Below are positions 1 through 64,000 of a DNA stretch of 64,000 nucleotides, piece by piece. Positions within the stretch are counted from its first letter, which is position 1. The number at the start of each line of letters is the position of its first letter. Both the position numbers and the translations under genes were made by a program. Location: assembly GCA_023245035.1 (NCBI GenBank), contig JAHFLD010000001.1, positions 83,285-147,284 of the forward strand. Reading direction: 5' to 3'. The notes beneath the pieces are model-generated. The model worked only from the letters and a program-made list of their open reading frames with translations, was not told where the DNA came from and did no database searches. This DNA comes from Candidatus Harrisonbacteria bacterium. GTDB taxonomy: Bacteria; Patescibacteriota; Minisyncoccia; UBA6257; 1-14-0-10-40-38.

Positions 1-224
1 TAAGACCGTGAGCCGATGTCTCTATGGCCAATCAATTATGACACCAACAAACACCCACCGCTTTCCCCTAAAAACACCGTAAAACCAGCCATTTTTTAGA
101 TTTTCCATTTACTTGGTGGTCAAAATCTGCTAGCATGTAGCTTCGGTACTTTGGAAGCCAAAACAGGAATCCCACTCAGGGAAGACTGATCTGGGTAACC
201 AAAGACCGCTCGGATCGTTTTCCT

Positions 225-761
225 ATGTTAGAAGGCGAAGAGAACTTAATACAACAAGCAAAAAAAGGAGACGCGACTTGTTTTGGCCGGCTTTACGACC
301 ACTACATGAGCAGAATCTATCGGTTTATCGCGCTGAAGGTTGCTACCAAAGCCGAGGCCGAGGATCTTGCCCATGAAGTATTCACCAAGGCCTGGCGTAA
401 CATGCCGCGCTATATTCTTCAGGGCTTTCCTTTTTCCAGCTGGTTATATCAAATTGCCCGTCGCCAGGTGATTGATCATTATCGGGTCAAAAAAGAGCAC
501 CAAAGTCTGGATGCTACCAGCGAAGAAGCGCTAAGCGTCGCGGCGACTTTAGATCAGGATGCGGATTTATCTTTAAGCGTGGGACGGGTCAAGTTGGCCA
601 TCAAAAAGCTCAACTCCGATCAACAAGATGTTATATTGATGCGCTTTGTTGACGATCTCTCTCATCGCGAAATCGCTAAAGCCATGAAAAAAAGCGAAGG
701 CGCCGTCCGATTGATTCAACACCGCGCCATTCATGAGTTAAGAAAAATTCTACAAGCCTAA
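225..761 (+). CDS. ECF-type RNA polymerase sigma factor (sigma-70 family, region 2 and region 4)
   Basis: Region 2 motifs (YDHYMSRIYRFIALKV, DLAHEVFTKAW) and region 4 HTH (LSHREIAKAMKKSEGAVRLIQHRAIHELR); 178 aa, typical ECF size. Confidence 0.85.
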   Translation: MLEGEENLIQQAKKGDATCFGRLYDHYMSRIYRFIALKVATKAEAEDLAHEVFTKAWRNMPRYILQGFPFSSWLYQIARRQVIDHYRVKKEHQSLDATSEEALSVAATLDQDADLSLSVGRVKLAIKKLNSDQQDVILMRFVDDLSHREIAKAMKKSEGAVRLIQHRAIHELRKILQA

Positions 762-770
762 ATCATAATT

Positions 771-1199
771 ATGGATATGGAAGAAAAAATCATTAAATCG
801 CTTAACTCCTATCGGGAAAGCATTAATCCCGATCCGGCTTTTTTGGAGCGTTCCAAGCCCCAAGTTTTGTCCACTTCTCAAGTCAAGTCTGGTTTTCTTG
901 GCGAATGGCGTAGGGCCATGTGGGAAAATTTTAAGTTCACCGGCGCTCTGACTGCCGCCGGCTTCGTGGTGATTGCGATCGCCATAACCGCCGTCAGCTT
1001 CCGCGGAACCGACAGCGCCCAAGGCACAACCGCCGTTGCCAAAAACCTCTTTCTTGAATCACAATCGGTTGATTTTCAAATTCGCTTGGACGAGGCCAGC
1101 TACTTCAGCGAATCCGCCGAAAAAGTAGCCGCCGTCTTAGATCACGTCTCTCAAGATCCAGCTTTAAAAAGCGGTGATCAATCAGAGGGCAACAACTAA
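771..1199 (+). CDS. putative anti-sigma factor (single-pass membrane protein) encoded immediately after the ECF sigma gene
   Basis: Starts 10 nt after the sigma stop. One hydrophobic TM segment (ALTAAGFVVIAIAITAVSF) about 60 aa in. Position and topology are typical of an ECF anti-sigma; no sequence family recognised. Confidence 0.45.
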   Translation: MDMEEKIIKSLNSYRESINPDPAFLERSKPQVLSTSQVKSGFLGEWRRAMWENFKFTGALTAAGFVVIAIAITAVSFRGTDSAQGTTAVAKNLFLESQSVDFQIRLDEASYFSESAEKVAAVLDHVSQDPALKSGDQSEGNN

Positions 1200-1205
1200 A
1201 CACCT

Positions 1206-2087
1206 ATGAAAACCAAACCGTTTCAAAAAACCGTAATTCTCTTTGTCGCTCTCGGACTAATTAGTCCCTTGCTTGTTGGCGCCCAATCGGAGGCGGTTCG
1301 TTCCGCGCGCGAAGAATTGGTAAAAAGTAGCGAGAAATTAGATGAGCTAAGCGCTAGCGAAAATGTTCTGACGCCCGAAGAGGCCACGGAACAGGAGTTT
1401 CGCACCAGCCAAGCGGCCGTTGCCGGCGCCATCAGCCTGACTCGCGCGGAAATCAGTGATCTTCGCGACGGCTTGAGCGATCTTAAAAACGTGGAAGCCG
1501 ACTTCGCCTTACTGCGAATCGCTTTTTTGCAGACCCTCAATGACTATGACGACTATCTGACAAAAGTTGAGCAAGATTTGGAAAGCACCCTGACTTTAGA
1601 CGAAGTTCGCTCCATTGCCAAGACTTTCAAGGGGTGGCGCGCCGGAAGCTATGACCAGGAGATCATTAAGATGATTAACTTCCGAGTGGTTTTTCAGATG
1701 AAATCTATTCTCAAAAAAGTTGACGAACGAATCAGCAAGATTTCCGGCGAGATCAAGCGTCTCAAAACCGTAAAAATGAAAACCGCTGGACCAGAGAGTT
1801 TCTTCAACCAAGCCACCGCCAACATCAAGCTTGGCCGTGAGCTGACTTCCAGAGCCCAAGAAGCCCTCCGCGCCTATCTGCCCAAAACTCAAGAAGAGTT
1901 AGCCGCCGAAACGATTGCCGCCGCCGCGCTGGCGGAGCCGACAACTCTGACCCTTGAAGTCAAACCCAAGGATGAAGTTCGCAAACCGACCGTCGGTCAG
2001 ATTATCGAAAGCGCCTCAACGCGAGTTAAGGATGCCTATAAGAATCTTATCGACCTCAATCAATCTCTAAAACCTCTGCTTAAATAA
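1206..2087 (+). CDS. secreted alpha-helical/coiled-coil protein of unknown function (third gene of the ECF module)
   Basis: N-terminal signal peptide (VILFVALGLISPLLVGAQS), highly charged helical body, 293 aa. Starts 7 nt after the upstream ORF. Confidence 0.5.
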   Translation: MKTKPFQKTVILFVALGLISPLLVGAQSEAVRSAREELVKSSEKLDELSASENVLTPEEATEQEFRTSQAAVAGAISLTRAEISDLRDGLSDLKNVEADFALLRIAFLQTLNDYDDYLTKVEQDLESTLTLDEVRSIAKTFKGWRAGSYDQEIIKMINFRVVFQMKSILKKVDERISKISGEIKRLKTVKMKTAGPESFFNQATANIKLGRELTSRAQEALRAYLPKTQEELAAETIAAAALAEPTTLTLEVKPKDEVRKPTVGQIIESASTRVKDAYKNLIDLNQSLKPLLK

Positions 2088-2122
2088 ACTTTCTAGCGTT
2101 TATACAGTCCGCCCAAGTAAAC

Positions 2123-2146
2123 AAAAAACCCCTTTCGGGGTTTTTT
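2123..2146. terminator. bidirectional rho-independent terminator between convergent genes
   Basis: aaaaaaCCCCtttcGGGGtttttt: a perfect GC stem flanked by an A-run and a T-run, sitting between the + ORF ending 2087 and hup ending 2194. Confidence 0.6.
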
Positions 2147-2193
2147 GTTTAATCATAACCTCTCTCTGAGTCACGAAGCTCTAAATCAGAGCC

Positions 2194-2469
2194 TTACTTG
2201 ACCGCCTCTTTCAAAAGCTTGCCGGCGCGGAATTTTGGCTTGATTGAAGCCGCGATCTGAATCTTCTCGCCCGTCATTGGGTTGCGACCCTCTCGAGCTG
2301 CTCGGTTTGCCACCCGGAAGGTTCCAAAGCCGGAGATAGCTACCTCCTCGCCCTTGGCCATCGTCTTCACGATCGTGTCAAAAACCGCTTCAACGGCATC
2401 CTGCGCCATTTTCTTGGTCTCAATGTGAGCCGCGGCCATGACCGCCTCAACTAGTTCTGGTTTTTTCAT
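2194..2469 (-). CDS. hup: DNA-binding protein HU
   Basis: 91 aa. Conserved HU signature (GFGTFRVANRAAREGRNPMTGEKIQIAASIKPKFRAGKLLKEAV). Confidence 0.9.
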   Translation of the reverse strand: MKKPELVEAVMAAAHIETKKMAQDAVEAVFDTIVKTMAKGEEVAISGFGTFRVANRAAREGRNPMTGEKIQIAASIKPKFRAGKLLKEAVK

Positions 2470-2567
2470 ATCGTCCGTTCAAATTATTACGGCGTTTTGT
2501 CCCTCTATGACAACGCCATCGCCTCGACCTTTTCACCTACAGAAGGAACGCAAGCATTATATCATAG

Positions 2568-4091
2568 CTATTTTGCGTATTCTACTGCCCGGGTCTCCCG
2601 AATAACATTAACCTTGATCTCGCCCGGATAGCGCAGCTCCGATTGAATTTTTCCGGCAATATTTTTGGCGAGCTGTAGCGCCCCAAAATCGTCAATTTTT
2701 TCCGGAACAACGAAGACGCGAATTTCCCGTCCGGCCGACAAGGCATAGGCGCTTTTAACTCCATCAAACGAGGTGGTGATTTTTTCCAAATCTTCTAGCC
2801 GTTTGATGTAATTTTCCACCGTATCTCGCCTGGCCCCCGGACGAGCGGCCGACAAGGCATCGGCGGCCGCGACTATAAACGACTCCGGCGTGGAGAAGGG
2901 ATAATCCTCATGATGCGACTCCATCGCCCGAATAACCGATTCCTCAATGTCGTATTTCTTCAAGATCTTGCGCCCCAAATCAACATGCGTACCTTCCACC
3001 TCGTGGCTAATAGCCTTGCCAATGTCGTGCAGTAAGGCGCCTTTTTTGGCGACCTCCACGTTCGCCCCAAGCTCGGCCGCCATCATGGCCGAGATATAGG
3101 CCATCTCCACCGAATGTACCAGCACATTCTGCCCATAGCTAGTACGGAAGTTGAGTCGTCCCAAGAGTTGCAGGATTTCTTTGGGTAAATTGATAATTCC
3201 CAAATCAGTGGCCGCCTGTTCGCCGATACTCTGCATTCGCTTTTGCATCTCTTGTTTTGATTCTTCAACTTTCTCCTCAATCTTCGCCGGCTGAATTCGC
3301 CCGTCTTTAATCAACTTCTCCAAGGTCATCTTGGCAATCTCGCGCCGTAGGGGATCAAACGAAGACAAAATCACATTCTCCGGCGAGTCATCAACAATCA
3401 CCTCAACGCCGGTCAAGCGTTCCAGGGTCTTAATGTTGCGCCCCTCTCGGCCGATAATCTTGCCCTTTAGCTCCTCGTTAGGCAGTTGAAAGACGCTAGT
3501 CGTCACATCGCTCACATGCGAGCGGGCATACCGCTGAACCGCGGTTGTAATAATCTCCAAGCTCTTTTTTTCAACCTCTTCGCGTCGGTCGTTCTCCAGT
3601 TTTTGAATGACCACCGCCAAATCATCGCGATGATGTTCCTCAATTTCTTTAACAATCCGCGCGCGCGCCTCTTCGCGTGTCAGTCCGGCTATTTTTTCAA
3701 CCTGCTGAAGCGCCTGAGCGTGTTGCGCCCTCGCCTCCTCGCTAAGACGAGCCAGTTTTTGGGCTTCATCTTCCAGTCTCCGCTCGCGCTCGGTCATGGA
3801 TCGCTGGTGAGCTTCCAGCGATTCATCTTTTTTAAGCAATCGCTCCTCAAGCTTTTCCAGTTGTGTCTTGCGCTCCCTCTCCTCGCGCTTAAATTCTTCC
3901 AATAGCAAAGCCGCCTTTTCTTTGGCTTCAATTAAAATCTCTTTGGACTGGTTCTTGGACTCCTCAACTTTAAGCTTTAGCGTCTGTTCTACCGAGTTCG
4001 CCTTTTGAGCGGCAAAAAACTGTCGAAAGGCATAGCCGATTGCAAAACCGATAACGGCAACGACCCCCGACACCAGCAGGGTTTGTGACAT
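2568..4091 (-). CDS. rny: ribonuclease Y (N-terminal membrane anchor, KH domain, HD domain)
   Basis: N-terminal TM helix, a long coiled-coil region, KH motif (GKIIGREGRNIKTLERLTGVEVIV) and HD domain (HSVEMAYISAMMAAELGANVEVAKKGALLHDIGKA). 507 aa. Confidence 0.9.
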   Translation of the reverse strand: MSQTLLVSGVVAVIGFAIGYAFRQFFAAQKANSVEQTLKLKVEESKNQSKEILIEAKEKAALLLEEFKREERERKTQLEKLEERLLKKDESLEAHQRSMTERERRLEDEAQKLARLSEEARAQHAQALQQVEKIAGLTREEARARIVKEIEEHHRDDLAVVIQKLENDRREEVEKKSLEIITTAVQRYARSHVSDVTTSVFQLPNEELKGKIIGREGRNIKTLERLTGVEVIVDDSPENVILSSFDPLRREIAKMTLEKLIKDGRIQPAKIEEKVEESKQEMQKRMQSIGEQAATDLGIINLPKEILQLLGRLNFRTSYGQNVLVHSVEMAYISAMMAAELGANVEVAKKGALLHDIGKAISHEVEGTHVDLGRKILKKYDIEESVIRAMESHHEDYPFSTPESFIVAAADALSAARPGARRDTVENYIKRLEDLEKITTSFDGVKSAYALSAGREIRVFVVPEKIDDFGALQLAKNIAGKIQSELRYPGEIKVNVIRETRAVEYAK

Positions 4092-4293
4092 ATAAAATTA
4101 TGTTCGCTAAATTCTTCATGATGAATTCTTTAGGAACCATGGAAGTATTTGGTAATCCCAACACCTTCACTATACCCCGTATGTCTCGAGTCCGCAAATA
4201 CGCCAAGCAACCGGCGATTCAGCTCAAACAGCTAGTCTCCACCAACCAGCGAGGACACATCTCTCCTCAAGAGGTTCTCGCAGGCGGAATGAG

Positions 4294-4590
4294 CTGGGTT
4301 TTTTGCACTTCCAACCGCGAGGACTCTTCTTTGTGCGGGGAGCTCTCGGAGCGCTTCGCAGCTTGGTATTCCGTCAGGAATTGCGAAGCGCGAGAGGAAG
4401 TGGTCGTTCTTCGCAGGAAAAGAACGAACCACAATCCCACTAACAGCGAGGACTCTTGGGTTTTGCAAAGCTCTCGCAACTCTAACTAGCTTGGCTTCCA
4501 GCTAATGCTGGAATAGTTAGAGTGAGAGGAAGTGGAGAAAATTCGCGGGAAATTTTCTACCACGGTTTGCAAAACCCAAGAGTCCGAGCC
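4294..4590. other. highly structured intergenic element (candidate ncRNA or cis-regulatory leader) between the recA stop and the rny start
   Basis: Nested inverted repeats: 4449-4465 pairs with 4568-4584, a 10-bp stem gcgcttcgca/tgcgaagcgc, and ctctaacta/tagttagag. A stem-loop motif is duplicated at 4391-4429 and 4523-4560, with compensatory stem changes (tcgttc/gaacga versus agaaaa/ttttct). Confidence 0.3.
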
Positions 4591-5651
4591 TACTTCGCTG
4601 CCGCCTCCGTCTTCTTCGCAATCTCGTGGAGCAACTTCTTATCTTCTTTTAGGGTGTTCTTGGCATTCTCCAATCCCACCCCCAACTTGTGCTCTTCAAA
4701 GTAATAAGTTAAACCGGTTTTGGAAACGACGTTATATTTCAAAGCGGTATTCACCACATCGGCCTCATAAGAAATTCCCTCGCCGTAGCTGATATCAAAT
4801 TCCGAAACTCTAAACGGCGCCGCCACCTTGTTTTTGACCACCTTGGCCTTGATTCTATTCCCAACAACCTCCTCGCCCTTCTTGATCTGGGCGATTCGCC
4901 GAATATCCACCCGCACCGATGAGTAAAATTTCAACGCCTGCCCGCCCGGAGTCGTTTCTGGATTGCCAAACATAACGCCAATTTTCATCCGGATTTGGTT
5001 AATAAAAATTATAAGCGTGTCGGTTTTAGCGGCGATTGCTGTCAGCTTGCGAAGTGCTTGCGACATCAGTCTGGCTTGCCGTCCAATGTGAAGATCGCCC
5101 ATATCACCCTCAATTTCTGCCTTGGGCGTCAGCGCCGCCACGGAATCCACCACGGCGATAGTTATCATTTCGGAGCGAACCAAACTTTCCAAAATGTTAA
5201 GCGCCTCCTCGCCATTGTCGGGTTGAGAAATAATCAGCTCCTTCACGTTGACTCCAAGTTTTTCGGCGTATTCTGGATCCAGCGCGTGTTCAGCGTCAAT
5301 AAAAGCCGCCTTGCCGCCTTTTTTCTGTGCCTGGGCGACGACATTCAGCGCCAAAGTTGTCTTGCCGGACGACTCTGGTCCATAAACCTCAACAATTCTT
5401 CCTCGCGGCAATCCACCAACCCCCAGCGCCAAATCGAGCGAAAAGGAGCCGGTAGAGATCGCGTCAACGTGAACCTTTTTCCAGTCACCGAGCTTCATCA
5501 CCGATCCCTCGCCAAACTTATCCTGCAAGCTCTCGAGTAGCTTATCTATATTCCTCGGGCCCGGCTGGTGAGCCTCTTTTTTCCCCAACGGCGCCCCGCC
5601 CTCATCAACCAACTCCTCCTCCTGTTCTCCACCAGAATTTTTCTTAGCCAT
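4590..5651 (-). CDS. recA: recombinase RecA
   Basis: Walker A ([12 protein letters not shown]), RecA core ([10 protein letters not shown] ... [38 protein letters not shown]); 353 aa. Confidence 0.95.
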
Positions 5652-5906
5652 AATATCTACAGTTTATTCCGCAAGCGCAATATCCGCCAGTACCCAGCTA
5701 GTTTACGAATTTTTTGCTCTTCCACCACCCAAGCGAGGAACATCTTCCCCTGAAACCATTACGGAGACGAGCGTGATTTTCTGCGAATGAATAGAACTTT
5801 TTGTCGGGGACACGCGAGCGGAGCGAGCAGGGTGACAAAAATTCGTAATAAATGAGCTAGAAAATAGCGAGTTGCAGTGGGTTGAAGGGAAGATGTTCTG
5901 AGCTCC

Positions 5907-6629
5907 CTATGGTTGTCCCCCAGACAACGGCAACGTCGTGGAAGCCCTGGTGTTTGGCCTTCTTGAACCGGACTGATCTTTTGGCTCCAAATTATCGGCC
6001 GGCTGATAAACCACCTGTCGAGTCATTCGCGTCTCCCGCCCCAAGATCTTAGTTGCCACAAACTCAATCGTATTCAAACCCGGCTCCAGCGTATAAGGAT
6101 AGGAAAATTCCCCTCGGGCATTAGTTGGCACCTCATCGCCCCCGATAATAATCTTGTCTCCGGCATTAATGGATCCCTGGATGACCAGCTCGCGCTCCGT
6201 AACCGTTGTTACCGGAAGCACCGGTACCGTAATCCGAAGCGTCGGCCGATTGAGAACTCTAAAAAGAAAAAAACCGAATACCAAAAGCGCCAAAGCTCCA
6301 CCGGCCGAAAAAAGTATCAGCCGTGGATTAGTGGAAGAAGTTAAGCGAAAACGATTGGAGGGTAAGACATCTTTGGCGCCGGAGGTGCGAAGCGACGTCT
6401 CCTGCCGGTAGGTCAGCATCACCTCATTGACGTCTAAATCAAGCGCCTGGGCGATTTTCATCAGGTAGCCGCGAATATAGGGAGCCGCCGGCAGCTTTTC
6501 CAAATCACCGCTTAAAATCGCCTCAATATGGCGTTCGGCGACACCGGTCTTTTGCGCCAGCCGCTCAAGATTAATCTCCCGCGACTGCAGGCGCTCCTCA
6601 AAAAACTTTTTAAGCGAATGATGTTCCAT
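5907..6629 (-). CDS. rodZ: RodZ-like cytoskeleton protein (N-terminal XRE-type HTH, one TM segment, C-terminal extracytoplasmic domain)
   Basis: The N-terminal HTH follows the RodZ pattern (LAQKTGVAERHIEAILSGDLEKLPAAPYIRGYLMKIAQALDLDVNEV). Single TM segment (LILFSAGGALALLVFGFFLF). Encoded next to ftsK. Confidence 0.6.
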   Translation of the reverse strand: MEHHSLKKFFEERLQSREINLERLAQKTGVAERHIEAILSGDLEKLPAAPYIRGYLMKIAQALDLDVNEVMLTYRQETSLRTSGAKDVLPSNRFRLTSSTNPRLILFSAGGALALLVFGFFLFRVLNRPTLRITVPVLPVTTVTERELVIQGSINAGDKIIIGGDEVPTNARGEFSYPYTLEPGLNTIEFVATKILGRETRMTRQVVYQPADNLEPKDQSGSRRPNTRASTTLPLSGGQP

Positions 6630-6632
6630 ACC

Positions 6633-8768
6633 TTATTCCAAGGCTTCTGGCGGGGCTTCGTAAACCTCGCGAGGCTTAGCTCCCTCTCCCGGGCCAACTA
6701 CGCCGCGCTCCTCCATGATGTCAATCAGCCTTGCCGCCCGAGCATAACCAACCTTGAGTCTTCTTTGCAATAGGGAGGCCGAAGCCTTCTTGGCTTCGCG
6801 GACCACCCCCACTGCCTCTTGATAGAGCTCATCGTCATCGTCGGCATCGCCACCAAACATGTCTTCCGGTTGCCTGATTAAGGCGTCTTGAAGGGGTTGG
6901 TTTTCCGTTTGCGTTCCCGCAGACGCGATCATGGCATCGGCCAACTCGTTGTTGTCGCGAATAAAATCAGTCACAGCGTGAATCTCTTCTTCCGAAACAT
7001 AGGATCCCTGAATGCGCTTCGGCTTGGAATAATCGGAAGAAATAAACAACAAATCTCCGCCGCCCAACAGTTTTTCCGCGCCGGCCAAATCAAGAATGGT
7101 GCGGGAATCAATTTGACTGGCGACCTGCAAGGCGATTCGCGCGGTAATGTTGGCTTTAATTAATCCGGTGATGACCTCCACCGACGGCCGCTGGGTAGAA
7201 AGAATCAAATGAATGCCGGTCGCCCGCGCCATCTGCGCCAGGCGCACAATTGAGCCTTCTATCTCCCTCCCATAGCTCGCCATCAAATCAGCCAGTTCAT
7301 CCACCACGATAACTATGTAAGGCAGCGGCTCATCGCTTTGCTTGTTAAAACTTTTTATATCGCGGACTCCGGCTCTAAGCAGAACCTCATACCGCCGCTC
7401 CATTTCTTTAATCGCCCAACGAAAGGCGCCGACAGTTTTCTTGGCCTCGGTAATGACCGGAGCCACCAAGTGCGGTATGTGCTCGTAAATCGAAAGCTCC
7501 ACGCGCTTCGGATCAATCAAGAGCAGACGCAAAGTATCCGGAGCGTTCTTGAAAAGCAGGGACAAGATCAGGGTATGGATCGCCACACTCTTACCACTGC
7601 CGGTGGATCCGGCGATAAGCAAATGAGGCATCTTTTCGATATTGCTAAAAATCGGCTCGCCGGTTACGTCGCGCCCCAAGGCAAAGGTCAGCGGCCCGGC
7701 AATGCCAAAATCCTTGTAGGCCATAATACTTCCCAAACGCACTATTGCCGCCGCCTTATTGGGCACCTCAATTCCCACCAGCGCTTTGCCTGGAATCGGC
7801 GCCTCAATGCGAATCGGATGCGCGGCGAGCGCCAACTCAAAGTCGCGCTGAAGAGCGATGATCTTGGTCAACTTAACCCCCTCGGCTGGTTTTAAAGTGT
7901 AGCGCGTTACCTTGGGGCCAATGTTGATCTCGCCCATTTCAACTGGAATCCCAAAACTTTCCAGGGTCCGCTTGATTATGTTGGCGTTGGCGCGCAGATC
8001 GCCGGAAGTTGGTTTTTCAATCTGCGAAGTTAAGAGTGATAGGGGAGGCGGCACGTAATTTTTGCTGGAAATCGGGCGGGGCAAGGTTCGAGCGATTTCC
8101 CCGGCTGTGTTCTCCTTAACCTCCATCTCATCCGGCTCCTCGTCTTTTTTGTTTTCCTTGATCTTGATCTTGGTTACTGGTTCAGGGTTTGGCTCTTCGG
8201 CCTCCGAGTCGTCGTCGCGGTCGCCATCTCCGGCCTCGTGGATAATCAGCGCTTTTTCTTTTGGTTTTCGTTCACTGCCAAAACGGAGCGGCGTATTGAA
8301 AGCGATGAGCAGAGATATCAACAGCAGAAGACTCAAAATAATAATTGAGGCCAAATAGCCAAAAAGCGCCTCAATGGATCCGATGGCTTGCCCCAAAATC
8401 CCCCCCTTGTCCGGAAAAAGCACATCGATCAGCCCCAGTCCGGCAATCACAAAAAATCCGGCCCCAAACAAACTCATGCCCAAGATTTTTCGCTCGTGGC
8501 TAAAGAGCAAAAAGAAGGCCACCAAAAAAGCTATGAAAGGAATCAGGTAATATCCCAAACCCAAGAGGGTCGAAAGAACGGTAAAGACAAAATTACCCGC
8601 CGGACCGGATCGGCCAACGCTTGCCAATACCAAAACGATGGAGACTCCAAAGAGCAAAACAGCCACGATACTCTTCTTGGTCTCGGGGCTCACGCGGTGC
8701 CGTGTTTCAACGCGCCCCCCCGGGCGCTCCTTTTTTTTCTTCTTGCCGCCAAAAGAAATTCCAAACAT
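6633..8768 (-). CDS. ftsK: DNA translocase FtsK/SpoIIIE
   Basis: N-terminal polytopic membrane domain, an acidic linker, the FtsK motor with Walker A (GSTGSGKSVAIHTLILSL) and Walker B (IVIVVDELADL), and a C-terminal gamma winged-helix domain. 711 aa. Confidence 0.9.
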   Translation of the reverse strand: MFGISFGGKKKKKERPGGRVETRHRVSPETKKSIVAVLLFGVSIVLVLASVGRSGPAGNFVFTVLSTLLGLGYYLIPFIAFLVAFFLLFSHERKILGMSLFGAGFFVIAGLGLIDVLFPDKGGILGQAIGSIEALFGYLASIIILSLLLLISLLIAFNTPLRFGSERKPKEKALIIHEAGDGDRDDDSEAEEPNPEPVTKIKIKENKKDEEPDEMEVKENTAGEIARTLPRPISSKNYVPPPLSLLTSQIEKPTSGDLRANANIIKRTLESFGIPVEMGEINIGPKVTRYTLKPAEGVKLTKIIALQRDFELALAAHPIRIEAPIPGKALVGIEVPNKAAAIVRLGSIMAYKDFGIAGPLTFALGRDVTGEPIFSNIEKMPHLLIAGSTGSGKSVAIHTLILSLLFKNAPDTLRLLLIDPKRVELSIYEHIPHLVAPVITEAKKTVGAFRWAIKEMERRYEVLLRAGVRDIKSFNKQSDEPLPYIVIVVDELADLMASYGREIEGSIVRLAQMARATGIHLILSTQRPSVEVITGLIKANITARIALQVASQIDSRTILDLAGAEKLLGGGDLLFISSDYSKPKRIQGSYVSEEEIHAVTDFIRDNNELADAMIASAGTQTENQPLQDALIRQPEDMFGGDADDDDELYQEAVGVVREAKKASASLLQRRLKVGYARAARLIDIMEERGVVGPGEGAKPREVYEAPPEALE

Positions 8769-8819
8769 ACGTGTTCATTATAATACCGCACTCCGGCGCA
8801 TTGTAGTACCATAAAAGCA

Positions 8820-9245
8820 ATGAGGAAAAAGAATCAGCCATCCATAAAGGCCCCAGCGGCAAAAATCTTTGGCGCCTACGACATCCGTGGCCGCTATCCA
8901 CGGGACATTAATTTGTCGGCGGTTGCGGTAATCGCGCGGGCCTTAAGCCGCGACTGGCGGGGCCAGACAGTCGTGCTGGGGCGCGACATCCGTCACGGCT
9001 CCGTAGAAATTTCTTCTGGTATTAAGTCCGAGCTTGAATCTGGCGGGGTCATGGTGATTGACGGCGGGTTAATGACCACTCCAATGCTCTATTTTCTCGT
9101 CTGCGAGACCAAGGCCTCTGGCGGGATCATGGTGACCGCCTCGCATAATCCAAAAAATTGGAACGGATTGAAGATGGTCGGATCAGGCGCTATTCCAATC
9201 CGCGGCGAGGAGGTTTATCAAAAAGTTAAAAAACTTGAGTCATGA
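8820..9245 (+). CDS. phosphomannomutase/phosphoglucomutase, N-terminal fragment (domain I with the catalytic Ser loop)
   Basis: Active-site loop TASHNPKNWNGLK. 141 aa, ends at a TGA that overlaps the ATG of the next ORF. See the fragment at 9242..10123. Confidence 0.7.
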   Translation: MRKKNQPSIKAPAAKIFGAYDIRGRYPRDINLSAVAVIARALSRDWRGQTVVLGRDIRHGSVEISSGIKSELESGGVMVIDGGLMTTPMLYFLVCETKASGGIMVTASHNPKNWNGLKMVGSGAIPIRGEEVYQKVKKLES

Positions 9246-10123
9246 ACCATCTCCAATCTTATCTAACATTTCTCAAACAGTTTCTTCGGCCAATGCGTCC
9301 GCTTAAAATCGTGATTGATTGTTCGGATGGTGTTGCGGGTGAAATCTTAAAAAAACTTTTTACGGAAGACGGGAATCCGGAAGTTATTTTAATTAACGCC
9401 GAACCCAATCCCGATTTTCCGGCGCACGGCCCCAATCCGCTTGTCCGTGGGGCGATGCGCGAAATTGCCGAAGCGGTAAAACAAGAGCAGGCCGACTTTG
9501 GCGCCATTTTTGACGCCGACGGCGATCGTGTTTTTTTTGTAGATAATCACGGCGGAGAAGTTCCCGCCGATGCCGTCTCTAGAATCATGTCCGGCGAAAT
9601 CAAAACGCCGATTCTCGTAACGCCCAACGCCGGCTACCTTATGCGAGATTGGCATGAAGTCCGCGAAGGCCGTATCGGCCACGCCTTTATGAAGCAAACA
9701 TTACGCGAGCAAAATCTGGACTTTGGTTACGAAAGTTCCGGCCACTACTACTTTAAAGATTTTTTCTCTTGCGACTCGGGCATTGTGGCCTTGTTAAAGT
9801 TTCTGAGCGCGATTTCAAGTACCACCTCTCCGCTTCGAAAAACCGTCAAAAGCTTTGGCGTCGTCTATCGCCTCCAAGAAAAAAACTTCCACCTCAAAAA
9901 TTCGGAGCTCGTCGCAAAAAAGCTCGTCCAAATAGAAGCCACCTATACCGGCAAGTCCAAGATTAGCCGTACCGAAGATCTGCGCGTGGCGGGGGACGAC
10001 TGGTGGTTTTCTCTGCATCCTTCGCATACCGAGCCACTCTTGCGCCTTAATCTTGAAGCCAAAGACAAAAAAGTCTTTCAGCAAAAAAAAGCGGAAATTT
10101 TGAGTCTAATCAAATCAGCTTAA
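9242..10123 (+). CDS. phosphomannomutase/phosphoglucomutase, C-terminal fragment (domains II-IV)
   Basis: Metal-binding loop FDADGDR and sugar-binding GYESSGHYYF. In a different frame from 8820..9245, with an ATGA overlap. Together the two ORFs make a normal ~435-aa PMM. Confidence 0.7.
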   Translation: MNHLQSYLTFLKQFLRPMRPLKIVIDCSDGVAGEILKKLFTEDGNPEVILINAEPNPDFPAHGPNPLVRGAMREIAEAVKQEQADFGAIFDADGDRVFFVDNHGGEVPADAVSRIMSGEIKTPILVTPNAGYLMRDWHEVREGRIGHAFMKQTLREQNLDFGYESSGHYYFKDFFSCDSGIVALLKFLSAISSTTSPLRKTVKSFGVVYRLQEKNFHLKNSELVAKKLVQIEATYTGKSKISRTEDLRVAGDDWWFSLHPSHTEPLLRLNLEAKDKKVFQQKKAEILSLIKSA

Positions 10124-10266
10124 ATCCCGCTGCCATCTTTTCCTTTCTGTACCACACCCGCCTCTGGAGATAAGGTCGGAATCCGGACTCTGACCTAGAT
10201 CCGGCGCAGCTGCTCATTATTGGCGCTTTCTGTAAAAACCCCTATTTTAAAGGGTTTTCGCAGCTA

Positions 10267-10296
10267 TTGACAAGTAAGCTTCATATATAGTACAAT
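10267..10296 (+). promoter_or_regulatory. near-consensus sigma-70-type promoter (TTGACA - 18 nt - TACAAT)
   Basis: ttgaca at 10267-10272 and tacaat at 10291-10296, in a long non-coding stretch upstream of the GC-rich orphan ORF. Confidence 0.4.
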
Positions 10297-10385
10297 AGCT
10301 AAGTTAGTTGAGCTCCTTAAAAATCACAAAAAACCGAGTTTCTTTACCGTGGCTCGCGCCACGGGAACTCTGACTTGTCGATTTA

Positions 10386-11192
10386 TTGGCTAGCTCAAAT
10401 CCGCTAGTACCGGATTTCACCGCGAAAGGACTCTCTACGGCCGCTGATACCGGCATCGAAACGAACGTCTGGAAGCGCTTCTTTGATCTGATTGCAATGA
10501 TCATGAAGCTCGTCCGCGACGGCAAGCGCGAACTGGAAGATGTTTGCGACGCGATCCAGCTCATCCGCGATCGCGCGGATTTTGCCACAGCCTTCAAGGC
10601 CTTCCTCGCCTCCCGCGCCCTTGGCGCGAAGCCCGAGGCAACTCCTTCTGCAGGTTTTACCTCCATCTGGAGGCAGGTCTACGCCAAGCTCGGTGTAACA
10701 GCCGACTTCTCGGGGCTCACGATCGAAGACCGCCCCGGATACTGGCCGATTGTGGTCCTTACTGGCATGACCCCGCAAAAGATCATGCAGGCCATTAGGG
10801 AGGCGAACCTCTTCCAAACACGGCAGTACGCTCCCGATCTTGATATTGCTGTCATGGAGAACGACCGCGACCCCAAGACTGGATCCTACGTCGTCTACGT
10901 CAAGGCAACTCAAGAAGCCGATCCCGAGCTCAAGAATCTCTCGGCAAACGAGCTGAAAGATCGAAAGATTCAAGGCATCACGATCCTAGAGCGCATCCTC
11001 CTTGAGGTCTTCTACTTCATCCTCTCAGGCGGGAAACATCTCGACCCCATAACCGTGACCTTTTGCACCGGTTCGCGGGACTCCGGCGGCCATGTACCGA
11101 GCACGGGCTGGCTCAATCACACGGTCCGCGTCTATTACTGCTTTTCCGGCCTTCGGTATGATGGTGTTCGTGCTCGTGCAGTAGTTTCGTAG
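10386..11192 (+). CDS. hypothetical protein encoded in a compositionally atypical (GC-rich, high GC3) segment
   Basis: ORF of up to 268 aa (TTG at 10386; first ATG at 10497). No family recognised. Has its own upstream promoter and a terminator directly after the stop. A 189-aa ORF overlaps it on the opposite strand, as expected for a GC-rich shadow. Confidence 0.45.
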   Translation: MASSNPLVPDFTAKGLSTAADTGIETNVWKRFFDLIAMIMKLVRDGKRELEDVCDAIQLIRDRADFATAFKAFLASRALGAKPEATPSAGFTSIWRQVYAKLGVTADFSGLTIEDRPGYWPIVVLTGMTPQKIMQAIREANLFQTRQYAPDLDIAVMENDRDPKTGSYVVYVKATQEADPELKNLSANELKDRKIQGITILERILLEVFYFILSGGKHLDPITVTFCTGSRDSGGHVPSTGWLNHTVRVYYCFSGLRYDGVRARAVVS

Positions 11193-11214
11193 CCCTTCGT
11201 TCTTTTTCACTTAC

Positions 11215-11243
11215 GCCCCACACAAATGTGTGGGGCGTTTATA
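11215..11243 (+). terminator. rho-independent terminator
   Basis: gccccacac aaat gtgtggggc (9-bp GC-rich stem, 4-nt loop) followed by tttatatt, 23 nt after the stop of the 10386..11192 ORF. Confidence 0.6.
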
Positions 11244-11253
11244 TTCGTCACCA

Positions 11254-11433
11254 TTTCGCATCATTTGCGTGTGTCTTTCCGCGCTTATTCGCATCGCCAA
11301 ACCCTAAACCCTGAATCTTATTCGTGCTTATATTACGCTTTCGCATCATTAGCGTGCACTCTTCTGTATTTTTTCGCATCGCCATTGTATTCCAGTACTT
11401 ATTCGTATTTTCGTAATAATTCGTAATTTCGTA
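11254..11433. repeat. degenerate ~85-bp tandem duplication carrying TTCGCATC and TTCGTA iteron-like motifs
   Basis: Motif tttcgcatcattNgcgtg at 11254 and 11339. Motif ttcgcatcgcca at 11288 and 11373. Motif attcgt at 11320 and 11401. TTCGTA occurs four times between 11402 and 11433 with 8/10/8-nt spacing. AT-rich, between convergent genes. Confidence 0.5.
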
Positions 11434-11437
11434 GTTT

Positions 11438-12001
11438 CTAGAATAACGTCGCCGGGAAAATCACCTCCCTCCAAGTAACCGCCGCCTTTTCGTGAACCCC
11501 GGTAATCCGATTCGGCGCCTTCAAAAATCCCTGCTTCTTTCCCAAGTCATAGAGTTCTTTGGTGATTTTTACGTCGTTCAAGCAATAATTTTTCAACTCC
11601 TCCATATTCCCGTCGCGATACAACTCAATCGCTTCCAAGCTGTGGTGGGTTTTGCTCATACCCAGATTTACCTTGCCCAAATCATCCAGCCCGATCTTCC
11701 GCCCAACAGCCAGCTCCACGTCTTCGCAAATATCCAAAGCCGCGAGTGCCTTGGTATTAAAAGAAAAATGCTTCTGCAGTACCGGCAAATCAAATCGATT
11801 AATAGTGTGCCCGATTACCAGTCCCGCCCCCTTAAAAAGTTCCTCAACCTTGTCTAACTCGTGCTCGGTAAAGCACCAGTACTTATCCTGATTGTAGGAA
11901 TAAACGCCGACCACCGAAACTTGGAGCGCCGCGATGTTCCGTTCGCCGCCAACCTCGCGAAAGCTGTTTTTAGTTTCAATATCAAAGACGAGCTTATCCA
12001 T
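11438..12001 (-). CDS. DEDDy-type 3'-5' exonuclease-like protein (RNase H fold)
   Basis: Exo I motif (LVFDIETKN), Exo II-like (GHTINRFDLPVL) and Exo III-like (YCLNDVKITKELY). Start placed at the internal Met (MDKLVFDIE). The longer ORF to 12103 adds an Arg/Pro-rich extension of unlikely reality. Confidence 0.6.
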   Translation of the reverse strand: MDKLVFDIETKNSFREVGGERNIAALQVSVVGVYSYNQDKYWCFTEHELDKVEELFKGAGLVIGHTINRFDLPVLQKHFSFNTKALAALDICEDVELAVGRKIGLDDLGKVNLGMSKTHHSLEAIELYRDGNMEELKNYCLNDVKITKELYDLGKKQGFLKAPNRITGVHEKAAVTWREVIFPATLF

Positions 12002-12032
12002 AATAGATATAACTTTCGCGGCGGAACTTATT

Positions 12033-12530
12033 CTATCTCTTGTTGATGTGCTTGTCGGCGACACTGGACGCCGCGTAACTCTCCGGCTTGGTCTTGGCCT
12101 CAAAGTTATTGGCCCGAATCATGTTAACCACCTCTTGAATCATGGCCTTGGTCTTGCCAGTTTCGCCAACATCCACGTGAATCTCAAAATCAAATTTAGG
12201 CAGAATGCCAAAATCTTTCGCCACCGCCAAAAAATCGCGCGCCACTTCAAGCGAACTCAAAACCTCATTTACGATTCGCTCGCGAATGGTATGGAAGCCC
12301 TGTCGCGGCTTAAATCTCCGCCAAAAATATCGCCCGCCGTTGCCTACGCGGTGAATCACGATCGCGGTCACAAAATCACTCACTCGCCCCTGAACCGCCT
12401 GCGAATCGGTGCCAATAGTCACCTTGTAAGTCCGCTTATCGTCGGCGCGGATAAAATCAAGCATCGCCTGGACGACGTCTCGTGTTTTTAACTGCCCGCC
12501 TTTGGAATCGTTAAAAATAAAGCCAGTCAT
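12033..12530 (-). CDS. DUF458/YkuK-family RNase H-like protein
   Basis: KVTIGTDSQ motif and the length (165 aa) are typical of the YkuK/COG1978 family. Encoded 30 nt upstream of the exonuclease gene on the same strand. Confidence 0.55.
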   Translation of the reverse strand: MTGFIFNDSKGGQLKTRDVVQAMLDFIRADDKRTYKVTIGTDSQAVQGRVSDFVTAIVIHRVGNGGRYFWRRFKPRQGFHTIRERIVNEVLSSLEVARDFLAVAKDFGILPKFDFEIHVDVGETGKTKAMIQEVVNMIRANNFEAKTKPESYAASSVADKHINKR

Positions 12531-12759
12531 GTTCGTTTAGCCTAGTGTCTTCATCGGACTTTGTCAAAAAATTAGACCTATCGCATAATAATTTTCGAGG
12601 TATCTTTCCTAAATTTCGAGCGAGACGAAGCGGAAATTTTTCAGCATATATGGAATATCTGTTGAAAAAAATCGGCAAAGTCGGAGCCGAAATTGAGGAC
12701 AAAGAGCCGAAGGGTTGTTGTGCGGGAGGTCTATTCTCAGTTATATATTGAAGCGACAA

Positions 12760-13956
12760 ATGCATTATAAAATCAAAAATTCAATCTATCTAGATTACGC
12801 CGCCTCAACCCCTCTCGCCCTAGAGGTGGCTAAGGCCATGGATGGTTGTCGGTCCAACTTTGGCAATCCCGGGTCTTTGCATCTCCTGGGTCAACGTGCC
12901 ATCTCCTTGCTCGATGAGGCGCGTCAAACCATCGCCCAAAACCTCGGCGCCAATTTTAACGAAATTATTTTCACCGGATCGGCAACCGAGGCCAACAATC
13001 TGGCGCTCCGCGGCGCGGTCAAGCTTTTCCGCCAGAAATTTCCCAAAGTCAAACCGCATCTTATAGTTTCTTCTCTTGAACACGAATCAGTCCTCGCAAC
13101 CGCTAAAGATTTGGCGACTGAAGGAGTGGGTCTCACAATTTTGGGCGTCTCGCGAGAGGGAGTTGTTAATCTCGAGGAGCTTTTACTCGCGCTCCGGCCA
13201 AATACGGTCCTGGTTTCCATTATGCACGCCAACAACGAAACCGGCGTCATCCAGCCATTGTCTAAAATCGCGGAGATTATTGAGCAATTTCGCCAAGACC
13301 ACAAAAAAACAAAACACGGCGAAAATCGTTATCCCTTATTGCACACCGACGCCGCGCAAAGCCTGCAATTTATCAAGTACGATCTAAAAAATCTTGGCGT
13401 TGATTTGCTGACCATCTCGGCCCAAAAAATCTACGGCCCCAAGGGCGTCGGCGCGCTCTATGTAAAAAGAAAGAAGTTAAACCCAGATATTTTAAGTCCG
13501 GTTATAACCGGCGGGGGACAAGAATATGGCCTCCGTTCCGGCACCGAAAATATTTCCGGCATTGTCGGCTTTGCCCGCGCCATAAATCTCGCGGCCAAAT
13601 TGCGAGCAACCGCGACCAAGCGCCTGACCAAACTCCGTCTTGAATTTGAGTCGGGGCTTAAATCTTTACCGCGCGAAGTGACGATTCATTCGGAGCAAGC
13701 CCCGCGCTTGCCACACATCGTGAGTTTTCGTCTGCCGGGTGTCAGCAACGAAAAAGCGCTCATTAAACTTGATCAAGCTGGCATCTGCTTGGCCACCGGA
13801 CCGGCCTGCTCCAGCCGATCGCACGCCCCATCGCATGTCTTGCTGGCCATGGGCCTTACCGAGCAGGCGGCTAAAGAAAGTTTACGCGCAAGTTTCGGAC
13901 GCGACACCGACATCCAGGCAGTCCAAGCAACCCTCCAAGTCATCGGTCGGTTATAA
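12760..13956 (+). CDS. cysteine desulfurase (class V aminotransferase, NifS/IscS family)
   Basis: IYLDYAASTP, the PLP-lysine region (TISAQKIYGPKGVGALYV) and the catalytic Cys loop (ATGPACSSRSHAPSHVL). Start at the internal ATG of the 12715 ORF. Confidence 0.85.
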   Translation: MHYKIKNSIYLDYAASTPLALEVAKAMDGCRSNFGNPGSLHLLGQRAISLLDEARQTIAQNLGANFNEIIFTGSATEANNLALRGAVKLFRQKFPKVKPHLIVSSLEHESVLATAKDLATEGVGLTILGVSREGVVNLEELLLALRPNTVLVSIMHANNETGVIQPLSKIAEIIEQFRQDHKKTKHGENRYPLLHTDAAQSLQFIKYDLKNLGVDLLTISAQKIYGPKGVGALYVKRKKLNPDILSPVITGGGQEYGLRSGTENISGIVGFARAINLAAKLRATATKRLTKLRLEFESGLKSLPREVTIHSEQAPRLPHIVSFRLPGVSNEKALIKLDQAGICLATGPACSSRSHAPSHVLLAMGLTEQAAKESLRASFGRDTDIQAVQATLQVIGRL

Positions 13957-13979
13957 AAAAGAATGAACAAATCAAAAAC

Positions 13980-15230
13980 ATGCTAAAAATTAATCAAAAT
14001 TTCAAAAAAAACCTCTACTTCACGACAAGTGTGCTCTTGATGGGTTTTCTGCTTGGCATTCTAAGCCATGGCCCCGCGGCACAAGCAAGTTTTCTGGATC
14101 GCATTTTTGGGCGCTCGCCAAATACTGGCCAAATATTGACGCCATCGCCAATTATCAAATACGAGTCCCGGATCGACTATGAAACGGCGATTGTAAAAGC
14201 AGTCGAGGAGAGCGCGCCGGCTGTTATCTCCATAATCATCAGCAAGGATCTTCCGGTTATCGAGAATTGTCCATACGATCCGTTTTCCAATATCCCGCCA
14301 GAATTTCGCGATTTTTTTGGCGGCGGTTTTTCTTTTAATCGTCCATGTCAGAAGGGGACTAAGCGTCAGGAAATTGGCGGCGGCTCGGGCTTTATAGTTT
14401 CGCCTGATGGGCTGATTTTGACCAATAAGCACGTTGTCTCTGATAAAGAAGCTGAATACACCATTCTGGCCAATGATGGTAAAAAATACGCCGCCAAAGT
14501 TCTCGCCCGCGATCCGGTCCAAGATTTGGCCCTGGTCAAATTCGTCAATCCACCTGCTAATCTTAAAAGTGTCAGACTAGGCAATTCAGAAAGTCTCAAA
14601 CTCGGCCAAACCGTCATTGCCATCGGTAATGCTCTCGGTGAATTTAGGAATACGGTCTCCCAAGGAATAGTCTCCGGCCTTTCCCGCAATATCACGGCCA
14701 ACGGCGGTGGGTCTAGTGAAAGAATCGAGGGTTTGATTCAAACCGACGCGGCTATCAACCCGGGCAATTCTGGCGGTCCGCTTCTTAATTTGCACGGAGA
14801 GGTGATTGGTATCAACACTGCCGTCGCCGAGGGGGCGCAAAATATCGGATTCGCGATTCCCATTAATAAGGCCAAGCACGATATTGACTCAGTTAAATCA
14901 ACTGGAAGCATTTCAGCGCCTTATCTCGGCGTCCGCTATATCGAAATCACTCCAGAGTTGGCTGAAAAGGAAAAACTTCCCGCATCCACGGGCGTCATAG
15001 TTCGCGGGAATTCCGATGGTCCTGGCGTAATTCCAGATTCTCCAGCCGGAAAAGCCGGCATTTTGGCGGAAGATATAATTTTGGAAGTTAACGGCGAAAA
15101 AATATCCGCCGAAACCTCGCTCTCAAATCTGGTCCAAAAATATCAACCCGGGCAAACAATCGTCATTAAATTAAACCGGCAAAAGCAAAACCTGCAAATC
15201 AGAGTTGTCTTAGGCGCCCACCCGGAATAA
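13980..15230 (+). CDS. htrA: HtrA/DegP-family serine protease (trypsin-like domain plus PDZ)
   Basis: N-terminal membrane anchor. Catalytic His region (GSGFIVSPDGLILTNKHVV), Ser region (GNSGGPLLN) and a C-terminal PDZ domain. Confidence 0.85.
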   Translation: MLKINQNFKKNLYFTTSVLLMGFLLGILSHGPAAQASFLDRIFGRSPNTGQILTPSPIIKYESRIDYETAIVKAVEESAPAVISIIISKDLPVIENCPYDPFSNIPPEFRDFFGGGFSFNRPCQKGTKRQEIGGGSGFIVSPDGLILTNKHVVSDKEAEYTILANDGKKYAAKVLARDPVQDLALVKFVNPPANLKSVRLGNSESLKLGQTVIAIGNALGEFRNTVSQGIVSGLSRNITANGGGSSERIEGLIQTDAAINPGNSGGPLLNLHGEVIGINTAVAEGAQNIGFAIPINKAKHDIDSVKSTGSISAPYLGVRYIEITPELAEKEKLPASTGVIVRGNSDGPGVIPDSPAGKAGILAEDIILEVNGEKISAETSLSNLVQKYQPGQTIVIKLNRQKQNLQIRVVLGAHPE

Positions 15231-15300
15231 TCTTCGCCATGCCGGCGGGTGGGGATAACCATACGATTGAGCTCTTGGCAATAGAGAGTACAATCAGATA

Positions 15301-15594
15301 ATGGAACTAAATCGCAAAAGTTTTTGGATCGCCATGGTCGTGGTTTTTTTGTTATGCGTAGCTCTCCTCTATGTGTTCGTGGTTAAACAACGAGAAGCGG
15401 CTAAAGTTGCCGGATTACAAAAAGAAGTCGGAAAGCAGGCTGAACAATTTAAAGCGGCGCTCCAAAAAGCGCAACAGCAAACCGAAGTCAGCTTACCCTC
15501 CACCAATCCTCTGGGCAACGTCGTCCCCAAGGTCAGTCCGCTAGATAAGGTTAATCCCTTTAAAAACAATGCTTACCAAAATCCCTTTGAGTAA
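15301..15594 (+). CDS. small membrane-anchored coiled-coil protein, unknown function
   Basis: One TM segment (FWIAMVVVFLLCVALLYVFVV) followed by a charged helix. 97 aa. Overlaps the next gene by 26 nt. Confidence 0.4.
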   Translation: MELNRKSFWIAMVVVFLLCVALLYVFVVKQREAAKVAGLQKEVGKQAEQFKAALQKAQQQTEVSLPSTNPLGNVVPKVSPLDKVNPFKNNAYQNPFE

Positions 15595-17554
15595 ACGCTG
15601 GCTAATCGCCGCGCCGGCGATTATCGCCGCCTTGCTGATTGCCGGAAGCGCCTCGGCCCTTTCGGTTTTTGATATTGAGTTTCCCATCGCTGAACTCGGC
15701 AATTGTGCCGATAAAACCGCCTGCAAAGCCTATTGCGCCGATCCGGAAAACCAAACTGCTTGCCTTGAATTCGCCAATAAATTTGGCATCAACCAGTCGT
15801 CAGCGGGACCAAAAACAACCGTTCGCGACGAGGGTAATCAGGGCGGTGGCATTAATGTCGCGAAAGCCAAAGCGGCGATTGCCGAAGACGGCGGCCCCGG
15901 GCAATGCGGCTCTTTTGAGAAGTGCGGCGAATTTTGCGGGCAGGCCGTGAACGCGCAAACTTGCGCGGAATATGGCACGAAGCACGATTTATTTAATGGT
16001 CAGCAAAAGGAAGAAGCTAGGAAGGTCGGAGAGGCTCTTAGGGGTGGCGCCAAACTTCCCGGCGGCTGTCGTGACCGCGAGTCTTGCGAAAAAACCTGTT
16101 CGGATCCGTCAACACTCGCCATCGCCAAAGAATGTATTCAATTTGCTCGTGCCGCCAATTTGGAGAATGCCGGCGATTTAGATAAAGCTGAAAAATCCTT
16201 AAACTCTCTGGATAGCCGGGACAATTCTATCGGCAATGACTTCCGCAAGTGTCAAAAACCCAAAGACGAGGCCACCTTAAAAAAATGTATTGATTTTGCG
16301 GAAAAAAACGGCTTTATATCCCCGGAAGAAGCTGCTTTGGTCAGAAAAACCGGTGGCAAAGGTCCGGGTGGTTGTTTTGGTGAAGAATGCCGAACCTATT
16401 GCAACGGCGAAGATCACGCCGAGGAATGTCAGCGTTTTGCCGAAGAAAATGGCCTGGTGACTGCGGAGCAGAAACAACAACGCGAAGAAGGCAAGCAAGC
16501 CATCCGGAATAGCTTGCAGAATGCGCCCGCCGACGTTAAAGAATGCCTAACCGGCACCGTTGGAGCCGAAAAAATACAAGGACTCTTATCAGGCAACGGC
16601 CAACCAACCCAAAGTCTGGGTAGCGCCATCCGTCAGTGTTTTGAATCCAGCGCTAAGGCCATGAGAGAGCGGAACGATGAATTTAATCAGCCAGACAACG
16701 AGGATCAAAAACCAGCCAATTTTGAAAACAACAACCAGGGCCAGTCTGCCGGCGACCAAAAAAGTCGCGGCTTCGGAAATTCCGGCCCGGGGCGAAACTT
16801 TCCGCCATGCGCCTCCGAAGATGAGTGTCAGGCAATGAGAAAAAAAATGGAATCAGAAAATGGGGGCGAGGGGAGTCAGTTTCCAACCCGGAATCCCGGA
16901 AATTTTTTAAGGCCAGGCAATGAAAACAGTGATCAGAGTCAAGGCGACGCCATGATGAAGGGTAATGGCTCGGTGCCAAAAATGAGGCCGCGATTTATGG
17001 GTCAGCCTGGTAAGTTGGATGATTTAAATCCGGAGGGTCAGTTTAACCAAGGATCAAATCGCTTTCCGGGAATGGAACGAGAGGAGATGATGAAAAAAGA
17101 AGAATCAATGCCAAGAGTGGAAATGATGAAGGGTCAAAATCAAAATTTTCCCGGACAATCGCAATTTGGACCAGACCAGCAAGGTCAGATGCCGAGGCCA
17201 ATGTCCGGACCGGGACAATCCTTTGGGCCGAACCAGCCATTTCCTACAAACCCCGATCGACAATTTTCGGGGCAATCATCCGGTATGGGTAACTTTAATG
17301 GTCAGCCAATGATGGGGCCACCAGGTGGAGAAGGTAATTTTTCTTCGGGTAATTCTGGCGGAATGATGTCTCCGCCAATGGGTGGCTCCTTTCCTATGAG
17401 CGGACCTTCCGGCGGGTCAATGCCAAGCGCGCCTTCCGGAGGAATGCCTCCGCCACCTGGCTCCGGCAGTATGCCGCCACCGCCCTCCGGCGCCCTTCCT
17501 ACCAAGAATTTTTTCGGCTTTCTTCTCGAGCCATTTCTTCAATTATTTCAGTAA
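15569..17554 (+). CDS. secreted protein with about 6 tandem four-cysteine modules followed by a ~300-aa Met/Gly/Pro/Gln/Asn-rich low-complexity region
   Basis: Signal peptide. Repeated C-x5-C-x3-C-x8-11-C-x2-FA modules (for example CADKTACKAYCADPENQTACLEFANKFG and CFGEECRTYCNGEDHAEECQRFAEENG). The C-terminus is full of MxxM-like and PPPP runs, with no recognisable fold. Confidence 0.6.
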   Translation: MLTKIPLSKRWLIAAPAIIAALLIAGSASALSVFDIEFPIAELGNCADKTACKAYCADPENQTACLEFANKFGINQSSAGPKTTVRDEGNQGGGINVAKAKAAIAEDGGPGQCGSFEKCGEFCGQAVNAQTCAEYGTKHDLFNGQQKEEARKVGEALRGGAKLPGGCRDRESCEKTCSDPSTLAIAKECIQFARAANLENAGDLDKAEKSLNSLDSRDNSIGNDFRKCQKPKDEATLKKCIDFAEKNGFISPEEAALVRKTGGKGPGGCFGEECRTYCNGEDHAEECQRFAEENGLVTAEQKQQREEGKQAIRNSLQNAPADVKECLTGTVGAEKIQGLLSGNGQPTQSLGSAIRQCFESSAKAMRERNDEFNQPDNEDQKPANFENNNQGQSAGDQKSRGFGNSGPGRNFPPCASEDECQAMRKKMESENGGEGSQFPTRNPGNFLRPGNENSDQSQGDAMMKGNGSVPKMRPRFMGQPGKLDDLNPEGQFNQGSNRFPGMEREEMMKKEESMPRVEMMKGQNQNFPGQSQFGPDQQGQMPRPMSGPGQSFGPNQPFPTNPDRQFSGQSSGMGNFNGQPMMGPPGGEGNFSSGNSGGMMSPPMGGSFPMSGPSGGSMPSAPSGGMPPPPGSGSMPPPPSGALPTKNFFGFLLEPFLQLFQ

Positions 17555-17578
17555 ATCAGGGCTTGTAATCCCTCTATC

Positions 17579-17610
17579 AAAACCCCTCCAACGAGGGGTT
17601 TTGAATTTTG
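17579..17610 (+). terminator. rho-independent terminator
   Basis: aaaacccctc caac gaggggtttt followed by gaattttg, just after the 15569..17554 stop. Confidence 0.6.
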
Positions 17611-17685
17611 CCGAGTTGACAGGAAGAGATAAATGCTTAAATTTGAAATTTCAGTTAAGCCGTGCTATTATCATAAAAAATCACC

Positions 17686-20328
17686 ATGAAATCATTCAAT
17701 CGCTTCACTATTAAAGCCCAAGAGGCCCTGCAAAACGCCCAAGAGCTGGCCGCGCAAAGAAATCACGGCGAGTTCAAAGCCGTTCACTTGCTTTCTAGTC
17801 TTCTTGGCGACGAACAATCCCTGGTTCGCCCCATCTTGATTAAAAGCGGAGTCAATTTGGAGACCTTGTACGCCGCCATCGAAGAGGAACTGCAAAAATT
17901 GCCGAAAATTTTTGCCACCGGCAATGTCGGCCAACTCTATTTGTCCCAGGAATTGATGCAGGTGCTGGAAAAGGCCGGCAAAATCGCCCTCAATCAAAAA
18001 GATGAGTTTGTCTCTTGCGAACACCTTCTGTTGGGAATCTTGGAATTGCCTTCAACCGCCCAAAAACTTTTGGAAAAATTCGGCATCCGGCGCGACAATG
18101 CCTTGCGGATCCTCGCCCAACTTCGCGGTTCGATGCGCATTACCGACGAAACGCCGGAGAGCAAGTTCCAAGTTTTGGAAAAATACGCCATCAATCTCAC
18201 CGATCGCGCCCGTGAAGGCAAGTTGGATCCGGTCATTGGCCGAAACGAAGAATTGCGCCGGCTGATTCAGGTTTTGTCTCGCCGCACGAAAAACAACCCG
18301 GTACTAATCGGCGAACCGGGCGTCGGCAAAACCGCCATTGTTGAAGGACTGGCTCAACGTATCGTCTCCGGAGACGTTCCCGATAGTCTCAAAGACAAGG
18401 AGGTTATTATGCTGGATTTGGGATCGCTCATTGCGGGAACCAAATTTCGCGGTGAATTTGAGGATCGGCTCAAAGCTTTTATTAAAGAAGTTCAAAACTC
18501 CGCCGGCCGGATGATTTTATTTGTTGATGAAATCCACATGATTGTCGGCGCCGGCGCCGCCGAAGGCGCGATTGACGCCTCCAATCTTTTGAAACCGCCG
18601 CTTGCGAGGGGCGAACTCCACGCCATCGGCGCTACTACGATTCGTGAATACCAACGCTATATCGAAAAAGACCCAGCGCTCGAGCGGAGATTCCAGCCGA
18701 TTATCGTTGAAGAGCCGGAGCCCGAAGACGCTCTCGCTATTTTGCGCGGCTTAAAAGAAAAATACGAAATTCACCATGGCCTCCGCATTAGCGACGAAGC
18801 GCTCGTTGCCGCCGTACAACTCTCGGCGCGCTATATTACCGACCGCTTTTTGCCGGACAAGGCCGTTGATTTGATTGATGAAGCGGCCGCTGCCAGGCGC
18901 TTGGAATCCGAAAGCGTGCCGGTGGAAATAGACAAATTGCGCCGCGATATTACCCGGATGGAGATCGAAAAATCAGCTCTGCTCAAAGAAACCTCTGCCA
19001 AAAATAAAGAGCGGCTTAAGATAATTGAAAAGGAATTATCGGCGCTCAAGGAGAACAACGACGAACTCTCCGGAGGTTGGCACGCCGAAAAAATCGCCTT
19101 TGAGAATCTCCACAATCTGCGTCGGCGCATTGAAGATTTACGACGCCAGGCGGAACTAGCCGAACGCGCCGGCGATTTGGAAAAAGTCGCCCAAATACTC
19201 TACGGTGAACTGCCAAAAACCGAAAAAGAATACGAAGCTCTGGAGAAAAAACGCCTCAAAACGGTCAAGGGCAAAAACGCCGACAAAACCGAAAAATTCA
19301 TTAAAGAAATGGTGGACGAGGAAGATATCGCCGGCGTTGTCTCGCGCTGGACCGGCATTCCCATAACTCGGATGCTGGAATCCGAAACCGAAAAACTGGC
19401 CCGCATTGAAGATGTCTTGACCAAGCGGGTTATCGGTCAAGAATCAGCGATAGCCGCCGTTTCTAACGCCCTGCGCCGCGCGCGCGCCGGTCTCGCCGAC
19501 GAAACCCGACCCTTGGGATCCTTTATGTTTCTTGGCCCAACTGGTGTTGGAAAAACCGAACTCGCGCGGGCTCTCTCCGAGTTTATGTTCAATGACGAAA
19601 AAGCCATGGTGCGAATTGATATGTCCGAATATATGGAGCGCCACGCCACCGCGCGTCTTATCGGTTCCCCTCCGGGTTATGTTGGTTTTGAAGAAGGCGG
19701 CCAGCTAACCGAAGTAATTCGCCATCGCCCATATAGCCTGATCTTATTTGATGAGGTGGAAAAGGCCCATCCGGAAGTGTTTAATATCCTTCTGCAAATT
19801 CTCGACGAGGGCCGTCTGACCGATGGCAAAGGCAAGACCGTCAACTTCAAAAACAGCATCATTATCATGACCTCCAATGTTGGCAGTCATTACTTCAAAG
19901 AGATGTCCAACATCGGTTTTGCGACCGTCAGCAAAAATGAGGCCAACGACAAGGAAGACTCCTTCAAACGCAAGGTTAATGATTCTCTCCGCCAGACCTT
20001 CAAGCCCGAGTTCTTAAACCGCATCGACGAGATTATTATTTTCAACGCCTTGCGGGAGTCGCAGATTGAGCAGATTGTTGAAGTGCAATTAGTCGCGCTC
20101 AAGGAAAAGCTTGGAGAGCGAGGCATTAAAATATTGATTGATAACGGGGTCAAAAAATATATCGCCGAACACGGATTTGACGCCGATTTCGGCGCGCGCC
20201 CCATTCGGCGCCTGATCCAAAAAGTGATTCTGGACAAACTTGCCGACAGAATTATCAAGGGCGAACTTAAAGATGGCGACAAAATTAAAATCTCTTCTTC
20301 GGGGGCTGCGATTACCATTACTCCTTAA
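17686..20328 (+). CDS. clpB: ATP-dependent chaperone ClpB (two AAA+ modules with a coiled-coil middle domain)
   Basis: Clp N-domain; Walker A ([15 protein letters not shown]) in NBD1; the long coiled-coil M domain, which distinguishes ClpB from ClpA/ClpC; NBD2 Walker A ([14 protein letters not shown]) and sensor region. 880 aa. Confidence 0.95.
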
Positions 20329-20350
20329 CGCCGCTCTATTTGCCGGTGGT

Positions 20351-21019
20351 TTGTTCATTGTCTATCTGGTGGGGCTTGATTGGCTGGCTGCCGCCTTGTT
20401 TTTGTTGCTTGCGATTTATCTCTACAGCCATCCCAAGGGCAACTTGGCAACCACCTCCATAATTGGAATTGCCGCCGTTGTCATCAATCTGGCACTGATG
20501 AGTTATGTCACCTCGCCTCTAGCCGCCCTAAGTCTTGCCGCAATGGGCGGCGTTCTTTGGTGTCTTATTATCGGCATAAAAAATGTTGAATTTTTGGAGC
20601 GGCGCGAGTGGCATCTATTTGCCACGGACACGGTTATCTATGGAGTGCTGGTTTTATTTTTTCTTGCTAATCAAACAGTTTTTTCGGTAATTAATATCCT
20701 GGCATTGGCCGGGTTTGCCTATCTCGTTCACCGAGAATTGCTTAAAGATTATTTTGCTGAATCGGTTAAAAAACCGGATCTTGCTTTAGCCTCGGGAATT
20801 TTAAGTTTGATCGCCGTCAAAATTGCCTGGGTGGCTAGCCTCTTGCCCCTAGGATTTATCAGTGACGTTAACGCGGTTATGATTACCTTGCTTTGCGCCC
20901 AAAACTTGATTATCCGCAAATTAGAAAATCGACTGACTGCTCGTTTTACTCTCTTGCAGATCTCATTTTTTGGCTTGGCGATGCTCTTAATCGCCGGTAC
21001 CACAAGCTGGTCCTTGTAA
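20351..21019 (+). CDS. polytopic membrane protein of unknown function
   Basis: At least 6 predicted TM helices. The ORF track opens at 20240 inside clpB. The start is placed at the first in-frame TTG after the clpB stop and is uncertain. Confidence 0.45.
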   Translation: MFIVYLVGLDWLAAALFLLLAIYLYSHPKGNLATTSIIGIAAVVINLALMSYVTSPLAALSLAAMGGVLWCLIIGIKNVEFLERREWHLFATDTVIYGVLVLFFLANQTVFSVINILALAGFAYLVHRELLKDYFAESVKKPDLALASGILSLIAVKIAWVASLLPLGFISDVNAVMITLLCAQNLIIRKLENRLTARFTLLQISFFGLAMLLIAGTTSWSL

Positions 21020-21139
21020 TCCAAAACCGGAACGGCTAAAAGATTTTTAAGCGATAATTTCCACCCAAGAAGGTCTTGGCGAAAAACCAAGCCGGGTTGA
21101 CTCGCGCCCCTAAAGAAAATAGACTGTGCTCAAAAAACA

Positions 21140-21784
21140 ATGACCATTGAGCAAAAAATCCAAGCCTTGGGAGTCGCCCTTATTAAAATCTCGGTCAACG
21201 CCAAACGTCTGGAGCTTCGACACCGACTGGAGCGCCAAGCATTCAATCTTTTGGAGTGCCTTGTTGATGAAAACCAAGTCAACCTCAAAAATCAGTTAAG
21301 GGCTGTGGATAACCTGGTAAAATTTGGCGGCCTGCTCTATGAGATCGAAACTATGCACGTCCGGGGGATTCGCGAGTGGATTGATGAAATAAGTCTGGAA
21401 ATTGAGTCCAGGCGTGAAGAAGGAGAAGAGCTTCCAGATCTGGATGAGATATTCGGTAAGAAAATGGATGAAATACCCAAAGAAGTCAAAAAAAAGGAAC
21501 CCGGCAATGAAATACGGCAAAACACGGCAATTGCCGAATTAAATAAAGAAAAAGAGTTAAACAACGAGCTAAATAATGCGGCAATCCGGCAATCGGCAAT
21601 CATTGATAGAATTCGGCAATCCGGAAATCAAACACAGATTCAGTTAAGAGATATTACCCAAGAACTCCCCGATGTTAGCGAGAGGACTATTCGCTACGAT
21701 CTCCAAAAACTTTGTAGCGACGGAGTTTTGGAAAGAATCGGCCAGGGCGGCCCCGGAACCTACTATCGTATCCGGGTTATTTAA
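21140..21784 (+). CDS. putative transcriptional regulator with a C-terminal winged-helix DNA-binding domain
   Basis: C-terminal HTH-like segment (SERTIRYDLQKLCSDGVLERIGQGGPGTYYRI). N-terminal helical domain and a charged linker. Confidence 0.5.
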   Translation: MTIEQKIQALGVALIKISVNAKRLELRHRLERQAFNLLECLVDENQVNLKNQLRAVDNLVKFGGLLYEIETMHVRGIREWIDEISLEIESRREEGEELPDLDEIFGKKMDEIPKEVKKKEPGNEIRQNTAIAELNKEKELNNELNNAAIRQSAIIDRIRQSGNQTQIQLRDITQELPDVSERTIRYDLQKLCSDGVLERIGQGGPGTYYRIRVI

Positions 21785-22331
21785 GTGTTATTGGAAACAA
21801 ACCAGCAAAAAGGTCAATGTTTCTTGCTTTATTTGGGTATCTGTAATAAAGTTACCTAGGTTATCGTTCTAACCTACGAGTCAGAAAAACACGGTATTCT
21901 TTCGTGGTTTTTATCTGCTCGTAAACCACAATGGCCTTCCTATCAATGGGACTGCTTGAGTGGCGATGAAAACTTAATAATTAGACCTAAGGCTTTTTAG
22001 GCAGTGGGTCTATGAGAATTTCAAGTTGACTTGGAGTGAGGCCAAGCCGACCGAAAGTCTGGTTTTTCTTATTTAGATTCTTTCGGATCGTCTTTTGTCT
22101 CGCTTTAAGCGAGATTTTTTGTTGTGTTACTAGGGGTTTGTCTTTGTTGCTGAGGTCGATTTCGCCTCGCGGAAAAGCCCGCTGGCGGAAGGACAAGGAT
22201 TAATCCTTCCGAAATTGAGCAATTAGAATTGATTAAAAACGAATTTCATAGAAATCGAAAAACTTGTTTACGATATAGCTTCCGGTCGGTGAAGGCGTCG
22301 TGAATAAGGAAAAAGTCAGAAAATAATTACA

Positions 22332-25300
22332 ATGAGTAAAACACTAACAAGCAAAATTACCTCCGTCGTCCTTTCTGTGGCGACGTTGGCCCTTTTTGCC
22401 GGCTCGATGCTTCCTAAAGCTGAAGCCGCTATGTCAGTGGCCGATCTCCAAGCGCAAATCGCCGCATTGCAGGCTCAGTTGTCTGCGCTCGCCGGTGGTT
22501 CTTCCACGCCAGCAACGTCATGCACCTTTTCCAGCACCCTCACTGTTGGAGCCAAGGGAAGTGCCGTTACTTGTTTGCAGAACTACTTAACGAGCACTGG
22601 TGACTATACCCACAGCGGTGGCGCGACGGGATACTTTGGTAACATTACCAAAGCCGCGGTCGCTTCATGGCAGTCTAAGCACGGAGTGTCTCCGGCAGCG
22701 GGCGTTTTTGGCCCAATCTCTCGAGCAAAATACAGTGAGTTACAGGCGGTTGCGGTAACCCCGACACCGACCCCAACTCCAGGCCCGGTAGCCGCTGGAA
22801 CGGGTTTAACCGTTTCTTTGGCCTCCGATCAACCGGCCCAAGGGCTGTTTGGCGAGAGCTTTGCCAGCCGTCCGTTTACCAAGCTCAACCTCACCGCCTC
22901 TTCGGATGGCGATGTGACGGTTAAGAAAATCGTTGTTGAGCGCGTTGGTCAGTCAGCCGATGCCGTTTTCTCCGGCGTTATCGCCTTGGATGAAAATTAC
23001 ATCCGCTATGACCGATCCAAGACGTTTGGCTCCGACCACACCTTGAGCTTGACCCCAAGCATCTTGGTGAAAGCCGGTCAAACCAAAACAGTCTATATCG
23101 CCGGTGATTCCGACAACAACCAAGATGCCTACAACGGCCAATTGGCCGCTTTGCAGGTTAAATCAGTTGATGCCGGTACTGCTACGGTTAATGGCTCCTT
23201 CCCAATGGTTGGAACCACGATGACTGTTAACAGCACGCTAGCGATCGGATCCGCGACTCTTACCCGAGGAACTCTGGATCCAGGTGTCAGCCAGACTAAA
23301 GAAGTCGGTACCACCGGATACACCTTCTCCGGTATTCGTATTAGCGCCGGTTCCAACGAAGACATTACCGTGAAAGCGGTAAAGTTCCTTCAGAGTGGTT
23401 CGGCTAGTGCGAGCGATCTAAGCAATGTCCAGGTCGTTTTGGATGGAACCTCTTACCCGGCCCAACTTTCTTCGGACGGCAAGTATTACACCGCGAACTT
23501 CGGTTCCGGCCTCTTCATCCAGAAGGGTCTGCAGAAAGAAATGTCAATCAAGGGTGATGTCATCGGCGGATCAAACCGCACGGTTGACATGAACCTTGAC
23601 TACTACGAAGATCTCCGAATCGTGGGCGCGACCTATGGCTATGCCATTACGCCGTCTGCCACCGATTCCGGTGACTCCGCGACGGACAACGATGGAACCT
23701 TCCAAGCATCCAACCCGAACTACGATGGCTATCTAGCCACCATTGGAACAGGAACGATGAACGTTACCAAGGCTAACTCGGTAACAGCTCAAAACATCGC
23801 GATTAACCTCGCTGATCAGGTTTTGGGAGGCTTTGATTTTGACGTCAAAGGTGAACCAATCACGATTGCGACCCTGCGCTTTAGCTTGGCCCCAAACAGC
23901 GGTAGCTCTGCCGACACAGCTGACATCACCAATGTCAAGCTCGTCCGTGCTGATGGTACTGTTGTTGCCGGTCCGGTTGATGCCGTAGCTGGTGGCACCA
24001 ACGCGGTTGTCTTTACCGATACCGTCACCTTCAATCCGGGCATTACCACCTACAAGCTCATCGGTAAACTGGGAACCGATTTCACCAACAACAACACGGT
24101 GACGGCTTCCACAACTCCTGGCAGTAACTGGTCCACGATTCGTGGCACGGTGAGCAACATCTCACTGACCCCGACTCCGTCCGGAGCGGTTATCGCCAAC
24201 ACGATGACCGTTAAGGCGGCTGCTCTCTCGGTCTCGGTCTCCCCGATTCCGTCAGCGCAGACAATCGTTGCTGGCTTGAACGGATTCAATTTCGGCAACT
24301 TCGTCTTTGACGCGAGTGGTTCCGGTGAAGATGTCCGCACGACCTCTTTCCAGCCACAAATATCCTTTGGTCAGTTAAACACCGCGGACGACCTCCGCGC
24401 CTGTCAGTTGTTTGATGGCGCAACTGCCTTGAACACCGGCACGAACATCGTGAACCCAGGCAATAGCGTCGCGAACCAAGATAACGTGACTTTCACGCTT
24501 GATTCCGGGGTCATTATTCCCAAGGGTTCGGTCAAGACTTTGGCCTTGAAGTGTAACGTTTCCGCTACAACTACGTCGGTCTCGACGGTTGCCGGAACGA
24601 TTAACTACACCTTTGCTTGGGGTCTTGGTTCTGGAGCTTCTGCCGCCAACACGGCAGTCACAACTGGCTTGACCTCTGGTCAGACCGTAACTCCAACCAT
24701 CAACACCAACAATGGTCAGAACATCAGTGTTGTGGCGAGCGGCACGCTCTCCATCGCGCTTGATTCCTCGAGTCCCGGCGCCCGATGGGCGGCTGGCGGC
24801 ACGACCGACAATGTCTTGAACGTCCTCCGCATCACAACTGGCGCGGAAGATGTGAACTTGACTCAAATCGGCTTGATCTTGGGTGGTGGTGCTTCCAACA
24901 CTCCGCAGGATTTGACGAAAGTCACCCTGTGGGATGGCGATGCCGCTACTCCGACCAAAGTTGGTGAAGTAGTCTTCTCTACGGCTGATATCGCGACCGC
25001 CACAATCTCCGGAATGATTATTCCGAAGAACAGCGACCGCAAATTGGTCATCAAGGGAGATATTGGCGCCTTCGGCGTCGGTGCGCCGGCTAAACCCGGT
25101 CACTTGGTACGAGTTGAGTATTGGTACGCCTCTGGTGACACTTCCGGTAATGGTACACGTGGCACCGGTTTGAGCTCTGGTAACTTCATTTACTCGGGCA
25201 CAACCGCGAGCACGACTGCTTCCGGTGGTGTGTATATCGCCAAGTCGTATCCGATCCTGACTCCGATCGCCTTACCGACCAACAAGCTGATTGCCGGAAC

Positions 25301-25997
25301 ACCGGCCATCTATCGCTTCTCGGTCACTGCTCCGTCAACGGGTGGAGTTGGACTTTATAAGTTCAGCTTCCGCACGGCGACCGCAGGTGGTACTACGGCT
25401 GTTTCTTACCAAGTCACCAACTTCCAGACCTGGGGCTACTCCGATTCGGCGTTCTCCATTCCGGCATATGGTTCGACTGGTCTCTTGAACAGCTCTGATC
25501 TAGTAACTGCGTCAAGCACGGCAACGGGCTACGCCATCGACGATTCGGCTAACCAGGCAGGAAGATTTACCATCTTCTTCAACCCGGTTGCCGGCAGCGG
25601 CACGACCAATGAGGCGATTCAGGTCCCAGCCGGACAGACTCGCTACTTTGAGGTCAAAGCCAACGTTGCTGGTGTCAGCGCTTCAACGACATTGAGCACC
25701 CAGCTTGAGGGCGACATTCAAACCCTTTATGCGAAGGATGCCGCGGATACATTTACCTCCGGCAACTACTCCTTCGCCACTACGGCCGCTTATGTTGCTT
25801 CTAGCACCATATTCGGTACCGAAGGCGCGGGCGGTGATGGCGTACTCTTGAGTGGATCAGGGGATGTCAGAAACGACTTCATTTGGTCCGACAACGCGAC
25901 GACCACTTCCGGTGTTGCGAACTACGACTGGATGAACGGCTACTTGGTTCCTGGCTTGCCGGGCACCAACATGTCATCTCAGACGCTCACCCCCTAA
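22332..25997 (+). CDS. giant secreted Thr/Ser/Gly/Ala-rich surface protein with an N-terminal peptidoglycan-binding (PG_binding_1-like) domain; S-layer/adhesin-like
   Basis: Signal peptide, a coiled-coil heptad (LQAQIAALQAQLSAL), a PG-binding-like domain (TCLQNYLTSTGDYTHSGGATGYFGNITKAAVASWQSKHGV), a TPTPTPTP linker, then ~1000 aa of Cys-free beta-rich low-complexity sequence. 1221 aa. Confidence 0.8.
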   Translation: MSKTLTSKITSVVLSVATLALFAGSMLPKAEAAMSVADLQAQIAALQAQLSALAGGSSTPATSCTFSSTLTVGAKGSAVTCLQNYLTSTGDYTHSGGATGYFGNITKAAVASWQSKHGVSPAAGVFGPISRAKYSELQAVAVTPTPTPTPGPVAAGTGLTVSLASDQPAQGLFGESFASRPFTKLNLTASSDGDVTVKKIVVERVGQSADAVFSGVIALDENYIRYDRSKTFGSDHTLSLTPSILVKAGQTKTVYIAGDSDNNQDAYNGQLAALQVKSVDAGTATVNGSFPMVGTTMTVNSTLAIGSATLTRGTLDPGVSQTKEVGTTGYTFSGIRISAGSNEDITVKAVKFLQSGSASASDLSNVQVVLDGTSYPAQLSSDGKYYTANFGSGLFIQKGLQKEMSIKGDVIGGSNRTVDMNLDYYEDLRIVGATYGYAITPSATDSGDSATDNDGTFQASNPNYDGYLATIGTGTMNVTKANSVTAQNIAINLADQVLGGFDFDVKGEPITIATLRFSLAPNSGSSADTADITNVKLVRADGTVVAGPVDAVAGGTNAVVFTDTVTFNPGITTYKLIGKLGTDFTNNNTVTASTTPGSNWSTIRGTVSNISLTPTPSGAVIANTMTVKAAALSVSVSPIPSAQTIVAGLNGFNFGNFVFDASGSGEDVRTTSFQPQISFGQLNTADDLRACQLFDGATALNTGTNIVNPGNSVANQDNVTFTLDSGVIIPKGSVKTLALKCNVSATTTSVSTVAGTINYTFAWGLGSGASAANTAVTTGLTSGQTVTPTINTNNGQNISVVASGTLSIALDSSSPGARWAAGGTTDNVLNVLRITTGAEDVNLTQIGLILGGGASNTPQDLTKVTLWDGDAATPTKVGEVVFSTADIATATISGMIIPKNSDRKLVIKGDIGAFGVGAPAKPGHLVRVEYWYASGDTSGNGTRGTGLSSGNFIYSGTTASTTASGGVYIAKSYPILTPIALPTNKLIAGTPAIYRFSVTAPSTGGVGLYKFSFRTATAGGTTAVSYQVTNFQTWGYSDSAFSIPAYGSTGLLNSSDLVTASSTATGYAIDDSANQAGRFTIFFNPVAGSGTTNEAIQVPAGQTRYFEVKANVAGVSASTTLSTQLEGDIQTLYAKDAADTFTSGNYSFATTAAYVASSTIFGTEGAGGDGVLLSGSGDVRNDFIWSDNATTTSGVANYDWMNGYLVPGLPGTNMSSQTLTP

Positions 25998-26029
25998 GGA
26001 ATACTTGAGGTTCCTTAAGGAAAACAAAG

Positions 26030-26062
26030 CCGCTCCGGTTAAACCCGGGGCGGTTTTTGTTT
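26030..26062 (+). terminator. rho-independent terminator after the giant surface-protein gene
   Basis: ccgctccgg ttaaac ccggggcgg (one G-U pair) followed by tttttgtttt. Confidence 0.5.
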
Positions 26063-26150
26063 TCCTGGTGTTTTTATGAACTCAAGTCGGCGCCTCGTGT
26101 TGGATTGCCGAAATTTGACCCGCGGGCGCGAAGTATTATAATAGCGGAAC

Positions 26151-26879
26151 ATGAAACCCGATTATAAAAAAATATTCCTTGTTATCGTTGGCATCGCCGT
26201 CACGGCATTAATTTCGGCGTACGCCGTAACTCAAATCAGGCTCAAACTTATTTTTGGCGATCTGCCACCCTATCGCGGTGAGCGCCTTGAATACATTGGT
26301 CCTGGGGACGAGTTTACAAAAACCCTGCCTAAAGCGGCCGTAGAAAAAAGAACCCAAGAACTCGCCGGTCTTAAAAAGCAAATCTACGCCAATCCAAAAG
26401 ACTACAATCTCTGGATCCAGGCCGGCATTCTCAAAAAGTTCTTTAATAACTACGAAGGTGCCCGCGACGTCTGGGAGTATGCCATTGTCGTTGATCCCAA
26501 AATATCACTGGCCTATTTTAATCTTGGAAATCTCTACGAATACTATCTCAAAGATTTTGCCAAAGCGGAAGCAAATTACCTGAAAGCTGTGGAAATTGAA
26601 GGTCGCGTCGCCGCGCAATATCACATTGCCCTCGCCGATTTTTATGATATTTCCTATGTTGAGAAAAAAAACGAAGTTGAAAAAGTGTTGTTAAATGGAA
26701 TCAACCTAATACCCCACGATGCCAGCCTCAAAGTTCGCCTGTCTGCTTATTACGAAAAGCAAGGCGATGTGCCAAAAGCAATTCAATATTTGAAAGTGGC
26801 TATAATCGACGACCCATCGCTAATTGAGGTTCAGAAAAAACTTCAGAATTTAGAATCTTCTGCTAGCAGGCGAAAATAA
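26151..26879 (+). CDS. membrane-anchored TPR-repeat protein
   Basis: N-terminal TM helix. TPR-like repeats (AYFNLGNLYEYYLKDFAKAEANYLKAVEI). Confidence 0.55.
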   Translation: MKPDYKKIFLVIVGIAVTALISAYAVTQIRLKLIFGDLPPYRGERLEYIGPGDEFTKTLPKAAVEKRTQELAGLKKQIYANPKDYNLWIQAGILKKFFNNYEGARDVWEYAIVVDPKISLAYFNLGNLYEYYLKDFAKAEANYLKAVEIEGRVAAQYHIALADFYDISYVEKKNEVEKVLLNGINLIPHDASLKVRLSAYYEKQGDVPKAIQYLKVAIIDDPSLIEVQKKLQNLESSASRRK

Positions 26880-28045
26880 AGTGTCTGCGTCCTCTGGTAC
26901 ATCTCTTTGAGTGAAAAAGATTGTTCGATCCTCTGCCACAAGGCGTGACCAAGATCTTGCCGCGTCGTAGTATTGTTAGTGAGTTTTATAATTTCCAACG
27001 CGAGCGCCGCTGGATTTTTTGGAGGAACTAAAAGACCGTTCTCGTGGTTGCTGATGATTTCCGGTATGCCGCCGACTCGACTTGCGACAACCGCTCGCCC
27101 AGCTATGCCGGCCTCCAAAAGAAAATAAGGCAATCCTTCCTTTAAAGACGGCATCGCGATTATGTCAAAAGCTCGGAGATGTTTTGAGGCTTCGCTAACA
27201 TAAGGCCTAATAAAAAAACGATCCGCGAGTCTGGCTTCGGTAATTAAGCGAGTTAATAGTTTTTCCTCTGGGCCTCCGCCGAAAATTGCAAAATAAAGAT
27301 TAAATCCAGGGTTCTGCTTAAATACCAAAGCCGCCGCCCCCACTAAATAACGCAGTCCCTTGTTGGCGTAGAAATGAGAAATAGTCCCGACAAGTATCGC
27401 GTTGGGTGGTAAATCTAGTCCCAGTTTTCTGCGAGCCTCTGCCTTGTCTAAAAGAGTCTTTGAATCGGAATCAATGCCGTTGTGAATAGTTTTTAATGCG
27501 CCCCTGTTCGCGATGTGGTATTTTAAAGCCGAAGCTCGATCAAAATCCGAAACGCAAATAATCGCGTCCCTAAAAAATCGAGCCGCGAACTCCAATGGTA
27601 TATAAATCAGTTTTTTCCAAATTCCCGGCTCGTTGAAGGGGAATCCATGCGCGGTGTAAACGCATCTTGCTCGCGAAAAAGCTCGGCGGTTATAAAGATA
27701 GACGCCGTATGGTCCAAAAATTCCGGCATTGGTGCTGTTGAAATGAACCAGGTTTGGGGCTAACTTTTGTAAAAGCTTCTTAAGTTCCAATGAGAAGAGC
27801 AGGTTCTCAAACGGGTTTAAAGAACGGCGCAAATGATTTAAGGTGAAAACCGGAATGCCGTACTCCATAAGCCGGTGAACTAATTCACCCCGATGACGCG
27901 CTCCGCAGACCACGCTTACGCGATAACCCGGCTGGCTAGAAAAATAAACCGCCAAATCAAAGACATAGCGTTGAGCGCCGCCCCAACTCCCCTGGGTAAT
28001 GACATAAACTATGTGGCGAGACTTCTCATTTTTGTCCAAAGGCAT
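26843..28045 (-). CDS. glycosyltransferase family 4 (GT-B)
   Basis: N-terminal donor/acceptor-domain motif (ITQGSWGGAQRYVFDLA) and C-terminal EX7E-type motif (EGLPYFLLEAGIAGRAVVASRVGGIPEII). Confidence 0.85.
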   Translation of the reverse strand: MPLDKNEKSRHIVYVITQGSWGGAQRYVFDLAVYFSSQPGYRVSVVCGARHRGELVHRLMEYGIPVFTLNHLRRSLNPFENLLFSLELKKLLQKLAPNLVHFNSTNAGIFGPYGVYLYNRRAFSRARCVYTAHGFPFNEPGIWKKLIYIPLEFAARFFRDAIICVSDFDRASALKYHIANRGALKTIHNGIDSDSKTLLDKAEARRKLGLDLPPNAILVGTISHFYANKGLRYLVGAAALVFKQNPGFNLYFAIFGGGPEEKLLTRLITEARLADRFFIRPYVSEASKHLRAFDIIAMPSLKEGLPYFLLEAGIAGRAVVASRVGGIPEIISNHENGLLVPPKNPAALALEIIKLTNNTTTRQDLGHALWQRIEQSFSLKEMYQRTQTLYFRLLAEDSKF

Positions 28046-28065
28046 TTAAATAGATAAACCCTATT

Positions 28066-29235
28066 ATGGATCATAAAGTTGCGCGTATCGCGGTTTTTTC
28101 TTTGGCCTATCACCCTTTTGAAGGCGGTGCCGAAATTGCCGCGCGCGAGATCATGACCCGAAATCCAAGCTATGATTTTTGCCTCTTTACTCATCGCTTT
28201 GAATCCTCCTGGGCAACCGAGGAAACCACGGCGGGAATTCAAATCACTCGCCTTGGCCGTGGTCAAAGTCATAAAAGCTACTATGGGCGAACCTTGGAGA
28301 AATGGGGTTATATTTTCCGCGCTTGGCGAAAAGCCGAGCGAGAACATCGCCGTTCGCCCTTTTCTTTAGTTTGGGCGATTATGGCCTCCTATGGCGGTGC
28401 CGCCGCCTGGCTTTTTAAAATTCGCCATCCCAGTATTCCCTTTCTGCTTACCTTGCAAGAAGGAGATGCCGAATCCCATATTTTGCGCCGAGTTGGAATC
28501 TGGCACCCAATCTGGCGGTATATCTTTAAAACCGCCAACCAAATCCAGGCGATTAGTAAATTTCTGGCAGATTTTGCTCGCCGTGAGGGAGCGACTTGTC
28601 CCATTGAGATTATTCCCAACGGCGTGGCTCCCGAAGAGATTAAAATCAATCCGATTCAGGGAAAAAAAGAAAAAATCATTATTACCACCTCGCGCTTGGT
28701 TCACAAGAACGGCATTGATATCGCTCTGCGCGCGCTTGGTTTTCTAGAGAGAAGGGGAATTACCAAGTGGATTTTTTGGATTTTAGGACAAGGACCCGAA
28801 GAGAACGTCCTTATGAAACTGGCTCAGTCCGAGGGGGTAGGAGACAAGGCGATTTTCATGGGCACCGTGCCCCGCGAGACCATCCCCGGATACTTAAGCA
28901 AGGCCGATATTTTTATCCGCCCGTCGCGCTCCGAAGGATTGGGTAACTCATTTCTGGAGGCCATGGCCTCGGGCGTGCCGATTATTGGAACCCCAGTCGG
29001 AGGCATCGTTGATTTTTTGAAAGATGGCATCACCGGCTTGTGCGCCCAAACCGAAAATCCGGAAAGCGTCGCCGAAAAAATCCAGCTTCTCCTCGGGGAT
29101 CAGGCCTTAAGAAAACGCCTGGCCGAAAACGCGGCCAAATTGGTCGCCGAAAAATACACCTGGGATATTATCGCGGCCAGTATGAATGAACTCTTCAAAA
29201 AGTGTTTGGTGTTGTCGAAACAGAAACCAAGATGA
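28066..29235 (+). CDS. glycosyltransferase family 4 (GT-B)
   Basis: C-terminal motif SEGLGNSFLEAMASGVPIIGTPVGGIVDFLKDGITG. Diverges from the previous GT4 gene with only about 20 bp between the start codons. Confidence 0.85.
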   Translation: MDHKVARIAVFSLAYHPFEGGAEIAAREIMTRNPSYDFCLFTHRFESSWATEETTAGIQITRLGRGQSHKSYYGRTLEKWGYIFRAWRKAEREHRRSPFSLVWAIMASYGGAAAWLFKIRHPSIPFLLTLQEGDAESHILRRVGIWHPIWRYIFKTANQIQAISKFLADFARREGATCPIEIIPNGVAPEEIKINPIQGKKEKIIITTSRLVHKNGIDIALRALGFLERRGITKWIFWILGQGPEENVLMKLAQSEGVGDKAIFMGTVPRETIPGYLSKADIFIRPSRSEGLGNSFLEAMASGVPIIGTPVGGIVDFLKDGITGLCAQTENPESVAEKIQLLLGDQALRKRLAENAAKLVAEKYTWDIIAASMNELFKKCLVLSKQKPR

Positions 29236-29241
29236 AATTTG

Positions 29242-29853
29242 CTACTTTCGCGCCAAAACATAGAATCCGGCAGTTGTTGTTCTCTGTTTAGTTTTCAACA
29301 AAAGATCCAGACTTTGAGCGATAAAATTCAATAATGGTCGCATTCGGTGTTGGAACGGAACAAAAAAAGACAGGGCCAAAAAATATCCTCCGCGTTTCCG
29401 GACTTCGACCGAAGAAAAATCACGACATAACTCATTAATGGTATCATTGAAAAAACGCCAATAATCACCATAATGCCCGAGACGCGCGTGGTATGGATAT
29501 AGTGAAGGAACATAAAAGAAAAGAATCCCACCGGGTCGGAGAATTCGCTTGATTTCCGAAAAAGCCCGCAGTGGGTCGGGAATGTGCTCTAAAACCGAAC
29601 TGCACAAAATAGCGTCAGCCGAAGCATCTTCAAGCGGGATGTCGCTGACACTCCCTAGAATATCGGGGTGCGTTGTTGGGTCAGAGTCAAGTGTCCGATA
29701 AGTTTTTCCCTTAAAAAGAGCTTCATATGGCGCGAGCCACTTGGTAAATCTTTCGCCGCCGCCGACATCGATTATGTTTTTTTCTTGGGCCACTTGGCGG
29801 ACGGCATGTTCAATGAAGTTTTTTGAAGATTCTTGAGTGAGTGATAGTCTCAT
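29242..29853 (-). CDS. class I SAM-dependent methyltransferase
   Basis: Motif I (IIDVGGGE) and post-I/II features (ILCSSVLEHIPDPLRAFSEIKRILRPGGILFFYVPS). Confidence 0.8.
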   Translation of the reverse strand: MRLSLTQESSKNFIEHAVRQVAQEKNIIDVGGGERFTKWLAPYEALFKGKTYRTLDSDPTTHPDILGSVSDIPLEDASADAILCSSVLEHIPDPLRAFSEIKRILRPGGILFFYVPSLYPYHARLGHYGDYWRFFNDTINELCRDFSSVEVRKRGGYFLALSFFVPFQHRMRPLLNFIAQSLDLLLKTKQRTTTAGFYVLARK

Positions 29854-30026
29854 AAAATAGATTATGCTATTAAATTCTGACTTTAGTCAAAAATAGCGTG
29901 AGATATGATCTCAATAGGACTCGTAAAAACAAAAGCTAGTCTTTTGGTGACTTTTCTATAAATGTCCATAGTTCAACAGAATATCCATGGGTATCATCAA
30001 AGCCAAAATTTAGAATTAGAAAAGGC

Positions 30027-31217
30027 ATGAATAATTCACAACAAGAATCAGCAATGAGAATCTGCATGGTAACGACAATTTTCCCTCCGGCGCTCGGTGG
30101 GCCGGCCACGCAGTGTTTCAATCTCTGTACTGCCTTGCGTGATCGAGGGCTTGTCCCCGTCGTTGTTACTTATGGTGAACGCTTTACTCACATCAAGCCA
30201 AATGGCTATTCGGTTTACTCCTTTCGGGAAAGTTACGGATTTGGGCCAATAGATAGGTTATTGCGCTGGCTTATTTTCCCTTGGTATATCGGCGCCATTT
30301 TCCGTCGGGAAAAAATTGATATTCTCCACTGTCACAGCGTTAACATGCTATCGTTCATTGCGGCGATGGTGGGCAAAGCGATGGGCATTCCCCGAATAGT
30401 GAAATTCGCCGGCGATTGGGTTTGGGAAACTCTTTCAACGCGCAGAGTACGTGGCAAAAATTTCGCGGAAGTCTATAGATCATCTTGGTATAGTCGTTTC
30501 TTGGCGGTTTTAGAGAGAAGGGGAATTCGCCTTTTTGATTTAATCTGGGCGCCCTCAAAATCCCGGCGGAGAGAAGTCGAATTTTTAGTCGGTCAAGATC
30601 CGCCAAGTATAATTATTCCCAACTGCTTGCTTTTCCAAGATTCGCCCGGTACTAATCTGCGCGACCCAGAAAAAATTATTATTGTTTCAGCTAATCGCTT
30701 CATCCCTCACAAGCGGATACCTTGGATCGTGGAGCTATATGCCAAAATCAAAAGCCCCAAAACATGCTTAGTATTGATCGGTGACGGCACAGAAACTGCG
30801 GTGGTCAAAGAAACAATAGAGCGATACCGACTTGAAGATTCGGTAATCTGTACCGGCAGATTATCTTCAGAGGCAGTCTATGAACAATTCAAGAAAGCCT
30901 CCATATACATATCGGCCTCACTCGACGAAGGCTTGCCAAATGTTTTCATTGAAGCCATGCATTACGGCTTGCCGATCGTCACCACCAATGTCGGTGGCTC
31001 CGGGGAAATGGTCAAAAACGGGGAAAATGGCTTCGTTCTGCCGCCGGACAATCAAGAAGCATTCGTCAGCGCCGTGAGAAAACTAATTAACGACCCCGAT
31101 CTGCGTCTTGAAATGAGCATGGCCTCCACGGAGATCTCAAAAAACTACGATCTCCAAACACGAGTCGAAGAATTCATAGCTATGTACAAAAATCTGTCAG
31201 TGAAAAAAAGTGGATAA
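30027..31217 (+). CDS. glycosyltransferase family 4 (GT-B)
   Basis: LDEGLPNVFIEAMHYGLPIVTTNVGGSGEMVKNGENGFVL. An alternative start at the internal Met (MRICMVTT) is possible. Confidence 0.85.
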   Translation: MNNSQQESAMRICMVTTIFPPALGGPATQCFNLCTALRDRGLVPVVVTYGERFTHIKPNGYSVYSFRESYGFGPIDRLLRWLIFPWYIGAIFRREKIDILHCHSVNMLSFIAAMVGKAMGIPRIVKFAGDWVWETLSTRRVRGKNFAEVYRSSWYSRFLAVLERRGIRLFDLIWAPSKSRRREVEFLVGQDPPSIIIPNCLLFQDSPGTNLRDPEKIIIVSANRFIPHKRIPWIVELYAKIKSPKTCLVLIGDGTETAVVKETIERYRLEDSVICTGRLSSEAVYEQFKKASIYISASLDEGLPNVFIEAMHYGLPIVTTNVGGSGEMVKNGENGFVLPPDNQEAFVSAVRKLINDPDLRLEMSMASTEISKNYDLQTRVEEFIAMYKNLSVKKSG

Positions 31218-31248
31218 CGTCTCGGAATATATTTGCTACAATTAAGGT

Positions 31249-32583
31249 ATGTGGCTCAAGATCGTTTTTAAGATTTTGCTACTCCCGATAGTTTTGGGTA
31301 GTATGTTATCCACCTCTGCCGAAGCGGCCGTGCCCCTGATTGATCGTGGAATGGTTCCCGGCAACGGCGATCAGGAAACCGCCGGCGAGGTTAGTGTTTG
31401 GCAAGAATATTTGATCCAAGGCGGTTATCTTAAAATCAACCAGCCAACCGGAATTTTTGGCGGACTAACGGGCCTAGCAACCGAACTCTGGCAAAAAGAT
31501 CACGACATCACGCCAACTTCTCCGTCTGTCGGACCGCGCGTGCGGGCCAAATTAAAAGAACTCGCGGAAACCGCGGTTAAGTCGCCGACACCGATCCAAC
31601 CAACATCACAGGTCTCCTCCGTTATCGGGTCTCCGACGCTGACAGATGGTCAAATTGTCCCGCTGACGCCATGTTTTGAGCGCCGGGTTCCTGAAATCTA
31701 CGCCACTATTGGCGAGGCGATTCGCGCCGCCTGTGCCAATGATCTAGTCTTAATCGGACCCGGCACCTACGAAGAAAGTATTATTAACATCACCCAGCCA
31801 GTTGTCATTCTGGGAGTTCAAGGGCGGGACAAGACGATTATTCGCGCCACCCGCGGACCGGCCTTATTGATTTCAGCTCCGATTTCCGGGGTCGTAATTG
31901 ATGGTCTCACTCTAATTGGTGCCACCAATCAACCCGCTGCTCTCGTTAATGTATCGCCTCGTCTCCTTACGCCAACCATTGCCTTAACGATCAAAAATTC
32001 TTCCCTAAAGAATTCCGAAATCGGATTGAGTGTTAGCGCGCCTGCCGGCGAAGTTGATGTTGAACGGACCATCATCGCCGAGAATCGGACTGATGGCGTT
32101 TCCGACAACTTCGGCGGAATAATTACCTTGGTCAACAACACCATCGCGCAAAACGATACCGGATATTCTTTGCAGAACCTCGGTGGTCATCACGTTCTTA
32201 CCAATAACATCATTGTCCAAAACAAAACCGACGGAGTCGCGGTGAGTTATCTGGGCAAAGAAACCACTCTGGATATGAATTACAACAACGTCGCCAATAA
32301 CGATAAGAACAATTACTACACCTATCGCGACGCGGCGGTTTTTGTTCCGCGGGGTTTGGTCAATCTAAGTTATAACCCGGGGTTTGTGTCTCAAAATGAC
32401 TATCGCTTAATTTCAACTTCAAAACTTATTGATGCCGGCGATCCCAAAACTCCGCTCGACGAGGATGGGACTCGAGCGGATATTGGGGCCTTGGCTTTTG
32501 ATCAGCGCCAGCTAAAAAGTGGCGCCAGTCTCTTGGTGAGTGTCGGAAAACTTCTCTCGCCGATAATTAGTTGGATGTGGTAG
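31249..32583 (+). CDS. secreted protein with an N-terminal peptidoglycan-binding-like domain and a right-handed parallel beta-helix (PbH1) repeat region
   Basis: Signal peptide. A PG_binding_1-like segment (VSVWQEYLIQGGYLKINQPTGIFGGLTGLATELWQ). Repeated beta-helix rungs (TNNIIVQNKTDGVAV / NNTIAQNDTGYSL / ERTIIAENRTDGVS). Confidence 0.65.
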   Translation: MWLKIVFKILLLPIVLGSMLSTSAEAAVPLIDRGMVPGNGDQETAGEVSVWQEYLIQGGYLKINQPTGIFGGLTGLATELWQKDHDITPTSPSVGPRVRAKLKELAETAVKSPTPIQPTSQVSSVIGSPTLTDGQIVPLTPCFERRVPEIYATIGEAIRAACANDLVLIGPGTYEESIINITQPVVILGVQGRDKTIIRATRGPALLISAPISGVVIDGLTLIGATNQPAALVNVSPRLLTPTIALTIKNSSLKNSEIGLSVSAPAGEVDVERTIIAENRTDGVSDNFGGIITLVNNTIAQNDTGYSLQNLGGHHVLTNNIIVQNKTDGVAVSYLGKETTLDMNYNNVANNDKNNYYTYRDAAVFVPRGLVNLSYNPGFVSQNDYRLISTSKLIDAGDPKTPLDEDGTRADIGALAFDQRQLKSGASLLVSVGKLLSPIISWMW

Positions 32584-32603
32584 GAAGTTGATGTGATAAA
32601 AAC

Positions 32604-33731
32604 ATGAAAATTTTGATGCTGGGCACGGACAGCCGTGCCTTTGTTGCTGATTCGGAAACTTACCGGCGGTTTGCCGAATATTCCGAGTTGGGTCAGGAAT
32701 TGCACGGCCTAATATATGTCGGCCCAAAAAAAGATTTTGGCCTGGTTAAACCCGCCCCGAATGTCGTCTTGCATTCAATCGCTTGCGGCCGTCTAAACTA
32801 TTTTTTACGAGCCTATCGCGAAGCTGCAAAAATACTCTCCACTGACGCTTCTTCGGAGTGGGTCATTACCGCGCAGGATGTCTTTGAAACCGGGCTCGTG
32901 GCTACGGCGCTCGCCTGGCGCTTCAAGATCCCGCTCCAACTTCAGATTCATACTGACTTTTTAAGCCCATATTTCCGCCGTGAATCAATCAAAAACCGGA
33001 TCCGTGCCGGCTATGGAATTTTTTTGGCTCGTCGCGCGCGCGGTCTGCGCGTGGTAAGTTCTCGAATCAAAGATTCGCTGGTTAATCGCGGCATCGCCCC
33101 CGACAAAATCCATATTCTGCCGATTATGAGTCGGCGAACGGAATCCAAAACCAAAACATCTCCAGCGAATATTGCCGAATTACGCGGTAATCACGATTAC
33201 GTTTTTTTAATCGCCTCCCGTCTCTCGCGCGAAAAAAACATCAGTCTTGCCATTCGGGCTTTAAGTGCCGCGGTTTTTGAAAAAAATCCAGCAAAACGCA
33301 ACCCGCTTCTGTTGATAGTTGGCTCCGGTCCCGAAGAAGAAAATCTACGTGCTACCGCCTCTCATTACGGTCTTCAAAAACATTGCCGCTTTGCACCCTG
33401 GGTTGATGATTTAAGTCTCTACTACTCCGCCGCCGATGTTATGCTTTTGACCTCTAACTACGAAGGCTACGGCCGAACCATTATCGAAGCTCTGGAAGCC
33501 AATCGTCCGGTCATCGCAACCGACGTTGGCATCGCGCGTGAAAATATCGTAACTGGCGAGAATGGATATATTATCCCAGTGGGAGACGCTAAAGCGCTAA
33601 CCGAGGCCATGTTGCTCGCCTTTCATCGCAAAGCCCAATGGAAGATAGGGCGTGGCAAGCGCTATGAACCATTTGCCAGTCGCGCCGACTATCTGCTTCA
33701 ATATAAAAACAGCTTAAACGCGCTGTTCTGA
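32604..33731 (+). CDS. glycosyltransferase family 4 (GT-B)
   Basis: YEGYGRTIIEALEANRPVIATDVGIARENIVTGENGYII. Confidence 0.8.
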   Translation: MKILMLGTDSRAFVADSETYRRFAEYSELGQELHGLIYVGPKKDFGLVKPAPNVVLHSIACGRLNYFLRAYREAAKILSTDASSEWVITAQDVFETGLVATALAWRFKIPLQLQIHTDFLSPYFRRESIKNRIRAGYGIFLARRARGLRVVSSRIKDSLVNRGIAPDKIHILPIMSRRTESKTKTSPANIAELRGNHDYVFLIASRLSREKNISLAIRALSAAVFEKNPAKRNPLLLIVGSGPEEENLRATASHYGLQKHCRFAPWVDDLSLYYSAADVMLLTSNYEGYGRTIIEALEANRPVIATDVGIARENIVTGENGYIIPVGDAKALTEAMLLAFHRKAQWKIGRGKRYEPFASRADYLLQYKNSLNALF

Positions 33732-33738
33732 AAAAAAT

Positions 33739-34446
33739 ATGTCATTCAAAAAACTCTCTATCGTCATACCGGCCTATAACGAATCGGCTACCCTGCGCGA
33801 GATTATCGCCAAAGTTAAGGCGGTCCAACTTCCCGGCGGCTTAACCAAAGAGATAATTGTCGCCGACAATGGTTCGAGCGACGCCACGGAAGAACTGCTA
33901 AAAACCATACCCGACATCACGGTTCTGATTTTGCGCCCCAACCGTGGCAAAGGGGGAGCGGTCAAAGCCGGATTCGCGGCCGCGACCGGCGACTTGGTGA
34001 TTATCCAGGATGCTGACTTGGAATACGACCCCGAAGATTTTCCGGCTATGGTGCGCCCGATTCTTGATGGCAAGACCGAAGTCACGATCGGAGTTCGGAT
34101 TGAACCCGAACATGACGCGCGCAAGCACAAATCGCTCTACTGGGCGAGTTGGTTCGGCAATCACCTCATAACCTGGACGACCAATATTTTGTATCTCAAC
34201 AACGGCGGGGAATACGAAGGTTGCTACAAAGCCTTCACCAAAAAATTACTGGACCAGATTACCGTCAAAACTAACAATTTTGATTTTGATAACGAACTCG
34301 TCTGCAAAATCCTCAAGCAAGGATACAAAACCATAGACGTTCCCATCCGCTATTATCCCCGCAACTACGACGAAGGCAAAAAAATCAATTGGAAGCACGG
34401 CGTAAAAATCCTCTGGACGATTATCAAGTATCGCTTCGTGCGCTAA
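33739..34446 (+). CDS. glycosyltransferase family 2 (small soluble GT-A, DPM1/GtrB-like catalytic domain)
   Basis: LSIVIPAYNE, VADNGSSDAT and the DAD/DxD region (VIIQDADLEYDPEDF). 235 aa with no C-terminal TM segments. Confidence 0.8.
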   Translation: MSFKKLSIVIPAYNESATLREIIAKVKAVQLPGGLTKEIIVADNGSSDATEELLKTIPDITVLILRPNRGKGGAVKAGFAAATGDLVIIQDADLEYDPEDFPAMVRPILDGKTEVTIGVRIEPEHDARKHKSLYWASWFGNHLITWTTNILYLNNGGEYEGCYKAFTKKLLDQITVKTNNFDFDNELVCKILKQGYKTIDVPIRYYPRNYDEGKKINWKHGVKILWTIIKYRFVR

Positions 34447-34450
34447 ACTC

Positions 34451-35194
34451 ATGATTGTAAAAATTCTCGGCAGTGGCGGTTATCACCCGACCGAAACCCG
34501 GCACACGACCTGCGTTATGATTCCCGAATACGGCATCGTGCTTGATGCCGGCACCGCCTTCTTTAGGGTTGGAGAAAATCTGGCGACCGACCATCTGGCG
34601 GTGCTCTTATCTCACGCCCACCTGGACCACGTTACCGGATTGACTTACGTCTTTGATATTTTCCAAAATAATCTCCAGCAAAACAACATCAACGTCTATG
34701 GCCGCGCCGATCACCTTCAAGCCGTGGAGAAAACGCTCTTTTCCCAGCCATTTTTTTCGGCTAAGCCAAGCATGCTTTTCAATCCAGTTGTCGCTCAAAG
34801 GGAATTTTCTCTCAAAAATGGAATTCGCGTCTTGGCCAAAGAAAACAATCACCCCGGCGGCTCGCTGGGTTATCGTTTGACCTTTCCTAACGGCAAAATC
34901 GTCGTCTACCTGACCGATACCATTGCCTCGGAAGCCGATGTTGATTTCGCGCGCGATGCCGATCTTCTGCTCCACGAGTGTTATGCTAAAGAAAAGGAGC
35001 GGGATTTTGCGCTGGCGACTGGCCACAGTTGGCCAAGTTCGGTTTATGATCTTGCGGCAAAGGCTGGAGTAAAACAACTAGCCTTAATTCATCTAAACCC
35101 AAGCCACAATTTGCCCGATCCTTTCGGTGAAAAAGATTTGTCGGTTACAAAAAAACGAATCATCGCCAACGATAATTTAACTCTGTCAGTTTGA
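34451..35194 (+). CDS. MBL-fold metallo-hydrolase
   Basis: HxHxDH motif (LLSHAHLDHVTGL). Downstream His/Asp ligands. Confidence 0.75.
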   Translation: MIVKILGSGGYHPTETRHTTCVMIPEYGIVLDAGTAFFRVGENLATDHLAVLLSHAHLDHVTGLTYVFDIFQNNLQQNNINVYGRADHLQAVEKTLFSQPFFSAKPSMLFNPVVAQREFSLKNGIRVLAKENNHPGGSLGYRLTFPNGKIVVYLTDTIASEADVDFARDADLLLHECYAKEKERDFALATGHSWPSSVYDLAAKAGVKQLALIHLNPSHNLPDPFGEKDLSVTKKRIIANDNLTLSV

Positions 35195-35273
35195 CAAAAG
35201 AAGCCAGACAAATTAATATACAAGACGCGTTCGCACCTTAAAAACTAACTGATTTTTTAAGAAAGGAGAGGCA

Positions 35274-35912
35274 ATGAGTTTGAAGGCAATACTCATCGAC
35301 CTCGGCAATGTGCTTGTTTTCTTTGACCGACATAGGGTCGTCGAGCATTTCGCGTCCATCACCGGAATGTCGGCAGATGTGATAAATTTCCATCTAAACA
35401 AAAGCGCCGACGGTCAGGCAAGGCTAGCGGCCTTTGAAGAGGGCAGAATAGGACAAGACGAGTTTCAAACTTTGACGCAACGAGTGTTGGGGCAATCTTT
35501 TCCAATTAAACTTTTCTGGGCCATGCACGCCGATCTGTTTAGTGCCAACTATCCGGTTATCAACCTCTTGCATCGCGTTAGTTCTCTGTATCCGGATGTA
35601 AGACTTCTGGCAGTAACAAATACCGACGAAGTTCGCCTGGAGCGAATGCTCCTGCTCGCCGGAATACGTTTTCATGAAGTAATCGCCAGTTGCCATGTCG
35701 GCAGTAAAAAACCCGATCCAAGGATTTACCAAGCGGCGATCAAACGCGCCGGTGTCCCAGAACAAGACTGCCTCTTCGTTGATGATGTTCCGGAAAATTG
35801 CGTCGCCGCCGAAAAAAATTGCATTCCAAGTCACCATTACCAGACTCTCGCGGGTCTGGAGGGCGCCCTTGGCGAACGAGGACTAAATCTCAAAAAAGGA
35901 GAAAATTCGTGA
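35274..35912 (+). CDS. HAD-superfamily hydrolase (phosphatase-like)
   Basis: Motif I (ILIDLGNVL), motif III/IV (GSKKPDPRIY ... LFVDDVPEN). Confidence 0.7.
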   Translation: MSLKAILIDLGNVLVFFDRHRVVEHFASITGMSADVINFHLNKSADGQARLAAFEEGRIGQDEFQTLTQRVLGQSFPIKLFWAMHADLFSANYPVINLLHRVSSLYPDVRLLAVTNTDEVRLERMLLLAGIRFHEVIASCHVGSKKPDPRIYQAAIKRAGVPEQDCLFVDDVPENCVAAEKNCIPSHHYQTLAGLEGALGERGLNLKKGENS

Positions 35913-36304
35913 TTCGCTCTAAACGCTTTGAAAAAGGCAGCGCCATCGATCCTCTGGAGGGCGGTTGGGTCGCCGGTCACATGATTCCGGAGAGGTGTCT
36001 CACTGGAACTTCCGCTCTTGAAATTAAGCTGTGGAATTATCCCGAAGCGATAAACTACGGCAAAAAGGCCTTCGGTGGTACCGAGTTTGTCGTCATCTAT
36101 GGCGGCAAGATTCGCTTCTGGCTAGGGAAAGATGGCCAAAGAGAATTTGTGGATCTCGACGGCGAAAAACACGAATACATCGCTATCGCCCCCGGGGTCA
36201 TCAAGGAAGTTGAGGTGCTTGAATTTCCCGCCTTCGGCGTTACCATTCGTTGGCCATCGGCCCCGGGAATCAATCAAGTTATCTCACCACCCAAAGAAGT
36301 CTGA
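35909..36304 (+). CDS. small cupin-like protein (possibly a sugar isomerase/epimerase of the WxcM/FdtA type)
   Basis: GTG start overlaps the HAD gene stop (GTGA). AAGGAG lies 7 nt upstream. Beta-rich ~130 aa; the family assignment is tentative. Confidence 0.4.
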   Translation: MIRSKRFEKGSAIDPLEGGWVAGHMIPERCLTGTSALEIKLWNYPEAINYGKKAFGGTEFVVIYGGKIRFWLGKDGQREFVDLDGEKHEYIAIAPGVIKEVEVLEFPAFGVTIRWPSAPGINQVISPPKEV

Positions 36305-36309
36305 AGTTT

Positions 36310-36338
36310 AGGGATGCGCCAAGCATCCCTTTTTTATT
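36310..36338 (+). terminator. rho-independent terminator
   Basis: agggatgc gccaa gcatccct followed by ttttttatt, directly after the cupin-like gene. Confidence 0.55.
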
Positions 36339-36390
36339 ACCCCGGAAAACCTTATACTGCGGAGCGAGGTTATATCCAAAACGGCGCCAT

Positions 36391-37293
36391 ATGCAGAAAA
36401 TCAAGCCAAAACAAGTAACTAAGCTCATTATTCCGCTGGCCGGTTTCGGCACGCGCTTTCTGCCTGTTTCCAAAAATTATCCCAAGGAGATGATTAATTT
36501 GGTTGACCGGCCGGTGATTCAATATCTCGTGGAAGAGGCCCACGAATCCGGCATCAAAGAAATCATCTTTGTTCTCAACTACAGCAAAGACATTATCCCG
36601 CAATATTTTTCCAAGCACCAACATCCCCACCAAAAAAAAGCCTACCAAAATTCCTCTGCCGCCAAAGAAAATCTGGCGGAACTCGACGACCTGCTTTCTA
36701 AAATAAAATTTCATAAGATTAAAAAAACCACCACTCTCGGCGACGGACACTCTATTTTATTTGCCAAATCAAAAATCGGCGCGGGCGAACCATTCGCGGT
36801 AACCATGGGTGATCTGCTTTCGCCCCCCGGCAAACCCTTTCTTAAGCAATTGATTCAGGTTTACCAAAAAACCGGCGCGCCGGTTATTTCGGTGGAAAAG
36901 AAACCGAGACCAGAAGTCAACAAGTTTGGCGTCATCGCTCCCCAAAAAAGCGATGGCCGCCTGCATCTCGTCGGCGGTCTGGTGGAAAAACCCAAACCGG
37001 AAGAAGCTCCCAGCACCATGGTACTTACCGGTAAATATATTTTGACTCCCGCGATTTTTCGGGAAATTCAAAAAGTCATGAAAAATCCGGCAAGCGGCGA
37101 AGTGCGCCTGGCGGACGCCTTGGCATCTTACGCCAAAAACAACACGCTCTACGCCTATGAGTGCGAGGGCAAGATTCAGGATACCGGCAATAAGTTGGAT
37201 TTTTTGAAAGCTACCGTGGAATTTGCCGCCGCACATAAAGTTTTCGGCGCGGATTTCAAAAAATTCCTTCAGTCGTTTACGCGCGAAGTTTAG
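36391..37293 (+). CDS. galU: UTP--glucose-1-phosphate uridylyltransferase
   Basis: LIIPLAGFGTRFLPVSKNYPKEMINLVDRPVIQYLVEEA matches the GalU N-terminal signature. Start at the internal ATG of the 36250 ORF. Confidence 0.8.
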   Translation: MQKIKPKQVTKLIIPLAGFGTRFLPVSKNYPKEMINLVDRPVIQYLVEEAHESGIKEIIFVLNYSKDIIPQYFSKHQHPHQKKAYQNSSAAKENLAELDDLLSKIKFHKIKKTTTLGDGHSILFAKSKIGAGEPFAVTMGDLLSPPGKPFLKQLIQVYQKTGAPVISVEKKPRPEVNKFGVIAPQKSDGRLHLVGGLVEKPKPEEAPSTMVLTGKYILTPAIFREIQKVMKNPASGEVRLADALASYAKNNTLYAYECEGKIQDTGNKLDFLKATVEFAAAHKVFGADFKKFLQSFTREV

Positions 37294-37353
37294 CGGTTTA
37301 AAATAAGCGGCATCTTTGTTCGGTAATTTTATTTCCTTCAATCTTCAATCATT

Positions 37354-37962
37354 ATGCAGGGCCGAATCACCAAAATCCAAAAACTTTCGGGAAAGTTTCA
37401 CAACATCTTTCGTTTTACTCGGCGCACCGCCAAGGTAAAATTGCATAATGGCAAAGAGTATTCTCTAATCCGCCACGTTCTCGAAACCGGCCCGGCGGTC
37501 AGCGTCTTGCCCTACTTTTATGACGAGCAAAAAAAAATCTGGAACGTCGTTATGGTTCGCCAATATCGTCCGGCGGTAGACGCGGTTTGCCTGGAAGCTC
37601 CCGGCGGACTGACTCACGAAGGGAGCGATTTGAAGCGCGAAATGGCTCGTGAATTGCAAGAAGAGTCCGGCATCAAAATCACTCCGCGAGCGATTAAGGT
37701 TATCGGAAGCCAGCACCTAGCCAATTCTTTTTGCGATCAAGTGGTGCACCTTGGAATTGTTAAGCTCCCGCCAAAAATCATCGACCAGCTTCGGCGCAAA
37801 GAAAAAATCCACAATGGAGTCATCAGCGAGCGCGAATTTACCGAAGTCATCGTCTTACCTCTTGCCAAGGTTTTGAATAACCAAAAGTTAGTCACCTACA
37901 CCCTCGCCAAATATCAAGCGCTGGATCTCAAGCATCGTTTAGGTGATCTTCTTGAAGGCTAG
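37354..37962 (+). CDS. NUDIX hydrolase
   Basis: Nudix box (APGGLTHEGSDLKREMARELQEESGI). Confidence 0.75.
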   Translation: MQGRITKIQKLSGKFHNIFRFTRRTAKVKLHNGKEYSLIRHVLETGPAVSVLPYFYDEQKKIWNVVMVRQYRPAVDAVCLEAPGGLTHEGSDLKREMARELQEESGIKITPRAIKVIGSQHLANSFCDQVVHLGIVKLPPKIIDQLRRKEKIHNGVISEREFTEVIVLPLAKVLNNQKLVTYTLAKYQALDLKHRLGDLLEG

Positions 37963-38115
37963 GAATAAAGCTTCGCATTAGAAAACTTTTAAATACGAGG
38001 CGCGAGAGAGTACCGAGGGAGGCGTACATTAGTAGATGTACTCTGACCGAGGAACGGAGCTCGCAACAAAGTAGTTAAAGTTTTTAATGCGAAGAAGAGT
38101 ATAAAAAACCCCGAC

Positions 38116-39603
38116 CTAAGTCGGGGCTGTACTACTGCGCAAAATGAAGTCCGGGAGTCCCTGTCCCATGCTGTGTCCAAACTGAAGTTCGGGCACATCG
38201 GTCTGGTAGGGTTGTCCCAGTTTTTCTCGAAGCTCTCTTTCGGTCTCTCGGCACAGACGCGCCAAATCCTCGGCGGAAAGTTCATCGGTAAAGGCGAAGA
38301 AGCTGTCCAGCCCCATTCGCGCCCCGCGATCACCCTTGTAGTAGATGAAGTCCTTAAAGTAATCAACTTGTCTGGAATACAAGTGATCGCCATTTACCGT
38401 GTAAACCCAAACTCCATCCAAATGCGGAACCGCGTGGTCAAAGTAGGGCGTTCCCGGATAGACGGTAATCCGCGTCAGATCAAACGATTCCGGCCTCATC
38501 GCCAAAATCCAATCCTTTGTCTCTAAAATTGTCTCTTCGGTCTCGCCCGGATGCCCAACGGACATCAAGGCCTTAACTCTTAAGCCGTGTCGACGCGCTA
38601 TCTCCACGCACCGCGTATTATCTTCTCGAGTGGCGCCCTTCTTGATGTTGCGCAAGATACGGGGCGATCCCGATTCAAAGCCGGTCAAAATTTCGCGGAA
38701 TCCGGCCTCGTACATCGCCTCCGCCTGTTCGTCGGTAAAAAGTTCGGACTTGATGAACCCGCGCAGAGCCCATTCAATTCCCAACTCCTTGCCGAGTGTG
38801 GCAATGGCCCGCATGAGCGCTACCATTTGCGGATTAACATTTAGCTCATCGTCGTAAAACATTATCCCGCGGTAACCGTAGGTCTGGTAGATGTGGCGCA
38901 TCTCGGCAATCACGCTTTCCGTTGTTCGCACGCGAACCTTGCGCAAAAATGGCGATTCGCGCCCGCCGCAAAAACCGCATTGGAAGGGGCATCCCAACTG
39001 GGCGATCATGCTTGTGGCCGGCGCGCCGTTGATTCGGTAGTGATAGCTTTCCATCGCGACCAGATCACGGGCAGGAAAGGGTAGAGCCGTTAATTCTTCG
39101 GAAGTCAGAAATAACGGGCTGCGCCGATCATCGGCATCAATCAACTGTGGTCCGTTCGGATTAAGCGCCTCAAAGATCGCCTTCTCGCCGTCGCCGGCGA
39201 CCAGACAATCAAACATCTGGGCTAATCTTTGTAAATCATGATCCGCTCGGCCTAAAACGTTGCGTTCAACTTCTTGCCGTCTTGCCGCATTCACGAGTGT
39301 AACGTGTGGGCCGCCCAAGACTAACTTGATGTCCGGATTAAAATTCCGGATTATCTCCGCGATTCGCGCCGTTGCCGGCATCTGCGGGCTGGTCGCTGTA
39401 ATGCCAATGAACCAGGGTTTGTTTTTGCCGGCAATGTAGGCGCAAACCGCCTCGGGGTAGTTGGCCACTCCGGACAAGTCCAAGACATCAACCTCGATTT
39501 TTTTTTCCCGCAACACCGCCGCTACCCGTAAAACTCCGATGTGAGTGAAGAATCTTTCATCGCTCAAAATGAGCGACGGGGGAATGATTAAACCGACAGG
39601 CAT
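38116..39603 (-). CDS. B12-binding radical SAM enzyme (class B radical SAM; cobalamin-binding domain plus radical SAM core)
   Basis: N-terminal B12-binding-like Rossmann segment. CxxxCxxC cluster motif (GCPFQCGFCGG). Start at the internal Met, preceded by AAGGAG 5 nt upstream. The terminator hairpin overlaps its stop (38108-38125). Confidence 0.8.
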   Translation of the reverse strand: MPVGLIIPPSLILSDERFFTHIGVLRVAAVLREKKIEVDVLDLSGVANYPEAVCAYIAGKNKPWFIGITATSPQMPATARIAEIIRNFNPDIKLVLGGPHVTLVNAARRQEVERNVLGRADHDLQRLAQMFDCLVAGDGEKAIFEALNPNGPQLIDADDRRSPLFLTSEELTALPFPARDLVAMESYHYRINGAPATSMIAQLGCPFQCGFCGGRESPFLRKVRVRTTESVIAEMRHIYQTYGYRGIMFYDDELNVNPQMVALMRAIATLGKELGIEWALRGFIKSELFTDEQAEAMYEAGFREILTGFESGSPRILRNIKKGATREDNTRCVEIARRHGLRVKALMSVGHPGETEETILETKDWILAMRPESFDLTRITVYPGTPYFDHAVPHLDGVWVYTVNGDHLYSRQVDYFKDFIYYKGDRGARMGLDSFFAFTDELSAEDLARLCRETERELREKLGQPYQTDVPELQFGHSMGQGLPDFILRSSTAPT

Positions 39604-39720
39604 GAGAACTCCTTGTGTTGTTTCAAAGAACCATTCCAATTAAGCCAAAAAAACCGGTATTTAGCAAGTGTTCGGTAACCGGAATTGAAGCTCGGGCGAT
39701 TCCATGATACGGTGGCCAAA

Positions 39721-41415
39721 ATGCGACTCCTATCGGCAAAAAAGCACGTTATCATCCTAAGCGCTATTTTTTTGCTCGCGCTCGCGGTTCGTTTAGTTGG
39801 GGTTCAATATGGCTTGCCCCAGGAATACGTTGGCGACGAGTATGTTCAAGTTGCCGTCGCGCTCAAAATGCTGGACACGAGGTCGCTCACGCCAAATTTT
39901 CCCACGATTTTTTATCATCAACCGCTTAGCGCCTACATTTCCACCGCGGGTATCGCGACTTATCTTGGCTCGCAAATGCTCACCGGACGGTTTGCGGACC
40001 TTGCCGCCATGCGCGACTACTATGCCGTTCACGCGAGCGATCTTTTAATTGTTATCCGCTCGCTCGCGGCTCTGCTCGGAGCGTTCTCTGTTTTTTTTAT
40101 CTATGCCGCGGGGCGCGACTTATGGAGTAAAAAAGTCGGCTACCTAGCCGCGCTCTTTTTTGCCTTGGAGAGTGTGGCGGTCTACGTCGGGCATAGCGGG
40201 CGGGTCTGGGGCTATATGGTTTTTTTTATCTCACTCTCCCTCTCTGCGTCGGTTAAGCTTTTCCAAAATCCCACGGCGAAAAATTACGCGCGTCTGACTT
40301 GGACGACGATTCTCGCCGCCGCCAACGCCCTGCCCGGGATTTTTACCCTGGCGCCGACCCTCCTCACCCAATCCTGGCGTCATAATAAAAACCTTGGGAA
40401 ATCCCTTCTGATAATTATACTTGGCGTAATTTTGATCGTCCTCATGAGTCCGCGAGGCTTGGGCGCCCTGATTTTTAGATTCCAAAGTTTAAGTGGCGGC
40501 AATCTGACGCAACTCGTCTCCGGCAATCCGATTACTTATGAAGTCGCGCCGGTTCCACTAGTTAAGCGCTTTAGCGATCCCTTAAAAACACTTCTAACCT
40601 ATTCGCCGGGAATAACGCTCCTCGCGTTTTTGGGGATTATCATACTCTGGCGAAAAGAACGGAAAACCGCCTTGATGCTCCTAACCTTTCCGGTTGCTTA
40701 TTATCTCTTCATCGGTCCGTTTTTTACCTTCGGCTGGGTAGTGAGAACTCTTATTGTTTTTTCTCCTTACTTAAGCCTCTTCGCGGCTTATGCCATATTT
40801 CGTCTCGCTAAATCTACTTCGCGATATGGCAAGCTCTTCGCTGGCTCGCTTGCGGTGCTCGGCCTTCTTCCCGGAATTGTCTTTGCCTACTTGATCGATG
40901 TCAAACTCTCCCTCGCCGACACGCGCACGGAGGCCATCGAATGGGTCTACCAAAACCTTCCCGAACACTCCAAGATTATCGCCTTTTCACTCACTAACGA
41001 CGTCATCAACCAGGATCGCGACGTTTTGAAAGTCATGCAAAACTTCGTGCCGCAGAAGTTGAATAGCCGGCAAAGAACCTTGCTTTCCGCTCAGGATGGC
41101 AAGTTTCCGCGTCCTTATTATTTTGCCTGGGACGCGCGGGACAGCGGCGTGGACGCTCTGCCGAAAAATTTTTTCAAAGATCAAGGTTTTACCTATTATT
41201 TGCGGACCGATTGGGGCGGTCGTCCGCAGTCATTTTATGACGAAGCCGTGGAAAGAGTTTTTAAAACCAAAGAACTGATTGTCACCTTTGATCCATATTC
41301 CAAGCTGCCGACTGGCGAGTTCGGCAGTCTGCACAACATGATAAATCCGTGGGACGCGCTCTTTAAAGCAACGCGCTTCGGCCCTCGGGTAGAAATTTAT
41401 CGGGTTGAGTATTAA
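39721..41415 (+). CDS. GT-C family polyprenyl-phosphate-sugar-dependent glycosyltransferase (ArnT/PMT-like)
   Basis: About 12 TM helices. A DE-containing first extracytoplasmic loop (EYVGDEYVQVAVALKM). A large C-terminal soluble domain. 564 aa from the first ATG. Confidence 0.6.
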   Translation: MRLLSAKKHVIILSAIFLLALAVRLVGVQYGLPQEYVGDEYVQVAVALKMLDTRSLTPNFPTIFYHQPLSAYISTAGIATYLGSQMLTGRFADLAAMRDYYAVHASDLLIVIRSLAALLGAFSVFFIYAAGRDLWSKKVGYLAALFFALESVAVYVGHSGRVWGYMVFFISLSLSASVKLFQNPTAKNYARLTWTTILAAANALPGIFTLAPTLLTQSWRHNKNLGKSLLIIILGVILIVLMSPRGLGALIFRFQSLSGGNLTQLVSGNPITYEVAPVPLVKRFSDPLKTLLTYSPGITLLAFLGIIILWRKERKTALMLLTFPVAYYLFIGPFFTFGWVVRTLIVFSPYLSLFAAYAIFRLAKSTSRYGKLFAGSLAVLGLLPGIVFAYLIDVKLSLADTRTEAIEWVYQNLPEHSKIIAFSLTNDVINQDRDVLKVMQNFVPQKLNSRQRTLLSAQDGKFPRPYYFAWDARDSGVDALPKNFFKDQGFTYYLRTDWGGRPQSFYDEAVERVFKTKELIVTFDPYSKLPTGEFGSLHNMINPWDALFKATRFGPRVEIYRVEY

Positions 41416-41421
41416 CCAGGC

Positions 41422-42522
41422 ATGACCCAAAAAATTAAAGTAGTTGTAATTGTGGGCGCCCGTCCCAACTTCATGAAGGCGGCGCCACTCTTGCGCGCTA
41501 TGCGCGCCGGTAAAAAAATTGAACCGGTATTGATTCATACCGGCCAGCATTACGATCAAACCATGTCGGGATCTTTTTTTGAAGATCTCAAGCTTCCAAA
41601 GCCGGACTTGTTTTTGAACGTCGGCTCGGGAACTCACGCCGCGCAAACCGCTAAAATAATGCTGGCCTTGGAATCCGAGTTAATTCGCCTTAACCCCCGT
41701 CTGGTAATTGTAGTCGGCGACGTCAATTCAACCATTGCCGCGGCCTTGACCGCCAAAAAACTTGGCATCCAGGTCGCTCACGTTGAGTCCGGTCTCCGTA
41801 GTTTCGACGAAACCATGCCCGAAGAAATAAATCGAATACTCACCGATCACATCTCCGACTATCTTTTTGTAACCGAATCTAGCGGCATAAAAAATCTGCG
41901 CCGCGAAGGAATTGATTCTGGCAAAATATTTTTCGTGGGCAACGTCATGATTGATTCGCTGTATCAGAACCTGCCCCAAATCAACCGTTCAGAAATTATA
42001 GGAAAAATCGGAGTTACCAAAAAAAATTATGCTGTCCTTACCCTGCATCGGCCGGTGAATGTCGATGCCAAAGAATCGCTGGCGAAGATCCTTAAAATAA
42101 TTACCGAGGCAGTCGTCGACACCGAAGTTGTCTTTCCGGTGCATCCTCGCACTCGGAAGAATTTTGAAGCCATCTTGGCCGATGAAAGCATTGACCCGCG
42201 TCGCATCAAGGTTGTGGAACCATTGGGATATCTGGATTTTAATGCCCTCGTCAAAGACTCGCTTTTTGTCTTGACTGATTCCGGCGGCATCCAGGAGGAG
42301 ACCACCGCCTTGGGAATTCCCTGTATAACCCTGCGAGAAACCACGGAGCGCCCGATAACGGTTATACTGGGTACTAATCACATTGCCGGAACCGATCCGA
42401 AAAAAATCACGGCGATTATAAAAAAAATTAAACAGGGGAAGAATAAGAAAAATCACCAGGTTCCCAAATGGGATGGCCGCGCGGCCGAACGCGTTGTCAA
42501 AATTCTCCAAAAAAAATTATGA
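41422..42522 (+). CDS. wecB: UDP-N-acetylglucosamine 2-epimerase (non-hydrolysing)
   Basis: VVIVGARPNFMKAAPL, HTGQHYD and DSGGIQEETTALGIPCITLRETTERP. Confidence 0.9.
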   Translation: MTQKIKVVVIVGARPNFMKAAPLLRAMRAGKKIEPVLIHTGQHYDQTMSGSFFEDLKLPKPDLFLNVGSGTHAAQTAKIMLALESELIRLNPRLVIVVGDVNSTIAAALTAKKLGIQVAHVESGLRSFDETMPEEINRILTDHISDYLFVTESSGIKNLRREGIDSGKIFFVGNVMIDSLYQNLPQINRSEIIGKIGVTKKNYAVLTLHRPVNVDAKESLAKILKIITEAVVDTEVVFPVHPRTRKNFEAILADESIDPRRIKVVEPLGYLDFNALVKDSLFVLTDSGGIQEETTALGIPCITLRETTERPITVILGTNHIAGTDPKKITAIIKKIKQGKNKKNHQVPKWDGRAAERVVKILQKKL

Positions 42523-43475
42523 ATGTCTCGGTAGTCATTCCAACCTACAACGAAGAGTTGGCCATCGCGGAAAACGTCAAAAAAGTCATAGCGGCTCTTG
42601 AATCGAGCGGCAAGACCTGGGAATTAATTCTGGTCAACGATGGCAGCAAAGATCAGACGCTTTCCATTATTCAAGCCCTGGCCGCTAAAGAAAGGCGTCT
42701 CTGCGTTGTTTCTTATCCAGTCAATCGGGGGCGGGGCTACGCCTTGCGGCGTGGTTTTGCAGCCGCTCAAGGAGACTACATCATCGCCACCGAATCGGAC
42801 TTAAACTGGGGCAGTGAAATCATCGGCGCCTTTATTAGGAAATTGGATGAAGGCGATGCCGATCTGGTTATCGCCTCCCCGCACATGCCGGGCGGCCGCA
42901 TGGAAAACGTTCCCTTTCTTCGCTGGCTCTTGAGTTATCTGGGCAACAAGGTTTTTGCTCTCGCCTTTCCGGGGCGCATGACCATGTCGACCGGCATGAC
43001 GCGGGCCTATCGGCGCGAAGTGCTTGAATCTATGGATTTGGAAGCCGACGACAAAGAACTCCACATTGAAATTTTGTCTAAGGCTTTTGATTTGGGTTAT
43101 CGGATCGTGGAAATACCGGCCACTCTTCGCTGGAAGCTCGCCAAGCCCGGAGCGCCGGTGCGAAAATCAAGCTTCAAAATGGGCTCCATTATCAAGCATC
43201 TCGTGGTTAGTGTTGATGTCCAGCCCTATCTTTTTTTTGGCGGCCTCGGCTTTTTATTTATCCTCGTCGGCGCCTTGTTGGGGCTCTATCTCTTATGGCT
43301 TTCACTTTCGGGAGTCGGCGTCGCCGGCCGTCCGGCTCTTTTCGCCTCGGTGCTTTTTATCGTGGTTGGAATTCAAATTTTAATCTTTGGCTTTTTGGCA
43401 AGCCAAAATCGCGAACTCAAGCGCCAATTTATTCGGACTCAAAAGCTCATCAAGGAAACAACTAAACAAAAATAA
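42519..43475 (+). CDS. GT2 polyprenyl-phosphate glycosyltransferase (ArnC/GtrB/DPM1-like, with a C-terminal membrane anchor)
   Basis: VSVVIPTYNEE, LVNDGSKDQT and TESDLNW, plus two C-terminal TM helices. ATG overlaps the wecB stop (ATGA). Confidence 0.8.
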   Translation: MNVSVVIPTYNEELAIAENVKKVIAALESSGKTWELILVNDGSKDQTLSIIQALAAKERRLCVVSYPVNRGRGYALRRGFAAAQGDYIIATESDLNWGSEIIGAFIRKLDEGDADLVIASPHMPGGRMENVPFLRWLLSYLGNKVFALAFPGRMTMSTGMTRAYRREVLESMDLEADDKELHIEILSKAFDLGYRIVEIPATLRWKLAKPGAPVRKSSFKMGSIIKHLVVSVDVQPYLFFGGLGFLFILVGALLGLYLLWLSLSGVGVAGRPALFASVLFIVVGIQILIFGFLASQNRELKRQFIRTQKLIKETTKQK

Positions 43476-43478
43476 TCC

Positions 43479-44474
43479 GTGAAAGCCAAACTAATCTATT
43501 TTTCAAAAATTGGGGTTACGCTTGGGCTACTCGCTTATTTTTTGACCAAGGTTAACCTCCGTGATTCCTATGTGGCCATTAAAGCTGCCGACCCCAAGCT
43601 TTTTTTATTCGCCATAGTTATCACTGTTATCTCTTGGTACCTCGCCGCAATTCGTTGGAGCGCCGTTCTAGGCTTGATGCAGACTCAAGCTTCCGCTAGT
43701 CAGCTCTTTCGGATCAACCTCATCGGCACCTTTTATTCCATGGTCTTGCCAGGTGGCAAGTTGGCTGGTGATGCCATGTCAGCCCATCGTTTCACTAAAT
43801 ATCAAAGTCAAGGAGGCTACAGCAAGAAATATTTTTTGTCAGTCGTTATGGATCGTTTTTTTGGAATGCTCGGCATTTTTATTTTTCTCGGCTTTTATCT
43901 TCTTGCGCGCCGATCTGGCGTCTCGGCGCTTGGCAGACAAGAGTGGCTAGTAGGTCTTATCACTGTCACACTTGCCGGTCTGGGCTTGTTGGCCATTTTT
44001 TCAAACACATTGGATTTATTGATGCTTTGGGTGACCAAATTGCCGATTCGGGCACTCCAAAAATTGCGGGAACCGATTCGTGATGGTTTGCAAAAAATTC
44101 GACAAAAAAAATCCAAACTTTGGGGATTGTTGGGTATTACTGGAGTTTCTATGTTTTTTTCTATTCTTTCGGTCTATATCGTAAACCTTGCCGTTGGACT
44201 CAACGCCTCTTTCGAAATCATCGCCTTTGCTTATTCACTCTCCACTATCTTTATCGTCATTCCCATCACGCTCGCCGGCATTGGATTACGCGAGGGGACT
44301 ATCGTTTATATTTTGACTAAGGTCGGATTTGAAACGCCAAAATCAGTGGCCCTTGCTTTTTTGGGCATCGGCTTACTTTTTATTTTCGCCGCCACCGGCG
44401 GGCTTTTGGAATTAATGGGAATTATTCGCTTGGGTGGAAAAAATCATGACTCTCATAACCAGATTCAAGCATAG
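43479..44474 (+). CDS. flippase-like membrane protein (lysylphosphatidylglycerol-synthase TM-region / TIGR00374-like)
   Basis: 8 predicted TM helices. Family motif (RINLIGTFYSMVLPGGKLAGDAMSAHRF). The usual genomic partner of GtrB/ArnC-like GT2 enzymes. Confidence 0.6.
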   Translation: MKAKLIYFSKIGVTLGLLAYFLTKVNLRDSYVAIKAADPKLFLFAIVITVISWYLAAIRWSAVLGLMQTQASASQLFRINLIGTFYSMVLPGGKLAGDAMSAHRFTKYQSQGGYSKKYFLSVVMDRFFGMLGIFIFLGFYLLARRSGVSALGRQEWLVGLITVTLAGLGLLAIFSNTLDLLMLWVTKLPIRALQKLREPIRDGLQKIRQKKSKLWGLLGITGVSMFFSILSVYIVNLAVGLNASFEIIAFAYSLSTIFIVIPITLAGIGLREGTIVYILTKVGFETPKSVALAFLGIGLLFIFAATGGLLELMGIIRLGGKNHDSHNQIQA

Positions 44475-45795
44475 TCTCGAAAATAAAACCGGTGAGTGGC
44501 TGGGAATTATTCTTCTCATTGGCTTAGCCAGCGCATTGTTCTATGCGTTTTATTTTAAAATTCAGCCTAGCGTTGATGCTCGGGCCTATGATTCTATTGC
44601 CTGGGATATCGCCCAAGGCAAGGGCTACGATACCGATAGCGCTATTGGCCGCCCCGGTCCGGGATATGAATATTTTTTGGCTGGTATTTTTTCTATCTTT
44701 GGACATCGGTATCCAGCAATTTGGATTTTTCAAGCCATCTTAATTGCCGGATCAGCCTATCTGACCTTCCAGACGACGCGCCGTGTTTTCGGCCAAGTCT
44801 GGCATCCAATAATTGGACTTGCGGCTGCCGCGCTTGTATCTTGGTCGCCGGATTTGATTACCTCGGCAAGCATGTTGATGACCGAGGTGCTCACGGTCTT
44901 TCTGACCACTGCCACAATCTGGGGTTTCTTAAAATATCTTTCAACGGAACGCCGGCAAGGCATTGTGCTTACCGCGGTCGTCCTGGGATTGGCAGTTCTG
45001 ACTCGATCCAATACCATCCTTTTAATTCTGCCACTCGGTGGCGCCTTGATCTATCGACGTGAGTGGAAGCGGGGATTACTTTTGGTACTGGTTTTCATGG
45101 CGGTACTTGCCCCATGGGCTCTGCGAAATTATAGGGTCTATGGTGAACCACTGCCCTTCAACGGTGCCGCCGGACTCCTCTATGTGGGCAATCACTCCGG
45201 ATCTTCCGGGGAATTGGATTTGCATTATGACCTGCCGGTTGGCTACGGTGATTTTACTACCATGACTCAATTTGAAAACGACCAAGCGCTTCGTCGGGCA
45301 GGTCTAGATTATATCAAAAGTCATCCGCTGGATTTTATTCGCCTCTCGCTACAAAGGATTTCGGTTTATTTTAGCTTTGCCCGCCCCTTCGCTTTTTGGC
45401 CGCATCTCGTTGGCAATGCTCGCAAGGTTAGCATTGGACTCTCTAGTTTTTACGCGGCGGTTATATTCATAGGTGGTGGTTTGGGGACGCTTCTTGGCCT
45501 TCTCAAAGGAATCTTACCCAATCGCCAGCATATGGCCGTGCTTGGAGCGGCTATTCTTTCGTTGCCGCTTGCGATCGCGCCGCTTATCGTAGAAACACGC
45601 TATCGTTTTCCCAATTATCCCTTATTGGCCATTGGAGCCGGCTTTATGATTCATGCACTTTTCACTCACCGGGATTGGCTCGGAAAATTAGCGAAACAAT
45701 TGTGGATCGGTTTGGTGTTGATAGGAGGAAATACCATCTACGACGTCGCGCGTAACTTTGGTCGTATAGTGATTCGCCTTAAGAATCCGAGCTAA
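44446..45795 (+). CDS. GT-C family glycosyltransferase (PMT_2/ArnT-like)
   Basis: N-terminal loop with an acidic motif (YDSIAWDIAQGKGYDTD), followed by about 11 TM helices. The ORF track opens at a GTG at 44434. The start is placed at the ATG. Confidence 0.65.
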   Translation: MTLITRFKHSLENKTGEWLGIILLIGLASALFYAFYFKIQPSVDARAYDSIAWDIAQGKGYDTDSAIGRPGPGYEYFLAGIFSIFGHRYPAIWIFQAILIAGSAYLTFQTTRRVFGQVWHPIIGLAAAALVSWSPDLITSASMLMTEVLTVFLTTATIWGFLKYLSTERRQGIVLTAVVLGLAVLTRSNTILLILPLGGALIYRREWKRGLLLVLVFMAVLAPWALRNYRVYGEPLPFNGAAGLLYVGNHSGSSGELDLHYDLPVGYGDFTTMTQFENDQALRRAGLDYIKSHPLDFIRLSLQRISVYFSFARPFAFWPHLVGNARKVSIGLSSFYAAVIFIGGGLGTLLGLLKGILPNRQHMAVLGAAILSLPLAIAPLIVETRYRFPNYPLLAIGAGFMIHALFTHRDWLGKLAKQLWIGLVLIGGNTIYDVARNFGRIVIRLKNPS

Positions 45796-45799
45796 ATTT

Positions 45800-46966
45800 A
45801 TGGAATTCAAAAAAGTAGAAAAAAAACTCCGGCTTTCTCTGGTTGGCCCGTTGCATCCTTTCAAGGGAGGGATCGCCCATCACAACACACTCCTGGCAAA
45901 CGAGTTTTTAAAACATTCCGATATTGATCTGCAAGTCATCTCTTTCAAGAGAATTTTTCCAGCGTGGGTCTATTGGCGGACTCAGCGAAAAAATGCCAAA
46001 GATATCGAGAGTAAGAATTTTTTTCAGGGTCAGGCCGAATTCATACTGGACATGCTAAATCCTATAACCTGGTGGCGCACCGTCAAAAAAATTAAAGCCC
46101 ATCATCCGGAAGTTGTTATATTTCACTGGTATACCCCGCTTCTCGCGCCGCCATTTTGGATTCTGACTGCGCTTATTAAGCGCTATACCACAGCGCGGAT
46201 TGTCGCTATGTGTCACAACGTGTTACCGCACGAAAAACTTCCCCTGGATAAATTCTTAACCGGTTTGGTTTTTAAAAACGTTGATGCGTGTATCGTACAA
46301 TCAGAAGCTGATCGAATGGTGCTCCACGCCTGGCTTCCAAATAAAGCCACTATCAACGCCTTTCACCCCTTTTATGATTTTTTTTATCAGCCGATTCCGC
46401 GGGAAACAGCTCAAAAAAAACTCGGGATCAGTGGTCGAGCACTCTTATTTTTCGGTGGCATTCGAAAATATAAAGGATTGCCGTATTTGTTAGAAGCTCT
46501 AGCGATAGTGGTGCGAGAAATGCCGGTTACGCTTGTTATCGCCGGCGAATTTTTCCATGACAAAAAGCCCTACCTTGATCAAATCAAAAATCTGGGCATC
46601 GAAAAATATGTCAAAATCGTGGATCGATATATTTCCAACGAAGAAGTTCCAACTTTTTTTCTTGCTACCGACGCGCTGGTAACGCCCTATATTTACGGGC
46701 CCCAATCCGGCGCCGCCGCCGTGGCCTATTCCTTCGAGAAGCCGGTCATTGGTAGCGAAAACCTTAAAGAAGTCATTCGGGAAGGCCAGACTGGTTTTTT
46801 AGCCCGAGCCAAAGACAGCGCTGATTTGGCAATGGTCATTCTAAAATTTTATCGTGAAAGTGGTCGGATAAATTTTGCGATGAATATTCAAAACATAAAA
46901 CGAGAATTTTCCTGGGAAGCGCTATGTCAACGAATAATCTCCGGCCTTTGGAATTCCAAGGCTTAA
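45800..46966 (+). CDS. glycosyltransferase family 4-like (GT-B)
   Basis: GT-B architecture. C-terminal nucleotide-sugar-binding-like segment (GEFFHDKKPYLDQI ... YSFEKPVIGSENLKEVIREGQTGFL). Confidence 0.7.
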   Translation: MEFKKVEKKLRLSLVGPLHPFKGGIAHHNTLLANEFLKHSDIDLQVISFKRIFPAWVYWRTQRKNAKDIESKNFFQGQAEFILDMLNPITWWRTVKKIKAHHPEVVIFHWYTPLLAPPFWILTALIKRYTTARIVAMCHNVLPHEKLPLDKFLTGLVFKNVDACIVQSEADRMVLHAWLPNKATINAFHPFYDFFYQPIPRETAQKKLGISGRALLFFGGIRKYKGLPYLLEALAIVVREMPVTLVIAGEFFHDKKPYLDQIKNLGIEKYVKIVDRYISNEEVPTFFLATDALVTPYIYGPQSGAAAVAYSFEKPVIGSENLKEVIREGQTGFLARAKDSADLAMVILKFYRESGRINFAMNIQNIKREFSWEALCQRIISGLWNSKA

Positions 46967-46992
46967 ACTTAAAACCGAAATTATGCTACGTG

Positions 46993-48063
46993 ATGCCGGA
47001 ATATCAAGCGAAGAGTCACACGCACTTCGCTTATCTTCGTGACTTTATTCAGGAGCTGGCAAAATCGTACAACATTCAACTTCTGATTGAAAAGGGGGAA
47101 TTGCCAAAAGCAGACTTGGGTGTTTATCGAACCCTGTTAATAAATAAACTAGGCTTAAACCAAATTATAAGTTTGGCCGTTGCTTTAATAAAAATTCGGC
47201 AAGCCGGATGCAAAGTCGTCTATATTCATTACTCTTTTCGCGCGGCGTTTCTCGCGAGCTTTATATTTCGCTTGACCGGCGGTCGGGTATATTACTGGAA
47301 TTGTGGCCTCCCCTGGCAATATAAAAAAAATTTACCTCGGCTAATATTTGAATTTATTACCTATCATCTGATCAATAAACTAATAACGGGCACCGAGGGA
47401 CTCAAGAGGCGATATGCCCATCACTACCGTCTTAATTTGAGTAAAATCGAAGTAATGCCGAATTGGATAAATCTTCAAGACCAGCCAGCCAGCGGACCAT
47501 CCACGATAAAAAAAGATCTTGGCCTAACGTCAAAAACGCGTTTAGTGCTTTTTGTGCATCGGCTTTCCGAAAGAAAAGGTGCCAATTACCTAAGGGCCAT
47601 AGCCCAGGAATTGAAAACCGAAAGCGATGTTGCGCTAGTTGTAATCGGTGACGGCCCAACAATGATTGAACTGAAAAAAGAAATCAAAGATCAAAACCTT
47701 GAAGCTAATATAAAATTACTTGGCTGGCTCCCCCAAGAAATCATCCATCGTTACTATCAAGCCGCCGCCGTCATGATCATTCCCTCGGAAGAAGAAGGAT
47801 TTCCCCATGTGCTTCTAGAATCGTTTTTCGCCGGAGTTCCAGTAGTCGCCTTTGATGTCGGCGGCATTGCCGAGATTATACCGCCTGAGCTCACTCCGTA
47901 CCTGGTCGAACCTGGAAATATTAAAAAGTTTATCCAGGCCATCAAAACATTGCTACATACTTCACCGATTGAAATTAAAAATCTGGAAACCGCCGAAAAG
48001 AAATGGGTTGAACAATTTAGTCTGAAAAAAGTAGTCGCTCGCTTTAAGTCGCTAATACAATGA
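46993..48063 (+). CDS. glycosyltransferase family 4 (GT-B)
   Basis: SEEEGFPHVLLESFFAGVPVVAFDVGGIAEII. Start at the internal ATG after the upstream gene's stop. Confidence 0.8.
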   Translation: MPEYQAKSHTHFAYLRDFIQELAKSYNIQLLIEKGELPKADLGVYRTLLINKLGLNQIISLAVALIKIRQAGCKVVYIHYSFRAAFLASFIFRLTGGRVYYWNCGLPWQYKKNLPRLIFEFITYHLINKLITGTEGLKRRYAHHYRLNLSKIEVMPNWINLQDQPASGPSTIKKDLGLTSKTRLVLFVHRLSERKGANYLRAIAQELKTESDVALVVIGDGPTMIELKKEIKDQNLEANIKLLGWLPQEIIHRYYQAAAVMIIPSEEEGFPHVLLESFFAGVPVVAFDVGGIAEIIPPELTPYLVEPGNIKKFIQAIKTLLHTSPIEIKNLETAEKKWVEQFSLKKVVARFKSLIQ

Positions 48064-48139
48064 AATTACTGAATTGGAAAGATTGTAAAATATTAGGCAC
48101 GCGTTAATATGGTTACTATTGCAACAAAATTAATCTAAC

Positions 48140-49114
48140 ATGAAAACCGCCTTAATTACCGGCATCACCGGTCAGGACGGCTCCTATCTGGCCGAATTCC
48201 TGCTTAAGAAAAAATACCATGTTTTTGGTTTGGAGCGGCGCACTAGCAAGCGTAACCGCGAAAGCATTGAGCATCTTATAGACAAAGTTGAACTGCTTTC
48301 CGGCGATTTATTGGACGCGGAATCAATTACTCGTGCTCTCAAGCAATCAAAACCCGACGAAGTTTATAACTTAGCTTCGCAGTCATTCATTCCAGATTCC
48401 TGGCGGCAACCGGTATACACCGGTGAAGCCACCGGCCTCGGTGTCACTCGAATGCTTGAAGCAGTTCGGGAATTTGATCCAAATATAAAGTTCTATCAGG
48501 CCTCCACTTCGGAAATGTTCGGCAAAGTTCGGGCAACTCCGCAAAACGAAGGTACTCCCTTTCATCCGCGCAGCCCTTACGGCGTGGCTAAACTCTATGG
48601 TCATTGGATAACGATTAATTATCGGGAATCCTATGGTATGTTCGCGGTATCGGGAATTTTATTCAATCACGAATCTCCCCGCCGCGGCTTGGAATTCGTA
48701 ACTCGAAAAATTACCCACACAGCAGCCAAAATTAAGCTGGGATTAGCCAAGGAATTGCGCCTGGGCAACACTAGCGCTGAACGTGATTGGGGCTTTGCCG
48801 GCGACTATGTTGAAGCAATGTGGCTCATGTTGCAACAGGAAAAACCGCAAGATTATGTTATCGCGAGCGGGGAGACGCATTCGGTAGAAGATTTTGTACA
48901 GGCAACATTCAAGTATCTTAAACTCGATCCAAAAAAGTACGTAAAAATTGATAAGAAGTTTTTCCGACCAGCGGAAACGGATTATCTCCGAGGTGATGCC
49001 GGTAAAGCCCGGCGTGAACTCGGCTGGAAACCGAAAGTCGGTTTTGAAAAATTGGTGCAAATGATGGTTGATGCCGATCTCGCGGCTCTCTCTTCTTCAA
49101 AGATATCCAAATAA
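48140..49114 (+). CDS. gmd: GDP-mannose 4,6-dehydratase
   Basis: [19 protein letters not shown] with the SDR YxxxK ([10 protein letters not shown]); a full-length match to the GMD family pattern. Confidence 0.9.
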
Positions 49115-49119
49115 TAAAT

Positions 49120-50454
49120 ATGAAAAAAGCAATGGTCTCAAAAAATAATCCTGAATTGTGTCGAGCGGTTAATAATTGTCGTTCCTGTGGCTTTGCTCCA
49201 CTTGTCGATATTTTGTCGTTGGGGGATCAATACGTGTCTAATTTTATTGAGAGCCATGACAAGCTAAAAGACGAAAAAAAATATCCTTTAGAACTGGTGC
49301 TTTGCGATGTTAGTGTCGGAGGGTGTGGACTCTTGCAACTTCGCCACACAGTTTCCCCGGAGAAAATGTATAGAACTTACTGGTATTTTTCGGGGATGAA
49401 CAAAACCATGACCGATGAACTCGCTAACATCGCGCAAACCGCGGAAAAAATCACTAATCCAAAAAAGGGGGATATTGTTGTTGATATTGGCTGCAACGAC
49501 GGAACGCTACTCAAATCATATCAAACGCCGGGCTTGGTGCGCGTTGGTTTTGAACCGGCAAAAAATCTGGTACCTCTCGCTAAAAAAATCGCCACCAAAG
49601 TTTTCAATGAATTCTTCGGATCAACGCCTTTCACTAAGGCTTATGGTCGCAAAAAAGCCAAAGTAGTCACCGCTATTGCTATGTTTTACGACTTAGACGA
49701 CCCCAATGCTTTCGTGTCGAGCGTCAAAAAAATTCTGGACCAAAAAGGTATCTTCATAATCCAGATGAACTATCTCGCTTCTATGTTGACTTTGAATGCT
49801 TTTGACAATATCGGTCACGAACACTTGGAATATTATTCCTTGCTCTCATTGGAATATTTGCTGAAACGGCACGCTTTGGAAGTGTTCGATGTAGAACTAA
49901 ATCCGATTAACGGCGGTAGCTTCCGTGTTTATATTCGTCATCAAGGAAGTATGGTCGGCAACGAGCGACAAGGGCGCCAGAAGCGGCGAGCCGAACTTCT
50001 CGCTACAGAAAAAAAGATGGGATTAAACAAGCGCCCAGTTTACGATAAGTTTGTAAAACGAGTTCATGACATTCGCCAAAAAGTTACCTCTTTCATAAAT
50101 TCCGAAACCAAACAGGGTCGGAAAGTTTACATCTATGGCGCCTCCAACCGCGGCAACACCTTACTCCAGTTTTTTGGGTTGGATTCAAAAGTTATCACCG
50201 CCGCCGCCGAACGCAATCCGGTCAAATGGGGAATGAAGACCATTGGTACAAATATTCCCATTATCTCGGAGGCGCAGGCTCGTGAAGAGAAACCTGACCA
50301 CTTTTTGGTTCTCCCCTGGGCTTTTCTCAAAGAATTTATAAATCGGGAAAAAGAATATCTGGCTTCCGGTGGGCGCTTCATTGTTCCCTTGCCGACAATG
50401 AAAATAATCTCGAGCGATGATCTGAAACCGGAATCCAAGACTACTGGCGTTTAG
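49120..50454 (+). CDS. sugar C-methyltransferase-family protein (N-terminal zinc ribbon, SAM MTase domain, C-methyltransferase C-terminal domain)
   Basis: CxxC...CxxC zinc-binding N-terminus (CRAVNNCRSCGF). SAM motif (VVDIGCNDG). Architecture of TylCIII/NovU-type NDP-hexose C-methyltransferases. Confidence 0.75.
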   Translation: MKKAMVSKNNPELCRAVNNCRSCGFAPLVDILSLGDQYVSNFIESHDKLKDEKKYPLELVLCDVSVGGCGLLQLRHTVSPEKMYRTYWYFSGMNKTMTDELANIAQTAEKITNPKKGDIVVDIGCNDGTLLKSYQTPGLVRVGFEPAKNLVPLAKKIATKVFNEFFGSTPFTKAYGRKKAKVVTAIAMFYDLDDPNAFVSSVKKILDQKGIFIIQMNYLASMLTLNAFDNIGHEHLEYYSLLSLEYLLKRHALEVFDVELNPINGGSFRVYIRHQGSMVGNERQGRQKRRAELLATEKKMGLNKRPVYDKFVKRVHDIRQKVTSFINSETKQGRKVYIYGASNRGNTLLQFFGLDSKVITAAAERNPVKWGMKTIGTNIPIISEAQAREEKPDHFLVLPWAFLKEFINREKEYLASGGRFIVPLPTMKIISSDDLKPESKTTGV

Positions 50455-51002
50455 AAAAAATCCGCCTGGAGAAAAATAGTATCGTACAAATCCAATATCG
50501 CCCGGTGCACGCCGGCGCTGATAAGTTCTTGTCGGTCAAAGGCGATCAGTCCTTTGGATGCTTCATATTCTTCCGGATCCAGATGAGAACCCGCTTCCCG
50601 AATCTCTGTCGGTGTAAGCTTGATCGTAAAATTATAAGCCAAGTGATCCGTGGCGTGATTTTGTGGCGCCTCCTTCCGATCGCGAAAAAAATATCGATGC
50701 ATCGAAACAAAGCCAAATCGCTCGTCGGGAATCTTGAGAGAAGTTTCTCGGGCAAAACATCGCGCCGCCGCCGCCTTTTCGTTTTCCCCAACAAACATCC
50801 GGCCGCCAATCAGCCATAAGCCACTACAGGGTTTAACCTTGCGCGTCGCGAGATAAACAATTTTTCGCTCTCGGTCAATCGGGATTATATCTGCGGAAAC
50901 TATAATCAAAGAATCCAGCACACTTGCGTAGGTTTTCTCCGGTAAAAAGATCGGAGTCGAGGGTCTAGCGTCGTCGTCTTTATAAAAACTGGGTTGAAGC
51001 AT
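50451..51002 (-). CDS. NUDIX hydrolase (possibly a GDP-sugar hydrolase of the Gmm/NudD type)
   Basis: Nudix box (GGRMFVGENEKAAAARCFARETSL). About 180 aa, next to gmd. Confidence 0.6.
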   Translation of the reverse strand: MLQPSFYKDDDARPSTPIFLPEKTYASVLDSLIIVSADIIPIDRERKIVYLATRKVKPCSGLWLIGGRMFVGENEKAAAARCFARETSLKIPDERFGFVSMHRYFFRDRKEAPQNHATDHLAYNFTIKLTPTEIREAGSHLDPEEYEASKGLIAFDRQELISAGVHRAILDLYDTIFLQADFF

Positions 51003-51049
51003 AAAAATTATGTTACTTTATCTCCCGAGCAGATGTTTATCATAATAAC

Positions 51050-51574
51050 ATGGCTCATTTATCAGCCTACAAATTCTGCTCCGTCTGCGCTGGAAATCTC
51101 CGCGAAAAAAACGGCCACCTCGCCTGCGCCAAGTGTCCTTTCGTGAATTATCAAAACCCGCGACCCACCGTCAGTGGCCTCATTATGCATGGGGATAAAA
51201 TTCTCTTCACCCGCCGCGGCCGAGACCCCTACAAGGGTTGGTGGGACTTTCCCGGCGGCTTTATGGATTGGGGGGAGCACCCGGAAGAAACCCTGCGCCG
51301 CGAAATTAAAGAAGAAACCGGTTTAGATATTGCCGTTAAGCGCATCGTCGGAATCTATCCCGGATACTATCCGGCCAAGTTCGATCCGGTACACATTTTA
51401 AGCATCGCCTACTACGCCGTTGCCAAGACCGACAAGGTTGTTCCCGCCGACGACGCCGAAGAGGGGAGGTGGTTCCCGCTCACGAAGCTCCCTAAAAAAA
51501 TCGCCTTCAACAACCACGCTCGCATCCTCTCCGATTTCAAAAAGGTCTTGTGGTCGGCACCCGACATAGCTTGA
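51050..51574 (+). CDS. NUDIX hydrolase with an N-terminal zinc ribbon
   Basis: CxxC...CxxC (CSVCAGNL...CAKCPF). Nudix box (PGGFMDWGEHPEETLRREIKEETGL). Confidence 0.75.
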   Translation: MAHLSAYKFCSVCAGNLREKNGHLACAKCPFVNYQNPRPTVSGLIMHGDKILFTRRGRDPYKGWWDFPGGFMDWGEHPEETLRREIKEETGLDIAVKRIVGIYPGYYPAKFDPVHILSIAYYAVAKTDKVVPADDAEEGRWFPLTKLPKKIAFNNHARILSDFKKVLWSAPDIA

Positions 51575-51825
51575 CGTAAAAACAAATTTGCGGCAAACTA
51601 AGGCCGTTCTTTGAAATCGTGAAAAATCAACTCTTCCAGAAAGGAGTCTGGTATGCGCGCCATAAAAATCACAGTCTGTATCTTGGTAACGCCTTGTCTT
51701 GTCCTGTTGGATTTTGTGAATGTGATGAAAGAAACCACAAGTGGGGCATTTGTTGGGCCTGCCGGCCTAATTCTTCCGCGTTTTTGGTTGTGGGCCATAA
51801 CCAAAAAAAGGAGTAACATCAAACC

Positions 51826-52626
51826 ATGTCCCAACTCATAAAAGAACTGCCCTGGGATTCCAACCACTTCAAGGTGAAAATTGGTCGGTACCTGCCGACC
51901 ACCATCGCCGACCCCGATCAAGAAAAGAGCTTTCGCCAAGAGTTCTTTGCAGGAAAGTTTGACTGCGTCTATGCGATGCTCGACGCAAGCGATGTACACT
52001 CGCGCGAAGCAGCCGCTCGAAATCAGTTTTTCTTGGGCGACATCCGAATGAGCTACGCACTCACGAAGAAAGATTGGTTCCCGAAAGAACCGCAAAGGCG
52101 GCAAGGAACGATTCCCGCGGAAATTCGCTTCTTGAATCCGGATAACGCGGAGCAGGTGGCGCAAGTCAAGGTATTGTCCCGCGATCTTTCGGTTGTCAGT
52201 CGTTTTCATTTCGATGAGCGCTTTCGCCCCTATGTCGCCGATATGTACGAGATTTGGGCGGGCAACTTCATTAAGCCCAAGACCCCAACCGATCTTCCGG
52301 TCAAAACCGTCATCGCCCTTAAAAATGGCTGGGTGGCTGGTTTTATCGGCAACAAGATTGTTGAAGAAGAAAAAGACGGGCAAAAAGTTCGTCACGGCGA
52401 GGTAGTGCTCGTGGCCACCCATTCCGATTTTCGTGGCCAAGGCTTCGGTCGCGCGATGAGTGAAAAGAGTATTGACTGGTGCTTTGAACAGGGTGCCGAG
52501 TTCGTCACCGTTGATACGCAGGGCAACAACTACCAAGCCTCACGCCTCTACGAGAGTGTTGGCTTTCGTCTGCAGGACATGAAGCTGATCTACCACGTCT
52601 GGAAGCAATACGGCTTCAACAAGTAG
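51826..52626 (+). CDS. two-domain GNAT-family N-acyltransferase (WecD-like architecture)
   Basis: C-terminal acetyl-CoA-binding GNAT motif (HSDFRGQGFGRAMSE ... NYQASRLYESVGFR). AAGGAG upstream. A strong terminator follows. The 312-aa minus-strand ORF overlapping it is rejected. Confidence 0.7.
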   Translation: MSQLIKELPWDSNHFKVKIGRYLPTTIADPDQEKSFRQEFFAGKFDCVYAMLDASDVHSREAAARNQFFLGDIRMSYALTKKDWFPKEPQRRQGTIPAEIRFLNPDNAEQVAQVKVLSRDLSVVSRFHFDERFRPYVADMYEIWAGNFIKPKTPTDLPVKTVIALKNGWVAGFIGNKIVEEEKDGQKVRHGEVVLVATHSDFRGQGFGRAMSEKSIDWCFEQGAEFVTVDTQGNNYQASRLYESVGFRLQDMKLIYHVWKQYGFNK

Positions 52627-52633
52627 GCACGCA

Positions 52634-52662
52634 AGACCACCCAAAAAGGTGGTCTTTTTTTT
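52634..52662 (+). terminator. rho-independent terminator
   Basis: agaccacc caaaaa ggtggtct followed by ttttttt, immediately after the GNAT gene stop. Confidence 0.7.
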
Positions 52663-52700
52663 GCTTTCGGCATAGAATTGCCAGTATTCAAAACCAAGTT

Positions 52701-53843
52701 ATGGCAAACCCAAACCAGCGTCTCAAACTGCTCCTCTTGACCAACGACCTTGGCGTCGGCGGCGTTCAGCGCTTGGTGATTGATTTTGCCGCCATGCTTG
52801 ACCATCAGGTTTTTGACATTCATGTTGCCACCCTCCTCGACACCAAAGACGGCGATTTTTATCGGAGCGAACTTAGACCAGAGACTCCCTATCGCGCCTT
52901 CAAAATGAAAAGTCCCTGGCAGATAGCCCAGTGGTTCAAGGTCTATCGTTATCTCAAACGCGAAAAATTCGACATAGTTTTTAGCCAGCTCTTTGTTGCG
53001 GACACCATCGGTCGTATTGCTTCCAAGCTCGCCGGTGTTCCGCTTATCGTTACCGAAATTCAAAACATTATTCCGACTCTGCCCAAGTGGTACACCTGGA
53101 TTGATCACCAGCTTTCCAAAATTACCGATGTCTGTATTTCCACCACTCAAGCCGTAACCGATTACGGCGTTAATGTTGTCGGCTTTCCGCGAGAAAAAAT
53201 CGTCCTCGTGCCGACTAACGCCGTTGATCATCGCCGCTTTCTAAACCCGCCCGATCCGCAAAAATTTCGGCATGAGTTTGGTCTGCCAAGCGACGCCAAA
53301 ATCATCGTCAACATCGGTCGGATGGTGGAGCAAAAAGGCCAGATCTTTCTGATTCGCGCCATGAAAGAAGTTATTGAACGCGAACCCAAGGCCTACGCGC
53401 TCGTTGTCGGCTCCGGTGGTTTGGAAGAGAACTTGAAGGCCGAAGCCGAAAAACTAAATCTCGGCGATCACCTAAAATTCCTCGGCACGCGCAAAGACAC
53501 CCCGCATCTTTTGATGGGTAGCGATGTCTTCGCTTTTCCTTCTATCTACGAGGGTCAGGGATTAATTCTCTTTGAATCTTTTTTTTCCAAAATTCCCATC
53601 GTGGCCTCGGACACCGGCGGCATTCCCGATGTCATCAAGCACGAAGAAACCGGCTTGCTCTCGCCCCCCGGAGACGAGCACGCTCTAGCAAAAAACATTT
53701 TGCGGGTGCTAAATGATCCCACGCTCGGCAAAAAAATGGCAGCAGAGGCCTATCGGAGATATCAAGACAGAACTCTGGAGCAATCAATGAAAAAACTTGG
53801 TCAGGTGCTAATTGAAGCCTTTCGGCAAAAAACTCGCGTTTAA
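52701..53843 (+). CDS. glycosyltransferase family 4 (GT-B)
   Basis: LLLLTNDLGVGGVQRLVIDFA and YEGQGLILFESFFSKIPIVASDTGGIPDVIKHEETGLL. Confidence 0.8.
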   Translation: MANPNQRLKLLLLTNDLGVGGVQRLVIDFAAMLDHQVFDIHVATLLDTKDGDFYRSELRPETPYRAFKMKSPWQIAQWFKVYRYLKREKFDIVFSQLFVADTIGRIASKLAGVPLIVTEIQNIIPTLPKWYTWIDHQLSKITDVCISTTQAVTDYGVNVVGFPREKIVLVPTNAVDHRRFLNPPDPQKFRHEFGLPSDAKIIVNIGRMVEQKGQIFLIRAMKEVIEREPKAYALVVGSGGLEENLKAEAEKLNLGDHLKFLGTRKDTPHLLMGSDVFAFPSIYEGQGLILFESFFSKIPIVASDTGGIPDVIKHEETGLLSPPGDEHALAKNILRVLNDPTLGKKMAAEAYRRYQDRTLEQSMKKLGQVLIEAFRQKTRV

Positions 53844-53896
53844 GAACTCTTTGGAGGCGGAAACCAGCCACCACCGCCCCTGGTTGTAAGTAGGTC

Positions 53897-55093
53897 ATGA
53901 AAAAAGATATCGGCCTAAAACCAGCCAAAAAGTTCATCGTCTTCGGCAAACCGTCTATCGGCCAAGATGAGATTCGCGCCGTAACCGAAGTCTTGAAATC
54001 CGGCTGGATCGGCACCGGCCCCAAAGTTAAAGAGTTTGAAGTGGAATTCGCGAAATATGTTGGTGCCAAACACGCGGTCGCGGTCAGTCATTGCACCGGC
54101 GGACTCCACATCGCGCTCGAAGCGGTTGGCGTCGGCCCGGGCGACGAAGTCATCGCGCCCTCGCTAACTTTTGCCGCCACTATCAATGCCATTGAATACG
54201 CCGGAGCTACGCCGGTCTTGGTTGATGTTGATCCAAAAACGCACAACCTTGACCCGAAAGCGATTGAGCGCGCCATTACCAAAAAGACCAAGGCCATTAT
54301 GCCGGTCCACTTTGGCGGCTTGGCCTGCGACCTAAAGGCGATTTTTGCGCTCGCCAAGAAACACAACTTATTCGTGATTGAAGACGCGGCTCACGCCATG
54401 GGTACCGTTTACCAGGGCACGCGCATCGGCGGCTTCAAAAACTCCCTCGCCGTTTTTAGTTTTTATCCCAACAAAAATCTGACCTCAATCGAAGGGGGAA
54501 TGATTACGACTAATTCCAAAAAACTCGCCCGCAAGCTGGAGGTTTTGAGTTTGCATGGCATGGATAACGAGGCCTGGAAACGCTACAAGAGCGGCACCAA
54601 GTTGATTCTCTACGAAGTCGTAAGCCGCGGTTACAAATACAACATGACCGATATTCAGGCGGCGGTTGGCTTGGTTCAGCTCAAAAAATTTGACGCCATG
54701 CAAAAGAAGCGGGAAGAATACGCCAAAGTTTACGAGAAGTATTTTGGCAACCTCCAAGGCATCTCACTTCAGGAAAAACCCAACGACCAGAAAAACAAGC
54801 ACGCGCTTCACCTCTATACATTGGTTATGGATTTGCCCAAATTCAAAATAGACCGCAATGAGATGGTCTCACTCATCAAATCGCACAACATCGGCGCCGC
54901 GATTCACTACAAGGGCATTCATCTTCATTCCCACTTTAAGCGAACCCTAAAGCATGATCCGGCGACACTCCCGCATACCACTCGCATTTCCGAAAGTATC
55001 TTTTCTTTGCCGCTCACGCCCGTCATGTCGCTCTCCGATGCGCACTATATTGGCAAAACCGTCCGCGCCCTCGTTGAAGCCAATTATGTCTAA
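53897..55093 (+). CDS. DegT/DnrJ/EryC1/StrS-family PLP-dependent sugar aminotransferase (ArnB/perosamine-synthase-like)
   Basis: Family N-terminus (FGKPSIGQDEIRAVTEVLKSGWIG) and the PLP-lysine region (SFYPNKNLTSIEGGMITT). Confidence 0.9.
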   Translation: MKKDIGLKPAKKFIVFGKPSIGQDEIRAVTEVLKSGWIGTGPKVKEFEVEFAKYVGAKHAVAVSHCTGGLHIALEAVGVGPGDEVIAPSLTFAATINAIEYAGATPVLVDVDPKTHNLDPKAIERAITKKTKAIMPVHFGGLACDLKAIFALAKKHNLFVIEDAAHAMGTVYQGTRIGGFKNSLAVFSFYPNKNLTSIEGGMITTNSKKLARKLEVLSLHGMDNEAWKRYKSGTKLILYEVVSRGYKYNMTDIQAAVGLVQLKKFDAMQKKREEYAKVYEKYFGNLQGISLQEKPNDQKNKHALHLYTLVMDLPKFKIDRNEMVSLIKSHNIGAAIHYKGIHLHSHFKRTLKHDPATLPHTTRISESIFSLPLTPVMSLSDAHYIGKTVRALVEANYV

Positions 55094-56261
55094 AATCAGA
55101 GTAGGAATTTTTGCTGATGACCTGGCTCGTTCCGCCATGGGCACCGCGCTTGTCTTGCGACGCTTACTCGGTGAATTTCAGAAAAGCCATACGCCCGAAA
55201 TCGATGTTGTCTTGATTCATAAATCCGAAACCGAGTTTCCTGTGGAATTTAAAAAGTTTCTCAAAGTCGTAGTCCCCAAAATACACACGGCAAAATTCTC
55301 CGGCTTTTTTTCTTACCTTAGATTCTTTGTCACTACCCGAGAACGCTTCGACATTATCCACATTCCCCGTCCCGCGCTCCATCCATTTTTTTGGCTGTTA
55401 AAATTATTGGGAAAGACTAAAAAAATTATCGTTACTTTTCATGGCGCGCCAGACGACGATTCGATTCCCATCTTCGAAACTGCCTTCACTAAATTTAATC
55501 GCGGATTAATAAAACATTGGGGAAAGTACTGGATTGATTCGGCCATTGCCGACTCCAAAACCGGTCGAGAGCAAATTGTCCGTTACTATAAATTAAGGAG
55601 AGAAAAAACCGAAGTTATCTATCCGGGCGTTGATTCGGTGTATCATTCGCTTAGCGATCAAGAAAGAATTGAAGCGCAAAAAAAACTCCATCATAAGTAC
55701 GGCGTTGCCTCGCCATATGTGCTCTGCGTCAGTCGCCTTGATCCGCATAAAAATGTCCATCGCACGATTGAGGCTTTTGTAAAAGCTAAGGGTGAAGCAA
55801 ATTTTCCGCACGAACTAATAATCGTTGGCTCTAAACATGAGCCAGTTTATTCTCATCTCGTTGAAGAAACCGTTAAACGCCTCCAAGCCGAAAAATTCAT
55901 CAAAATAATTCCCTTCGTCGAAGAAATCGATTTACCGTGCCTGTATGCGGCCTCTGATTTCTTTATTTTTGCTTCGCTCTCCGAAGGCTTCGGCCTCCCT
56001 CTGGTTGAGGCAATGGCTTCGGGAATTCCGGCCATAACTTCAGATCGCTCTTGTTTACCCGAAATCGCCGGGGGTGCGGCCTTGCTCGTTGATCCCTATA
56101 ACATCATAAAGATCGCCGAAACAATCAGGACGCTAGCATCGGTTAGAACAGAAGTCCGCCATGCAATCGCTGAACGTGGCCAGAAGCGTGCTAGCGAATT
56201 CAAATGGGAAACAACCGCCCAAAAAACAGCCAATCTTTACAGGTCAGTCGCGAATACCTAA
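55086..56261 (+). CDS. glycosyltransferase family 4 (GT-B)
   Basis: SEGFGLPLVEAMASGIPAITSDRSCLPEIAGGAALLVDP. Start at the internal ATG; it overlaps the DegT stop by 8 nt. Confidence 0.8.
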   Translation: MSKIRVGIFADDLARSAMGTALVLRRLLGEFQKSHTPEIDVVLIHKSETEFPVEFKKFLKVVVPKIHTAKFSGFFSYLRFFVTTRERFDIIHIPRPALHPFFWLLKLLGKTKKIIVTFHGAPDDDSIPIFETAFTKFNRGLIKHWGKYWIDSAIADSKTGREQIVRYYKLRREKTEVIYPGVDSVYHSLSDQERIEAQKKLHHKYGVASPYVLCVSRLDPHKNVHRTIEAFVKAKGEANFPHELIIVGSKHEPVYSHLVEETVKRLQAEKFIKIIPFVEEIDLPCLYAASDFFIFASLSEGFGLPLVEAMASGIPAITSDRSCLPEIAGGAALLVDPYNIIKIAETIRTLASVRTEVRHAIAERGQKRASEFKWETTAQKTANLYRSVANT

Positions 56262-56279
56262 ACTACCCCTACCAAATCC

Positions 56280-57350
56280 ATGATTAACCCCGCGAAAAAA
56301 CTAAAAGGCAAGACCGTTCTAGTTACCGGTGGCGCCGGTTTTATCGGCTCTCACTTAATAGATCGCCTCTTAAGCTATGGCGCGCGAGTCATTTGCTTTG
56401 ACGATCTATCAACTGGCCGCCAAGAATACATTGACTCAAAAAAAGATGACCGAAATTTTATCTTTATCAAAGGCGATGCCAATGAAATGAAGGATATTAA
56501 AAAAGCCTTTAGCCATGGTCCGGTTGATTATGTTTTTCACTACGCCGCTCTGGTGGGGGTTCAGCGGACCATTGAAGAACCACTAAAAGTTTTGAAAGAT
56601 ATTGACGGCATCAAGCACATCTTGGAACTCGCGCTTCAGCACAAGATTAAAAAAATCGCCTACGCCTCTTCTTCCGAAATATATGGCAACCAAGAAAAGA
56701 TGCCTCTGCACGAGGAAAATTCCTATTACGACATCAAAATGCCCTACGCGCTGGTTAAGTCAGCCGGGGAGAATTTTTTCCGGAGCCACTGGGAATTATC
56801 TGGGGTGCCGGTTGTTATCTACCGCTTCTTCAACGCTTATGGTCCGCGACAAGCAAGCTCAATGTATGGCTTTGTGACCGGGGTATTTATTTCCCAGGTT
56901 TTGCAGAATATACCACCGACCATTTTTTACGACGGCAAACAAACCAGGGATTTCATGTATATCGATGACAACATCGAGGCCTCGATTCAAGGACTTTTAA
57001 ATGACAAGACCACCGGAGAAACAATCAATCTTGGCACCGGCCGGGAAACTACCATTCTTGAGCTAGCCAACAAAATCATCAAAATCTCCGGAAAGAAGCT
57101 TAAGCCATCCTTGTTAAACAAAAGAAATTTAATAGAAATCAAACGGCGAGTAGCAGACACCGCGAAAATGAAAAAAATAATTGGTTACAGACCGCGCGTT
57201 TCCTTGGAAGACGGCCTCCGACGAACTTATGATTGGTACGCCAACAATCCACAATTCATCGCGCAAGGGGAGCGGACGACTTACGCCTGGCGAAAGAAAA
57301 ATGTCTGGGCACCGATTAAAAAATCAAGCAAAACCAAGAAGAAGTCCTAA
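56280..57350 (+). CDS. NAD-dependent epimerase/dehydratase (extended SDR; UDP-glucuronate decarboxylase / UDP-sugar 4-epimerase-like)
   Basis: VLVTGGAGFIGSHLIDRLL, YxxxK (YALVK). Length 356 aa. Confidence 0.85.
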   Translation: MINPAKKLKGKTVLVTGGAGFIGSHLIDRLLSYGARVICFDDLSTGRQEYIDSKKDDRNFIFIKGDANEMKDIKKAFSHGPVDYVFHYAALVGVQRTIEEPLKVLKDIDGIKHILELALQHKIKKIAYASSSEIYGNQEKMPLHEENSYYDIKMPYALVKSAGENFFRSHWELSGVPVVIYRFFNAYGPRQASSMYGFVTGVFISQVLQNIPPTIFYDGKQTRDFMYIDDNIEASIQGLLNDKTTGETINLGTGRETTILELANKIIKISGKKLKPSLLNKRNLIEIKRRVADTAKMKKIIGYRPRVSLEDGLRRTYDWYANNPQFIAQGERTTYAWRKKNVWAPIKKSSKTKKKS

Positions 57351-57351
57351 A

Positions 57352-58620
57352 CTAACGCCAAACGAGAGGTAATTTTCTGATCAATCCATTTTCCACGAAC
57401 TTATCCAGATAGTCTTTGACCACGGAAAATTCCATTCCTAATTCCTCGGCAATCTCAAAAACACTCTGCCGGCCCTCAAGTCGCAACATAATTTGCTCCA
57501 GAAATTGGTTGAGTTTTTTATTATTCCGCCAGTCTACCCAAAGACCATATCGCGAAAGGAAAACCGGTCCTTTAAAAAGACGCTGCGGAACATAGTCTTC
57601 TTCAATCACGCGCAGCACGGCCAAAACCAAATCGCGTGAAGCCACAAGACGTTCCTCGGTGATAATCGCCGGAGTATCGTCGCTAGTGTGATATTCGGGG
57701 TAATGAGGAAATCCGGGCTTGGCCCGGCTAAGTGAGATCATCGGTACATCCACGCCCGGTCCATTGAAAGCCATTTCATCGTTGCCGACTATGGAGCGAA
57801 ATGGTCCGATAATATGATTCGGCGCTTGGGTTGCAAGAACTGCTTGTGCCACTCGATCAAGATAAGTCTTTCCCTGAAGAGTGTGTTGCAAAGCGAAGGG
57901 CTGGTTATTGCCGAGCATCTCCAAAAAGATTCCCGCCTTAAAACCCGGAACCAATTTTTCGTTTTGACTCAAGTAAGCAATGGAACCGATAGTCTCTGGA
58001 ACGAACAGAAGGCGATAAGTAAAATGCGGTTTTTTAACGGCGAGCTCCTTCGCTAGATCAACCAAAACCGCCACGCCCGAAAGATCGTCATTGGCTTGTC
58101 CCGGGTGGCAAAGGTGGGCCACTAGAGCAATCGTCTCCTCTGTTTTGCCCTTAATCAGACATTCGCCAACGCTTAAGTTGCTTGGCTCAAAAGATGAGTC
58201 AATTAGCACGCGATATTCCGATTCAGTGAATTGAGGCAACTTTTCATGTTGTAAGCAAAATCCCCAATCGCGCTCATAATATTTAAACTCATAAGGTATG
58301 GCGTTCGGGCGATCCGGTCGAGTATGGATATGTGTCAAAAGTTCTTCACGAGACACAACGCGGTTGATCGGCAAGGAATATGAAATCACGTGCAGTGGAT
58401 GATCTTTCAAATCAAGCAACTTCTGACCGGATGTGGTTGCGATATAAGCCTCGCGCACACTCCAGCGTTCCGGAACTTTCCAAGTCCAGCATTCGGTTCC
58501 GCTGGAGTAGCGCAGAATCTTAAGCGGAATTTGCCGGCCGATGTATTCCAAAGCTTCATCAAAACCAGCTGAAACCAAGTCGCGCCGCTTTAGATATAAG
58601 TCCTCAATTAGTTGTTTCAT
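57352..58620 (-). CDS. M28-peptidase-like (DUF2172/DUF4910-type aminopeptidase-like domain) protein with a C-terminal winged-helix domain
   Basis: Zn-ligand-like motifs of the M28 fold (HLCHPG, NDDLSG, VPETIG, YHTSDD). C-terminal wHTH-like segment (VFEIAEELGMEFSVVKDYLDKFVENGLIRK). Start uncertain, placed at the internal Met so as not to overlap the divergent formyltransferase. Confidence 0.6.
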   Translation of the reverse strand: MKQLIEDLYLKRRDLVSAGFDEALEYIGRQIPLKILRYSSGTECWTWKVPERWSVREAYIATTSGQKLLDLKDHPLHVISYSLPINRVVSREELLTHIHTRPDRPNAIPYEFKYYERDWGFCLQHEKLPQFTESEYRVLIDSSFEPSNLSVGECLIKGKTEETIALVAHLCHPGQANDDLSGVAVLVDLAKELAVKKPHFTYRLLFVPETIGSIAYLSQNEKLVPGFKAGIFLEMLGNNQPFALQHTLQGKTYLDRVAQAVLATQAPNHIIGPFRSIVGNDEMAFNGPGVDVPMISLSRAKPGFPHYPEYHTSDDTPAIITEERLVASRDLVLAVLRVIEEDYVPQRLFKGPVFLSRYGLWVDWRNNKKLNQFLEQIMLRLEGRQSVFEIAEELGMEFSVVKDYLDKFVENGLIRKLPLVWR

Positions 58621-58714
58621 TTCCTTGATGTAACTATACGCATCTGACCAAGCGTTAACAATAGAACCCGCGATTGGGTCTATGAAGTTTGTACCTTTAC
58701 AATCGGAGATCTCC

Positions 58715-59428
58715 ATGAAAATTGCCCTCCTCATGACCGAAGAAAACATTGTCGGTCGAGAGATTCTACTGCACGCTTTGAAAGCCGAACCAGCCGTGAA
58801 AATAGGTCTAGTGATCGTTGAAATAGGTGAACGAGCCAACAAAGAAAAGGTCTACCTCAGAAATGACTTTCACAATCCGCCAACTTTTGCAGAAGCGCTC
58901 AACTTGCTCCGAAAGAAAAACGCAGCGGCAGATCATACGACGATAGTGGTTCAAACCGGAAATCTGAACAACGACGCCGTCGCTCGTTGCTTGCTGGAAT
59001 ATAGCCCAGATTTGATCTTGTTGGACGGATCCACGATCATCAAGAAAAAAATTTTTGAAACGGCGAGGATTGGCGCGGTTAACTCTCACCCGGGTCTTCT
59101 GCCAAAGTATCGTGGTGTTGATTCAGTTCGCTGGGCGATATATCACGGCGATCCAGTCGGAACCACCTGCCATCTGGTAAATGATGGCATTGATACTGGC
59201 CCCATTCTTCTAATGGAAGAAGTGCCCTACGAAAAAGGAATGTCGCTGCTAGAGATTCGTGTCAGCGCAATGATCGCCGGTGTTCGTCTGATGATTGATG
59301 CCGTACAAAGACTGGCAGATGGAGTGTTGTCTCCTAAATCGCAATCCAACGAAGGTGCCAACTACTTTTCCTGGGCTCCAGTAGAAGTTCAAAATGCTGT
59401 TGAAGCCAAGCTATCAGTGAACACCTAA
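58715..59428 (+). CDS. formyltransferase-family protein (Fmt/PurN/ArnA-N-like; candidate sugar N-formyltransferase)
   Basis: Formyl_trans_N signature (VNSHPGLLPKYRGVDSVRWAIYHGDPVGTTCHLVNDGIDTGPIL). Start placed at the internal Met (MKIALLMTE). Confidence 0.8.
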   Translation: MKIALLMTEENIVGREILLHALKAEPAVKIGLVIVEIGERANKEKVYLRNDFHNPPTFAEALNLLRKKNAAADHTTIVVQTGNLNNDAVARCLLEYSPDLILLDGSTIIKKKIFETARIGAVNSHPGLLPKYRGVDSVRWAIYHGDPVGTTCHLVNDGIDTGPILLMEEVPYEKGMSLLEIRVSAMIAGVRLMIDAVQRLADGVLSPKSQSNEGANYFSWAPVEVQNAVEAKLSVNT

Positions 59429-59450
59429 GCCCCTTACCGGGGCTTTTTTA
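59428..59450 (+). terminator. rho-independent terminator
   Basis: aagcccc ttacc ggggctt followed by ttttat, immediately after the formyltransferase stop. Confidence 0.6.
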
Positions 59451-59534
59451 TAGTCAGCTCTGGTAGTTCATGTTATCGTGAAGTTAACCTCGATTTTTTT
59501 TATGGGTAAATCAGTGTCTAATCACCGTCGTCTT

Positions 59535-60614
59535 ATGAAACTAACCAAAAAAATCATTATCGCCGCCCATGATGCCGGCGGCATGGACTCACTCATACCG
59601 GTTATCGGTAAATTATTTCAAGATTCGTCCTACGAAGTCACTTGTCTGGTACACGGCCCGGCCAAAAAATTATTGGATCAGCGCCAGTATCGCTATGCTG
59701 ATGCCGACACCTTAAGCGACGCCGAACTTGAAATGTTGGTTGTGGATGTCGCACCCGATGTAATTCTAACCGGAACAAGTAGCGGCCTGACCATTGAAAA
59801 GAAGCTTCTCAAAATCGCTCAAGCCAAAAAAATTCCCACCGTCGCCATTATTGATTTTTGGATTAACTACAATCTCCAATTTAGTTTTGCCGCGAAAGGC
59901 AAAGCCAAAGCAGTCGACCTACCCGATTTAATTTTGGTCATGGATGATCTAGCTAAGCGCGAAATGATTGCCGAAGGATTTCCGGAAGAGAAAATTGTCA
60001 TCACCGGCAACCCTCATTTTGAAAGTTTCAAAATATTCCCCCCGCCGCCGGTGGAAAATCAGAACATCGTTTTTATTGATCAGGGTTTTTCCGGTCTCTA
60101 TCACGAGGGGTTCCACGAAAATATGGGTTTTGACGAAATCGAAGTCATGCGTGATTTAATCCGCGCGCTTTCGGAAATGGGCTTCGCTGGAAAAGTTATA
60201 GTCAAATTTCATCCCGCCACTCAAAACCGCGCCAAATATGATGCCCTAGTAAAACCGACTTCAATTAAAATTGAACTGGACAGCAAAGACACCCTCGAAA
60301 AATCTTTAGCCGAAAGCCGACTGGTAGTTGGTATGACCTCCATGGCGCTTTTCGAAGCGGCGCTTGGCGGTAAGATTGTTATCAGTTATCAACCCCATCC
60401 CGCCCGACTGCCTGATCCGCTTATCAGCAATCGACTTGGCCTTTCTCATTTCGCCTACAATTACGGCGACTTCAAAAAAATATTAACCAAAACATTATTG
60501 GGCAAAGCCAAACAAGAAATTAATCAATCACTCATTGACCAATACACCAAAAACCACGCCACCCTAAAAGTGATTGAAGAAATCGAAAAACTTATCGCCG
60601 TAAAGAAAGATTAG
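59535..60614 (+). CDS. GT-B-fold enzyme (PseG/MurG-like UDP-sugar hydrolase or glycosyltransferase)
   Basis: N-terminal Rossmann strand (KKIIIAAHDAGGMDSLI). C-terminal GT-B nucleotide-binding-like segment (MTSMALFEAALGGKIVISYQP). Position between the formyltransferase and a cytidylyltransferase. Start uncertain (GTG 59478, ATG 59502 or ATG 59535). Confidence 0.45.
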   Translation: MKLTKKIIIAAHDAGGMDSLIPVIGKLFQDSSYEVTCLVHGPAKKLLDQRQYRYADADTLSDAELEMLVVDVAPDVILTGTSSGLTIEKKLLKIAQAKKIPTVAIIDFWINYNLQFSFAAKGKAKAVDLPDLILVMDDLAKREMIAEGFPEEKIVITGNPHFESFKIFPPPPVENQNIVFIDQGFSGLYHEGFHENMGFDEIEVMRDLIRALSEMGFAGKVIVKFHPATQNRAKYDALVKPTSIKIELDSKDTLEKSLAESRLVVGMTSMALFEAALGGKIVISYQPHPARLPDPLISNRLGLSHFAYNYGDFKKILTKTLLGKAKQEINQSLIDQYTKNHATLKVIEEIEKLIAVKKD

Positions 60615-60652
60615 TTAGGAAACTACAACGGCATTTATTAAGTTAGACTGGT

Positions 60653-61399
60653 ATGCCAAATATCGTCTGCATTATCCAAGCTCGCAGTGGTTCTACCCGC
60701 TTGCCGAATAAGGTATTCTTACAGCTCCAAGGTAAAGCCATTCTGCTTCGCGTGATTGATCGTGTGCTGGAGTCAAAACGAATCAATCAAATTGTTGTGG
60801 CAACAACCGTAAAACCAAACGATGAAAAAATCGTTGACCTCGTCAAAAATTATAATCCCAAAGTAAGTGTGACCCGTGGTTCCGAAGAAGACGTTCTTGA
60901 TCGCTATTACCAGGCGGCCAAGGGAGTAAGCGCCGACATCGTCGTTCGCGTTACCTCCGACAACCCCTGTCTTGATCCCGAGGTAATGGATCAGGCGATC
61001 GAACTTTTTTTGAGCGATCCAAAAATGGATTATGTCTCCAACAACATCGGCGAACACACCTATCCCCGCGGACTTGATATCGAAGTCATCCGCTTTTCAA
61101 CTCTCGAGAGTCTTTGGAAAACGACAACCGAACCAATTGACCGCGAGCACGTGACCATTCACCTTAAGCGCTTTCCGGATCACTACGTTTGGAAAACACT
61201 CAAAAACAGCGAAGACCTCTCTGTCTATCGTTTCACCGTAGACGAAGATGTTGACTACAAACTAGTCGAACAAGTCTACAATGAACTCTTTCCTCAAAAT
61301 CCCAACTTTCGCCTCAAGGATATTATTGCCTTGATGCGGAACCGTCCCGAACTCGCAAAAATCAATCAACAAGTTGAGCAACAAAACAAAAAATACTAA
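60653..61399 (+). CDS. acylneuraminate/nonulosonate cytidylyltransferase family (SpsF/PseF-like)
   Basis: IVCIIQARSGSTRLPNKVFLQLQGKAIL matches the CTP_transf_3 N-terminus. Confidence 0.75.
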   Translation: MPNIVCIIQARSGSTRLPNKVFLQLQGKAILLRVIDRVLESKRINQIVVATTVKPNDEKIVDLVKNYNPKVSVTRGSEEDVLDRYYQAAKGVSADIVVRVTSDNPCLDPEVMDQAIELFLSDPKMDYVSNNIGEHTYPRGLDIEVIRFSTLESLWKTTTEPIDREHVTIHLKRFPDHYVWKTLKNSEDLSVYRFTVDEDVDYKLVEQVYNELFPQNPNFRLKDIIALMRNRPELAKINQQVEQQNKKY

Positions 61400-61450
61400 G
61401 GTAGCAAGGCAGATAACCTCATAAGCCCTTTCAGAGGTTGTATTAAAACA

Positions 61451-62785
61451 ATGACTAAACGAGATAAGCTAGCTCTTCTAGGCGGCAATCCGACTCTAAA
61501 GAAATCGGTTTCTGCCTACAATACCATCGGTTCAGAGGAAAAAGCCGCCGCGTTGCGGGTCATGAACAGCAAAAACCTCTCAGGTTTTTTGGGCCGCGCC
61601 GGCGATCGCTTTCGCGGCGGTCCGGAGGTTCGCGCCTTTGAAGAAAATTTTGAAAAAAAATTTGGCGTTAAGCACGCCATAAGCTTTAACTCCGCCACTA
61701 CCGCCCTCCAGGCCGCCGTTGGCGCGCTCGGTATCGGTCCCGGTGACGAAGTTATTACCACGCCGATGACGATGCCGGCCACAGCCACAGCTGTTCTGTT
61801 TAACGGCGCCGTTCCGGTTTTTGCGGATATAAATGAAAAAAATTATTGCCTTGACCCGCAGTCGGTGGCCAAAAAAATAAACTCTCGCACCAAGGCGATT
61901 TTTGTTGTTAATCTCTTTGGCACTCCGGCTGATTACGATGCCTTGCGCCTCATCGCCAAGCGCCACAATCTCAAAATTATTGAAGACAACGCCCAAGCGG
62001 CCGGCGCCAAATACAAAGGGCGGTTTGCGGGAACGATCGGGGATATTGGCGTTTGGAGTTTTAACGTCCACAAGATTATCCAATCTGGCGAAGGCGGTAT
62101 GCTCACTACGAACGATGATGGCTATGCCTACCGAGCCGAACTGATTCGTAATCATGGCGAAGCAGTCGTAGATGATATCTGGGAGACTAAGCCGGAGGAG
62201 CGGGAACTTGTCGCGGGAAGTAATTTTCGGCTAAGCGAACTTCACGCGGCGATTATGGGCGCCCAGCTGGCCAAGTTAGATGATCTAATTGCGAGTAGAA
62301 TTCATCTCGCGGCCTATCTGACAAAAAAAATAAAAGCGTCTGGCATAAAATGGTTGATTCCATTTGAATTAGTCAAAGGCGCTGTCAGTGCTCATTATCT
62401 TTATCCATTGCGCCTGCAAACTAAAATTATCGGTCTCCAGCGCGCAACTATCGCCAAGGCGCTGGCCGCTGAAGGTTTTACTTTGCAAGAAGGCTATCAA
62501 AAGCCGCTCTATCTGATGCCGATTTTCCAAGCCAAGAGAATCTTCCCCCGAACTCAATTTCCTTTTATCTCTCGCGAATTTCCTCACCCGAATCTAGATT
62601 ACAAACCCGGGTTGTGTCCGGTAGCTGAGCGTCTTTATGGGGAAGAGCTGGTAATGTCGAAATTGTGCCAACCGCCTCACACCACCCAACACATTGATGC
62701 TTTTATGGAAGCTATCAAGAAAATATCCGCTAACGCCGGCGAACTGAAGAAGTGGGAAACGGCGCAAAAGATCGCCAACCCTTAA
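61451..62785 (+). CDS. DegT/DnrJ/EryC1/StrS-family PLP-dependent sugar aminotransferase (PseC/LegC-like)
   Basis: PLP-lysine region (SFNVHKIIQSGEGGMLTT) and overall family conservation. 444 aa. Confidence 0.85.
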   Translation: MTKRDKLALLGGNPTLKKSVSAYNTIGSEEKAAALRVMNSKNLSGFLGRAGDRFRGGPEVRAFEENFEKKFGVKHAISFNSATTALQAAVGALGIGPGDEVITTPMTMPATATAVLFNGAVPVFADINEKNYCLDPQSVAKKINSRTKAIFVVNLFGTPADYDALRLIAKRHNLKIIEDNAQAAGAKYKGRFAGTIGDIGVWSFNVHKIIQSGEGGMLTTNDDGYAYRAELIRNHGEAVVDDIWETKPEERELVAGSNFRLSELHAAIMGAQLAKLDDLIASRIHLAAYLTKKIKASGIKWLIPFELVKGAVSAHYLYPLRLQTKIIGLQRATIAKALAAEGFTLQEGYQKPLYLMPIFQAKRIFPRTQFPFISREFPHPNLDYKPGLCPVAERLYGEELVMSKLCQPPHTTQHIDAFMEAIKKISANAGELKKWETAQKIANP

Positions 62786-62806
62786 ATTTTTTTGAGTAAA
62801 ATATCT

Positions 62807-64000
62807 ATGCTAGAAATTAATCTTGGCCCAATCAAAATCGGCAAAAATCATCCCTGTTTTATCGTGGCCGAAGCCGGAGCTAATCACGATGGGGATTTTA
62901 ATAAGGCCAAACAGCTTGTTGATGCCGCCGCCGAGACCAAGGCCAGCGCCATAAAATTTCAGCATTACACCGCCGGCAAACTCGCCTCCAAAGAAGCCAA
63001 GCGTTATTGGTTTGTTCACGGCGACGCCCAAGGCTATCAATTCGACCCCAATACCTACAAAGAATCTCAAATTGAAACCTTTAACAAAATTGACGGCATC
63101 CCGCGCGACAAAGACGCCGAACTCATCGCCTACGCCACAAAAAAAGGAATCGCTACCTTCTCCACGCCTTTTGATTTTGAATCGGTTGATCATTTGGACT
63201 CCCTTGGTACCCCGATGTTCAAAATCGCCTCCGGCGATCTGACCTATCACGATTTCTTGCGTTATGTATCCAGCAAGGGTAAGCCGGTCATTTTATCAAC
63301 CGGCGCCGCTACCATGGAAGAAATTCACGCCGCGGTGCGCGTTATCAAATCCACCGGCAATAATCAAATCATTCTTTTGCACTGCACCTTGGCCTATCCG
63401 ACCCCGTTGGAACACGCCAATCTCCGCATGATGAAAAACCTGGAGCAGGAATTTCCCGACTGTCTAATTGGCCTTTCCGATCACACGCCGGGAGTTGAAG
63501 CCGACGTAGCCGCCGCCATGCTGGGCGCGGTCATGATTGAAAAACATTTCACGCATACCCCGGGTCATGCGGCGGGGGACGATAAGGTCGGCGACAGCCC
63601 CGATCACGATATTGGCATCGGTAAAAAAGAATTTACCGAACTTGTCCGGCGCGTCCGGGAGAACGAGTCCAAAAAAATCGGCGTCGCCTTTGGCTTGAGC
63701 TACCAAGCAGCGGTAGCCAAAATTGAGCAAGGAAAATTTCCTCAAGTTCTAGGTTCGTCTGCGTCTAAAGATATTGATTCCAAAGTTGAACTCAAAGCCC
63801 GAGCCCAAGCTCGTCGTAGTGTCGTCGCGGGGCGAATGATTAAAGGCGGTACCGTTATTACTCAAGTCATGCTCGGCGACGGTACCTTTGTAGTTAAGCG
63901 TCCGGGTACAGGCATCCCTCCTTACGCGATATCCACCCTTATTGGCAAGGTAATTAAAAACGATGTAACCGCCGACACGGTTCTAATCAGCGACCACTTC
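62807..64000 (+). CDS. NeuB-family nonulosonic acid synthase (sialic/pseudaminic/legionaminic acid synthase-like), 3' end beyond the window
   Basis: NeuB signature (IGKNHPCFIVAEAGANHDGD, FSTPFDFESVDHLDSLG, LLHCTLAYPTP, GLSDHTPG) and the start of a C-terminal SAF domain. No stop codon within the window. Confidence 0.85.
   Translation, partial: MLEINLGPIKIGKNHPCFIVAEAGANHDGDFNKAKQLVDAAAETKASAIKFQHYTAGKLASKEAKRYWFVHGDAQGYQFDPNTYKESQIETFNKIDGIPRDKDAELIAYATKKGIATFSTPFDFESVDHLDSLGTPMFKIASGDLTYHDFLRYVSSKGKPVILSTGAATMEEIHAAVRVIKSTGNNQIILLHCTLAYPTPLEHANLRMMKNLEQEFPDCLIGLSDHTPGVEADVAAAMLGAVMIEKHFTHTPGHAAGDDKVGDSPDHDIGIGKKEFTELVRRVRENESKKIGVAFGLSYQAAVAKIEQGKFPQVLGSSASKDIDSKVELKARAQARRSVVAGRMIKGGTVITQVMLGDGTFVVKRPGTGIPPYAISTLIGKVIKNDVTADTVLISDHF

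Follow-up and report, generated by a model that had tools for sequence, protein, structure and literature searches.

A 53.8-kb surface-glycan locus with lipid-carrier genes beside a large surface-protein gene in a Parcubacteria-type bacterium

Results and Discussion

A surface-glycan locus of 53.8 kb and 47 genes begins in the window, the whole stretch of 64,000 nucleotides analysed here, which takes in its first two thirds. Our preferred reading, to which we assign a probability of roughly 45%, is a lipid-carrier-based surface glycan system with GT2/GT-C decoration modules that would glycosylate the adjoining S-layer-like protein. The host is a Parcubacteria-type CPR organism (Patescibacteria), an ultra-small bacterium. 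Its ClpB is 74–75% identical, with shared housekeeping synteny, to those of a Harrisonbacteria contig and a Parcubacteria-group contig, and wherever homologs of the surface protein, AsnB or GT-C1 carry an organism name, it is that of a CPR bacterium.

Extent of the locus and its export genes

A 183-kb metagenome contig contains the window at 100% identity, checked across 12,550 overlapping bases. It ends mid-cluster, 6 nt short of the 3' end of the NeuB gene, and 13 further glycan genes follow on the source contig. Glycan genes run continuously from 26843 to window-equivalent position 80629; all members of this run are either glycan-related or plausible accessories (NUDIX, DUF4910, DUF218), with no housekeeping gene in between. 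The locus is thus larger than the approximately 37 kb and 30+ genes of a preliminary description, which had also reported that Wzx, Wzy, Wzz, PGT and ABC-transporter genes are lacking. Between 26843 and 64000, Pfam and NCBIfam searches indeed found none of these domains, and none of the unannotated ORFs is predicted to be polytopic. Past the window end, however, the contig encodes the following (window-equivalent coordinates):

74289–75536: Polysacc_synt/Wzx flippase (61.4 bits, gathering cut-off 28.2)
76568–78847: Wzy_C-TPR protein, WaaL-like (71.1 bits, cut-off 31.7)
78854–80629: GT-C3, a third GT-C enzyme (PMT_2, 120.4 bits)
86317–87627: second Polysacc_synt flippase (MOP, Wzx-type; 142 bits)
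87719–89050: Bac_transf PGT, WbaP-type (207.9 bits; TIGR03025 345 bits, cut-off 295.6)

The apparent absence therefore arose because the window ends mid-cluster. With a WecA/WbaP-type transferase, Wzx and Wzy all three found just outside the window, the headline claim of a Wzx/Wzy/PGT-less system fails. Wzx and Wzy_C-TPR, 10.3 and 12.6 kb past the window end, lie inside the same unbroken glycan run, which ends with Wzx, Wzy_C-TPR and GT-C3. The PGT is 23.7 kb past the window end. It and the second flippase are located 7 kb beyond the run on the opposite strand, with PG-binding genes and dnaG-rpoD in between, and presumably serve the same pathway.

Two Wzy_C proteins are encoded, one of 759 aa with TPR and one of 445 aa left of the window; no PglL_A match was found. 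The only PDB sequence match of Wzy_C-TPR is WaaL (7tpg, E 3e-4), whose R191, R265 and H313 align to identical residues. Wzy_C-TPR accordingly looks ligase-like (WaaL-type) by alignment, within a family whose polymerases, ligases and O-oligosaccharyltransferases are not reliably separable by sequence. Compared with the orthologs in a relative's locus (L002), it is 83% identical, Wzx 61%, and the putative nonulosonic acid transferase 38%. No Wzz/PCP co-polymerase was seen in the approximately 100 kb of contig examined, although Wzz, LCP ligases or other PGTs may be encoded elsewhere in the genome. A ligase-like enzyme with no chain-length regulator in view fits transfer to an acceptor such as a protein, and TPR domains are typical protein-binding modules.

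The surface protein and its neighbors

Four genes precede the glycan run (handles beginning with L denote relatives' loci):

20240–21019, + strand: membrane protein with seven TM segments, between ClpB and the surface-protein gene; no Pfam or NCBIfam match
21140–21784, + strand: HTH (DeoR-like) protein (HTH_DeoR), directly upstream of the surface-protein gene; L025 and L026 have 33–34% identical orthologs in the corresponding place
22332–25997, + strand: 1221-aa surface protein (PG_binding_1, signal anchor, Pro-Thr linker, Ig-like domains)
26151–26879, + strand: membrane-anchored TPR protein with one N-terminal TM segment; orthologs in L024, L025 and L026; L028 likewise has a TPR gene there

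The position of the 7-TM gene is taken in L025 and L026 by a gene for 239–249 aa, also without Pfam match, and no sequence similarity was detected between its product and these counterparts. The giant surface protein of the preliminary description was confirmed as secreted, with a signal anchor, low charge and a Ser+Thr content of 23.6%, against 9–15% in its neighbors. A PG-binding domain is followed by a Pro-Thr linker (TPTPTPTP) and about nine Ig-like β-sandwich domains. Its AF2 model (pLDDT 82.7) matches Ig-like arrays in Foldseek (PrgB, MG domains, SbsC). The family comprises 1009 clusters; the best 120 of these are nearly all full-length at 40–90% identity, and the named ones belong to Parcubacteria-group CPR. 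We consider the protein S-layer-like and a candidate glycan acceptor.

All four relatives examined, whose surface proteins are 41–53% identical, share the order surface protein, TPR, GT4, and such gene order supports a link between surface protein and glycan genes that is more than adjacency. The lineage synteny also takes in the upstream housekeeping genes from FtsK to ClpB, so inheritance of gene order, and not a functional link, could account for the adjacency. This weakens functional inference from adjacency and favors a reading that we regard as possible but rather unlikely, in which the same lipid-carrier pathway makes a cell-wall glycopolymer or capsule on peptidoglycan or lipid instead of modifying the surface protein. 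The adjacency would then reflect co-inheritance of envelope genes, or the polymer would help to hold or organise the protein layer. S-layer genes adjoining cell-wall-polymer loci are known in Firmicutes (C. difficile, Bacillus). A canonical PGT, two MOP flippases and two Wzy_C proteins, which could act as polymerase and ligase, would suit such a product, and three secreted PG_binding_1 proteins in or beside the locus (22332–25997, a weak match at 31249–32583, and a 340-aa protein after GT-C3) point to wall-associated biology. However, neither an LCP (LytR_cpsA_psr) ligase nor Wzz/PCP was seen in the approximately 100 kb examined, Wzy_C-TPR with its WaaL-type residues is far better conserved than the adjoining glycan-specific transferase, and the surface protein is anchored by its PG-binding domain, not by a known polymer-binding module (SLH, CWB2).

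The conserved core

The first part of the locus consists of the following genes:

26843–28045, − strand: GT4 a, core (Glycos_transf_1, Glyco_transf_4); orthologs 33–36% identical, same place and strand, in L025 and L026
28066–29235, + strand: GT4 b, core (Pfam GT4); orthologs 41–56% identical in L024–L026, fused to the next GT4 in relatives
29242–29853, − strand: SAM-dependent methyltransferase (Methyltransf_11, Methyltransf_23)
30027–31217, + strand: GT4 c (Pfam)
31249–32583, + strand: secreted right-handed β-helix protein (Beta_helix 37 bits, weak PG-binding match; N-terminal TM or signal segment)
32604–33731, + strand: GT4 d, core (Pfam); orthologs 34–44% identical
33739–34446, + strand: small soluble GT2, core (Glycos_transf_2, 114 bits); 65% identical ortholog in L025
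34451–35194, + strand: metallo-β-lactamase-fold hydrolase (Lactamase_B_2)
35274–35912, + strand: HAD phosphatase (Hydrolase/HAD_2)
36391–37293, + strand: GalU-type UTP-glucose-1-phosphate uridylyltransferase (NTP_transferase; TIGR01099 galU 237.6 bits, under its cut-off of 326.8); open frame from 36250, with the likely ATG, after a start-codon check, at 36391
37354–37962, + strand: NUDIX hydrolase 1 (Pfam)
38116–39639, − strand: B12-binding radical SAM enzyme 1, class B methyltransferase-like (Radical_SAM, B12-binding; best NCBIfam PhpK and HpnJ, below cut-off); 57% identical ortholog in L025
39721–41415, + strand: GT-C1, core, GT-C fold membrane glycosyltransferase with a C-terminal soluble domain
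41422–42522, + strand: WecB UDP-GlcNAc 2-epimerase, core (Epimerase_2, 352.7 bits); orthologs in L024, L027 and L028
42519–43475, + strand: membrane-anchored GT2, core, ArnC/AglJ-like polyprenyl-phosphate sugar synthase (Glycos_transf_2, 104 bits; two C-terminal TM helices; best NCBIfam ArnC and AglJ, below cut-off)
43479–44474, + strand: LPG_synthase_TM/TIGR00374 flippase-like protein, core (PF03706 122.7 bits; TIGR00374 67.5 bits, cut-off 43.2); likewise placed in L027 and L028
44434–45795, + strand: GT-C2, core, PMT_2/PMT-type (PMT_2 51 bits, PMT 36.5 bits, both above gathering cut-offs)

The lineage-conserved core comprises four GT4 genes, the soluble GT2, GT-C1, WecB, the membrane GT2, the flippase-like gene and GT-C2, and in the relatives examined it always directly follows the gene for the approximately 1200-aa surface protein and the TPR gene. 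Both relatives read further downstream continue with GT4, GT4, GT2, GT-C1, WecB, GT2, LPG_synthase_TM and GT-C2. A VDAxxYD motif after TM1 of GT-C2 is kept in its orthologs. The β-helix protein, whose position is held in L025 and L027 by a 451-aa protein, is possibly a glycan-modifying or glycan-cleaving enzyme. The two GT2, the two in-window GT-C enzymes and the flippase-like protein all stand as first described.

The core could alternatively be an autonomous, Wzx/Wzy/PGT-independent system that glycosylates the surface protein from polyprenyl-monophosphate donors, the distal Wzx/Wzy_C block being a second, separate glycan system that abuts it by chance; we consider this improbable. For both GT2, the top-scoring families are polyprenyl-monophosphate sugar synthases (AglJ, ArnC, Dol-P-hexose transferase and PpgS for the soluble one, all below cut-offs), the structure of GT-C1 is equally near the oligosaccharyltransferases AglB, STT3 and PglB and ArnT or PMT, and GC content dips at 46–50 kb, at the start of the variable part. 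Two relatives, the Harrisonbacteria contig and GCA_030689595.1, have the core after the surface-protein gene and show neither Wzx nor Wzy nor PGT in the approximately 10 kb seen after GT-C1, although the view of relatives' loci extended about 10 kb to each side of the query gene and Wzx or PGT may sit further along. Against autonomy, the four cytoplasmic GT4 need a lipid-linked or other acceptor, for which the nearest plausible primer is the Bac_transf PGT, and core and distal genes form one unbroken, mostly co-directional array. In L026, the core GT4 genes are immediately succeeded by a Polysacc_synt-like flippase and a Glyphos_transf-like gene, an arrangement suggestive of a single functional unit.

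The variable distal part

The window continues with these genes:

45800–46966, + strand: GT4 e (Pfam)
46924–48063, + strand: GT4 f (Pfam)
48140–49114, + strand: GDP-mannose 4,6-dehydratase, Gmd (GDP_Man_Dehyd, 440.7 bits)
49120–50454, + strand: NDP-sugar C-methyltransferase (Methyltransf_14, Methyltransf_13, Methyltransf_23)
50451–51002, − strand: NUDIX hydrolase 2 (Pfam)
51050–51574, + strand: NUDIX hydrolase 3 (Pfam)
51826–52626, + strand: GNAT N-acyltransferase (Pfam)
52701–53843, + strand: GT4 g (Pfam)
53897–55093, + strand: DegT-family sugar aminotransferase 1 (DegT_DnrJ_EryC1, 430 bits)
55086–56261, + strand: GT4 h (Pfam; start from the source contig's gene call)
56280–57350, + strand: SDR NDP-sugar dehydratase or epimerase (GDP_Man_Dehyd, Epimerase, Polysacc_synt_2)
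57352–58716, − strand: DUF4910/DUF2172/M28-like protein (Pfam)
58733–59428, + strand: formyltransferase (Formyl_trans_N)
59535–60614, + strand: GT-B-like protein (Epimerase_2 26.7 bits, below cut-off; weak BFO_1060/surf_polysacc)
60653–61399, + strand: CMP-sugar (nonulosonic acid) cytidylyltransferase 1 (CTP_transf_3, 119 bits)
61451–62785, + strand: DegT-family sugar aminotransferase 2 (Pfam)
62807–64000, + strand: NeuB-family nonulosonic acid synthase, cut by the window end (NeuB, 250 bits; 399 aa on the source contig)

The gene content listed earlier is mostly real by Pfam and NCBIfam: WecB, GalU, Gmd, SDR, two DegT, formyltransferase, GNAT, C-methyltransferase, B12 radical SAM, CMP-sugar synthetase and NeuB are all present. 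The GT4 count for 26843–64000 is eight by Pfam, not at least nine. A ninth, GT-B-like product (59535–60614) has only weak Epimerase_2 and BFO_1060 matches; it may perhaps provide a NeuC/PseG-like step of the nonulosonic acid pathway. The distal part is predicted to supply unusual nucleotide sugars, namely a C-methylated, aminated, N-acylated GDP-6-deoxyhexose and a nonulosonic acid with extensive modifications. Further GT4s, a putative, BFO_1060-like nonulosonic acid transferase, a methyltransferase, Wzx, Wzy_C-TPR and the third GT-C are encoded there too. In GCA_030689595.1, the same core is likewise followed by a supercluster of at least 50 kb that includes a NeuB/AsnB/450-aa-transferase block.

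Nonulosonic acids classically modify flagellins and pilins, and their pathways, with AsnB-type amidotransferases and formyltransferases, are typical of flagellin/pilin glycosylation islands. That the glycan decorates another structure, such as glycolipids, lipoteichoic-acid-like polymers or pili, is nevertheless very unlikely, as no pilin, flagellin, Maf or teichoic-acid synthesis genes were seen in the approximately 100 kb examined and the sole conserved structural gene beside the locus is that of the surface protein, even though a passage of 10.1101/2024.05.05.592596 cites GT2/flippase/GT-C triads that modify teichoic acids in Firmicutes.

Proposed mechanism and comparison with known systems

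Seen directly are the gene content, locus continuity, the Wzx, Wzy_C and PGT genes, the GT-C fold and conserved synteny; for glycosylation of the surface protein through a lipid carrier, we infer the order of steps, the sugars and the acceptor. Undecaprenyl phosphate would be primed by the WbaP-type phosphoglycosyltransferase encoded beyond the locus, and an oligosaccharide would be built on the cytoplasmic face by the GT4 and other transferases and flipped by Wzx. The ligase-type Wzy_C-TPR would then transfer it en bloc to an acceptor, most probably Ser/Thr residues of the adjoining surface protein. In parallel, the two GT2 may load single sugars (e.g. HexNAc via WecB) onto polyprenyl phosphate, the flippase-like protein may carry these outward, and the three GT-C enzymes may, outside the membrane, attach them to the glycan or straight to the protein. 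The dedicated surface-protein glycosylation proposed at first thus keeps the support of the surface-protein synteny and the GT2/GT-C modules, with glycosylation of the protein itself a proposed outcome of the scheme, but loses its Wzx/Wzy/PGT-less architecture.

Among known systems, the GT2, flippase-like and GT-C modules look like those that use polyprenyl-phosphate sugars (ArnC/ArnT, AglJ, PpgS and Pgf). The distal block matches in composition the S-layer O-glycosylation cluster of Tannerella, which comprises wzx, Pse/Leg genes, asnB, wecB, a 445-aa nonulosonic acid transferase and methyltransferases (PMC6120980).

Extent of the glycan locus

The DegT protein encoded at 61451-62785 was found on an ENA metagenome contig (ERZ27280176:k141_2769979, 183,344 bp), the source contig, whose 12,550 bases overlapping the window are all identical to it. 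The NeuB gene ends 6 nt beyond the window, and a walk along the contig showed that the glycan genes run on uninterrupted past this edge. The full locus spans 53.8 kb and comprises 47 genes, where the preliminary description had a cluster of ~37 kb. Positions outside the window are given on the same scale, extended onto the flanking source contig (window-equivalent).

Main features of the locus and its two flanks (window-equivalent coordinates from 64010 on)
22332-25997: surface protein, 1221 aa, secreted
26151-26879: TPR protein
33739-34446: soluble GT2
38116-39639, minus strand: B12-binding radical SAM enzyme, first
39721-41415: GT-C1
41422-42522: WecB
42519-43475: membrane GT2
44434-45795: GT-C2
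64010-64621: DUF218 protein
64611-65414: CMP-sugar synthetase, second
65500-66510: GFO/IDH/MocA oxidoreductase 1
66695-68251: B12-binding radical SAM enzyme, second
68431-69042: GNAT, second
69039-71086: GFO/IDH/MocA oxidoreductases 2 and 3
71092-72951: AsnB-type amidotransferase
72956-74308: 450-aa protein that partly matches the BFO_1060 glycosyltransferase family
74289-75536: Wzx-type flippase, 415 aa (Polysacc_synt 61.4 bits, cut-off 28.2; ~8 TM)
75550-76497: methyltransferase
76568-78847: Wzy_C + TPR protein (Wzy_C-TPR), 759 aa (Wzy_C 71.1 bits; 12 TM)
78854-80629, minus strand: GT-C3 (PMT_2 120 bits)
86317-87627: MOP flippase, second, 436 aa (Polysacc_synt 142 bits; NCBIfam ranks Wzx_EPS above MurJ)
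87719-89050: Bac_transf PGT, 443 aa (Bac_transf 207.9 bits; TIGR03025 345.3 against a cut-off of 295.55)

GT-C3 is followed by a pair of small secreted proteins, one of them carrying two PG_binding_1 domains, then by dnaG, rpoD, the second MOP flippase and the adjoining PGT. Because the PGT lies 7 kb past the last glycan gene, we infer its assignment to this pathway.

Working from the window alone, the preliminary description had presented a cluster at 26843-64000 devoid of Wzx, Wzy, Wzz, PGT and ABC genes. Pfam and a hydropathy scan revealed none of these within those coordinates, and the absence holds there as an observation because the hydropathy scan showed no unexplained polytopic protein that could hide a Wzy or PGT. 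As a property of the system it fails: Wzx and Wzy_C genes and a WecA/WbaP-type PGT lie on the source contig, just outside the window, a finding that the preliminary description had itself named as refuting its idea. Absence claims are thus unsafe for any cluster that runs off a window edge. Two of the absences do extend to the larger region, with no Wzz, GNVR or CpsD-type match in the window or across window-equivalent -9.8 to +90.6 kb, and no ABC_tran or ABC2_membrane match in the ~100 kb examined. No LCP ligase was seen in the same ~100 kb either.

Gene content of the window

All ORFs of at least 100 aa in the window were annotated with Pfam, and selected ORFs were checked with NCBIfam. The first 1-21 kb carry housekeeping genes for an ECF sigma factor, RNase Y, RecA, FtsK, a split phosphoglucomutase, HtrA and ClpB. 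Starting at 22.3 kb, the surface protein with its PG_binding_1 domain and the membrane-anchored TPR protein are followed by sugar-pathway genes encoding WecB, GalU, Gmd, a C-methyltransferase, two DegT aminotransferases, a GNAT, a formyltransferase and an SDR, together with a B12-binding radical SAM enzyme, a CMP-sugar synthetase, NeuB and an LPG_synthase_TM "flippase-like" protein that scores above the TIGR00374 cut-off. This content closely matches the gene list drawn up earlier, including both small GT2s and two GT-C enzymes, GT-C2 by its PMT_2 and PMT scores and GT-C1 by structure. The GT4 genes number 8 by Pfam, where at least nine had been counted. An Rfam scan of the window gave no match.

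Several other features of the region were noted. The phosphoglucomutase/phosphomannomutase is encoded by two ORFs in different frames (8820-9245 and 9242-10123) that overlap by 4 nt (ATGA), with domain I on the first and domains II-IV on the second. The gene calls of the source contig split it as well, which could reflect genuine splitting of the gene, its decay by a frameshift or a fault in the assembly. Between HtrA and ClpB lies a 661-aa protein (15569-17554) that starts with a signal or TM segment, has no Pfam match and was not found at the same position in the relatives examined. ClpB is separated from the surface-protein gene by a 7-TM protein without family match (20240-21019), the only unannotated multi-TM ORF, and by a small HTH protein (21140-21784). 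Orthologs of the latter, 33-34% identical, occupy the same position in two relatives' loci (L025 and L026), which at the 7-TM position carry genes of similar size without Pfam match. Might the 7-TM and HTH proteins act in regulation or export of the surface protein? An ORF at 35798-36304, between HAD and GalU, has no Pfam match and is probably not real, since at its N-terminal end it overlaps the HAD gene and has an extremely basic composition; its C-terminal ~108 aa, read from an internal Met, may nevertheless form a genuine small protein. Immediately left of the window, directly upstream of the ECF sigma factor gene, is an RVT_1 reverse transcriptase of 304 aa (L022 8732-9646 on the left-hand contig stretch; window-equivalent about -1044 to -130). 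No TR/VR-type direct repeat was present within L022 4000-12500, and nothing therefore assigns the enzyme to a diversity-generating retroelement.

The complete locus holds two B12-binding (class B) radical SAM enzymes, of which the first is kept beside the small GT2 and GT-C1 in relatives. The host, a reduced-genome CPR bacterium, is unlikely to make cobalamin. Whether these enzymes serve sugar C-methylation is a question raised by their presence in one glycan locus.

A conserved core is tied to a surface-protein gene

The surface protein has a signal anchor, 23.6% Ser+Thr compared with 9-15% in its neighbours, 12% charged residues and a TPTPTPTP linker after the PG-binding domain. Its family comprises 1009 clusters, and the best 120 listed are nearly all full-length and 40-90% identical. 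The predicted structure (pLDDT 82.7) comprises an N-terminal helix, the PG-binding domain and ~9 β-sandwich domains. Foldseek matched it to generic Ig-like arrays, namely PrgB, macroglobulin domains and the SbsC S-layer protein, all with TM-scores of at most 0.22. Since only such generic arrays matched, the fold is not diagnostic of a particular S-layer family; the model is consistent with a protein resembling S-layer proteins or adhesins.

The order surface protein, TPR, GT4 was observed in all 4 relatives examined, whose surface proteins are 41-53% identical. In a Harrisonbacteria contig and in GCA_030689595.1, the order continues as in window 22.3-46 kb: surface protein, TPR, GT4 (minus strand), GT4 (often a double-GT4 fusion), GT4, small GT2, in some cases the B12 radical SAM enzyme, GT-C1, WecB, membrane GT2, LPG_synthase_TM protein, GT-C2 and GT4. 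The window inserts methyltransferase, MBL, HAD, GalU and NUDIX genes into this order. The conserved order links the glycan genes genetically to the surface-protein gene. The content downstream of the core varies among genomes; in GCA_030689595.1 the glycan genes span at least 50 kb, and among them are a heptose-type pathway and genes for AsnB, NeuB, a CMP-synthetase, a 450-aa transferase and a PEP mutase. The locus is thus a lineage-conserved core tied to the surface-protein gene, with a variable O-antigen-like extension. A dip in GC content (0.435-0.468 at window 44000-50000, against ~0.49-0.50 in the flanks) falls where the core ends and the variable sugar-pathway genes begin, which fits horizontal exchange of the distal block; at the start of the extension itself the GC content is down to 0.435-0.44.

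Conserved synteny is not limited to glycan genes. ClpB is 74-75% identical to those of a Harrisonbacteria contig and a Parcubacteria-group contig, and in both, much of the gene order leading up to it is the same: FtsK, exonuclease, RNaseH-like, aminotransferase, HtrA, ClpB. As housekeeping genes are included, adjacency alone is a weak sign of a functional link. For the surface protein, AsnB and GT-C1, the named homologs come from Harrisonbacteria, Sungbacteria, Pacebacteria and other Parcubacteria. Together with the ClpB identities and the housekeeping synteny, they point to a Parcubacteria-type CPR host and away from a Saccharibacteria origin. AsnB is 79% identical to the syntenic copy on contig CAYIWJ010000009.1 (L002), the closest GTDB representative. 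This contig is labelled uncultured Candidatus Saccharibacteria, and its syntenic glycan genes show 57-85% identity in most cases (range 37-85%). The label may be imprecise, or else the distal glycan block was exchanged between CPR lineages.

Further genes were noted in relatives. GCA_030689595.1 carries a THF dehydrogenase/cyclohydrolase-GT4 fusion beside SHMT, a UbiA prenyltransferase beside GT-C genes, and the PEP mutase (phosphonate), at L028 4077-5987, L028 17265-18101 and L029 19800-21431 on two stretches of its supercluster. A Harrisonbacteria relative has a gene for a 1701-aa giant protein after its glycan cluster (L027 20253-21695). These CPR glycan loci seem to differ widely in their chemistry.

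The Wzy_C-TPR protein resembles an O-antigen ligase

As the full-length Wzy_C-TPR protein returned mostly TPR matches from the PDB, its membrane part was used alone as the query. A single sequence match was obtained, the O-antigen ligase WaaL (7tpg; E 3e-4, 330 residues aligned). The WaaL residues R191, R265 and H313, which we take to be catalytic, align with identical residues in Wzy_C-TPR, and on these grounds the protein looks ligase-like. A TPR-fused WaaL-like protein is unusual in a host that should have no LPS. As a candidate O-oligosaccharyltransferase, Wzy_C-TPR gave no match to PglL_A. Its identity to the L002 ortholog is 83%, compared with 61% for the adjoining Wzx and 38% for the putative nonulosonic acid transferase. 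At the level of sequence, this pattern would be as expected for a glycan-tolerant ligase and not for a repeat-unit-specific polymerase.

As far as sequence tells, either of two Wzy_C proteins may be a Wzy polymerase, the 759-aa TPR fusion in the locus or a 445-aa protein left of the window. The latter is a membrane protein (L022 6645-7982; window-equivalent about -3131 to -1794) located ~30 kb from the glycan locus. It has no PDB sequence match and could serve as polymerase alongside the ligase-like Wzy_C-TPR.

GT2, flippase-like and GT-C modules

The membrane GT2 (318-335 aa) has two C-terminal TM segments, and the soluble GT2 comprises 235 aa. The best NCBIfam matches of both are ArnC, AglJ, PpgS and Dol-P-hexose transferases, at 49-108 bits against equivalog cut-offs of 325-529. 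No small flippase of the GtrA or EamA type was matched; the LPG_synthase_TM/TIGR00374 protein is present instead and may flip polyprenyl-P-sugar. GT-C2 and GT-C3 score above the PMT_2 and PMT gathering thresholds, and the GT-C fold of GT-C1 was confirmed by structure. PDB sequence searches with GT-C1 and GT-C2 gave no match. Each enzyme carries an acidic motif after TM1: GDEY in GT-C1, with D39-E40 invariant in the family alignment; VDARAYD in GT-C2, kept in its two orthologs; and NDEAAIAF in the single GT-C3 sequence. The locus therefore encodes GT-C fold transferases that bear such a motif in their first outer loop.

Proposed pathway and alternatives

From the gene content, contiguity, folds and synteny, which were directly observed, we propose an order of action, sugars and an acceptor. 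The PGT would prime Und-P, on which GT4s and other transferases would assemble an oligosaccharide ending in a modified nonulosonic acid. After flipping by Wzx, this oligosaccharide would be transferred en bloc by Wzy_C-TPR, most probably onto the adjoining surface protein. At the outer face, the two GT2s, the flippase-like protein and the three GT-Cs would add single sugars, for which the Gtr, Arn, CsbB/YfhO and Ppm/Pmt systems provide precedents. Outer-face addition of this kind is how surface proteins rich in Ser/Thr are glycosylated by the streptococcal Pgf and GtrB/PgtC2 systems (10.1101/2024.05.05.592596). The en bloc route through PGT, Wzx and Wzy_C-TPR is favoured by the Tannerella-like distal block, the WaaL match, the graded identities of ligase, flippase and transferase to their L002 orthologs, and the lack of Wzz/PCP, LCP and ABC genes in ~100 kb.

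The same machinery may instead make a wall-linked glycopolymer, and the inclusion of housekeeping genes in the conserved synteny leaves room for this reading; the absence of an LCP ligase from the region is among the points that favour protein transfer. Alternatively, the conserved core may work on its own, needing neither PGT nor Wzx, as first described, with the distal block a separate system. Two relatives show no Wzx or PGT within ~10 kb after GT-C1, whereas in a third, L026, a flippase-like gene directly follows the core GT4 genes. A specific form of this idea takes the core as an archaeal Agl-like S-layer glycoprotein system of Parcubacteria, in which a GT2 would prime polyprenyl monophosphate, GT4s extend it, the LPG_synthase_TM protein flip it and the oligosaccharyltransferase-like GT-C1 transfer the glycan en bloc to the surface protein without PGT, Wzx or Wzy, the distal Wzx/Wzy_C block making a separate strain-variable glycan. 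We consider this improbable. If true, it would reveal which protein forms the CPR S-layer and would provide a bacterial example of an oligosaccharide pathway on polyprenyl monophosphate. The glycan may also be destined for another structure such as pili or lipids, but no supporting genes were seen in the ~100 kb examined. Cytoplasmic glycosylation of a serine-rich-repeat protein of the GtfA/GtfB type was set aside, as SecA2/SecY2 are absent and the signal peptide of the surface protein is of the ordinary kind.

Significance for the Parcubacteria cell surface

CPR/Patescibacteria are ultra-small, have ~1-Mb genomes and are in many cases episymbiotic, and their surface is the interface with hosts and phages. 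At ~54 kb, this one glycan locus would take up ~5% of a ~1-Mb genome, a size inferred from the 1.03-Mb contig of a relative. Conserved synteny ties it to a family of ~1200-aa surface proteins with more than 1000 sequence clusters. An apparent S-layer was seen by cryo-EM on Parcubacteria cells (10.1101/2022.04.20.488981). We found no paper naming the genes of this S-layer, and our literature search on CPR nonulosonic acids or this locus returned nothing relevant. If the link is functional, the locus provides a concrete candidate for a Parcubacteria surface-layer glycoprotein and its glycosylation machinery, with a glycan that would be chemically rich and include C-methyl and N-formyl or N-acyl sugars and a modified nonulosonic acid. 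The surprising absence first reported is explained away, and a testable candidate CPR surface glycoprotein system remains.

Comparison with known systems

Two kinds of known system come nearest to the locus, S-layer or general O-glycosylation clusters and three-component systems that decorate glycans or proteins from polyprenyl-phosphate-sugars. The S-layer glycosylation (slg) clusters of Geobacillus and Paenibacillus encode the PGT WsaP and the Wzy_C-type O-oligosaccharyltransferase WsaB. The 27-kb S-layer O-glycosylation cluster of Tannerella forsythia contains wzx, Pse/Leg genes, asnB, wecB, methyltransferases and the 445-aa nonulosonic acid transferase GtfS (PMC6120980). In its composition, the distal block very closely resembles the latter. 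The locus shares with such clusters the Wzx, a Pse/Leg-type pathway, AsnB, WecB, methyltransferases and a ~450-aa BFO_1060/GtfS-like putative nonulosonic acid transferase, as well as a WbaP-type PGT and a candidate Wzy_C-domain transferase. As in S-layer and general O-glycosylation clusters, it adjoins and is tied to a Ser/Thr-rich surface-layer-like protein, which in the known systems is abundant. It differs in being about twice as large, in its monoderm-type CPR host with a ~1-Mb genome, in the fusion of Wzy_C to TPR, in the location of the PGT outside the cluster, in the additional two GT2s, LPG_synthase_TM protein and three GT-Cs, and in that its glycoprotein is a candidate.

The three-component systems compared were GtrA/B/V, ArnC/ArnEF/ArnT, CsbB/GtcA/YfhO, mycobacterial Ppm1/Pmt with PpgS/Rv3779, and streptococcal PgfS/PgfE/PgfM1/PgfM2 with GtrB/PgtC2. 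Common to these and the locus are an ArnC/AglJ/PpgS-like GT2, a membrane flippase candidate and GT-Cs whose first outer loop bears an acidic motif. The Pgf system further resembles it in its embedded epimerase (PgfE there, WecB here) and in lying beside a Ser/Thr-rich surface protein (Cnm-family adhesins in Pgf). In contrast, the flippase candidate belongs to the MprF-type LPG_synthase_TM family rather than being a GtrA or ArnEF, the GT-Cs are PMT_2/GT39-GT83-like rather than YfhO, and the modules sit within a much larger Wzx/Wzy_C locus. Since all equivalog cut-offs were missed, no orthology to the named three-component enzymes follows.

Like Wzx/Wzy O-antigen and capsule loci, the locus has a Bac_transf PGT, a MOP flippase, a Wzy_C membrane protein, many GT4s, nucleotide-sugar genes and a low-GC variable region. 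It departs from them in showing no Wzz/Wzc in ~100 kb, in a host with neither lipid A-core nor outer membrane to ligate to, in its ligase-like Wzy_C protein with TPR repeats and in its detached PGT. Finally, N-glycosylation by the Agl system of Haloferax volcanii involves AglJ, further GTs, AglB and AglD/AglR/AglS; its S-layer protein is glycosylated, with the last sugar supplied from polyprenyl phosphate via a GT-C. AglJ is the best or second-best NCBIfam match of both GT2s and GT-C1 is structurally close to AglB, whereas the host is bacterial, the scores fall far below the equivalog cut-offs, and a PGT and Wzx lie nearby. The Agl analogy is speculative.

We found no paper on this combination, on its size relative to a CPR genome, on the TPR-fused WaaL-like protein, on the MprF-type flippase candidate or on the tie to the surface protein. 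The locus fails strict membership tests for the named equivalogs, and all of its components come from known families. It stands apart from known systems in mixing two kinds of system, in its size relative to a CPR genome, in its MprF-type flippase candidate and in its conserved association with a surface-protein family that is very large in Parcubacteria.

Follow-up and report, generated by a model that had tools for sequence, protein, structure and literature searches.

A putative sugar-tailoring class B radical SAM enzyme of an orphan clade found in bacterial surface-glycan loci

A gene on the minus strand of the window, by which we mean the whole 64-kb stretch of DNA analysed here, encodes a radical SAM enzyme of class B architecture with a single [4Fe-4S]/SAM cluster, and this protein belongs to a large, highly conserved orphan clade set in surface-glycan loci. 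Most of what is known of class B radical SAM enzymes comes from antibiotic, cofactor, pigment and lipid pathways, and most groups of the class are still orphans. Neither the enzyme class itself nor the existence of sugar-modifying members in antibiotic and hopanoid pathways is new; the novelty lies in a clade that is orphan, highly conserved and spread over many phyla, that is bound to primary surface-glycan loci and for which defined candidate substrates can be named. The best reading, for which we see about as much chance of being right as of being wrong, is that the enzyme uses radical chemistry to tailor a hexose, activated as an NDP-sugar or on polyprenyl phosphate, from which surface glycan is built. 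According to reviews of 2026, no class B radical SAM enzyme has been characterised in surface-glycan synthesis (PMC12931638, PMC13459092), which is consistent with the remark in an earlier note on this DNA that such an enzyme is not a described step in those pathways.

The gene and its product

The earlier note had placed the gene at 38116-39603, which stands, and had given no strand; it lies on the minus strand, and its open reading frame, translation and Pfam matches give a protein of 495 aa followed by a TAG stop. The longest open reading frame (38116..39639) begins with TTG, and this start is ruled out by a Shine-Dalgarno site and by the alignment of homologues. The site, AAGGAG at 39609..39614 (minus strand), is the good ribosome-binding signal that the internal start had been said to possess, and is separated from the ATG at 39603 by a spacer of 5 nt. 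The protein begins with M-x-[IV]-x-L-[IV]-x-PPS, which is found at the same position in 25 of 25 aligned homologues, and since the homologues all start at the ATG at 39603, the model of 495 aa (38116..39603) is the right one. At the other end, a hairpin resembling an intrinsic terminator (38107..38128, minus strand) consists of nine pairs, six of them G-C, and a T-run; it reads AGCCCCGAC-TTAG-GTCGGGGTT, then TTTTAT, and the TAG stop at 38118-38116 falls within it, as the note had described. The identical protein (P0001) is on record in assemblies from NCBI, ENA and Logan, where the contigs that carry it reach 262 kb. The open reading frame is a real gene, not a chance one.

The N-terminal part of the protein (~aa 1-160; 39124..39603, minus strand) is a five-stranded Rossmann domain of the B12-binding type according to both Pfam and the AF2 model. 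PF02310 matches aa 20-107 with 51.4 bits against a cut-off of 32.1, the AF2 model (mean pLDDT 90.4) has the strand and helix order of a five-stranded Rossmann fold, and the motifs LGGPHxT and GDGE of this domain are invariant in the family alignment. The radical SAM core follows at aa 201-366 (38506..39003, minus strand; PF04055, 92.5 bits against a cut-off of 29.5), and can be aligned to the cores of AprD4, MgmA and TsrM. Its CPFQCGFC sequence at aa 205-212 (38968..38991, minus strand) is the CX3CX2C motif for the [4Fe-4S]/SAM cluster, with C205, C209 and C212. Both domains and the motif therefore stand as they had been recognised from the letters alone; the CX3CX2C motif within a core above the gathering score of PF04055 places the protein in the radical SAM superfamily, and the Rossmann domain N-terminal to this core gives it the class B architecture. 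PF02310 is present in 120 of the 120 best-scoring homologues. As C205, C209 and C212 are the only cysteines that are invariant across the family, the enzyme has one cluster and no auxiliary cluster. The Pfam scan, the alignment and the AF2 model delimit a family-specific C-terminal domain at aa ~390-495 (38119..38436, minus strand), which has no Pfam model and carries the conserved motifs YYKGD and HSMGQ..LP..ILR.

Relation to named families

The protein has 29 matches among the NCBIfam models, each of them 4- to 25-fold under its cut-off, and these scores rule out membership of any named radical SAM family. The P-methyltransferase PhpK (TIGR04479) reaches 118.5 bits against a cut-off of 600, and only over aa 198-388; HpnJ (TIGR03471) reaches 115.4 bits against an equivalog cut-off of 577.6, the diol-dehydratase AprD4 (NF033070) 83.4 against 500, in the core only, and BchE (TIGR02026) 76.1 against 481. 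ApyD (79/750), MgmA (74/360), HpnR (54/650), TsrM (26/500) and KedN5 (24/700) follow, and no methylase model comes near its cut-off. The protein thus does not fall with the hopanoid or bacteriochlorophyll enzymes, the clustering that the note had named, together with a lack of conserved linkage to glycosyltransferase genes, as fatal to its proposal. Homologues in JGI data are labelled as anaerobic Mg-protoporphyrin IX monomethyl ester cyclase; the score of the BchE model leaves this name unsupported, and it looks like a generic automatic label.

Some of the weak matches are with enzymes of peptides and proteins, i.e., ApyD and MgmA as given above, rSAM_ocin_1 with 71 bits, and the MgmA-type structure PDB 9ccb with 62 bits. 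They would suit a modification of a protein or peptide, for example an acceptor of PMT-like GT-C enzymes or a RiPP precursor, which we consider highly improbable, because neither a conserved small precursor gene nor RiPP machinery is seen among the neighbouring genes, the cysteine set of an auxiliary cluster (SPASM/twitch) is missing, and glycosyltransferases and NDP-sugar enzymes dominate the partners.

The surrounding locus

The gene lies in a large glycan locus that extends from ~26.8 kb to at least 62.8 kb of the window. This locus has nine GT4 genes, two GT2 genes, one PMT_2 GT-C gene and one LPG_synthase_TM gene, so that the description of the enzyme as embedded among glycosyltransferases holds. 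It also encodes a UDP-GlcNAc 2-epimerase, two SDR dehydratases/epimerases, two DegT aminotransferases, a formyltransferase, a GNAT protein, a CMP-sugar-type cytidylyltransferase, a TylC3-type C-methyltransferase, a GalU-like nucleotidyltransferase and three NUDIX proteins. Outside it the window is ordinary chromosome, with RecA, FtsK, RNase Y, ClpB and an HtrA-like protease. Scans for Rfam families and for tRNAs gave no match in the window.

The flanks of the gene are also as had been claimed. The GalU-like sugar-1-phosphate nucleotidyltransferase (300 aa; 36391..37293, plus strand) scores 238 bits against the TIGR01099 cut-off of 327, and the NUDIX hydrolase next to it (202 aa; 37354..37962, plus strand) is convergent with the radical SAM gene. 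On the other side, and divergent from it, is a polytopic membrane protein (39685..41415, plus strand; an open reading frame of 576 aa, 564 aa in the public record), which has no Pfam or NCBIfam match, shows about nine hydrophobic segments, and is linked by jackhmmer to GT-C proteins. It is homologous over its full length to a protein that Pfam recognises as PMT_2 (GT-C), with 22% identity and an E-value of 1.6e-15; since it is homologous to PMT_2 and to other proteins labelled GT-C, the earlier label of GT-C transferase was reasonable. Farther away are a small GT2 of 235 aa (33739..34446, plus strand), which resembles polyprenyl-phosphate sugar synthases (AglJ/ArnC/PpgS-like, all under the cut-offs), and a triad at 42468..45795 (plus strand) of an ArnC-like GT2 of 335 aa (42468-43475), LPG_synthase_TM and PMT_2 (GT-C; 44434-45795). 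GT2 and GT-C genes are thus co-encoded in the window, as in polyprenyl-phosphate-sugar modules of the ArnC/ArnT or GtrB/GtrC kind, and from this linkage we infer that the radical SAM enzyme is a working part of such a module. The locus also encodes a class I SAM methyltransferase of 203 aa (29242..29853, minus strand) and a classical TylC3-type sugar C-methyltransferase (49120-50454).

It is to be noted that the radical SAM gene is the only minus-strand gene within a plus-strand run of ~20 kb (30027-50454) and has its own Shine-Dalgarno site and terminator. Such a gene might be a passenger that was inserted in the opposite orientation and has no functional relation to the glycan locus, and a patchy distribution of the family, which is suggestive of horizontal transfer, and inteins in some members would agree with this. 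We judge it very improbable, since the family is linked to glycosyltransferases in 56 of the 74 loci surveyed, across more than 12 phyla, since operonic overlaps and two kinds of gene fusion occur, and since both the opposite-strand layout and the neighbours are conserved in relatives that are just 66-69% identical.

An orphan clade and its neighbourhoods

The clade keeps 50-69% identity over Patescibacteria, Elusimicrobiota, Nitrospirota, Acidobacteriota, Omnitrophota, Planctomycetota, Proteobacteria and others. The best 120 database matches are ~495-530 aa long and 55-69% identical to the protein, mean column identity in a family alignment of 26 sequences is 60%, and a profile search of 1.84 billion representatives gave 3,171 matches at E <= 1e-30. 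A confirmed relative is encoded in 505 of the 599 pattern matches listed, which come from species-representative genomes. The best 80 of these at least 505 relatives come from Patescibacteria of many classes and from Elusimicrobiota, Nitrospirota, Acidobacteriota, Latescibacterota, Omnitrophota, Planctomycetota, Fibrobacterota, Verrucomicrobiota, and Alpha-, Beta- and Gammaproteobacteria, and the closest relatives among the matches listed are Parcubacteria/Patescibacteria. No paper that describes the clade was found in literature searches combining class B radical SAM enzymes with polysaccharide/O-antigen, Patescibacteria, undecaprenyl or intein; a radical SAM enzyme described from Nitrospirota (PMC9053815) is an unrelated one.

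Of the 30 best representatives of the family, about 14 have lengths of 780-930 aa. Inteins were recognised in all six of the long ones scanned with Pfam (Intein_splicing) and in a seventh by its junction sequence, and three of those with Intein_splicing have a LAGLIDADG endonuclease too. The point of insertion varies between members: it is exactly C205, C209 or C212, and once lies just before YDDELN.

To survey neighbourhoods, open reading frames were called in the loci of 80 relatives and the neighbours were clustered and labelled; the counts cover the 74 loci whose radical SAM open reading frame falls in the main cluster. The conserved linkage with glycosyltransferase and GT-C genes that the note had asked for is found here: a glycosyltransferase is the immediate neighbour in 38 of the 74 loci and lies within five genes in 56, which belong to more than 12 phyla, while 18 loci have no recognisable one within five genes, a number that counts against the glycan-tailoring reading. 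Within the same distance there is a GT2 in 31 loci, a class I methyltransferase in 30, an NDP-sugar enzyme in 21 (28%) and a GT-C in 16, to which two loci with orthologues of the 576-aa protein may be added (~22-25%). Glycosyltransferases make up ~20% of all open reading frames within 10 kb on either side of the relatives' genes. When Pfam families were counted for the 140 immediate neighbours, Glycos_transf_1 (19), Glycos_transf_2 (17) and Glyco_trans_1_2 (16) stood before methyltransferase families (9), SDR (7), GT47 (5) and PMT_2 (3).

Of the specific partners, the small GT2 at 33739-34446 is conserved best. Orthologues that score at least 130 bits are found in 19 of the 74 loci (26%), 15 of them within three genes of the radical SAM gene and 10 adjacent to it. 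Many of these orthologues, in Nitrospirota, CPR and Elusimicrobiota, share the strand of the radical SAM gene, with overlaps or junctions of less than 50 nt. The recurrent module is small GT2 - (methyltransferase) - radical SAM - GT-C; in Nitrospirota the unit appears as GT-C - GT2 - methyltransferase - radical SAM or as GT2 - radical SAM - GT-C, and the GT2/GT-C module likewise surrounds the gene in CPR loci. A correlation of pairwise identities between the radical SAM proteins and the small GT2 proteins, made to look for co-evolution (Pearson 0.46; Spearman 0.11 with p = 0.15), is not counted as evidence.

Among the closest relatives, in which the radical SAM protein is 66-69% identical, the NUDIX gene (58-62% identity) is convergent with the radical SAM gene in all three. 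Loci L085 and L086 have both the GalU-like gene (59-70%) and the small GT2 orthologue (65-70%), with PMT_2 orthologues flanking the radical SAM gene, and in L086 a 47%-identical orthologue of the 203-aa methyltransferase adjoins the GT-C gene. The cassette of GT2, GalU-like, NUDIX, radical SAM and GT-C genes seen in the window is thus kept in the closest relatives. Orthologues of the 576-aa protein adjoin the radical SAM gene in loci L059 and L071. Across the 74 loci there is no universal partner gene, and only the nearness of some glycosyltransferase is general.

Gene fusions

In four separate 90% clusters, the radical SAM protein is fused to a C-terminal domain that resembles glucose-1-phosphate cytidylyltransferase (146 bits, under the cut-off). 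These clusters are 72-79% identical to each other and come from Logan, JGI and NCBI/ENA data; one is named as Acidobacteria, and one is on a contig of 2.05 Mb. The operon of the fusion reads NusG - Bac_transf - [rSAM::NTP_transferase] - NTP_transferase - SDR - second B12 radical SAM protein (692 aa) and continues into GT4 and/or the exporter Wza, which is how a block for nucleotide-sugar precursors is laid out. In P0159 (415 bits), a member farther removed, the fusion partner is a GT47 glycosyltransferase domain, and this is mirrored by five CPR loci in which GT47 genes directly adjoin the radical SAM gene. The enzyme is coupled genetically, and sometimes physically, to sugar activation and transfer, that is, to nucleotidyltransferases and to GT2, GT-C and GT-B enzymes.

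These fusions bear on whether the enzyme might modify a lipid, either the polyprenyl-phosphate carrier or another membrane lipid, instead of a sugar. Many radical SAM enzymes, several of class B, do act on lipids (HpnP/HpnR; others in PMC13459092), the ladderane lipid model gives a weak match of 66 bits, and a universal carrier lipid would account for high conservation in spite of varying glycosyltransferase partners. The fused domains are, on the contrary, a sugar-1-phosphate nucleotidyltransferase and a GT47, not lipid enzymes, and genes for prenyl or lipid synthesis are no recurring feature of the 140 immediate neighbours; we hold a lipid substrate to be very improbable. The note had thought of a glycan residue or of the lipid carrier as the substrate; context and fusions point more towards an activated monosaccharide, NDP- or polyprenyl-phosphate-linked, than towards a finished residue or the carrier itself.

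Proposed function

How might an activated hexose be tailored? The enzyme would work in the cytoplasm, where the GalU-like nucleotidyltransferase would make an NDP-hexose. It would generate a 5'-deoxyadenosyl radical and abstract a hydrogen from an unactivated carbon of the sugar, its substrate being this NDP-hexose or a polyprenyl-phosphate-hexose that the small GT2 would derive from it. Tailoring would most likely be methyl transfer from methylcobalamin, as in GenK and MoeK5, and the linked GT-C or GT-B transferases would finally place the tailored sugar on the envelope. The NDP-hexose is favoured by the nucleotidyltransferase fusion, by the GalU/NUDIX cassette and by high conservation whatever the glycosyltransferase partner, and the polyprenyl-phosphate-hexose by the operons that combine GT2 with GT-C genes and by the parallel of ArnD, NaxD and DprE, whose tailoring of lipid-linked sugars precedes GT-C transfer.

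As to the chemistry, cobalamin-dependent C-methylation is ranked first since C-methyltransferases are found in every functionally characterised class B group (PMC12931638); this is speculative, as is the use of cobalamin at all, and we regard it as possible while leaning against it. Ranked next, and unlikely in our judgement, is a non-methylating radical reaction on the same activated or lipid-linked hexose, i.e., contraction of the ring to give a carbocycle, which has been proposed for HpnJ and for calditol synthase (HpnJ/Cds-type; PMC13459092), 1,2-diol dehydration of the AprD4 type, or epimerisation at a C-H bond. Methylases cannot be told from other members of class B by any structural feature, cobalamin binding has no diagnostic feature in either sequence or structure, and AprD4 and ArsL have Rossmann-like domains without bound cobalamin (PMC12931638).

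Several points are counted against the glycan-tailoring reading. The nearest structure is that of AprD4, an enzyme that binds no cobalamin; the host is of the Patescibacteria type, and the genes for cobalamin synthesis or uptake that the note had proposed to look for are absent from the 64-kb window, which has no cobalamin riboswitch, no cob genes and no btu genes. The radical SAM gene is a separate, opposite transcription unit, and such a layout does not imply co-regulation with the locus. The locus already has its classical TylC3-type enzyme for sugar C-methylation, and the lack of a universal partner, with the small GT2, GT-C and NDP-sugar enzymes each in about a quarter of the loci, weighs in the same direction.

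We put it a little short of an even chance that the clade adds a C-methyl branch to an NDP- or polyprenyl-phosphate-activated hexose, or turns this hexose into a carbocyclic or deoxy sugar, and that the product is then delivered to the surface by GT2/GT-C or GT-B enzymes. If this is true, no earlier case of radical-SAM tailoring in the assembly of bacterial surface glycans would exist, and Patescibacteria, Nitrospirota, Elusimicrobiota, Acidobacteriota and others would carry an undescribed sugar in their envelopes. Many uncultivated lineages would be affected, including Patescibacteria with their envelope-mediated episymbiotic lifestyle, and either reduced genomes would need scavenged cobalamin for envelope synthesis or the Rossmann domain would have another role. 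From the fusions and compact operons come defined candidate substrates for experiments, namely a CDP-hexose, a UDP-hexose or whatever the partner GT2 produces.

Comparison with known systems

Among solved structures AprD4 (PDB 6fd2) is marginally the nearest, and it is also the best PDB match by sequence, with only ~20-23% identity and similarity limited to the core (aa ~154-400). It is the radical SAM 1,2-diol dehydratase for C3'-deoxygenation of apramycin, and thus belongs to an aminoglycoside antibiotic pathway, not to a surface-glycan locus. MgmA/QCMT, the glutamine C-methyltransferase of MCR, differs from the present enzyme in having a protein substrate and in its archaeal methanogen hosts.

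HpnJ is the second-best NCBIfam match and spans aa 68-392. None of the hopanoid genes shc, hpnH, hpnI and hpnK is among the annotated genes of the 64-kb window, and none is in the 25 commonest Pfam families of the relatives' 140 immediate neighbours. We know of no hopanoids in Patescibacteria hosts. The likeness is in the order of steps: HpnJ, a hopanoid-associated class B enzyme that is proposed to contract the ring of BHT-glucosamine to a cyclitol ether, acts after a GT2 (HpnI) on a lipid-anchored hexosamine (PMC13459092), and many members of the present family would likewise act after a GT2.

Of the methylases, PhpK, a class B enzyme that like Fom3 acts on phosphonates, gives the top NCBIfam match, but one far under its cut-off. 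MoeK5 methylates a lipid-phosphoglycerate-linked sugar. Like GenK, GenD1/GntE and Fms7, which are characterised Csp3-methyltransferases as it is (PMC12931638), it is of the same class as the present enzyme and methylates an unactivated sugar carbon; all four are antibiotic-pathway enzymes, and the comparison with them is by description, not by sequence. PEP mutase and other phosphonate genes are absent from the 64-kb window. Fom3 uses a cytidylylated substrate, and in this CMP-activation there is a conceptual likeness to the fusions of the present family with a cytidylyltransferase.

Domain fusions and insertions in the radical SAM family

The radical SAM gene of the glycan locus (38116-39603, minus strand) belongs to a family in which some members are covalently joined to sugar enzymes. 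In an Acidobacteria-type clade, a domain resembling glucose-1-phosphate cytidylyltransferase is fused to the radical SAM protein in four distinct clusters at 90% identity (loci L002, L003, L087 at 9001-11295 and L088 at 218-2572). The setting of this fusion is an EPS operon, and the same operon encodes a second B12-binding radical SAM protein of 692-697 aa, unrelated to the fused one (L087, 13176-15254; L088, 4486-6579). A more distant family member, P0159 (702 aa), carries a C-terminal Exostosin/GT47 glycosyltransferase domain, and free-standing GT47-like genes directly adjoin the radical SAM gene in five CPR loci (L035, L046, L051, L059 and L072).

Inteins are also common in this family. Many members have one (PF14890), with P0121, P0123, P0124, P0128, P0132, P0136, P0138 and P0153 as the relatives listed, some family inteins also contain a LAGLIDADG homing endonuclease, and about 14 of the 30 top representatives are of sufficient length for an intein. 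It is to be noted that the insertion falls precisely on a cysteine of the CX3CX2C cluster motif, in some members the first, in others the second or the third. In P0122, an insertion with intein-like junctions, in which Pfam finds no intein domain, lies immediately before the YDDELN motif. The equivalents of these insertion sites in the window are 38991-38968 and about 38860; the window gene itself is intein-free, and none of the listed intein-containing relatives is found in the window.

Neighbouring and companion genes

Three NUDIX hydrolase genes are present in the glycan locus of the window, at 37354-37962, 50451-51002 (minus strand) and 51050-51574, and the first is a neighbour of the radical SAM gene that is kept in the closest relatives at 58-62% identity. 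In Nitrospirota, a conserved protein (cluster c8, about 284 aa), without a Pfam match, goes with the module of GT-C and GT2 glycosyltransferases, methyltransferase and radical SAM protein in loci L018, L022, L023, L024, L028, L036, L038 and L058, in several of which a methionyl-tRNA synthetase gene lies alongside. Its N-terminus, inspected by eye, is hydrophobic and resembles a signal peptide, which points to this protein as a candidate acceptor or accessory protein.

Two large ORFs of the window, 15569-17554 and 22332-25997, have little or no family assignment: the 661-aa product has no Pfam match, and PG_binding_1 is the only domain assigned to the 1221-aa product. Proteins with PG_binding_1 (cluster c54) flank the radical SAM gene in relatives L005 and L050.

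Sugar-related genes elsewhere in the window

A phosphoglucomutase/phosphomannomutase gene at 8820-10123 is broken up into two ORFs with a 4-nt overlap (ATGA), one of 141 aa with the TASHNP active-site serine loop (8820-9245) and the other of 293 aa with domains II-III (9242-10123). The break is due to a frameshift or, alternatively, to a natural split of the gene. At 48140-50454, the gene for a TylC3-type NDP-hexose C-methyltransferase (Methyltransf_13/14) comes after that for a GDP-mannose-4,6-dehydratase-like SDR; thus, the locus already has genes for a classical branched-sugar pathway that does not depend on the radical SAM protein. This gene pair is partly visible in relative L084. Finally, 51826-62785, which encodes a GNAT protein, two DegT aminotransferases, an SDR, a formyltransferase, an Epimerase_2-like protein and a CTP_transf_3 cytidylyltransferase, with a DUF4910/DUF2172/M28 protein embedded on the opposite strand (57352-58842), looks like a nonulosonic-acid pathway of the legionaminic/pseudaminic type.

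Follow-up and report, generated by a model that had tools for sequence, protein, structure and literature searches.

Here we asked what is assembled by five adjacent genes of a Candidatus Harrisonbacteria bacterium (GCA_023245035.1), an ultra-small, uncultured member of the CPR/Patescibacteria, that encode two GT-C membrane glycosyltransferases, an epimerase, a GT2 enzyme and a flippase-like protein, and which molecule would receive the product. The genes lie in a 64,000-nt stretch of contig JAHFLD010000001.1 (83,285-147,284, forward strand), hereafter the window, whose own numbering is used throughout. A sequence-only reading had proposed a polyprenyl-phosphate-sugar donor system made up of the GT2, the flippase-like protein and the GT-Cs, and the protein families, folds, acidic loop residues, synteny and gene fusions described below all fit that proposal. 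With moderate confidence, and judging from sequence, we lean towards a two-fold version of it, in which a monoderm CPR host would run two parallel polyprenyl-phosphate-sugar donor and GT-C transfer units on the outer side of its cytoplasmic membrane. The products of this conserved gene set most likely couple two sugars to a membrane lipid carrier and bring them to the outside, where they are joined to a surface molecule.

The operon and the proposed unit around GT-C2

GT-C1 (39721-41415), wecB (41422-42522), the long GT2 gene (42519-43475), the flippase-like gene (43479-44474) and GT-C2 (44446-45795) form a tight operon on the + strand, with contiguous or overlapping genes. The order, coordinates and overlaps given by the sequence-only reading were reproduced. 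Each of the starts at 39721, 42519 and 44446 is an ATG inside a somewhat longer ORF and coincides with a public gene call for the source contig; the long GT2 ATG (42519-42521) lies on the wecB TGA (42520-42522), giving an ATGA at 42519-42522, and the GT-C2 ATG at 44446 is 29 nt ahead of the end of the flippase-like gene (TAG, 44472-44474). Two + strand GT4 glycosyltransferase genes (45800-46966 and 46924-48063; Glycos_transf_1 / Glyco_trans_1_4 matches) follow directly, and orthologues with 43-49% identity are found downstream of GT-C2 in the related loci L002, L003, L004, L005 and L008.

Family membership was judged against Pfam gathering cutoffs (GA) and NCBIfam/TIGR cutoffs, and sequence matches to solved structures are given in bits. 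WecB, a non-hydrolysing UDP-GlcNAc 2-epimerase (TIGR00236, 344 bits vs cutoff 210; PF02350, 353 bits), was the only protein of the locus to reach a curated equivalog cutoff, and the donor sugars named here are therefore guesses. Membership in the ArnC, AglJ, PgfS, PpgS or Agl23 families did not hold for any protein of the locus, as none reached those curated cutoffs. The long GT2 (318 aa; PF00535, 104 bits) is of the ArnC/DPMS/GtrB type, with C-terminal TM helices (hydrophobic segments at residues 232-292), and is a predicted polyprenyl-phosphate glycosyltransferase. Solved structures of ArnC (84 bits), Pyrococcus DPMS (80 bits) and GtrB (53 bits) match it from end to end; the best NCBIfam match of the long GT2 is ArnC (99 bits vs 529), and PgfS scores 72 bits vs 500. 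The AglJ model is the best or second-best match of both GT2s of the module, at 94 (long) and 108 (short) bits against a cutoff of 325.

The flippase-like protein has about 8 hydrophobic segments, belongs to LPG_synthase_TM / COG0392 (PF03706, 122.7 bits vs GA 33.4, profile positions 4-299 of 302; TIGR00374, 67.5 bits vs 43.2) and shares ancestry with both the flippase domain of MprF and the C-terminal domain of AglD. This family has been predicted to act as a lipid-linked-sugar flippase in archaeal neighbourhoods with GT2 and PMT/STT3-like genes (PMC5898192). GT-C2, a 449-aa PMT_2/PMT-type glycosyltransferase without a large soluble domain, exceeds the Pfam GA for both PMT_2 (51 bits vs 26.1) and PMT (36.5 vs 22.7). 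Its structure model (pLDDT 91.7, pTM 0.92) has the GT-C_A fold and matches AglB, STT3, PglB, ArnT, Pmt4 and AftB in Foldseek. Residues D44, Y48, R69, E147, R313, R385 and Y386 do not vary among 39 homologues, D44 being the conserved acidic residue just after TM1, at the start of the first outer loop.

We propose that in this unit WecB would convert UDP-GlcNAc to UDP-ManNAc, after which the long GT2, at the cytoplasmic face, would transfer a sugar, possibly ManNAc or another HexNAc, from its nucleotide form to polyprenyl phosphate. The MprF-flippase-like protein would carry the polyprenyl-phosphate-sugar across the membrane, and GT-C2, using its conserved Asp at the start of the first outer loop, would pass the sugar to an extracytoplasmic acceptor. 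The scheme has precedents in Gtr-type three-component systems (PMC11127046) and in Pgf (PMC12041528). WecB may instead simply supply UDP-ManNAc to the adjacent GT4s, and the module of L003 contains no wecB, both of which are counterpoints to a two-unit reading.

The proposed unit around GT-C1 and conservation of the module

The module is larger than had been described, since a short GT2 gene and a B12-radical-SAM gene, both absent from the sequence-only reading, accompany GT-C1 in related genomes. The short GT2 (33739-34446, + strand; 235 aa, no TM segment; PF00535, 114 bits) is a candidate second polyprenyl-phosphate-sugar synthase. It aligns with nearly the whole of a PpgS-type profile (positions 4-217 of 226), and its nearest solved relatives are ArnC (66 bits, residues 3-213) and DPMS (58 bits). 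Its best NCBIfam matches are AglJ, ArnC, Dol-P-hexose transferase and PpgS, each scoring under its cutoff. The short GT2 could instead be an ordinary soluble glycan-elongating enzyme, a further counterpoint to two units. The B12-binding radical SAM enzyme (38116-39603, minus strand; PF04055, 92 bits; PF02310, 51 bits) is a conserved neighbour of GT-C1, reaches no NCBIfam cutoff (best matches PhpK, HpnJ and AprD4), and possibly takes part in sugar modification.

GT-C1 (564 aa) belongs to an uncharacterised family and ends in an alpha/beta domain of some 165 aa (residues ~400-564). Its confident model has the GT-C_A fold and matches STT3, AglB and PglB best in Foldseek; ArnT is matched as well. 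Structure prediction, a check that the sequence-only reading had suggested, thus places both GT-Cs in one fold; they are distant homologues (hhalign probability 97%), and their models match GT-C transferases only. Neither resembles WaaL or Wzy, with no Wzy_C/O-antigen-ligase Pfam match and no such fold match, so the assignment of both to those families, which that reading had named as fatal to its proposal, fails. The acidic loop residues that it singled out are conserved in both proteins: besides D44 of GT-C2, the D39-E40 pair of GT-C1, just after TM1 in the first outer loop, shows no variation across 18 homologues and is 95-96% conserved among 126 representatives.

In this second unit, the TM-less, ArnC/DPMS-like short GT2 would make another polyprenyl-phosphate-sugar, the adjacent B12-radical-SAM enzyme may modify the sugar, and GT-C1 would transfer it using its Asp-Glu pair. 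That two different sugars are transferred, one of two earlier suggestions, gains support from this second GT2 being syntenic with GT-C1. The locus contains a single flippase-like gene for the two proposed donors, which is a counterpoint.

The core set was found again in nine independent CPR genomes in the recurring order short GT2 - (rSAM) - GT-C1 - (wecB) - long GT2 - flippase-like - GT-C2. The short GT2 gene is found no more than 10 kb upstream of GT-C1 in seven of the nine and directly adjoins it in L008; as for the remaining two, a 235-aa GT2 in L004 is truncated by the end of the locus and L006 has too little upstream sequence. The B12-radical-SAM gene is directly upstream of GT-C1 in L002, L003, L005, L007 and L010, is inverted in the window and in L005, and sits beside a remote GT-C1 relative in L013. 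wecB is next to the long GT2 gene in 8/9 related genomes and also in L014 and L015, and the flippase-like gene adjoins the long GT2 gene in seven of eight assessable genomes and lies upstream of GT-C1 in L004.

Natural fusions of two kinds join the proposed partners. In P0228, encoded within an operon of wecB, the fusion and a PMT_2 gene, a single chain combines a long-GT2 homologue (58% identical) with a flippase-like domain (33% identical). In P0196, a GT-C1-like domain is fused to a GT2 domain 38.5% identical to the short GT2; of three GT2::GT-C1-like fusions, only this one has a clearly short-GT2-like domain.

The acceptor and alternative readings

The acceptor is most likely a surface glycoconjugate made by the surrounding glycan island, and could take the form of a wall or membrane glycopolymer or of a surface-protein glycan. 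The island extends over at least 47 kb and contains GT4s, a GDP-mannose dehydratase, a sugar C-methyltransferase, aminotransferases and nonulosonic-acid genes; GDP-mannose is more likely a substrate of the Gmd enzyme (48140-49114) than the sugar donor of the module. An unlikely but still appreciable alternative is that both GT-Cs place monosaccharides from polyprenyl-phosphate donors straight onto Ser/Thr of secreted or wall-anchored proteins, as Pmt and Pgf do. The Asp-Glu pair of GT-C1 is a typical PMT motif and GT-C2 exceeds the Pfam PMT and PMT_2 thresholds, but a Pfam search found the PMT_4TMC domain in neither. Pgf is built alike, combining a GT-A enzyme and an epimerase with two GT-Cs whose targets are Ser/Thr-rich regions, although its GT-Cs are YfhO-family proteins rather than PMT_2 (PMC12041528). 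The substrate guessed at in the sequence-only reading, a giant secreted protein (22332-25997; 1221 aa), does carry a signal peptide and a PG_binding_1 domain, contains a TPTPTPTP linker and is 24% Ser+Thr, but it is 14 kb from the module with unrelated genes between, and synteny lends it no support: in the related loci, no ORF of similar size and Ser/Thr content occurs within 10 kb of the module, and the 1701-aa neighbour in L002 looks Rhs/toxin-type.

We regard as improbable an archaeal-style en bloc pathway, in which a DPM1-like GT2 primes polyprenyl phosphate, the island GT4s lengthen the glycan on the cytoplasmic side, the flippase-like protein turns the lipid-linked oligosaccharide outward, GT-C1 (bearing its C-terminal domain) moves the entire glycan onto protein or polymer, and GT-C2 adds a final sugar. 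In Haloferax, AglJ primes and AglS adds the final sugar. Consistent with such a route, Pfam detected no phosphoglycosyltransferase, Wzx, Wzy or ABC exporter in the island between 26.8 kb and a point about 10 kb beyond the end of the window, and the four membrane proteins of the module are the only polytopic ones in the window part of the island. The AglJ matches of both GT2s and the STT3, AglB and PglB matches of GT-C1 point the same way, as do two GT4::GT-C1-like fusions (P0138 and P0176) and a GT-C1-like fusion protein from a DPANN archaeon. A GT-C fold is in itself no proof of transferase activity, because Agl23, an archaeal PMT_2-like protein, has been called a hexose-P-dolichol flippase and translocates a lipid-linked oligosaccharide when placed in proteoliposomes (PMC11182771). 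We nonetheless think it quite improbable that one of the GT-C-like proteins is a translocator of lipid-linked sugar, leaving the LPG_synthase_TM protein another role: GT-C2 does match the Agl23 model TIGR03663, but at 25.6 bits falls far short of the cutoff of 126, the acidic loop residue and arginines expected of catalytic enzymes are conserved in both GT-Cs, and the long-GT2::flippase-like fusion marks the LPG_synthase_TM protein as the handler of the GT2 product.

Very improbable indeed is an ArnC/ArnEF/ArnT-type modification of lipid A. The likeness seen by the sequence-only reading stands in that ArnC is the best NCBIfam and PDB match of the long GT2 and ArnT turns up in the structural comparisons with both GT-Cs; it fails in that the ArnC cutoff is missed, no protein has an NCBIfam ArnT match and ArnA/B/D/E/F are absent from the window. 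Homologues with a source name are labelled Patescibacteria/CPR, and since this group is described as monoderm and lacking LPS, lipid A is implausible as the acceptor.

Comparison with known glycosylation systems

Three-component extracytoplasmic glycosylation is a known type of pathway, and it is the configuration here that is unusual. Like GtrA/GtrB/GtrC of Shigella and Salmonella, CsbB/GtcA/YfhO of Firmicutes and the pentofuranose systems (PMC11127046), the locus encodes together a GT2-type polyprenyl-phosphate-sugar synthase, a membrane translocator dedicated to the pathway and a GT-C whose catalytic loop faces outward. It differs from them in having two GT2s and two GT-Cs, in a translocator of the ~8-TM LPG_synthase_TM/COG0392 type rather than a small GtrA/SMR-type or MATE protein (small flippases of the ArnE/F or GtrA type are absent from the operon), in the WecB and B12-radical-SAM enzymes of its conserved set, and in its monoderm CPR host without O antigen.

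The closest system in parts is an archaeal neighbourhood predicted in 2015 by Makarova et al., which combines arCOG00899 (MprF-flippase-like), arCOG00563 (PMT/STT3-like, Agl23) and arCOG00897 (AglD/Agl22-like GT2) (PMC5898192). The same three families occur together here, P0228 has an AglD-like architecture, and the DPANN fusion protein is a further likeness, whereas the present locus is bacterial and also contains WecB, the rSAM enzyme and another pair of GT2 and GT-C. Its proteins are not orthologues of Agl23 or AglJ, given the scores of GT-C2 and of the two GT2s against those models. The closest system in layout is Streptococcus mutans Pgf (PgfS, PgfE, PgfM1, PgfM2), one operon with a GT-A/GT2 enzyme, a sugar epimerase and two GT-Cs that attaches a HexNAc outside the cell (PMC12041528). 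Pgf differs in its YfhO-family GT-Cs, in an epimerase not described as a WecB-type 2-epimerase and in having no LPG_synthase_TM protein, and the PgfS match of the long GT2 is far below the cutoff.

Haloferax volcanii AglD/AglR/AglS, which adds mannose from Dol-P-mannose to the S-layer N-glycan, and actinobacterial Ppm1/Pmt each use a DPM1-like synthase and a PMT_2/PMT-type GT-C with a lipid-phosphate-monosaccharide at the outer face. The locus resembles both in this enzyme pair, GT-C2 being over the Pfam PMT threshold, and differs in having neither PMT_4TMC nor a Wzx-like AglR. With ArnC/ArnE-ArnF/ArnT it has in common the full-length alignment of the long GT2 to solved ArnC and the GT-C fold of ArnT; the unmet curated cutoffs, the missing Arn genes and a lineage in which lipid A is not expected set it apart. 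Pairing of GT2 and PMT_2 genes is carried further in related loci, where they occur as arrays, with five PMT_2 genes and six GT2-domain genes within 18 kb in L012, one GT2::PMT_2 fusion being included in both counts.

Gene order and conservation of the module

We define a conserved seven-gene module, predicted to act in membrane glycosylation, in Parcubacteria-type genomes, with relatives and fusions that reach DPANN archaea. Its core consists of five back-to-back open reading frames (ORFs) on the forward strand between 39.7 and 45.8 kb, which encode a GT-C protein (GT-C1, 39721-41415), WecB (41422-42522), a long GT2 (42519-43475), a flippase-like protein (43479-44474) and a second GT-C protein (GT-C2, 44446-45795). 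The starts at 39721, 42519 and 44446 are ATGs internal to slightly longer ORFs and agree with the public annotation of the source contig, a 183-kb metagenome assembly; the wecB stop and the long GT2 start share an ATGA overlap, and GT-C2 starts 29 nt inside the flippase-like gene, so that this arrangement, with its coordinates and both overlaps, is as the sequence-only reading had described it. WecB scores above its curated NCBIfam equivalog cutoff (344 bits vs 210), and the flippase-like protein (331 aa) is a clear member of the LPG_synthase_TM / TIGR00374 family (PF03706, 122.7 bits), which here occupies the operon slot of a small GtrA/SMR-type (or MATE) flippase. No Pfam match to GtrA, SMR or MATE was found among the operon proteins, and the contiguous or overlapping genes leave no space for a small ORF. 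Comparison of the flippase-like protein with PDB sequences gave no meaningful match, and a promoter/terminator scan of the operon was uninformative, with counts close to the shuffled background.

The window proteins were compared by tblastn with related loci, giving nine independent genomes including the window. The order short GT2 - (B12 radical SAM) - GT-C1 - (wecB) - long GT2 - flippase-like - GT-C2 - GT4(s) recurs, and the module should be taken to comprise seven genes, not five, with the addition of a short GT2 (33739-34446, forward strand) and a B12-binding radical SAM gene. The long GT2 is present in all nine genomes, and GT-C2 and the flippase-like gene in all 8 loci of sufficient length, the latter having moved in L004 to a position just upstream of GT-C1. 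wecB is missing only from L003 (8/9 genomes). In seven genomes the short GT2 lies upstream at a distance of no more than 10 kb, and in L008 it is the direct neighbour of GT-C1; in the window, MBL-fold, HAD, GalU-like and NUDIX genes stand between it and the radical SAM gene.

The radical SAM gene is immediately upstream of GT-C1 in L002 (8429-9937), L003 (8580-9995), L005, L007 and L010, and is inverted in L005 and in the window (38116-39603, reverse strand). The association extends to L013, where a B12 radical SAM gene (6586-8004) adjoins a remote relative of GT-C1, the stop of one gene overlapping the start of the other. L003 and L013 each contain three B12 radical SAM genes as well as several SAM methyltransferases. 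The window's radical SAM protein reached no curated family cutoff, its best matches being PhpK, HpnJ and AprD4. This partnership suggests that radical SAM modification of sugars, such as methylation, deoxygenation or ring contraction, is involved.

Gene fusions support the pairing of GT2 with flippase-like proteins and of GT2 with GT-C proteins. In the 557-aa protein P0228, residues 1-234 share 58% identity with the long GT2 and the remainder 33% with the flippase-like protein, an architecture shared with archaeal AglD; the fusion is encoded in a wecB - fusion - PMT_2 (431 aa) operon (L014/L015). Some remote relatives of GT-C1 carry N-terminal GT2, GT4 or methyltransferase domains. Among these proteins, P0196 (MFH1587663.1), from a Candidatus Diapherotrites archaeon (DPANN), is a GT2::GT-C1-like fusion whose GT2 domain is 38.5% identical to the short GT2 of the window vs 31% to the long one, which hints that the GT-C1 family is common to CPR bacteria and DPANN archaea. 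Other relatives are found in crowded arrays of paired GT2 and PMT_2 genes; in L016, a GT2 (228 aa) is followed at some remove by a radical SAM - PMT_2 pair. Named sources of GT-C1 and GT-C2 homologues are Patescibacteria/CPR, namely Candidatus Harrisonbacteria, Pacebacteria/Paceibacterota, Parcubacteria and some MAGs labelled Saccharibacteria, and the window itself also carries bacterial housekeeping genes such as recA, ftsK, rny and clpB.

Fold and family of the glycosyltransferases

Both GT2s are assigned by sequence to the polyprenyl-phosphate glycosyltransferase clade (DPM1/GtrB/ArnC). The long GT2 (318 aa) matches PF00535 in Pfam and aligns over its full length with solved ArnC (84 bits), Pyrococcus dolichol-phosphate-mannose synthase (DPMS, 80 bits) and GtrB (53 bits); with hydrophobic C-terminal helices at residues 232-292, it conforms to the DPM1/ArnC-like GT2 with a C-terminal membrane anchor that had been proposed. 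The short GT2 is without a TM segment. Its best matches among solved structures are ArnC (66 bits) and DPMS (58 bits), and its best NCBIfam matches are AglJ, ArnC, Dol-P-hexose transferase and PpgS, every one below cutoff.

AlphaFold models of GT-C1 (pLDDT 83, pTM 0.85) and GT-C2 (pLDDT 91.7, pTM 0.92), built on homologue alignments, predict that both are GT-C_A-fold enzymes. All significant Foldseek matches of the two models in the PDB (E<=0.001) are GT-C proteins, including STT3/AglB/PglB, ALG9/ALG12, ArnT, Pmt4, Pmt1/2, DPY19, AftA/B/D and Emb, although fold scores cannot separate GT39, GT83, GT66 and GT22 and do not give the closest GT-C family; NCBI labels the homologues 'glycosyltransferase family 39 protein'. 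Fold comparison alone was productive here, since profiles of the two proteins found nothing among PDB sequences at E<=1. GT-C1 and GT-C2 are distant homologues of each other (profile-profile, probability 97%). GT-C2 exceeds the Pfam gathering scores of both PMT_2 and PMT (PF02366, 36.5 bits vs GA 22.7), whereas GT-C1 has a sub-threshold PMT_2 match and no match to PF02366 or NCBIfam. The C-terminal four-TM domain PMT_4TMC (PF16192) was matched by neither at E<=0.01. No WaaL/Wzy structure and no Wzy_C/O-antigen ligase domain was found, in keeping with the earlier view of both proteins as PMT/ArnT-like.

Residues of catalytic type are conserved in both, including the acidic loop residues whose conservation the sequence-only reading had proposed to check. 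In GT-C1, D39-E40 lies just after TM1 and does not vary among 18 close homologues; in 126 diverse representatives of the family it is 95-96% conserved, R113 100% and R342 92%. This pair is a candidate counterpart of the loop 1 Asp-Glu pair of GT39 protein O-mannosyltransferases. GT-C2 has D44-A45; D44, which opens the first loop helix, is invariant, together with Y48, R69, E147, R313, R385 and Y386. A C-terminal alpha/beta domain of ~165 aa (residues ~400-564) is kept across the GT-C1 family. We considered whether GT-C1 is an oligosaccharyltransferase, given that its top Foldseek matches are STT3/AglB/PglB. No WWD motif and no Pfam STT3 match was found in GT-C1 or GT-C2. With no motif of the WWDYG type, and with a W470-D471 pair that the wider family does not conserve, GT-C1 is not a member of STT3/AglB/PglB. 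A genome scan with the GT-C1 profile returned 7 loci only, because near-exact peptide patterns were required; the family is much larger, as an HMM search of 1.84 billion representatives gave 233 cluster representatives at E<1e-30. It should be borne in mind that the archaeal PMT_2-like protein Agl23 is reported to act as a flippase (PMC11182771), and a GT-C fold is therefore by itself no proof of transferase activity.

The glycan island, the two units and their acceptor

Around the module is a glycan island of at least 47 kb, which runs from ~26.8 kb (26843) to at least 10 kb past the window end and holds at least eight GT4 genes, two of them (45800-46966 and 46924-48063) directly 3' of GT-C2, along with further radical SAM and oxidoreductase genes. 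At 48140-50454 (forward strand), gmd, encoding GDP-mannose 4,6-dehydratase (TIGR01472, 439 bits vs cutoff 415), is directly followed by a TylC3-type sugar C-methyltransferase gene (Methyltransf_13/14), a pair that suggests that the glycan contains a C-methylated 6-deoxyhexose. An apparent nonulosonic-acid pathway, of legionaminic or pseudaminic type, spans 56280-64000 and, in the continuation past the window end (L017), 11357-21335, with genes for a dehydratase/epimerase, two DegT aminotransferases, a formyltransferase, a NeuC-like protein, two CMP-sugar synthetase-like proteins and NeuB. The NeuB gene runs past the window end, and beyond it are GFO/IDH oxidoreductases, a B12 radical SAM gene and an AsnB-like amidotransferase. 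The island (26843-64000 and L017) also encodes, between two GT4 genes, a 444-aa secreted right-handed beta-helix protein (31249-32583, forward strand) with a weak PG_binding_1-type match below threshold. Elsewhere in the window, a phosphoglucomutase/phosphomannomutase is split between two forward-strand ORFs (8820-9245 and 9242-10123) that overlap by 4 nt (ATGA); the first encodes domain I, including the TASHNP active-site motif, and the second domains II-IV. This is either a true split gene or a frameshift/assembly error.

The locus most likely comprises two units in parallel, both of which would use lipid-linked monosaccharides for extracytoplasmic glycosylation. In one unit, WecB would supply UDP-ManNAc, the membrane-anchored long GT2 would charge polyprenyl phosphate with the sugar, the MprF-like protein (the flippase-like member) would move the lipid-linked product across the membrane, and GT-C2 would pass the sugar on outside the cell. 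Our guess is that this sugar is ManNAc or another HexNAc, because wecB is coupled to the long GT2. In the other unit, the short GT2 is predicted to make a second polyprenyl-phosphate-sugar, which the radical SAM enzyme may alter and GT-C1 would transfer. The analysis directly supports gene content, fold, conserved residues of catalytic type, synteny and fusions, from which the chemical steps, the flipping, the matching of each GT2 to a GT-C and the acceptor are inferred.

As for the acceptor, we favor a product of the island itself, either a glycopolymer or the glycan of a glycoprotein, which the module would decorate. No Pfam match to a phosphoglycosyltransferase, Wzx, Wzy or an ABC exporter was found among the island genes (26843-64000 and L017), and on this reading the absent machinery would lie elsewhere on the contig. 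Direct protein O-glycosylation in the manner of Pmt or Pgf is less likely, but is a rival to be taken seriously. The giant protein (22332-25997, forward strand, 1221 aa), a Ser/Thr/Ala/Gly-rich secreted protein with a PG_binding_1 domain, a TPTPTPTP linker and 24% Ser+Thr, would suit that role and had been named as a candidate, yet no comparable large Ser/Thr-rich ORF accompanies the module in the related loci, where the sole large neighbour (in L002) looks Rhs/toxin-like, and synteny does not single it out as the acceptor. Between clpB and the giant protein is a 259-aa polytopic membrane protein (20240-21019, forward strand) with ~9 hydrophobic segments and no Pfam or NCBIfam match at E<=0.001. 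In the part of the island that falls in the window, no polytopic membrane proteins are encoded besides four from the module, and this fits an archaeal-style en bloc route, in which these four would be the island's entire membrane machinery: a DPM1/AglJ-like GT2 would prime polyprenyl monophosphate, the GT4s would extend the chain, the MprF-like protein would flip it, GT-C1 would transfer it whole onto a protein or polymer of the cell surface, and the final sugar would be added by GT-C2 with a second lipid-monophosphate as donor. We consider this route improbable. If true, it would make GT-C1 a new kind of oligosaccharyltransferase, devoid of the WWDYG motif, and the founding member of an uncharacterised GT-C family, one whose C-terminal domain and B12 radical SAM partner are conserved and which has DPANN relatives.

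Relation to known glycosylation systems

CPR bacteria are described as monoderm, without LPS or lipid A, and an ArnT-type lipid A acceptor is therefore implausible. It is on this point that the proposed analogy with ArnC/ArnEF/ArnT fails. The ArnC model (NF007986) gave 99 bits vs a cutoff of 529, neither GT-C matched an ArnT model, and the window has no genes of ArnA/B/D type linked to the module, the formyltransferase gene at 58682-59428 being in the nonulosonic-acid part of the island. The Gtr/CsbB-YfhO three-component systems share the same working logic, which is established for Gtr-type systems (PMC11127046). Closest in layout is streptococcal Pgf, which combines two GT-Cs with a GT-A enzyme and an epimerase (PMC12041528), but the PgfS model gave 72 bits vs a cutoff of 500, and the GT-C matches here are to PMT_2/PMT and not to YfhO. 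Closest in parts is the archaeal Agl22/Agl23/arCOG00899 module (GT2 / COG0392 / PMT-like), present here in the order GT2 - flippase-like - GT-C2, a link that the fusion protein P0228 supports; a conserved archaeal neighbourhood of the same three protein families has been predicted to act in glycosylation (PMC5898192). Even so, GT-C2 scored 25.6 bits against Agl23 (TIGR03663, cutoff 126), and the two GT2s 94 and 108 bits against AglJ (TIGR04182, cutoff 325). By curated thresholds, the locus is thus placed in none of the ArnC, AglJ, PgfS and Agl23 families, and it lacks YfhO, PMT_4TMC, STT3 and Wzy_C.

The general mechanism is already known. What sets the locus apart is that a bacterial three-component system has an MprF-like translocator, that one conserved module holds two donor/transferase pairs, and that it comes with the conserved B12 radical SAM partner and the uncharacterised GT-C1 family. 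Our literature search (PF03706 with glycosyltransferases; glycosylation in Patescibacteria, CPR or Saccharibacteria) found nothing specific to the module. The module is real and conserved, and the earlier interpretation was broadly correct. CPR/Patescibacteria account for much of bacterial diversity and live attached to other cells, and their cell surfaces are almost unstudied; the module gives concrete candidates for surface decoration in this group. Through it, three-component glycosylation in bacteria is connected with the MprF-like flippase module that has been predicted in archaea, and it provides a natural setting in which to ask if polyprenyl-phosphate-sugars are moved by COG0392 proteins; the GT-C1 family and its radical SAM partner stand out as subjects for biochemistry. 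A further arrangement of such genes was seen in L012 (Logan SRR22387933 contig, 1-18424), where 18 kb hold five PMT_2 GT-C genes and six GT2-domain genes, a GT2::PMT_2 fusion being counted in both; this array resembles an assembly line made up of pairs for lipid-linked-sugar transfer and recalls mycobacterial lipoglycan or ER-lumen ALG pathways.
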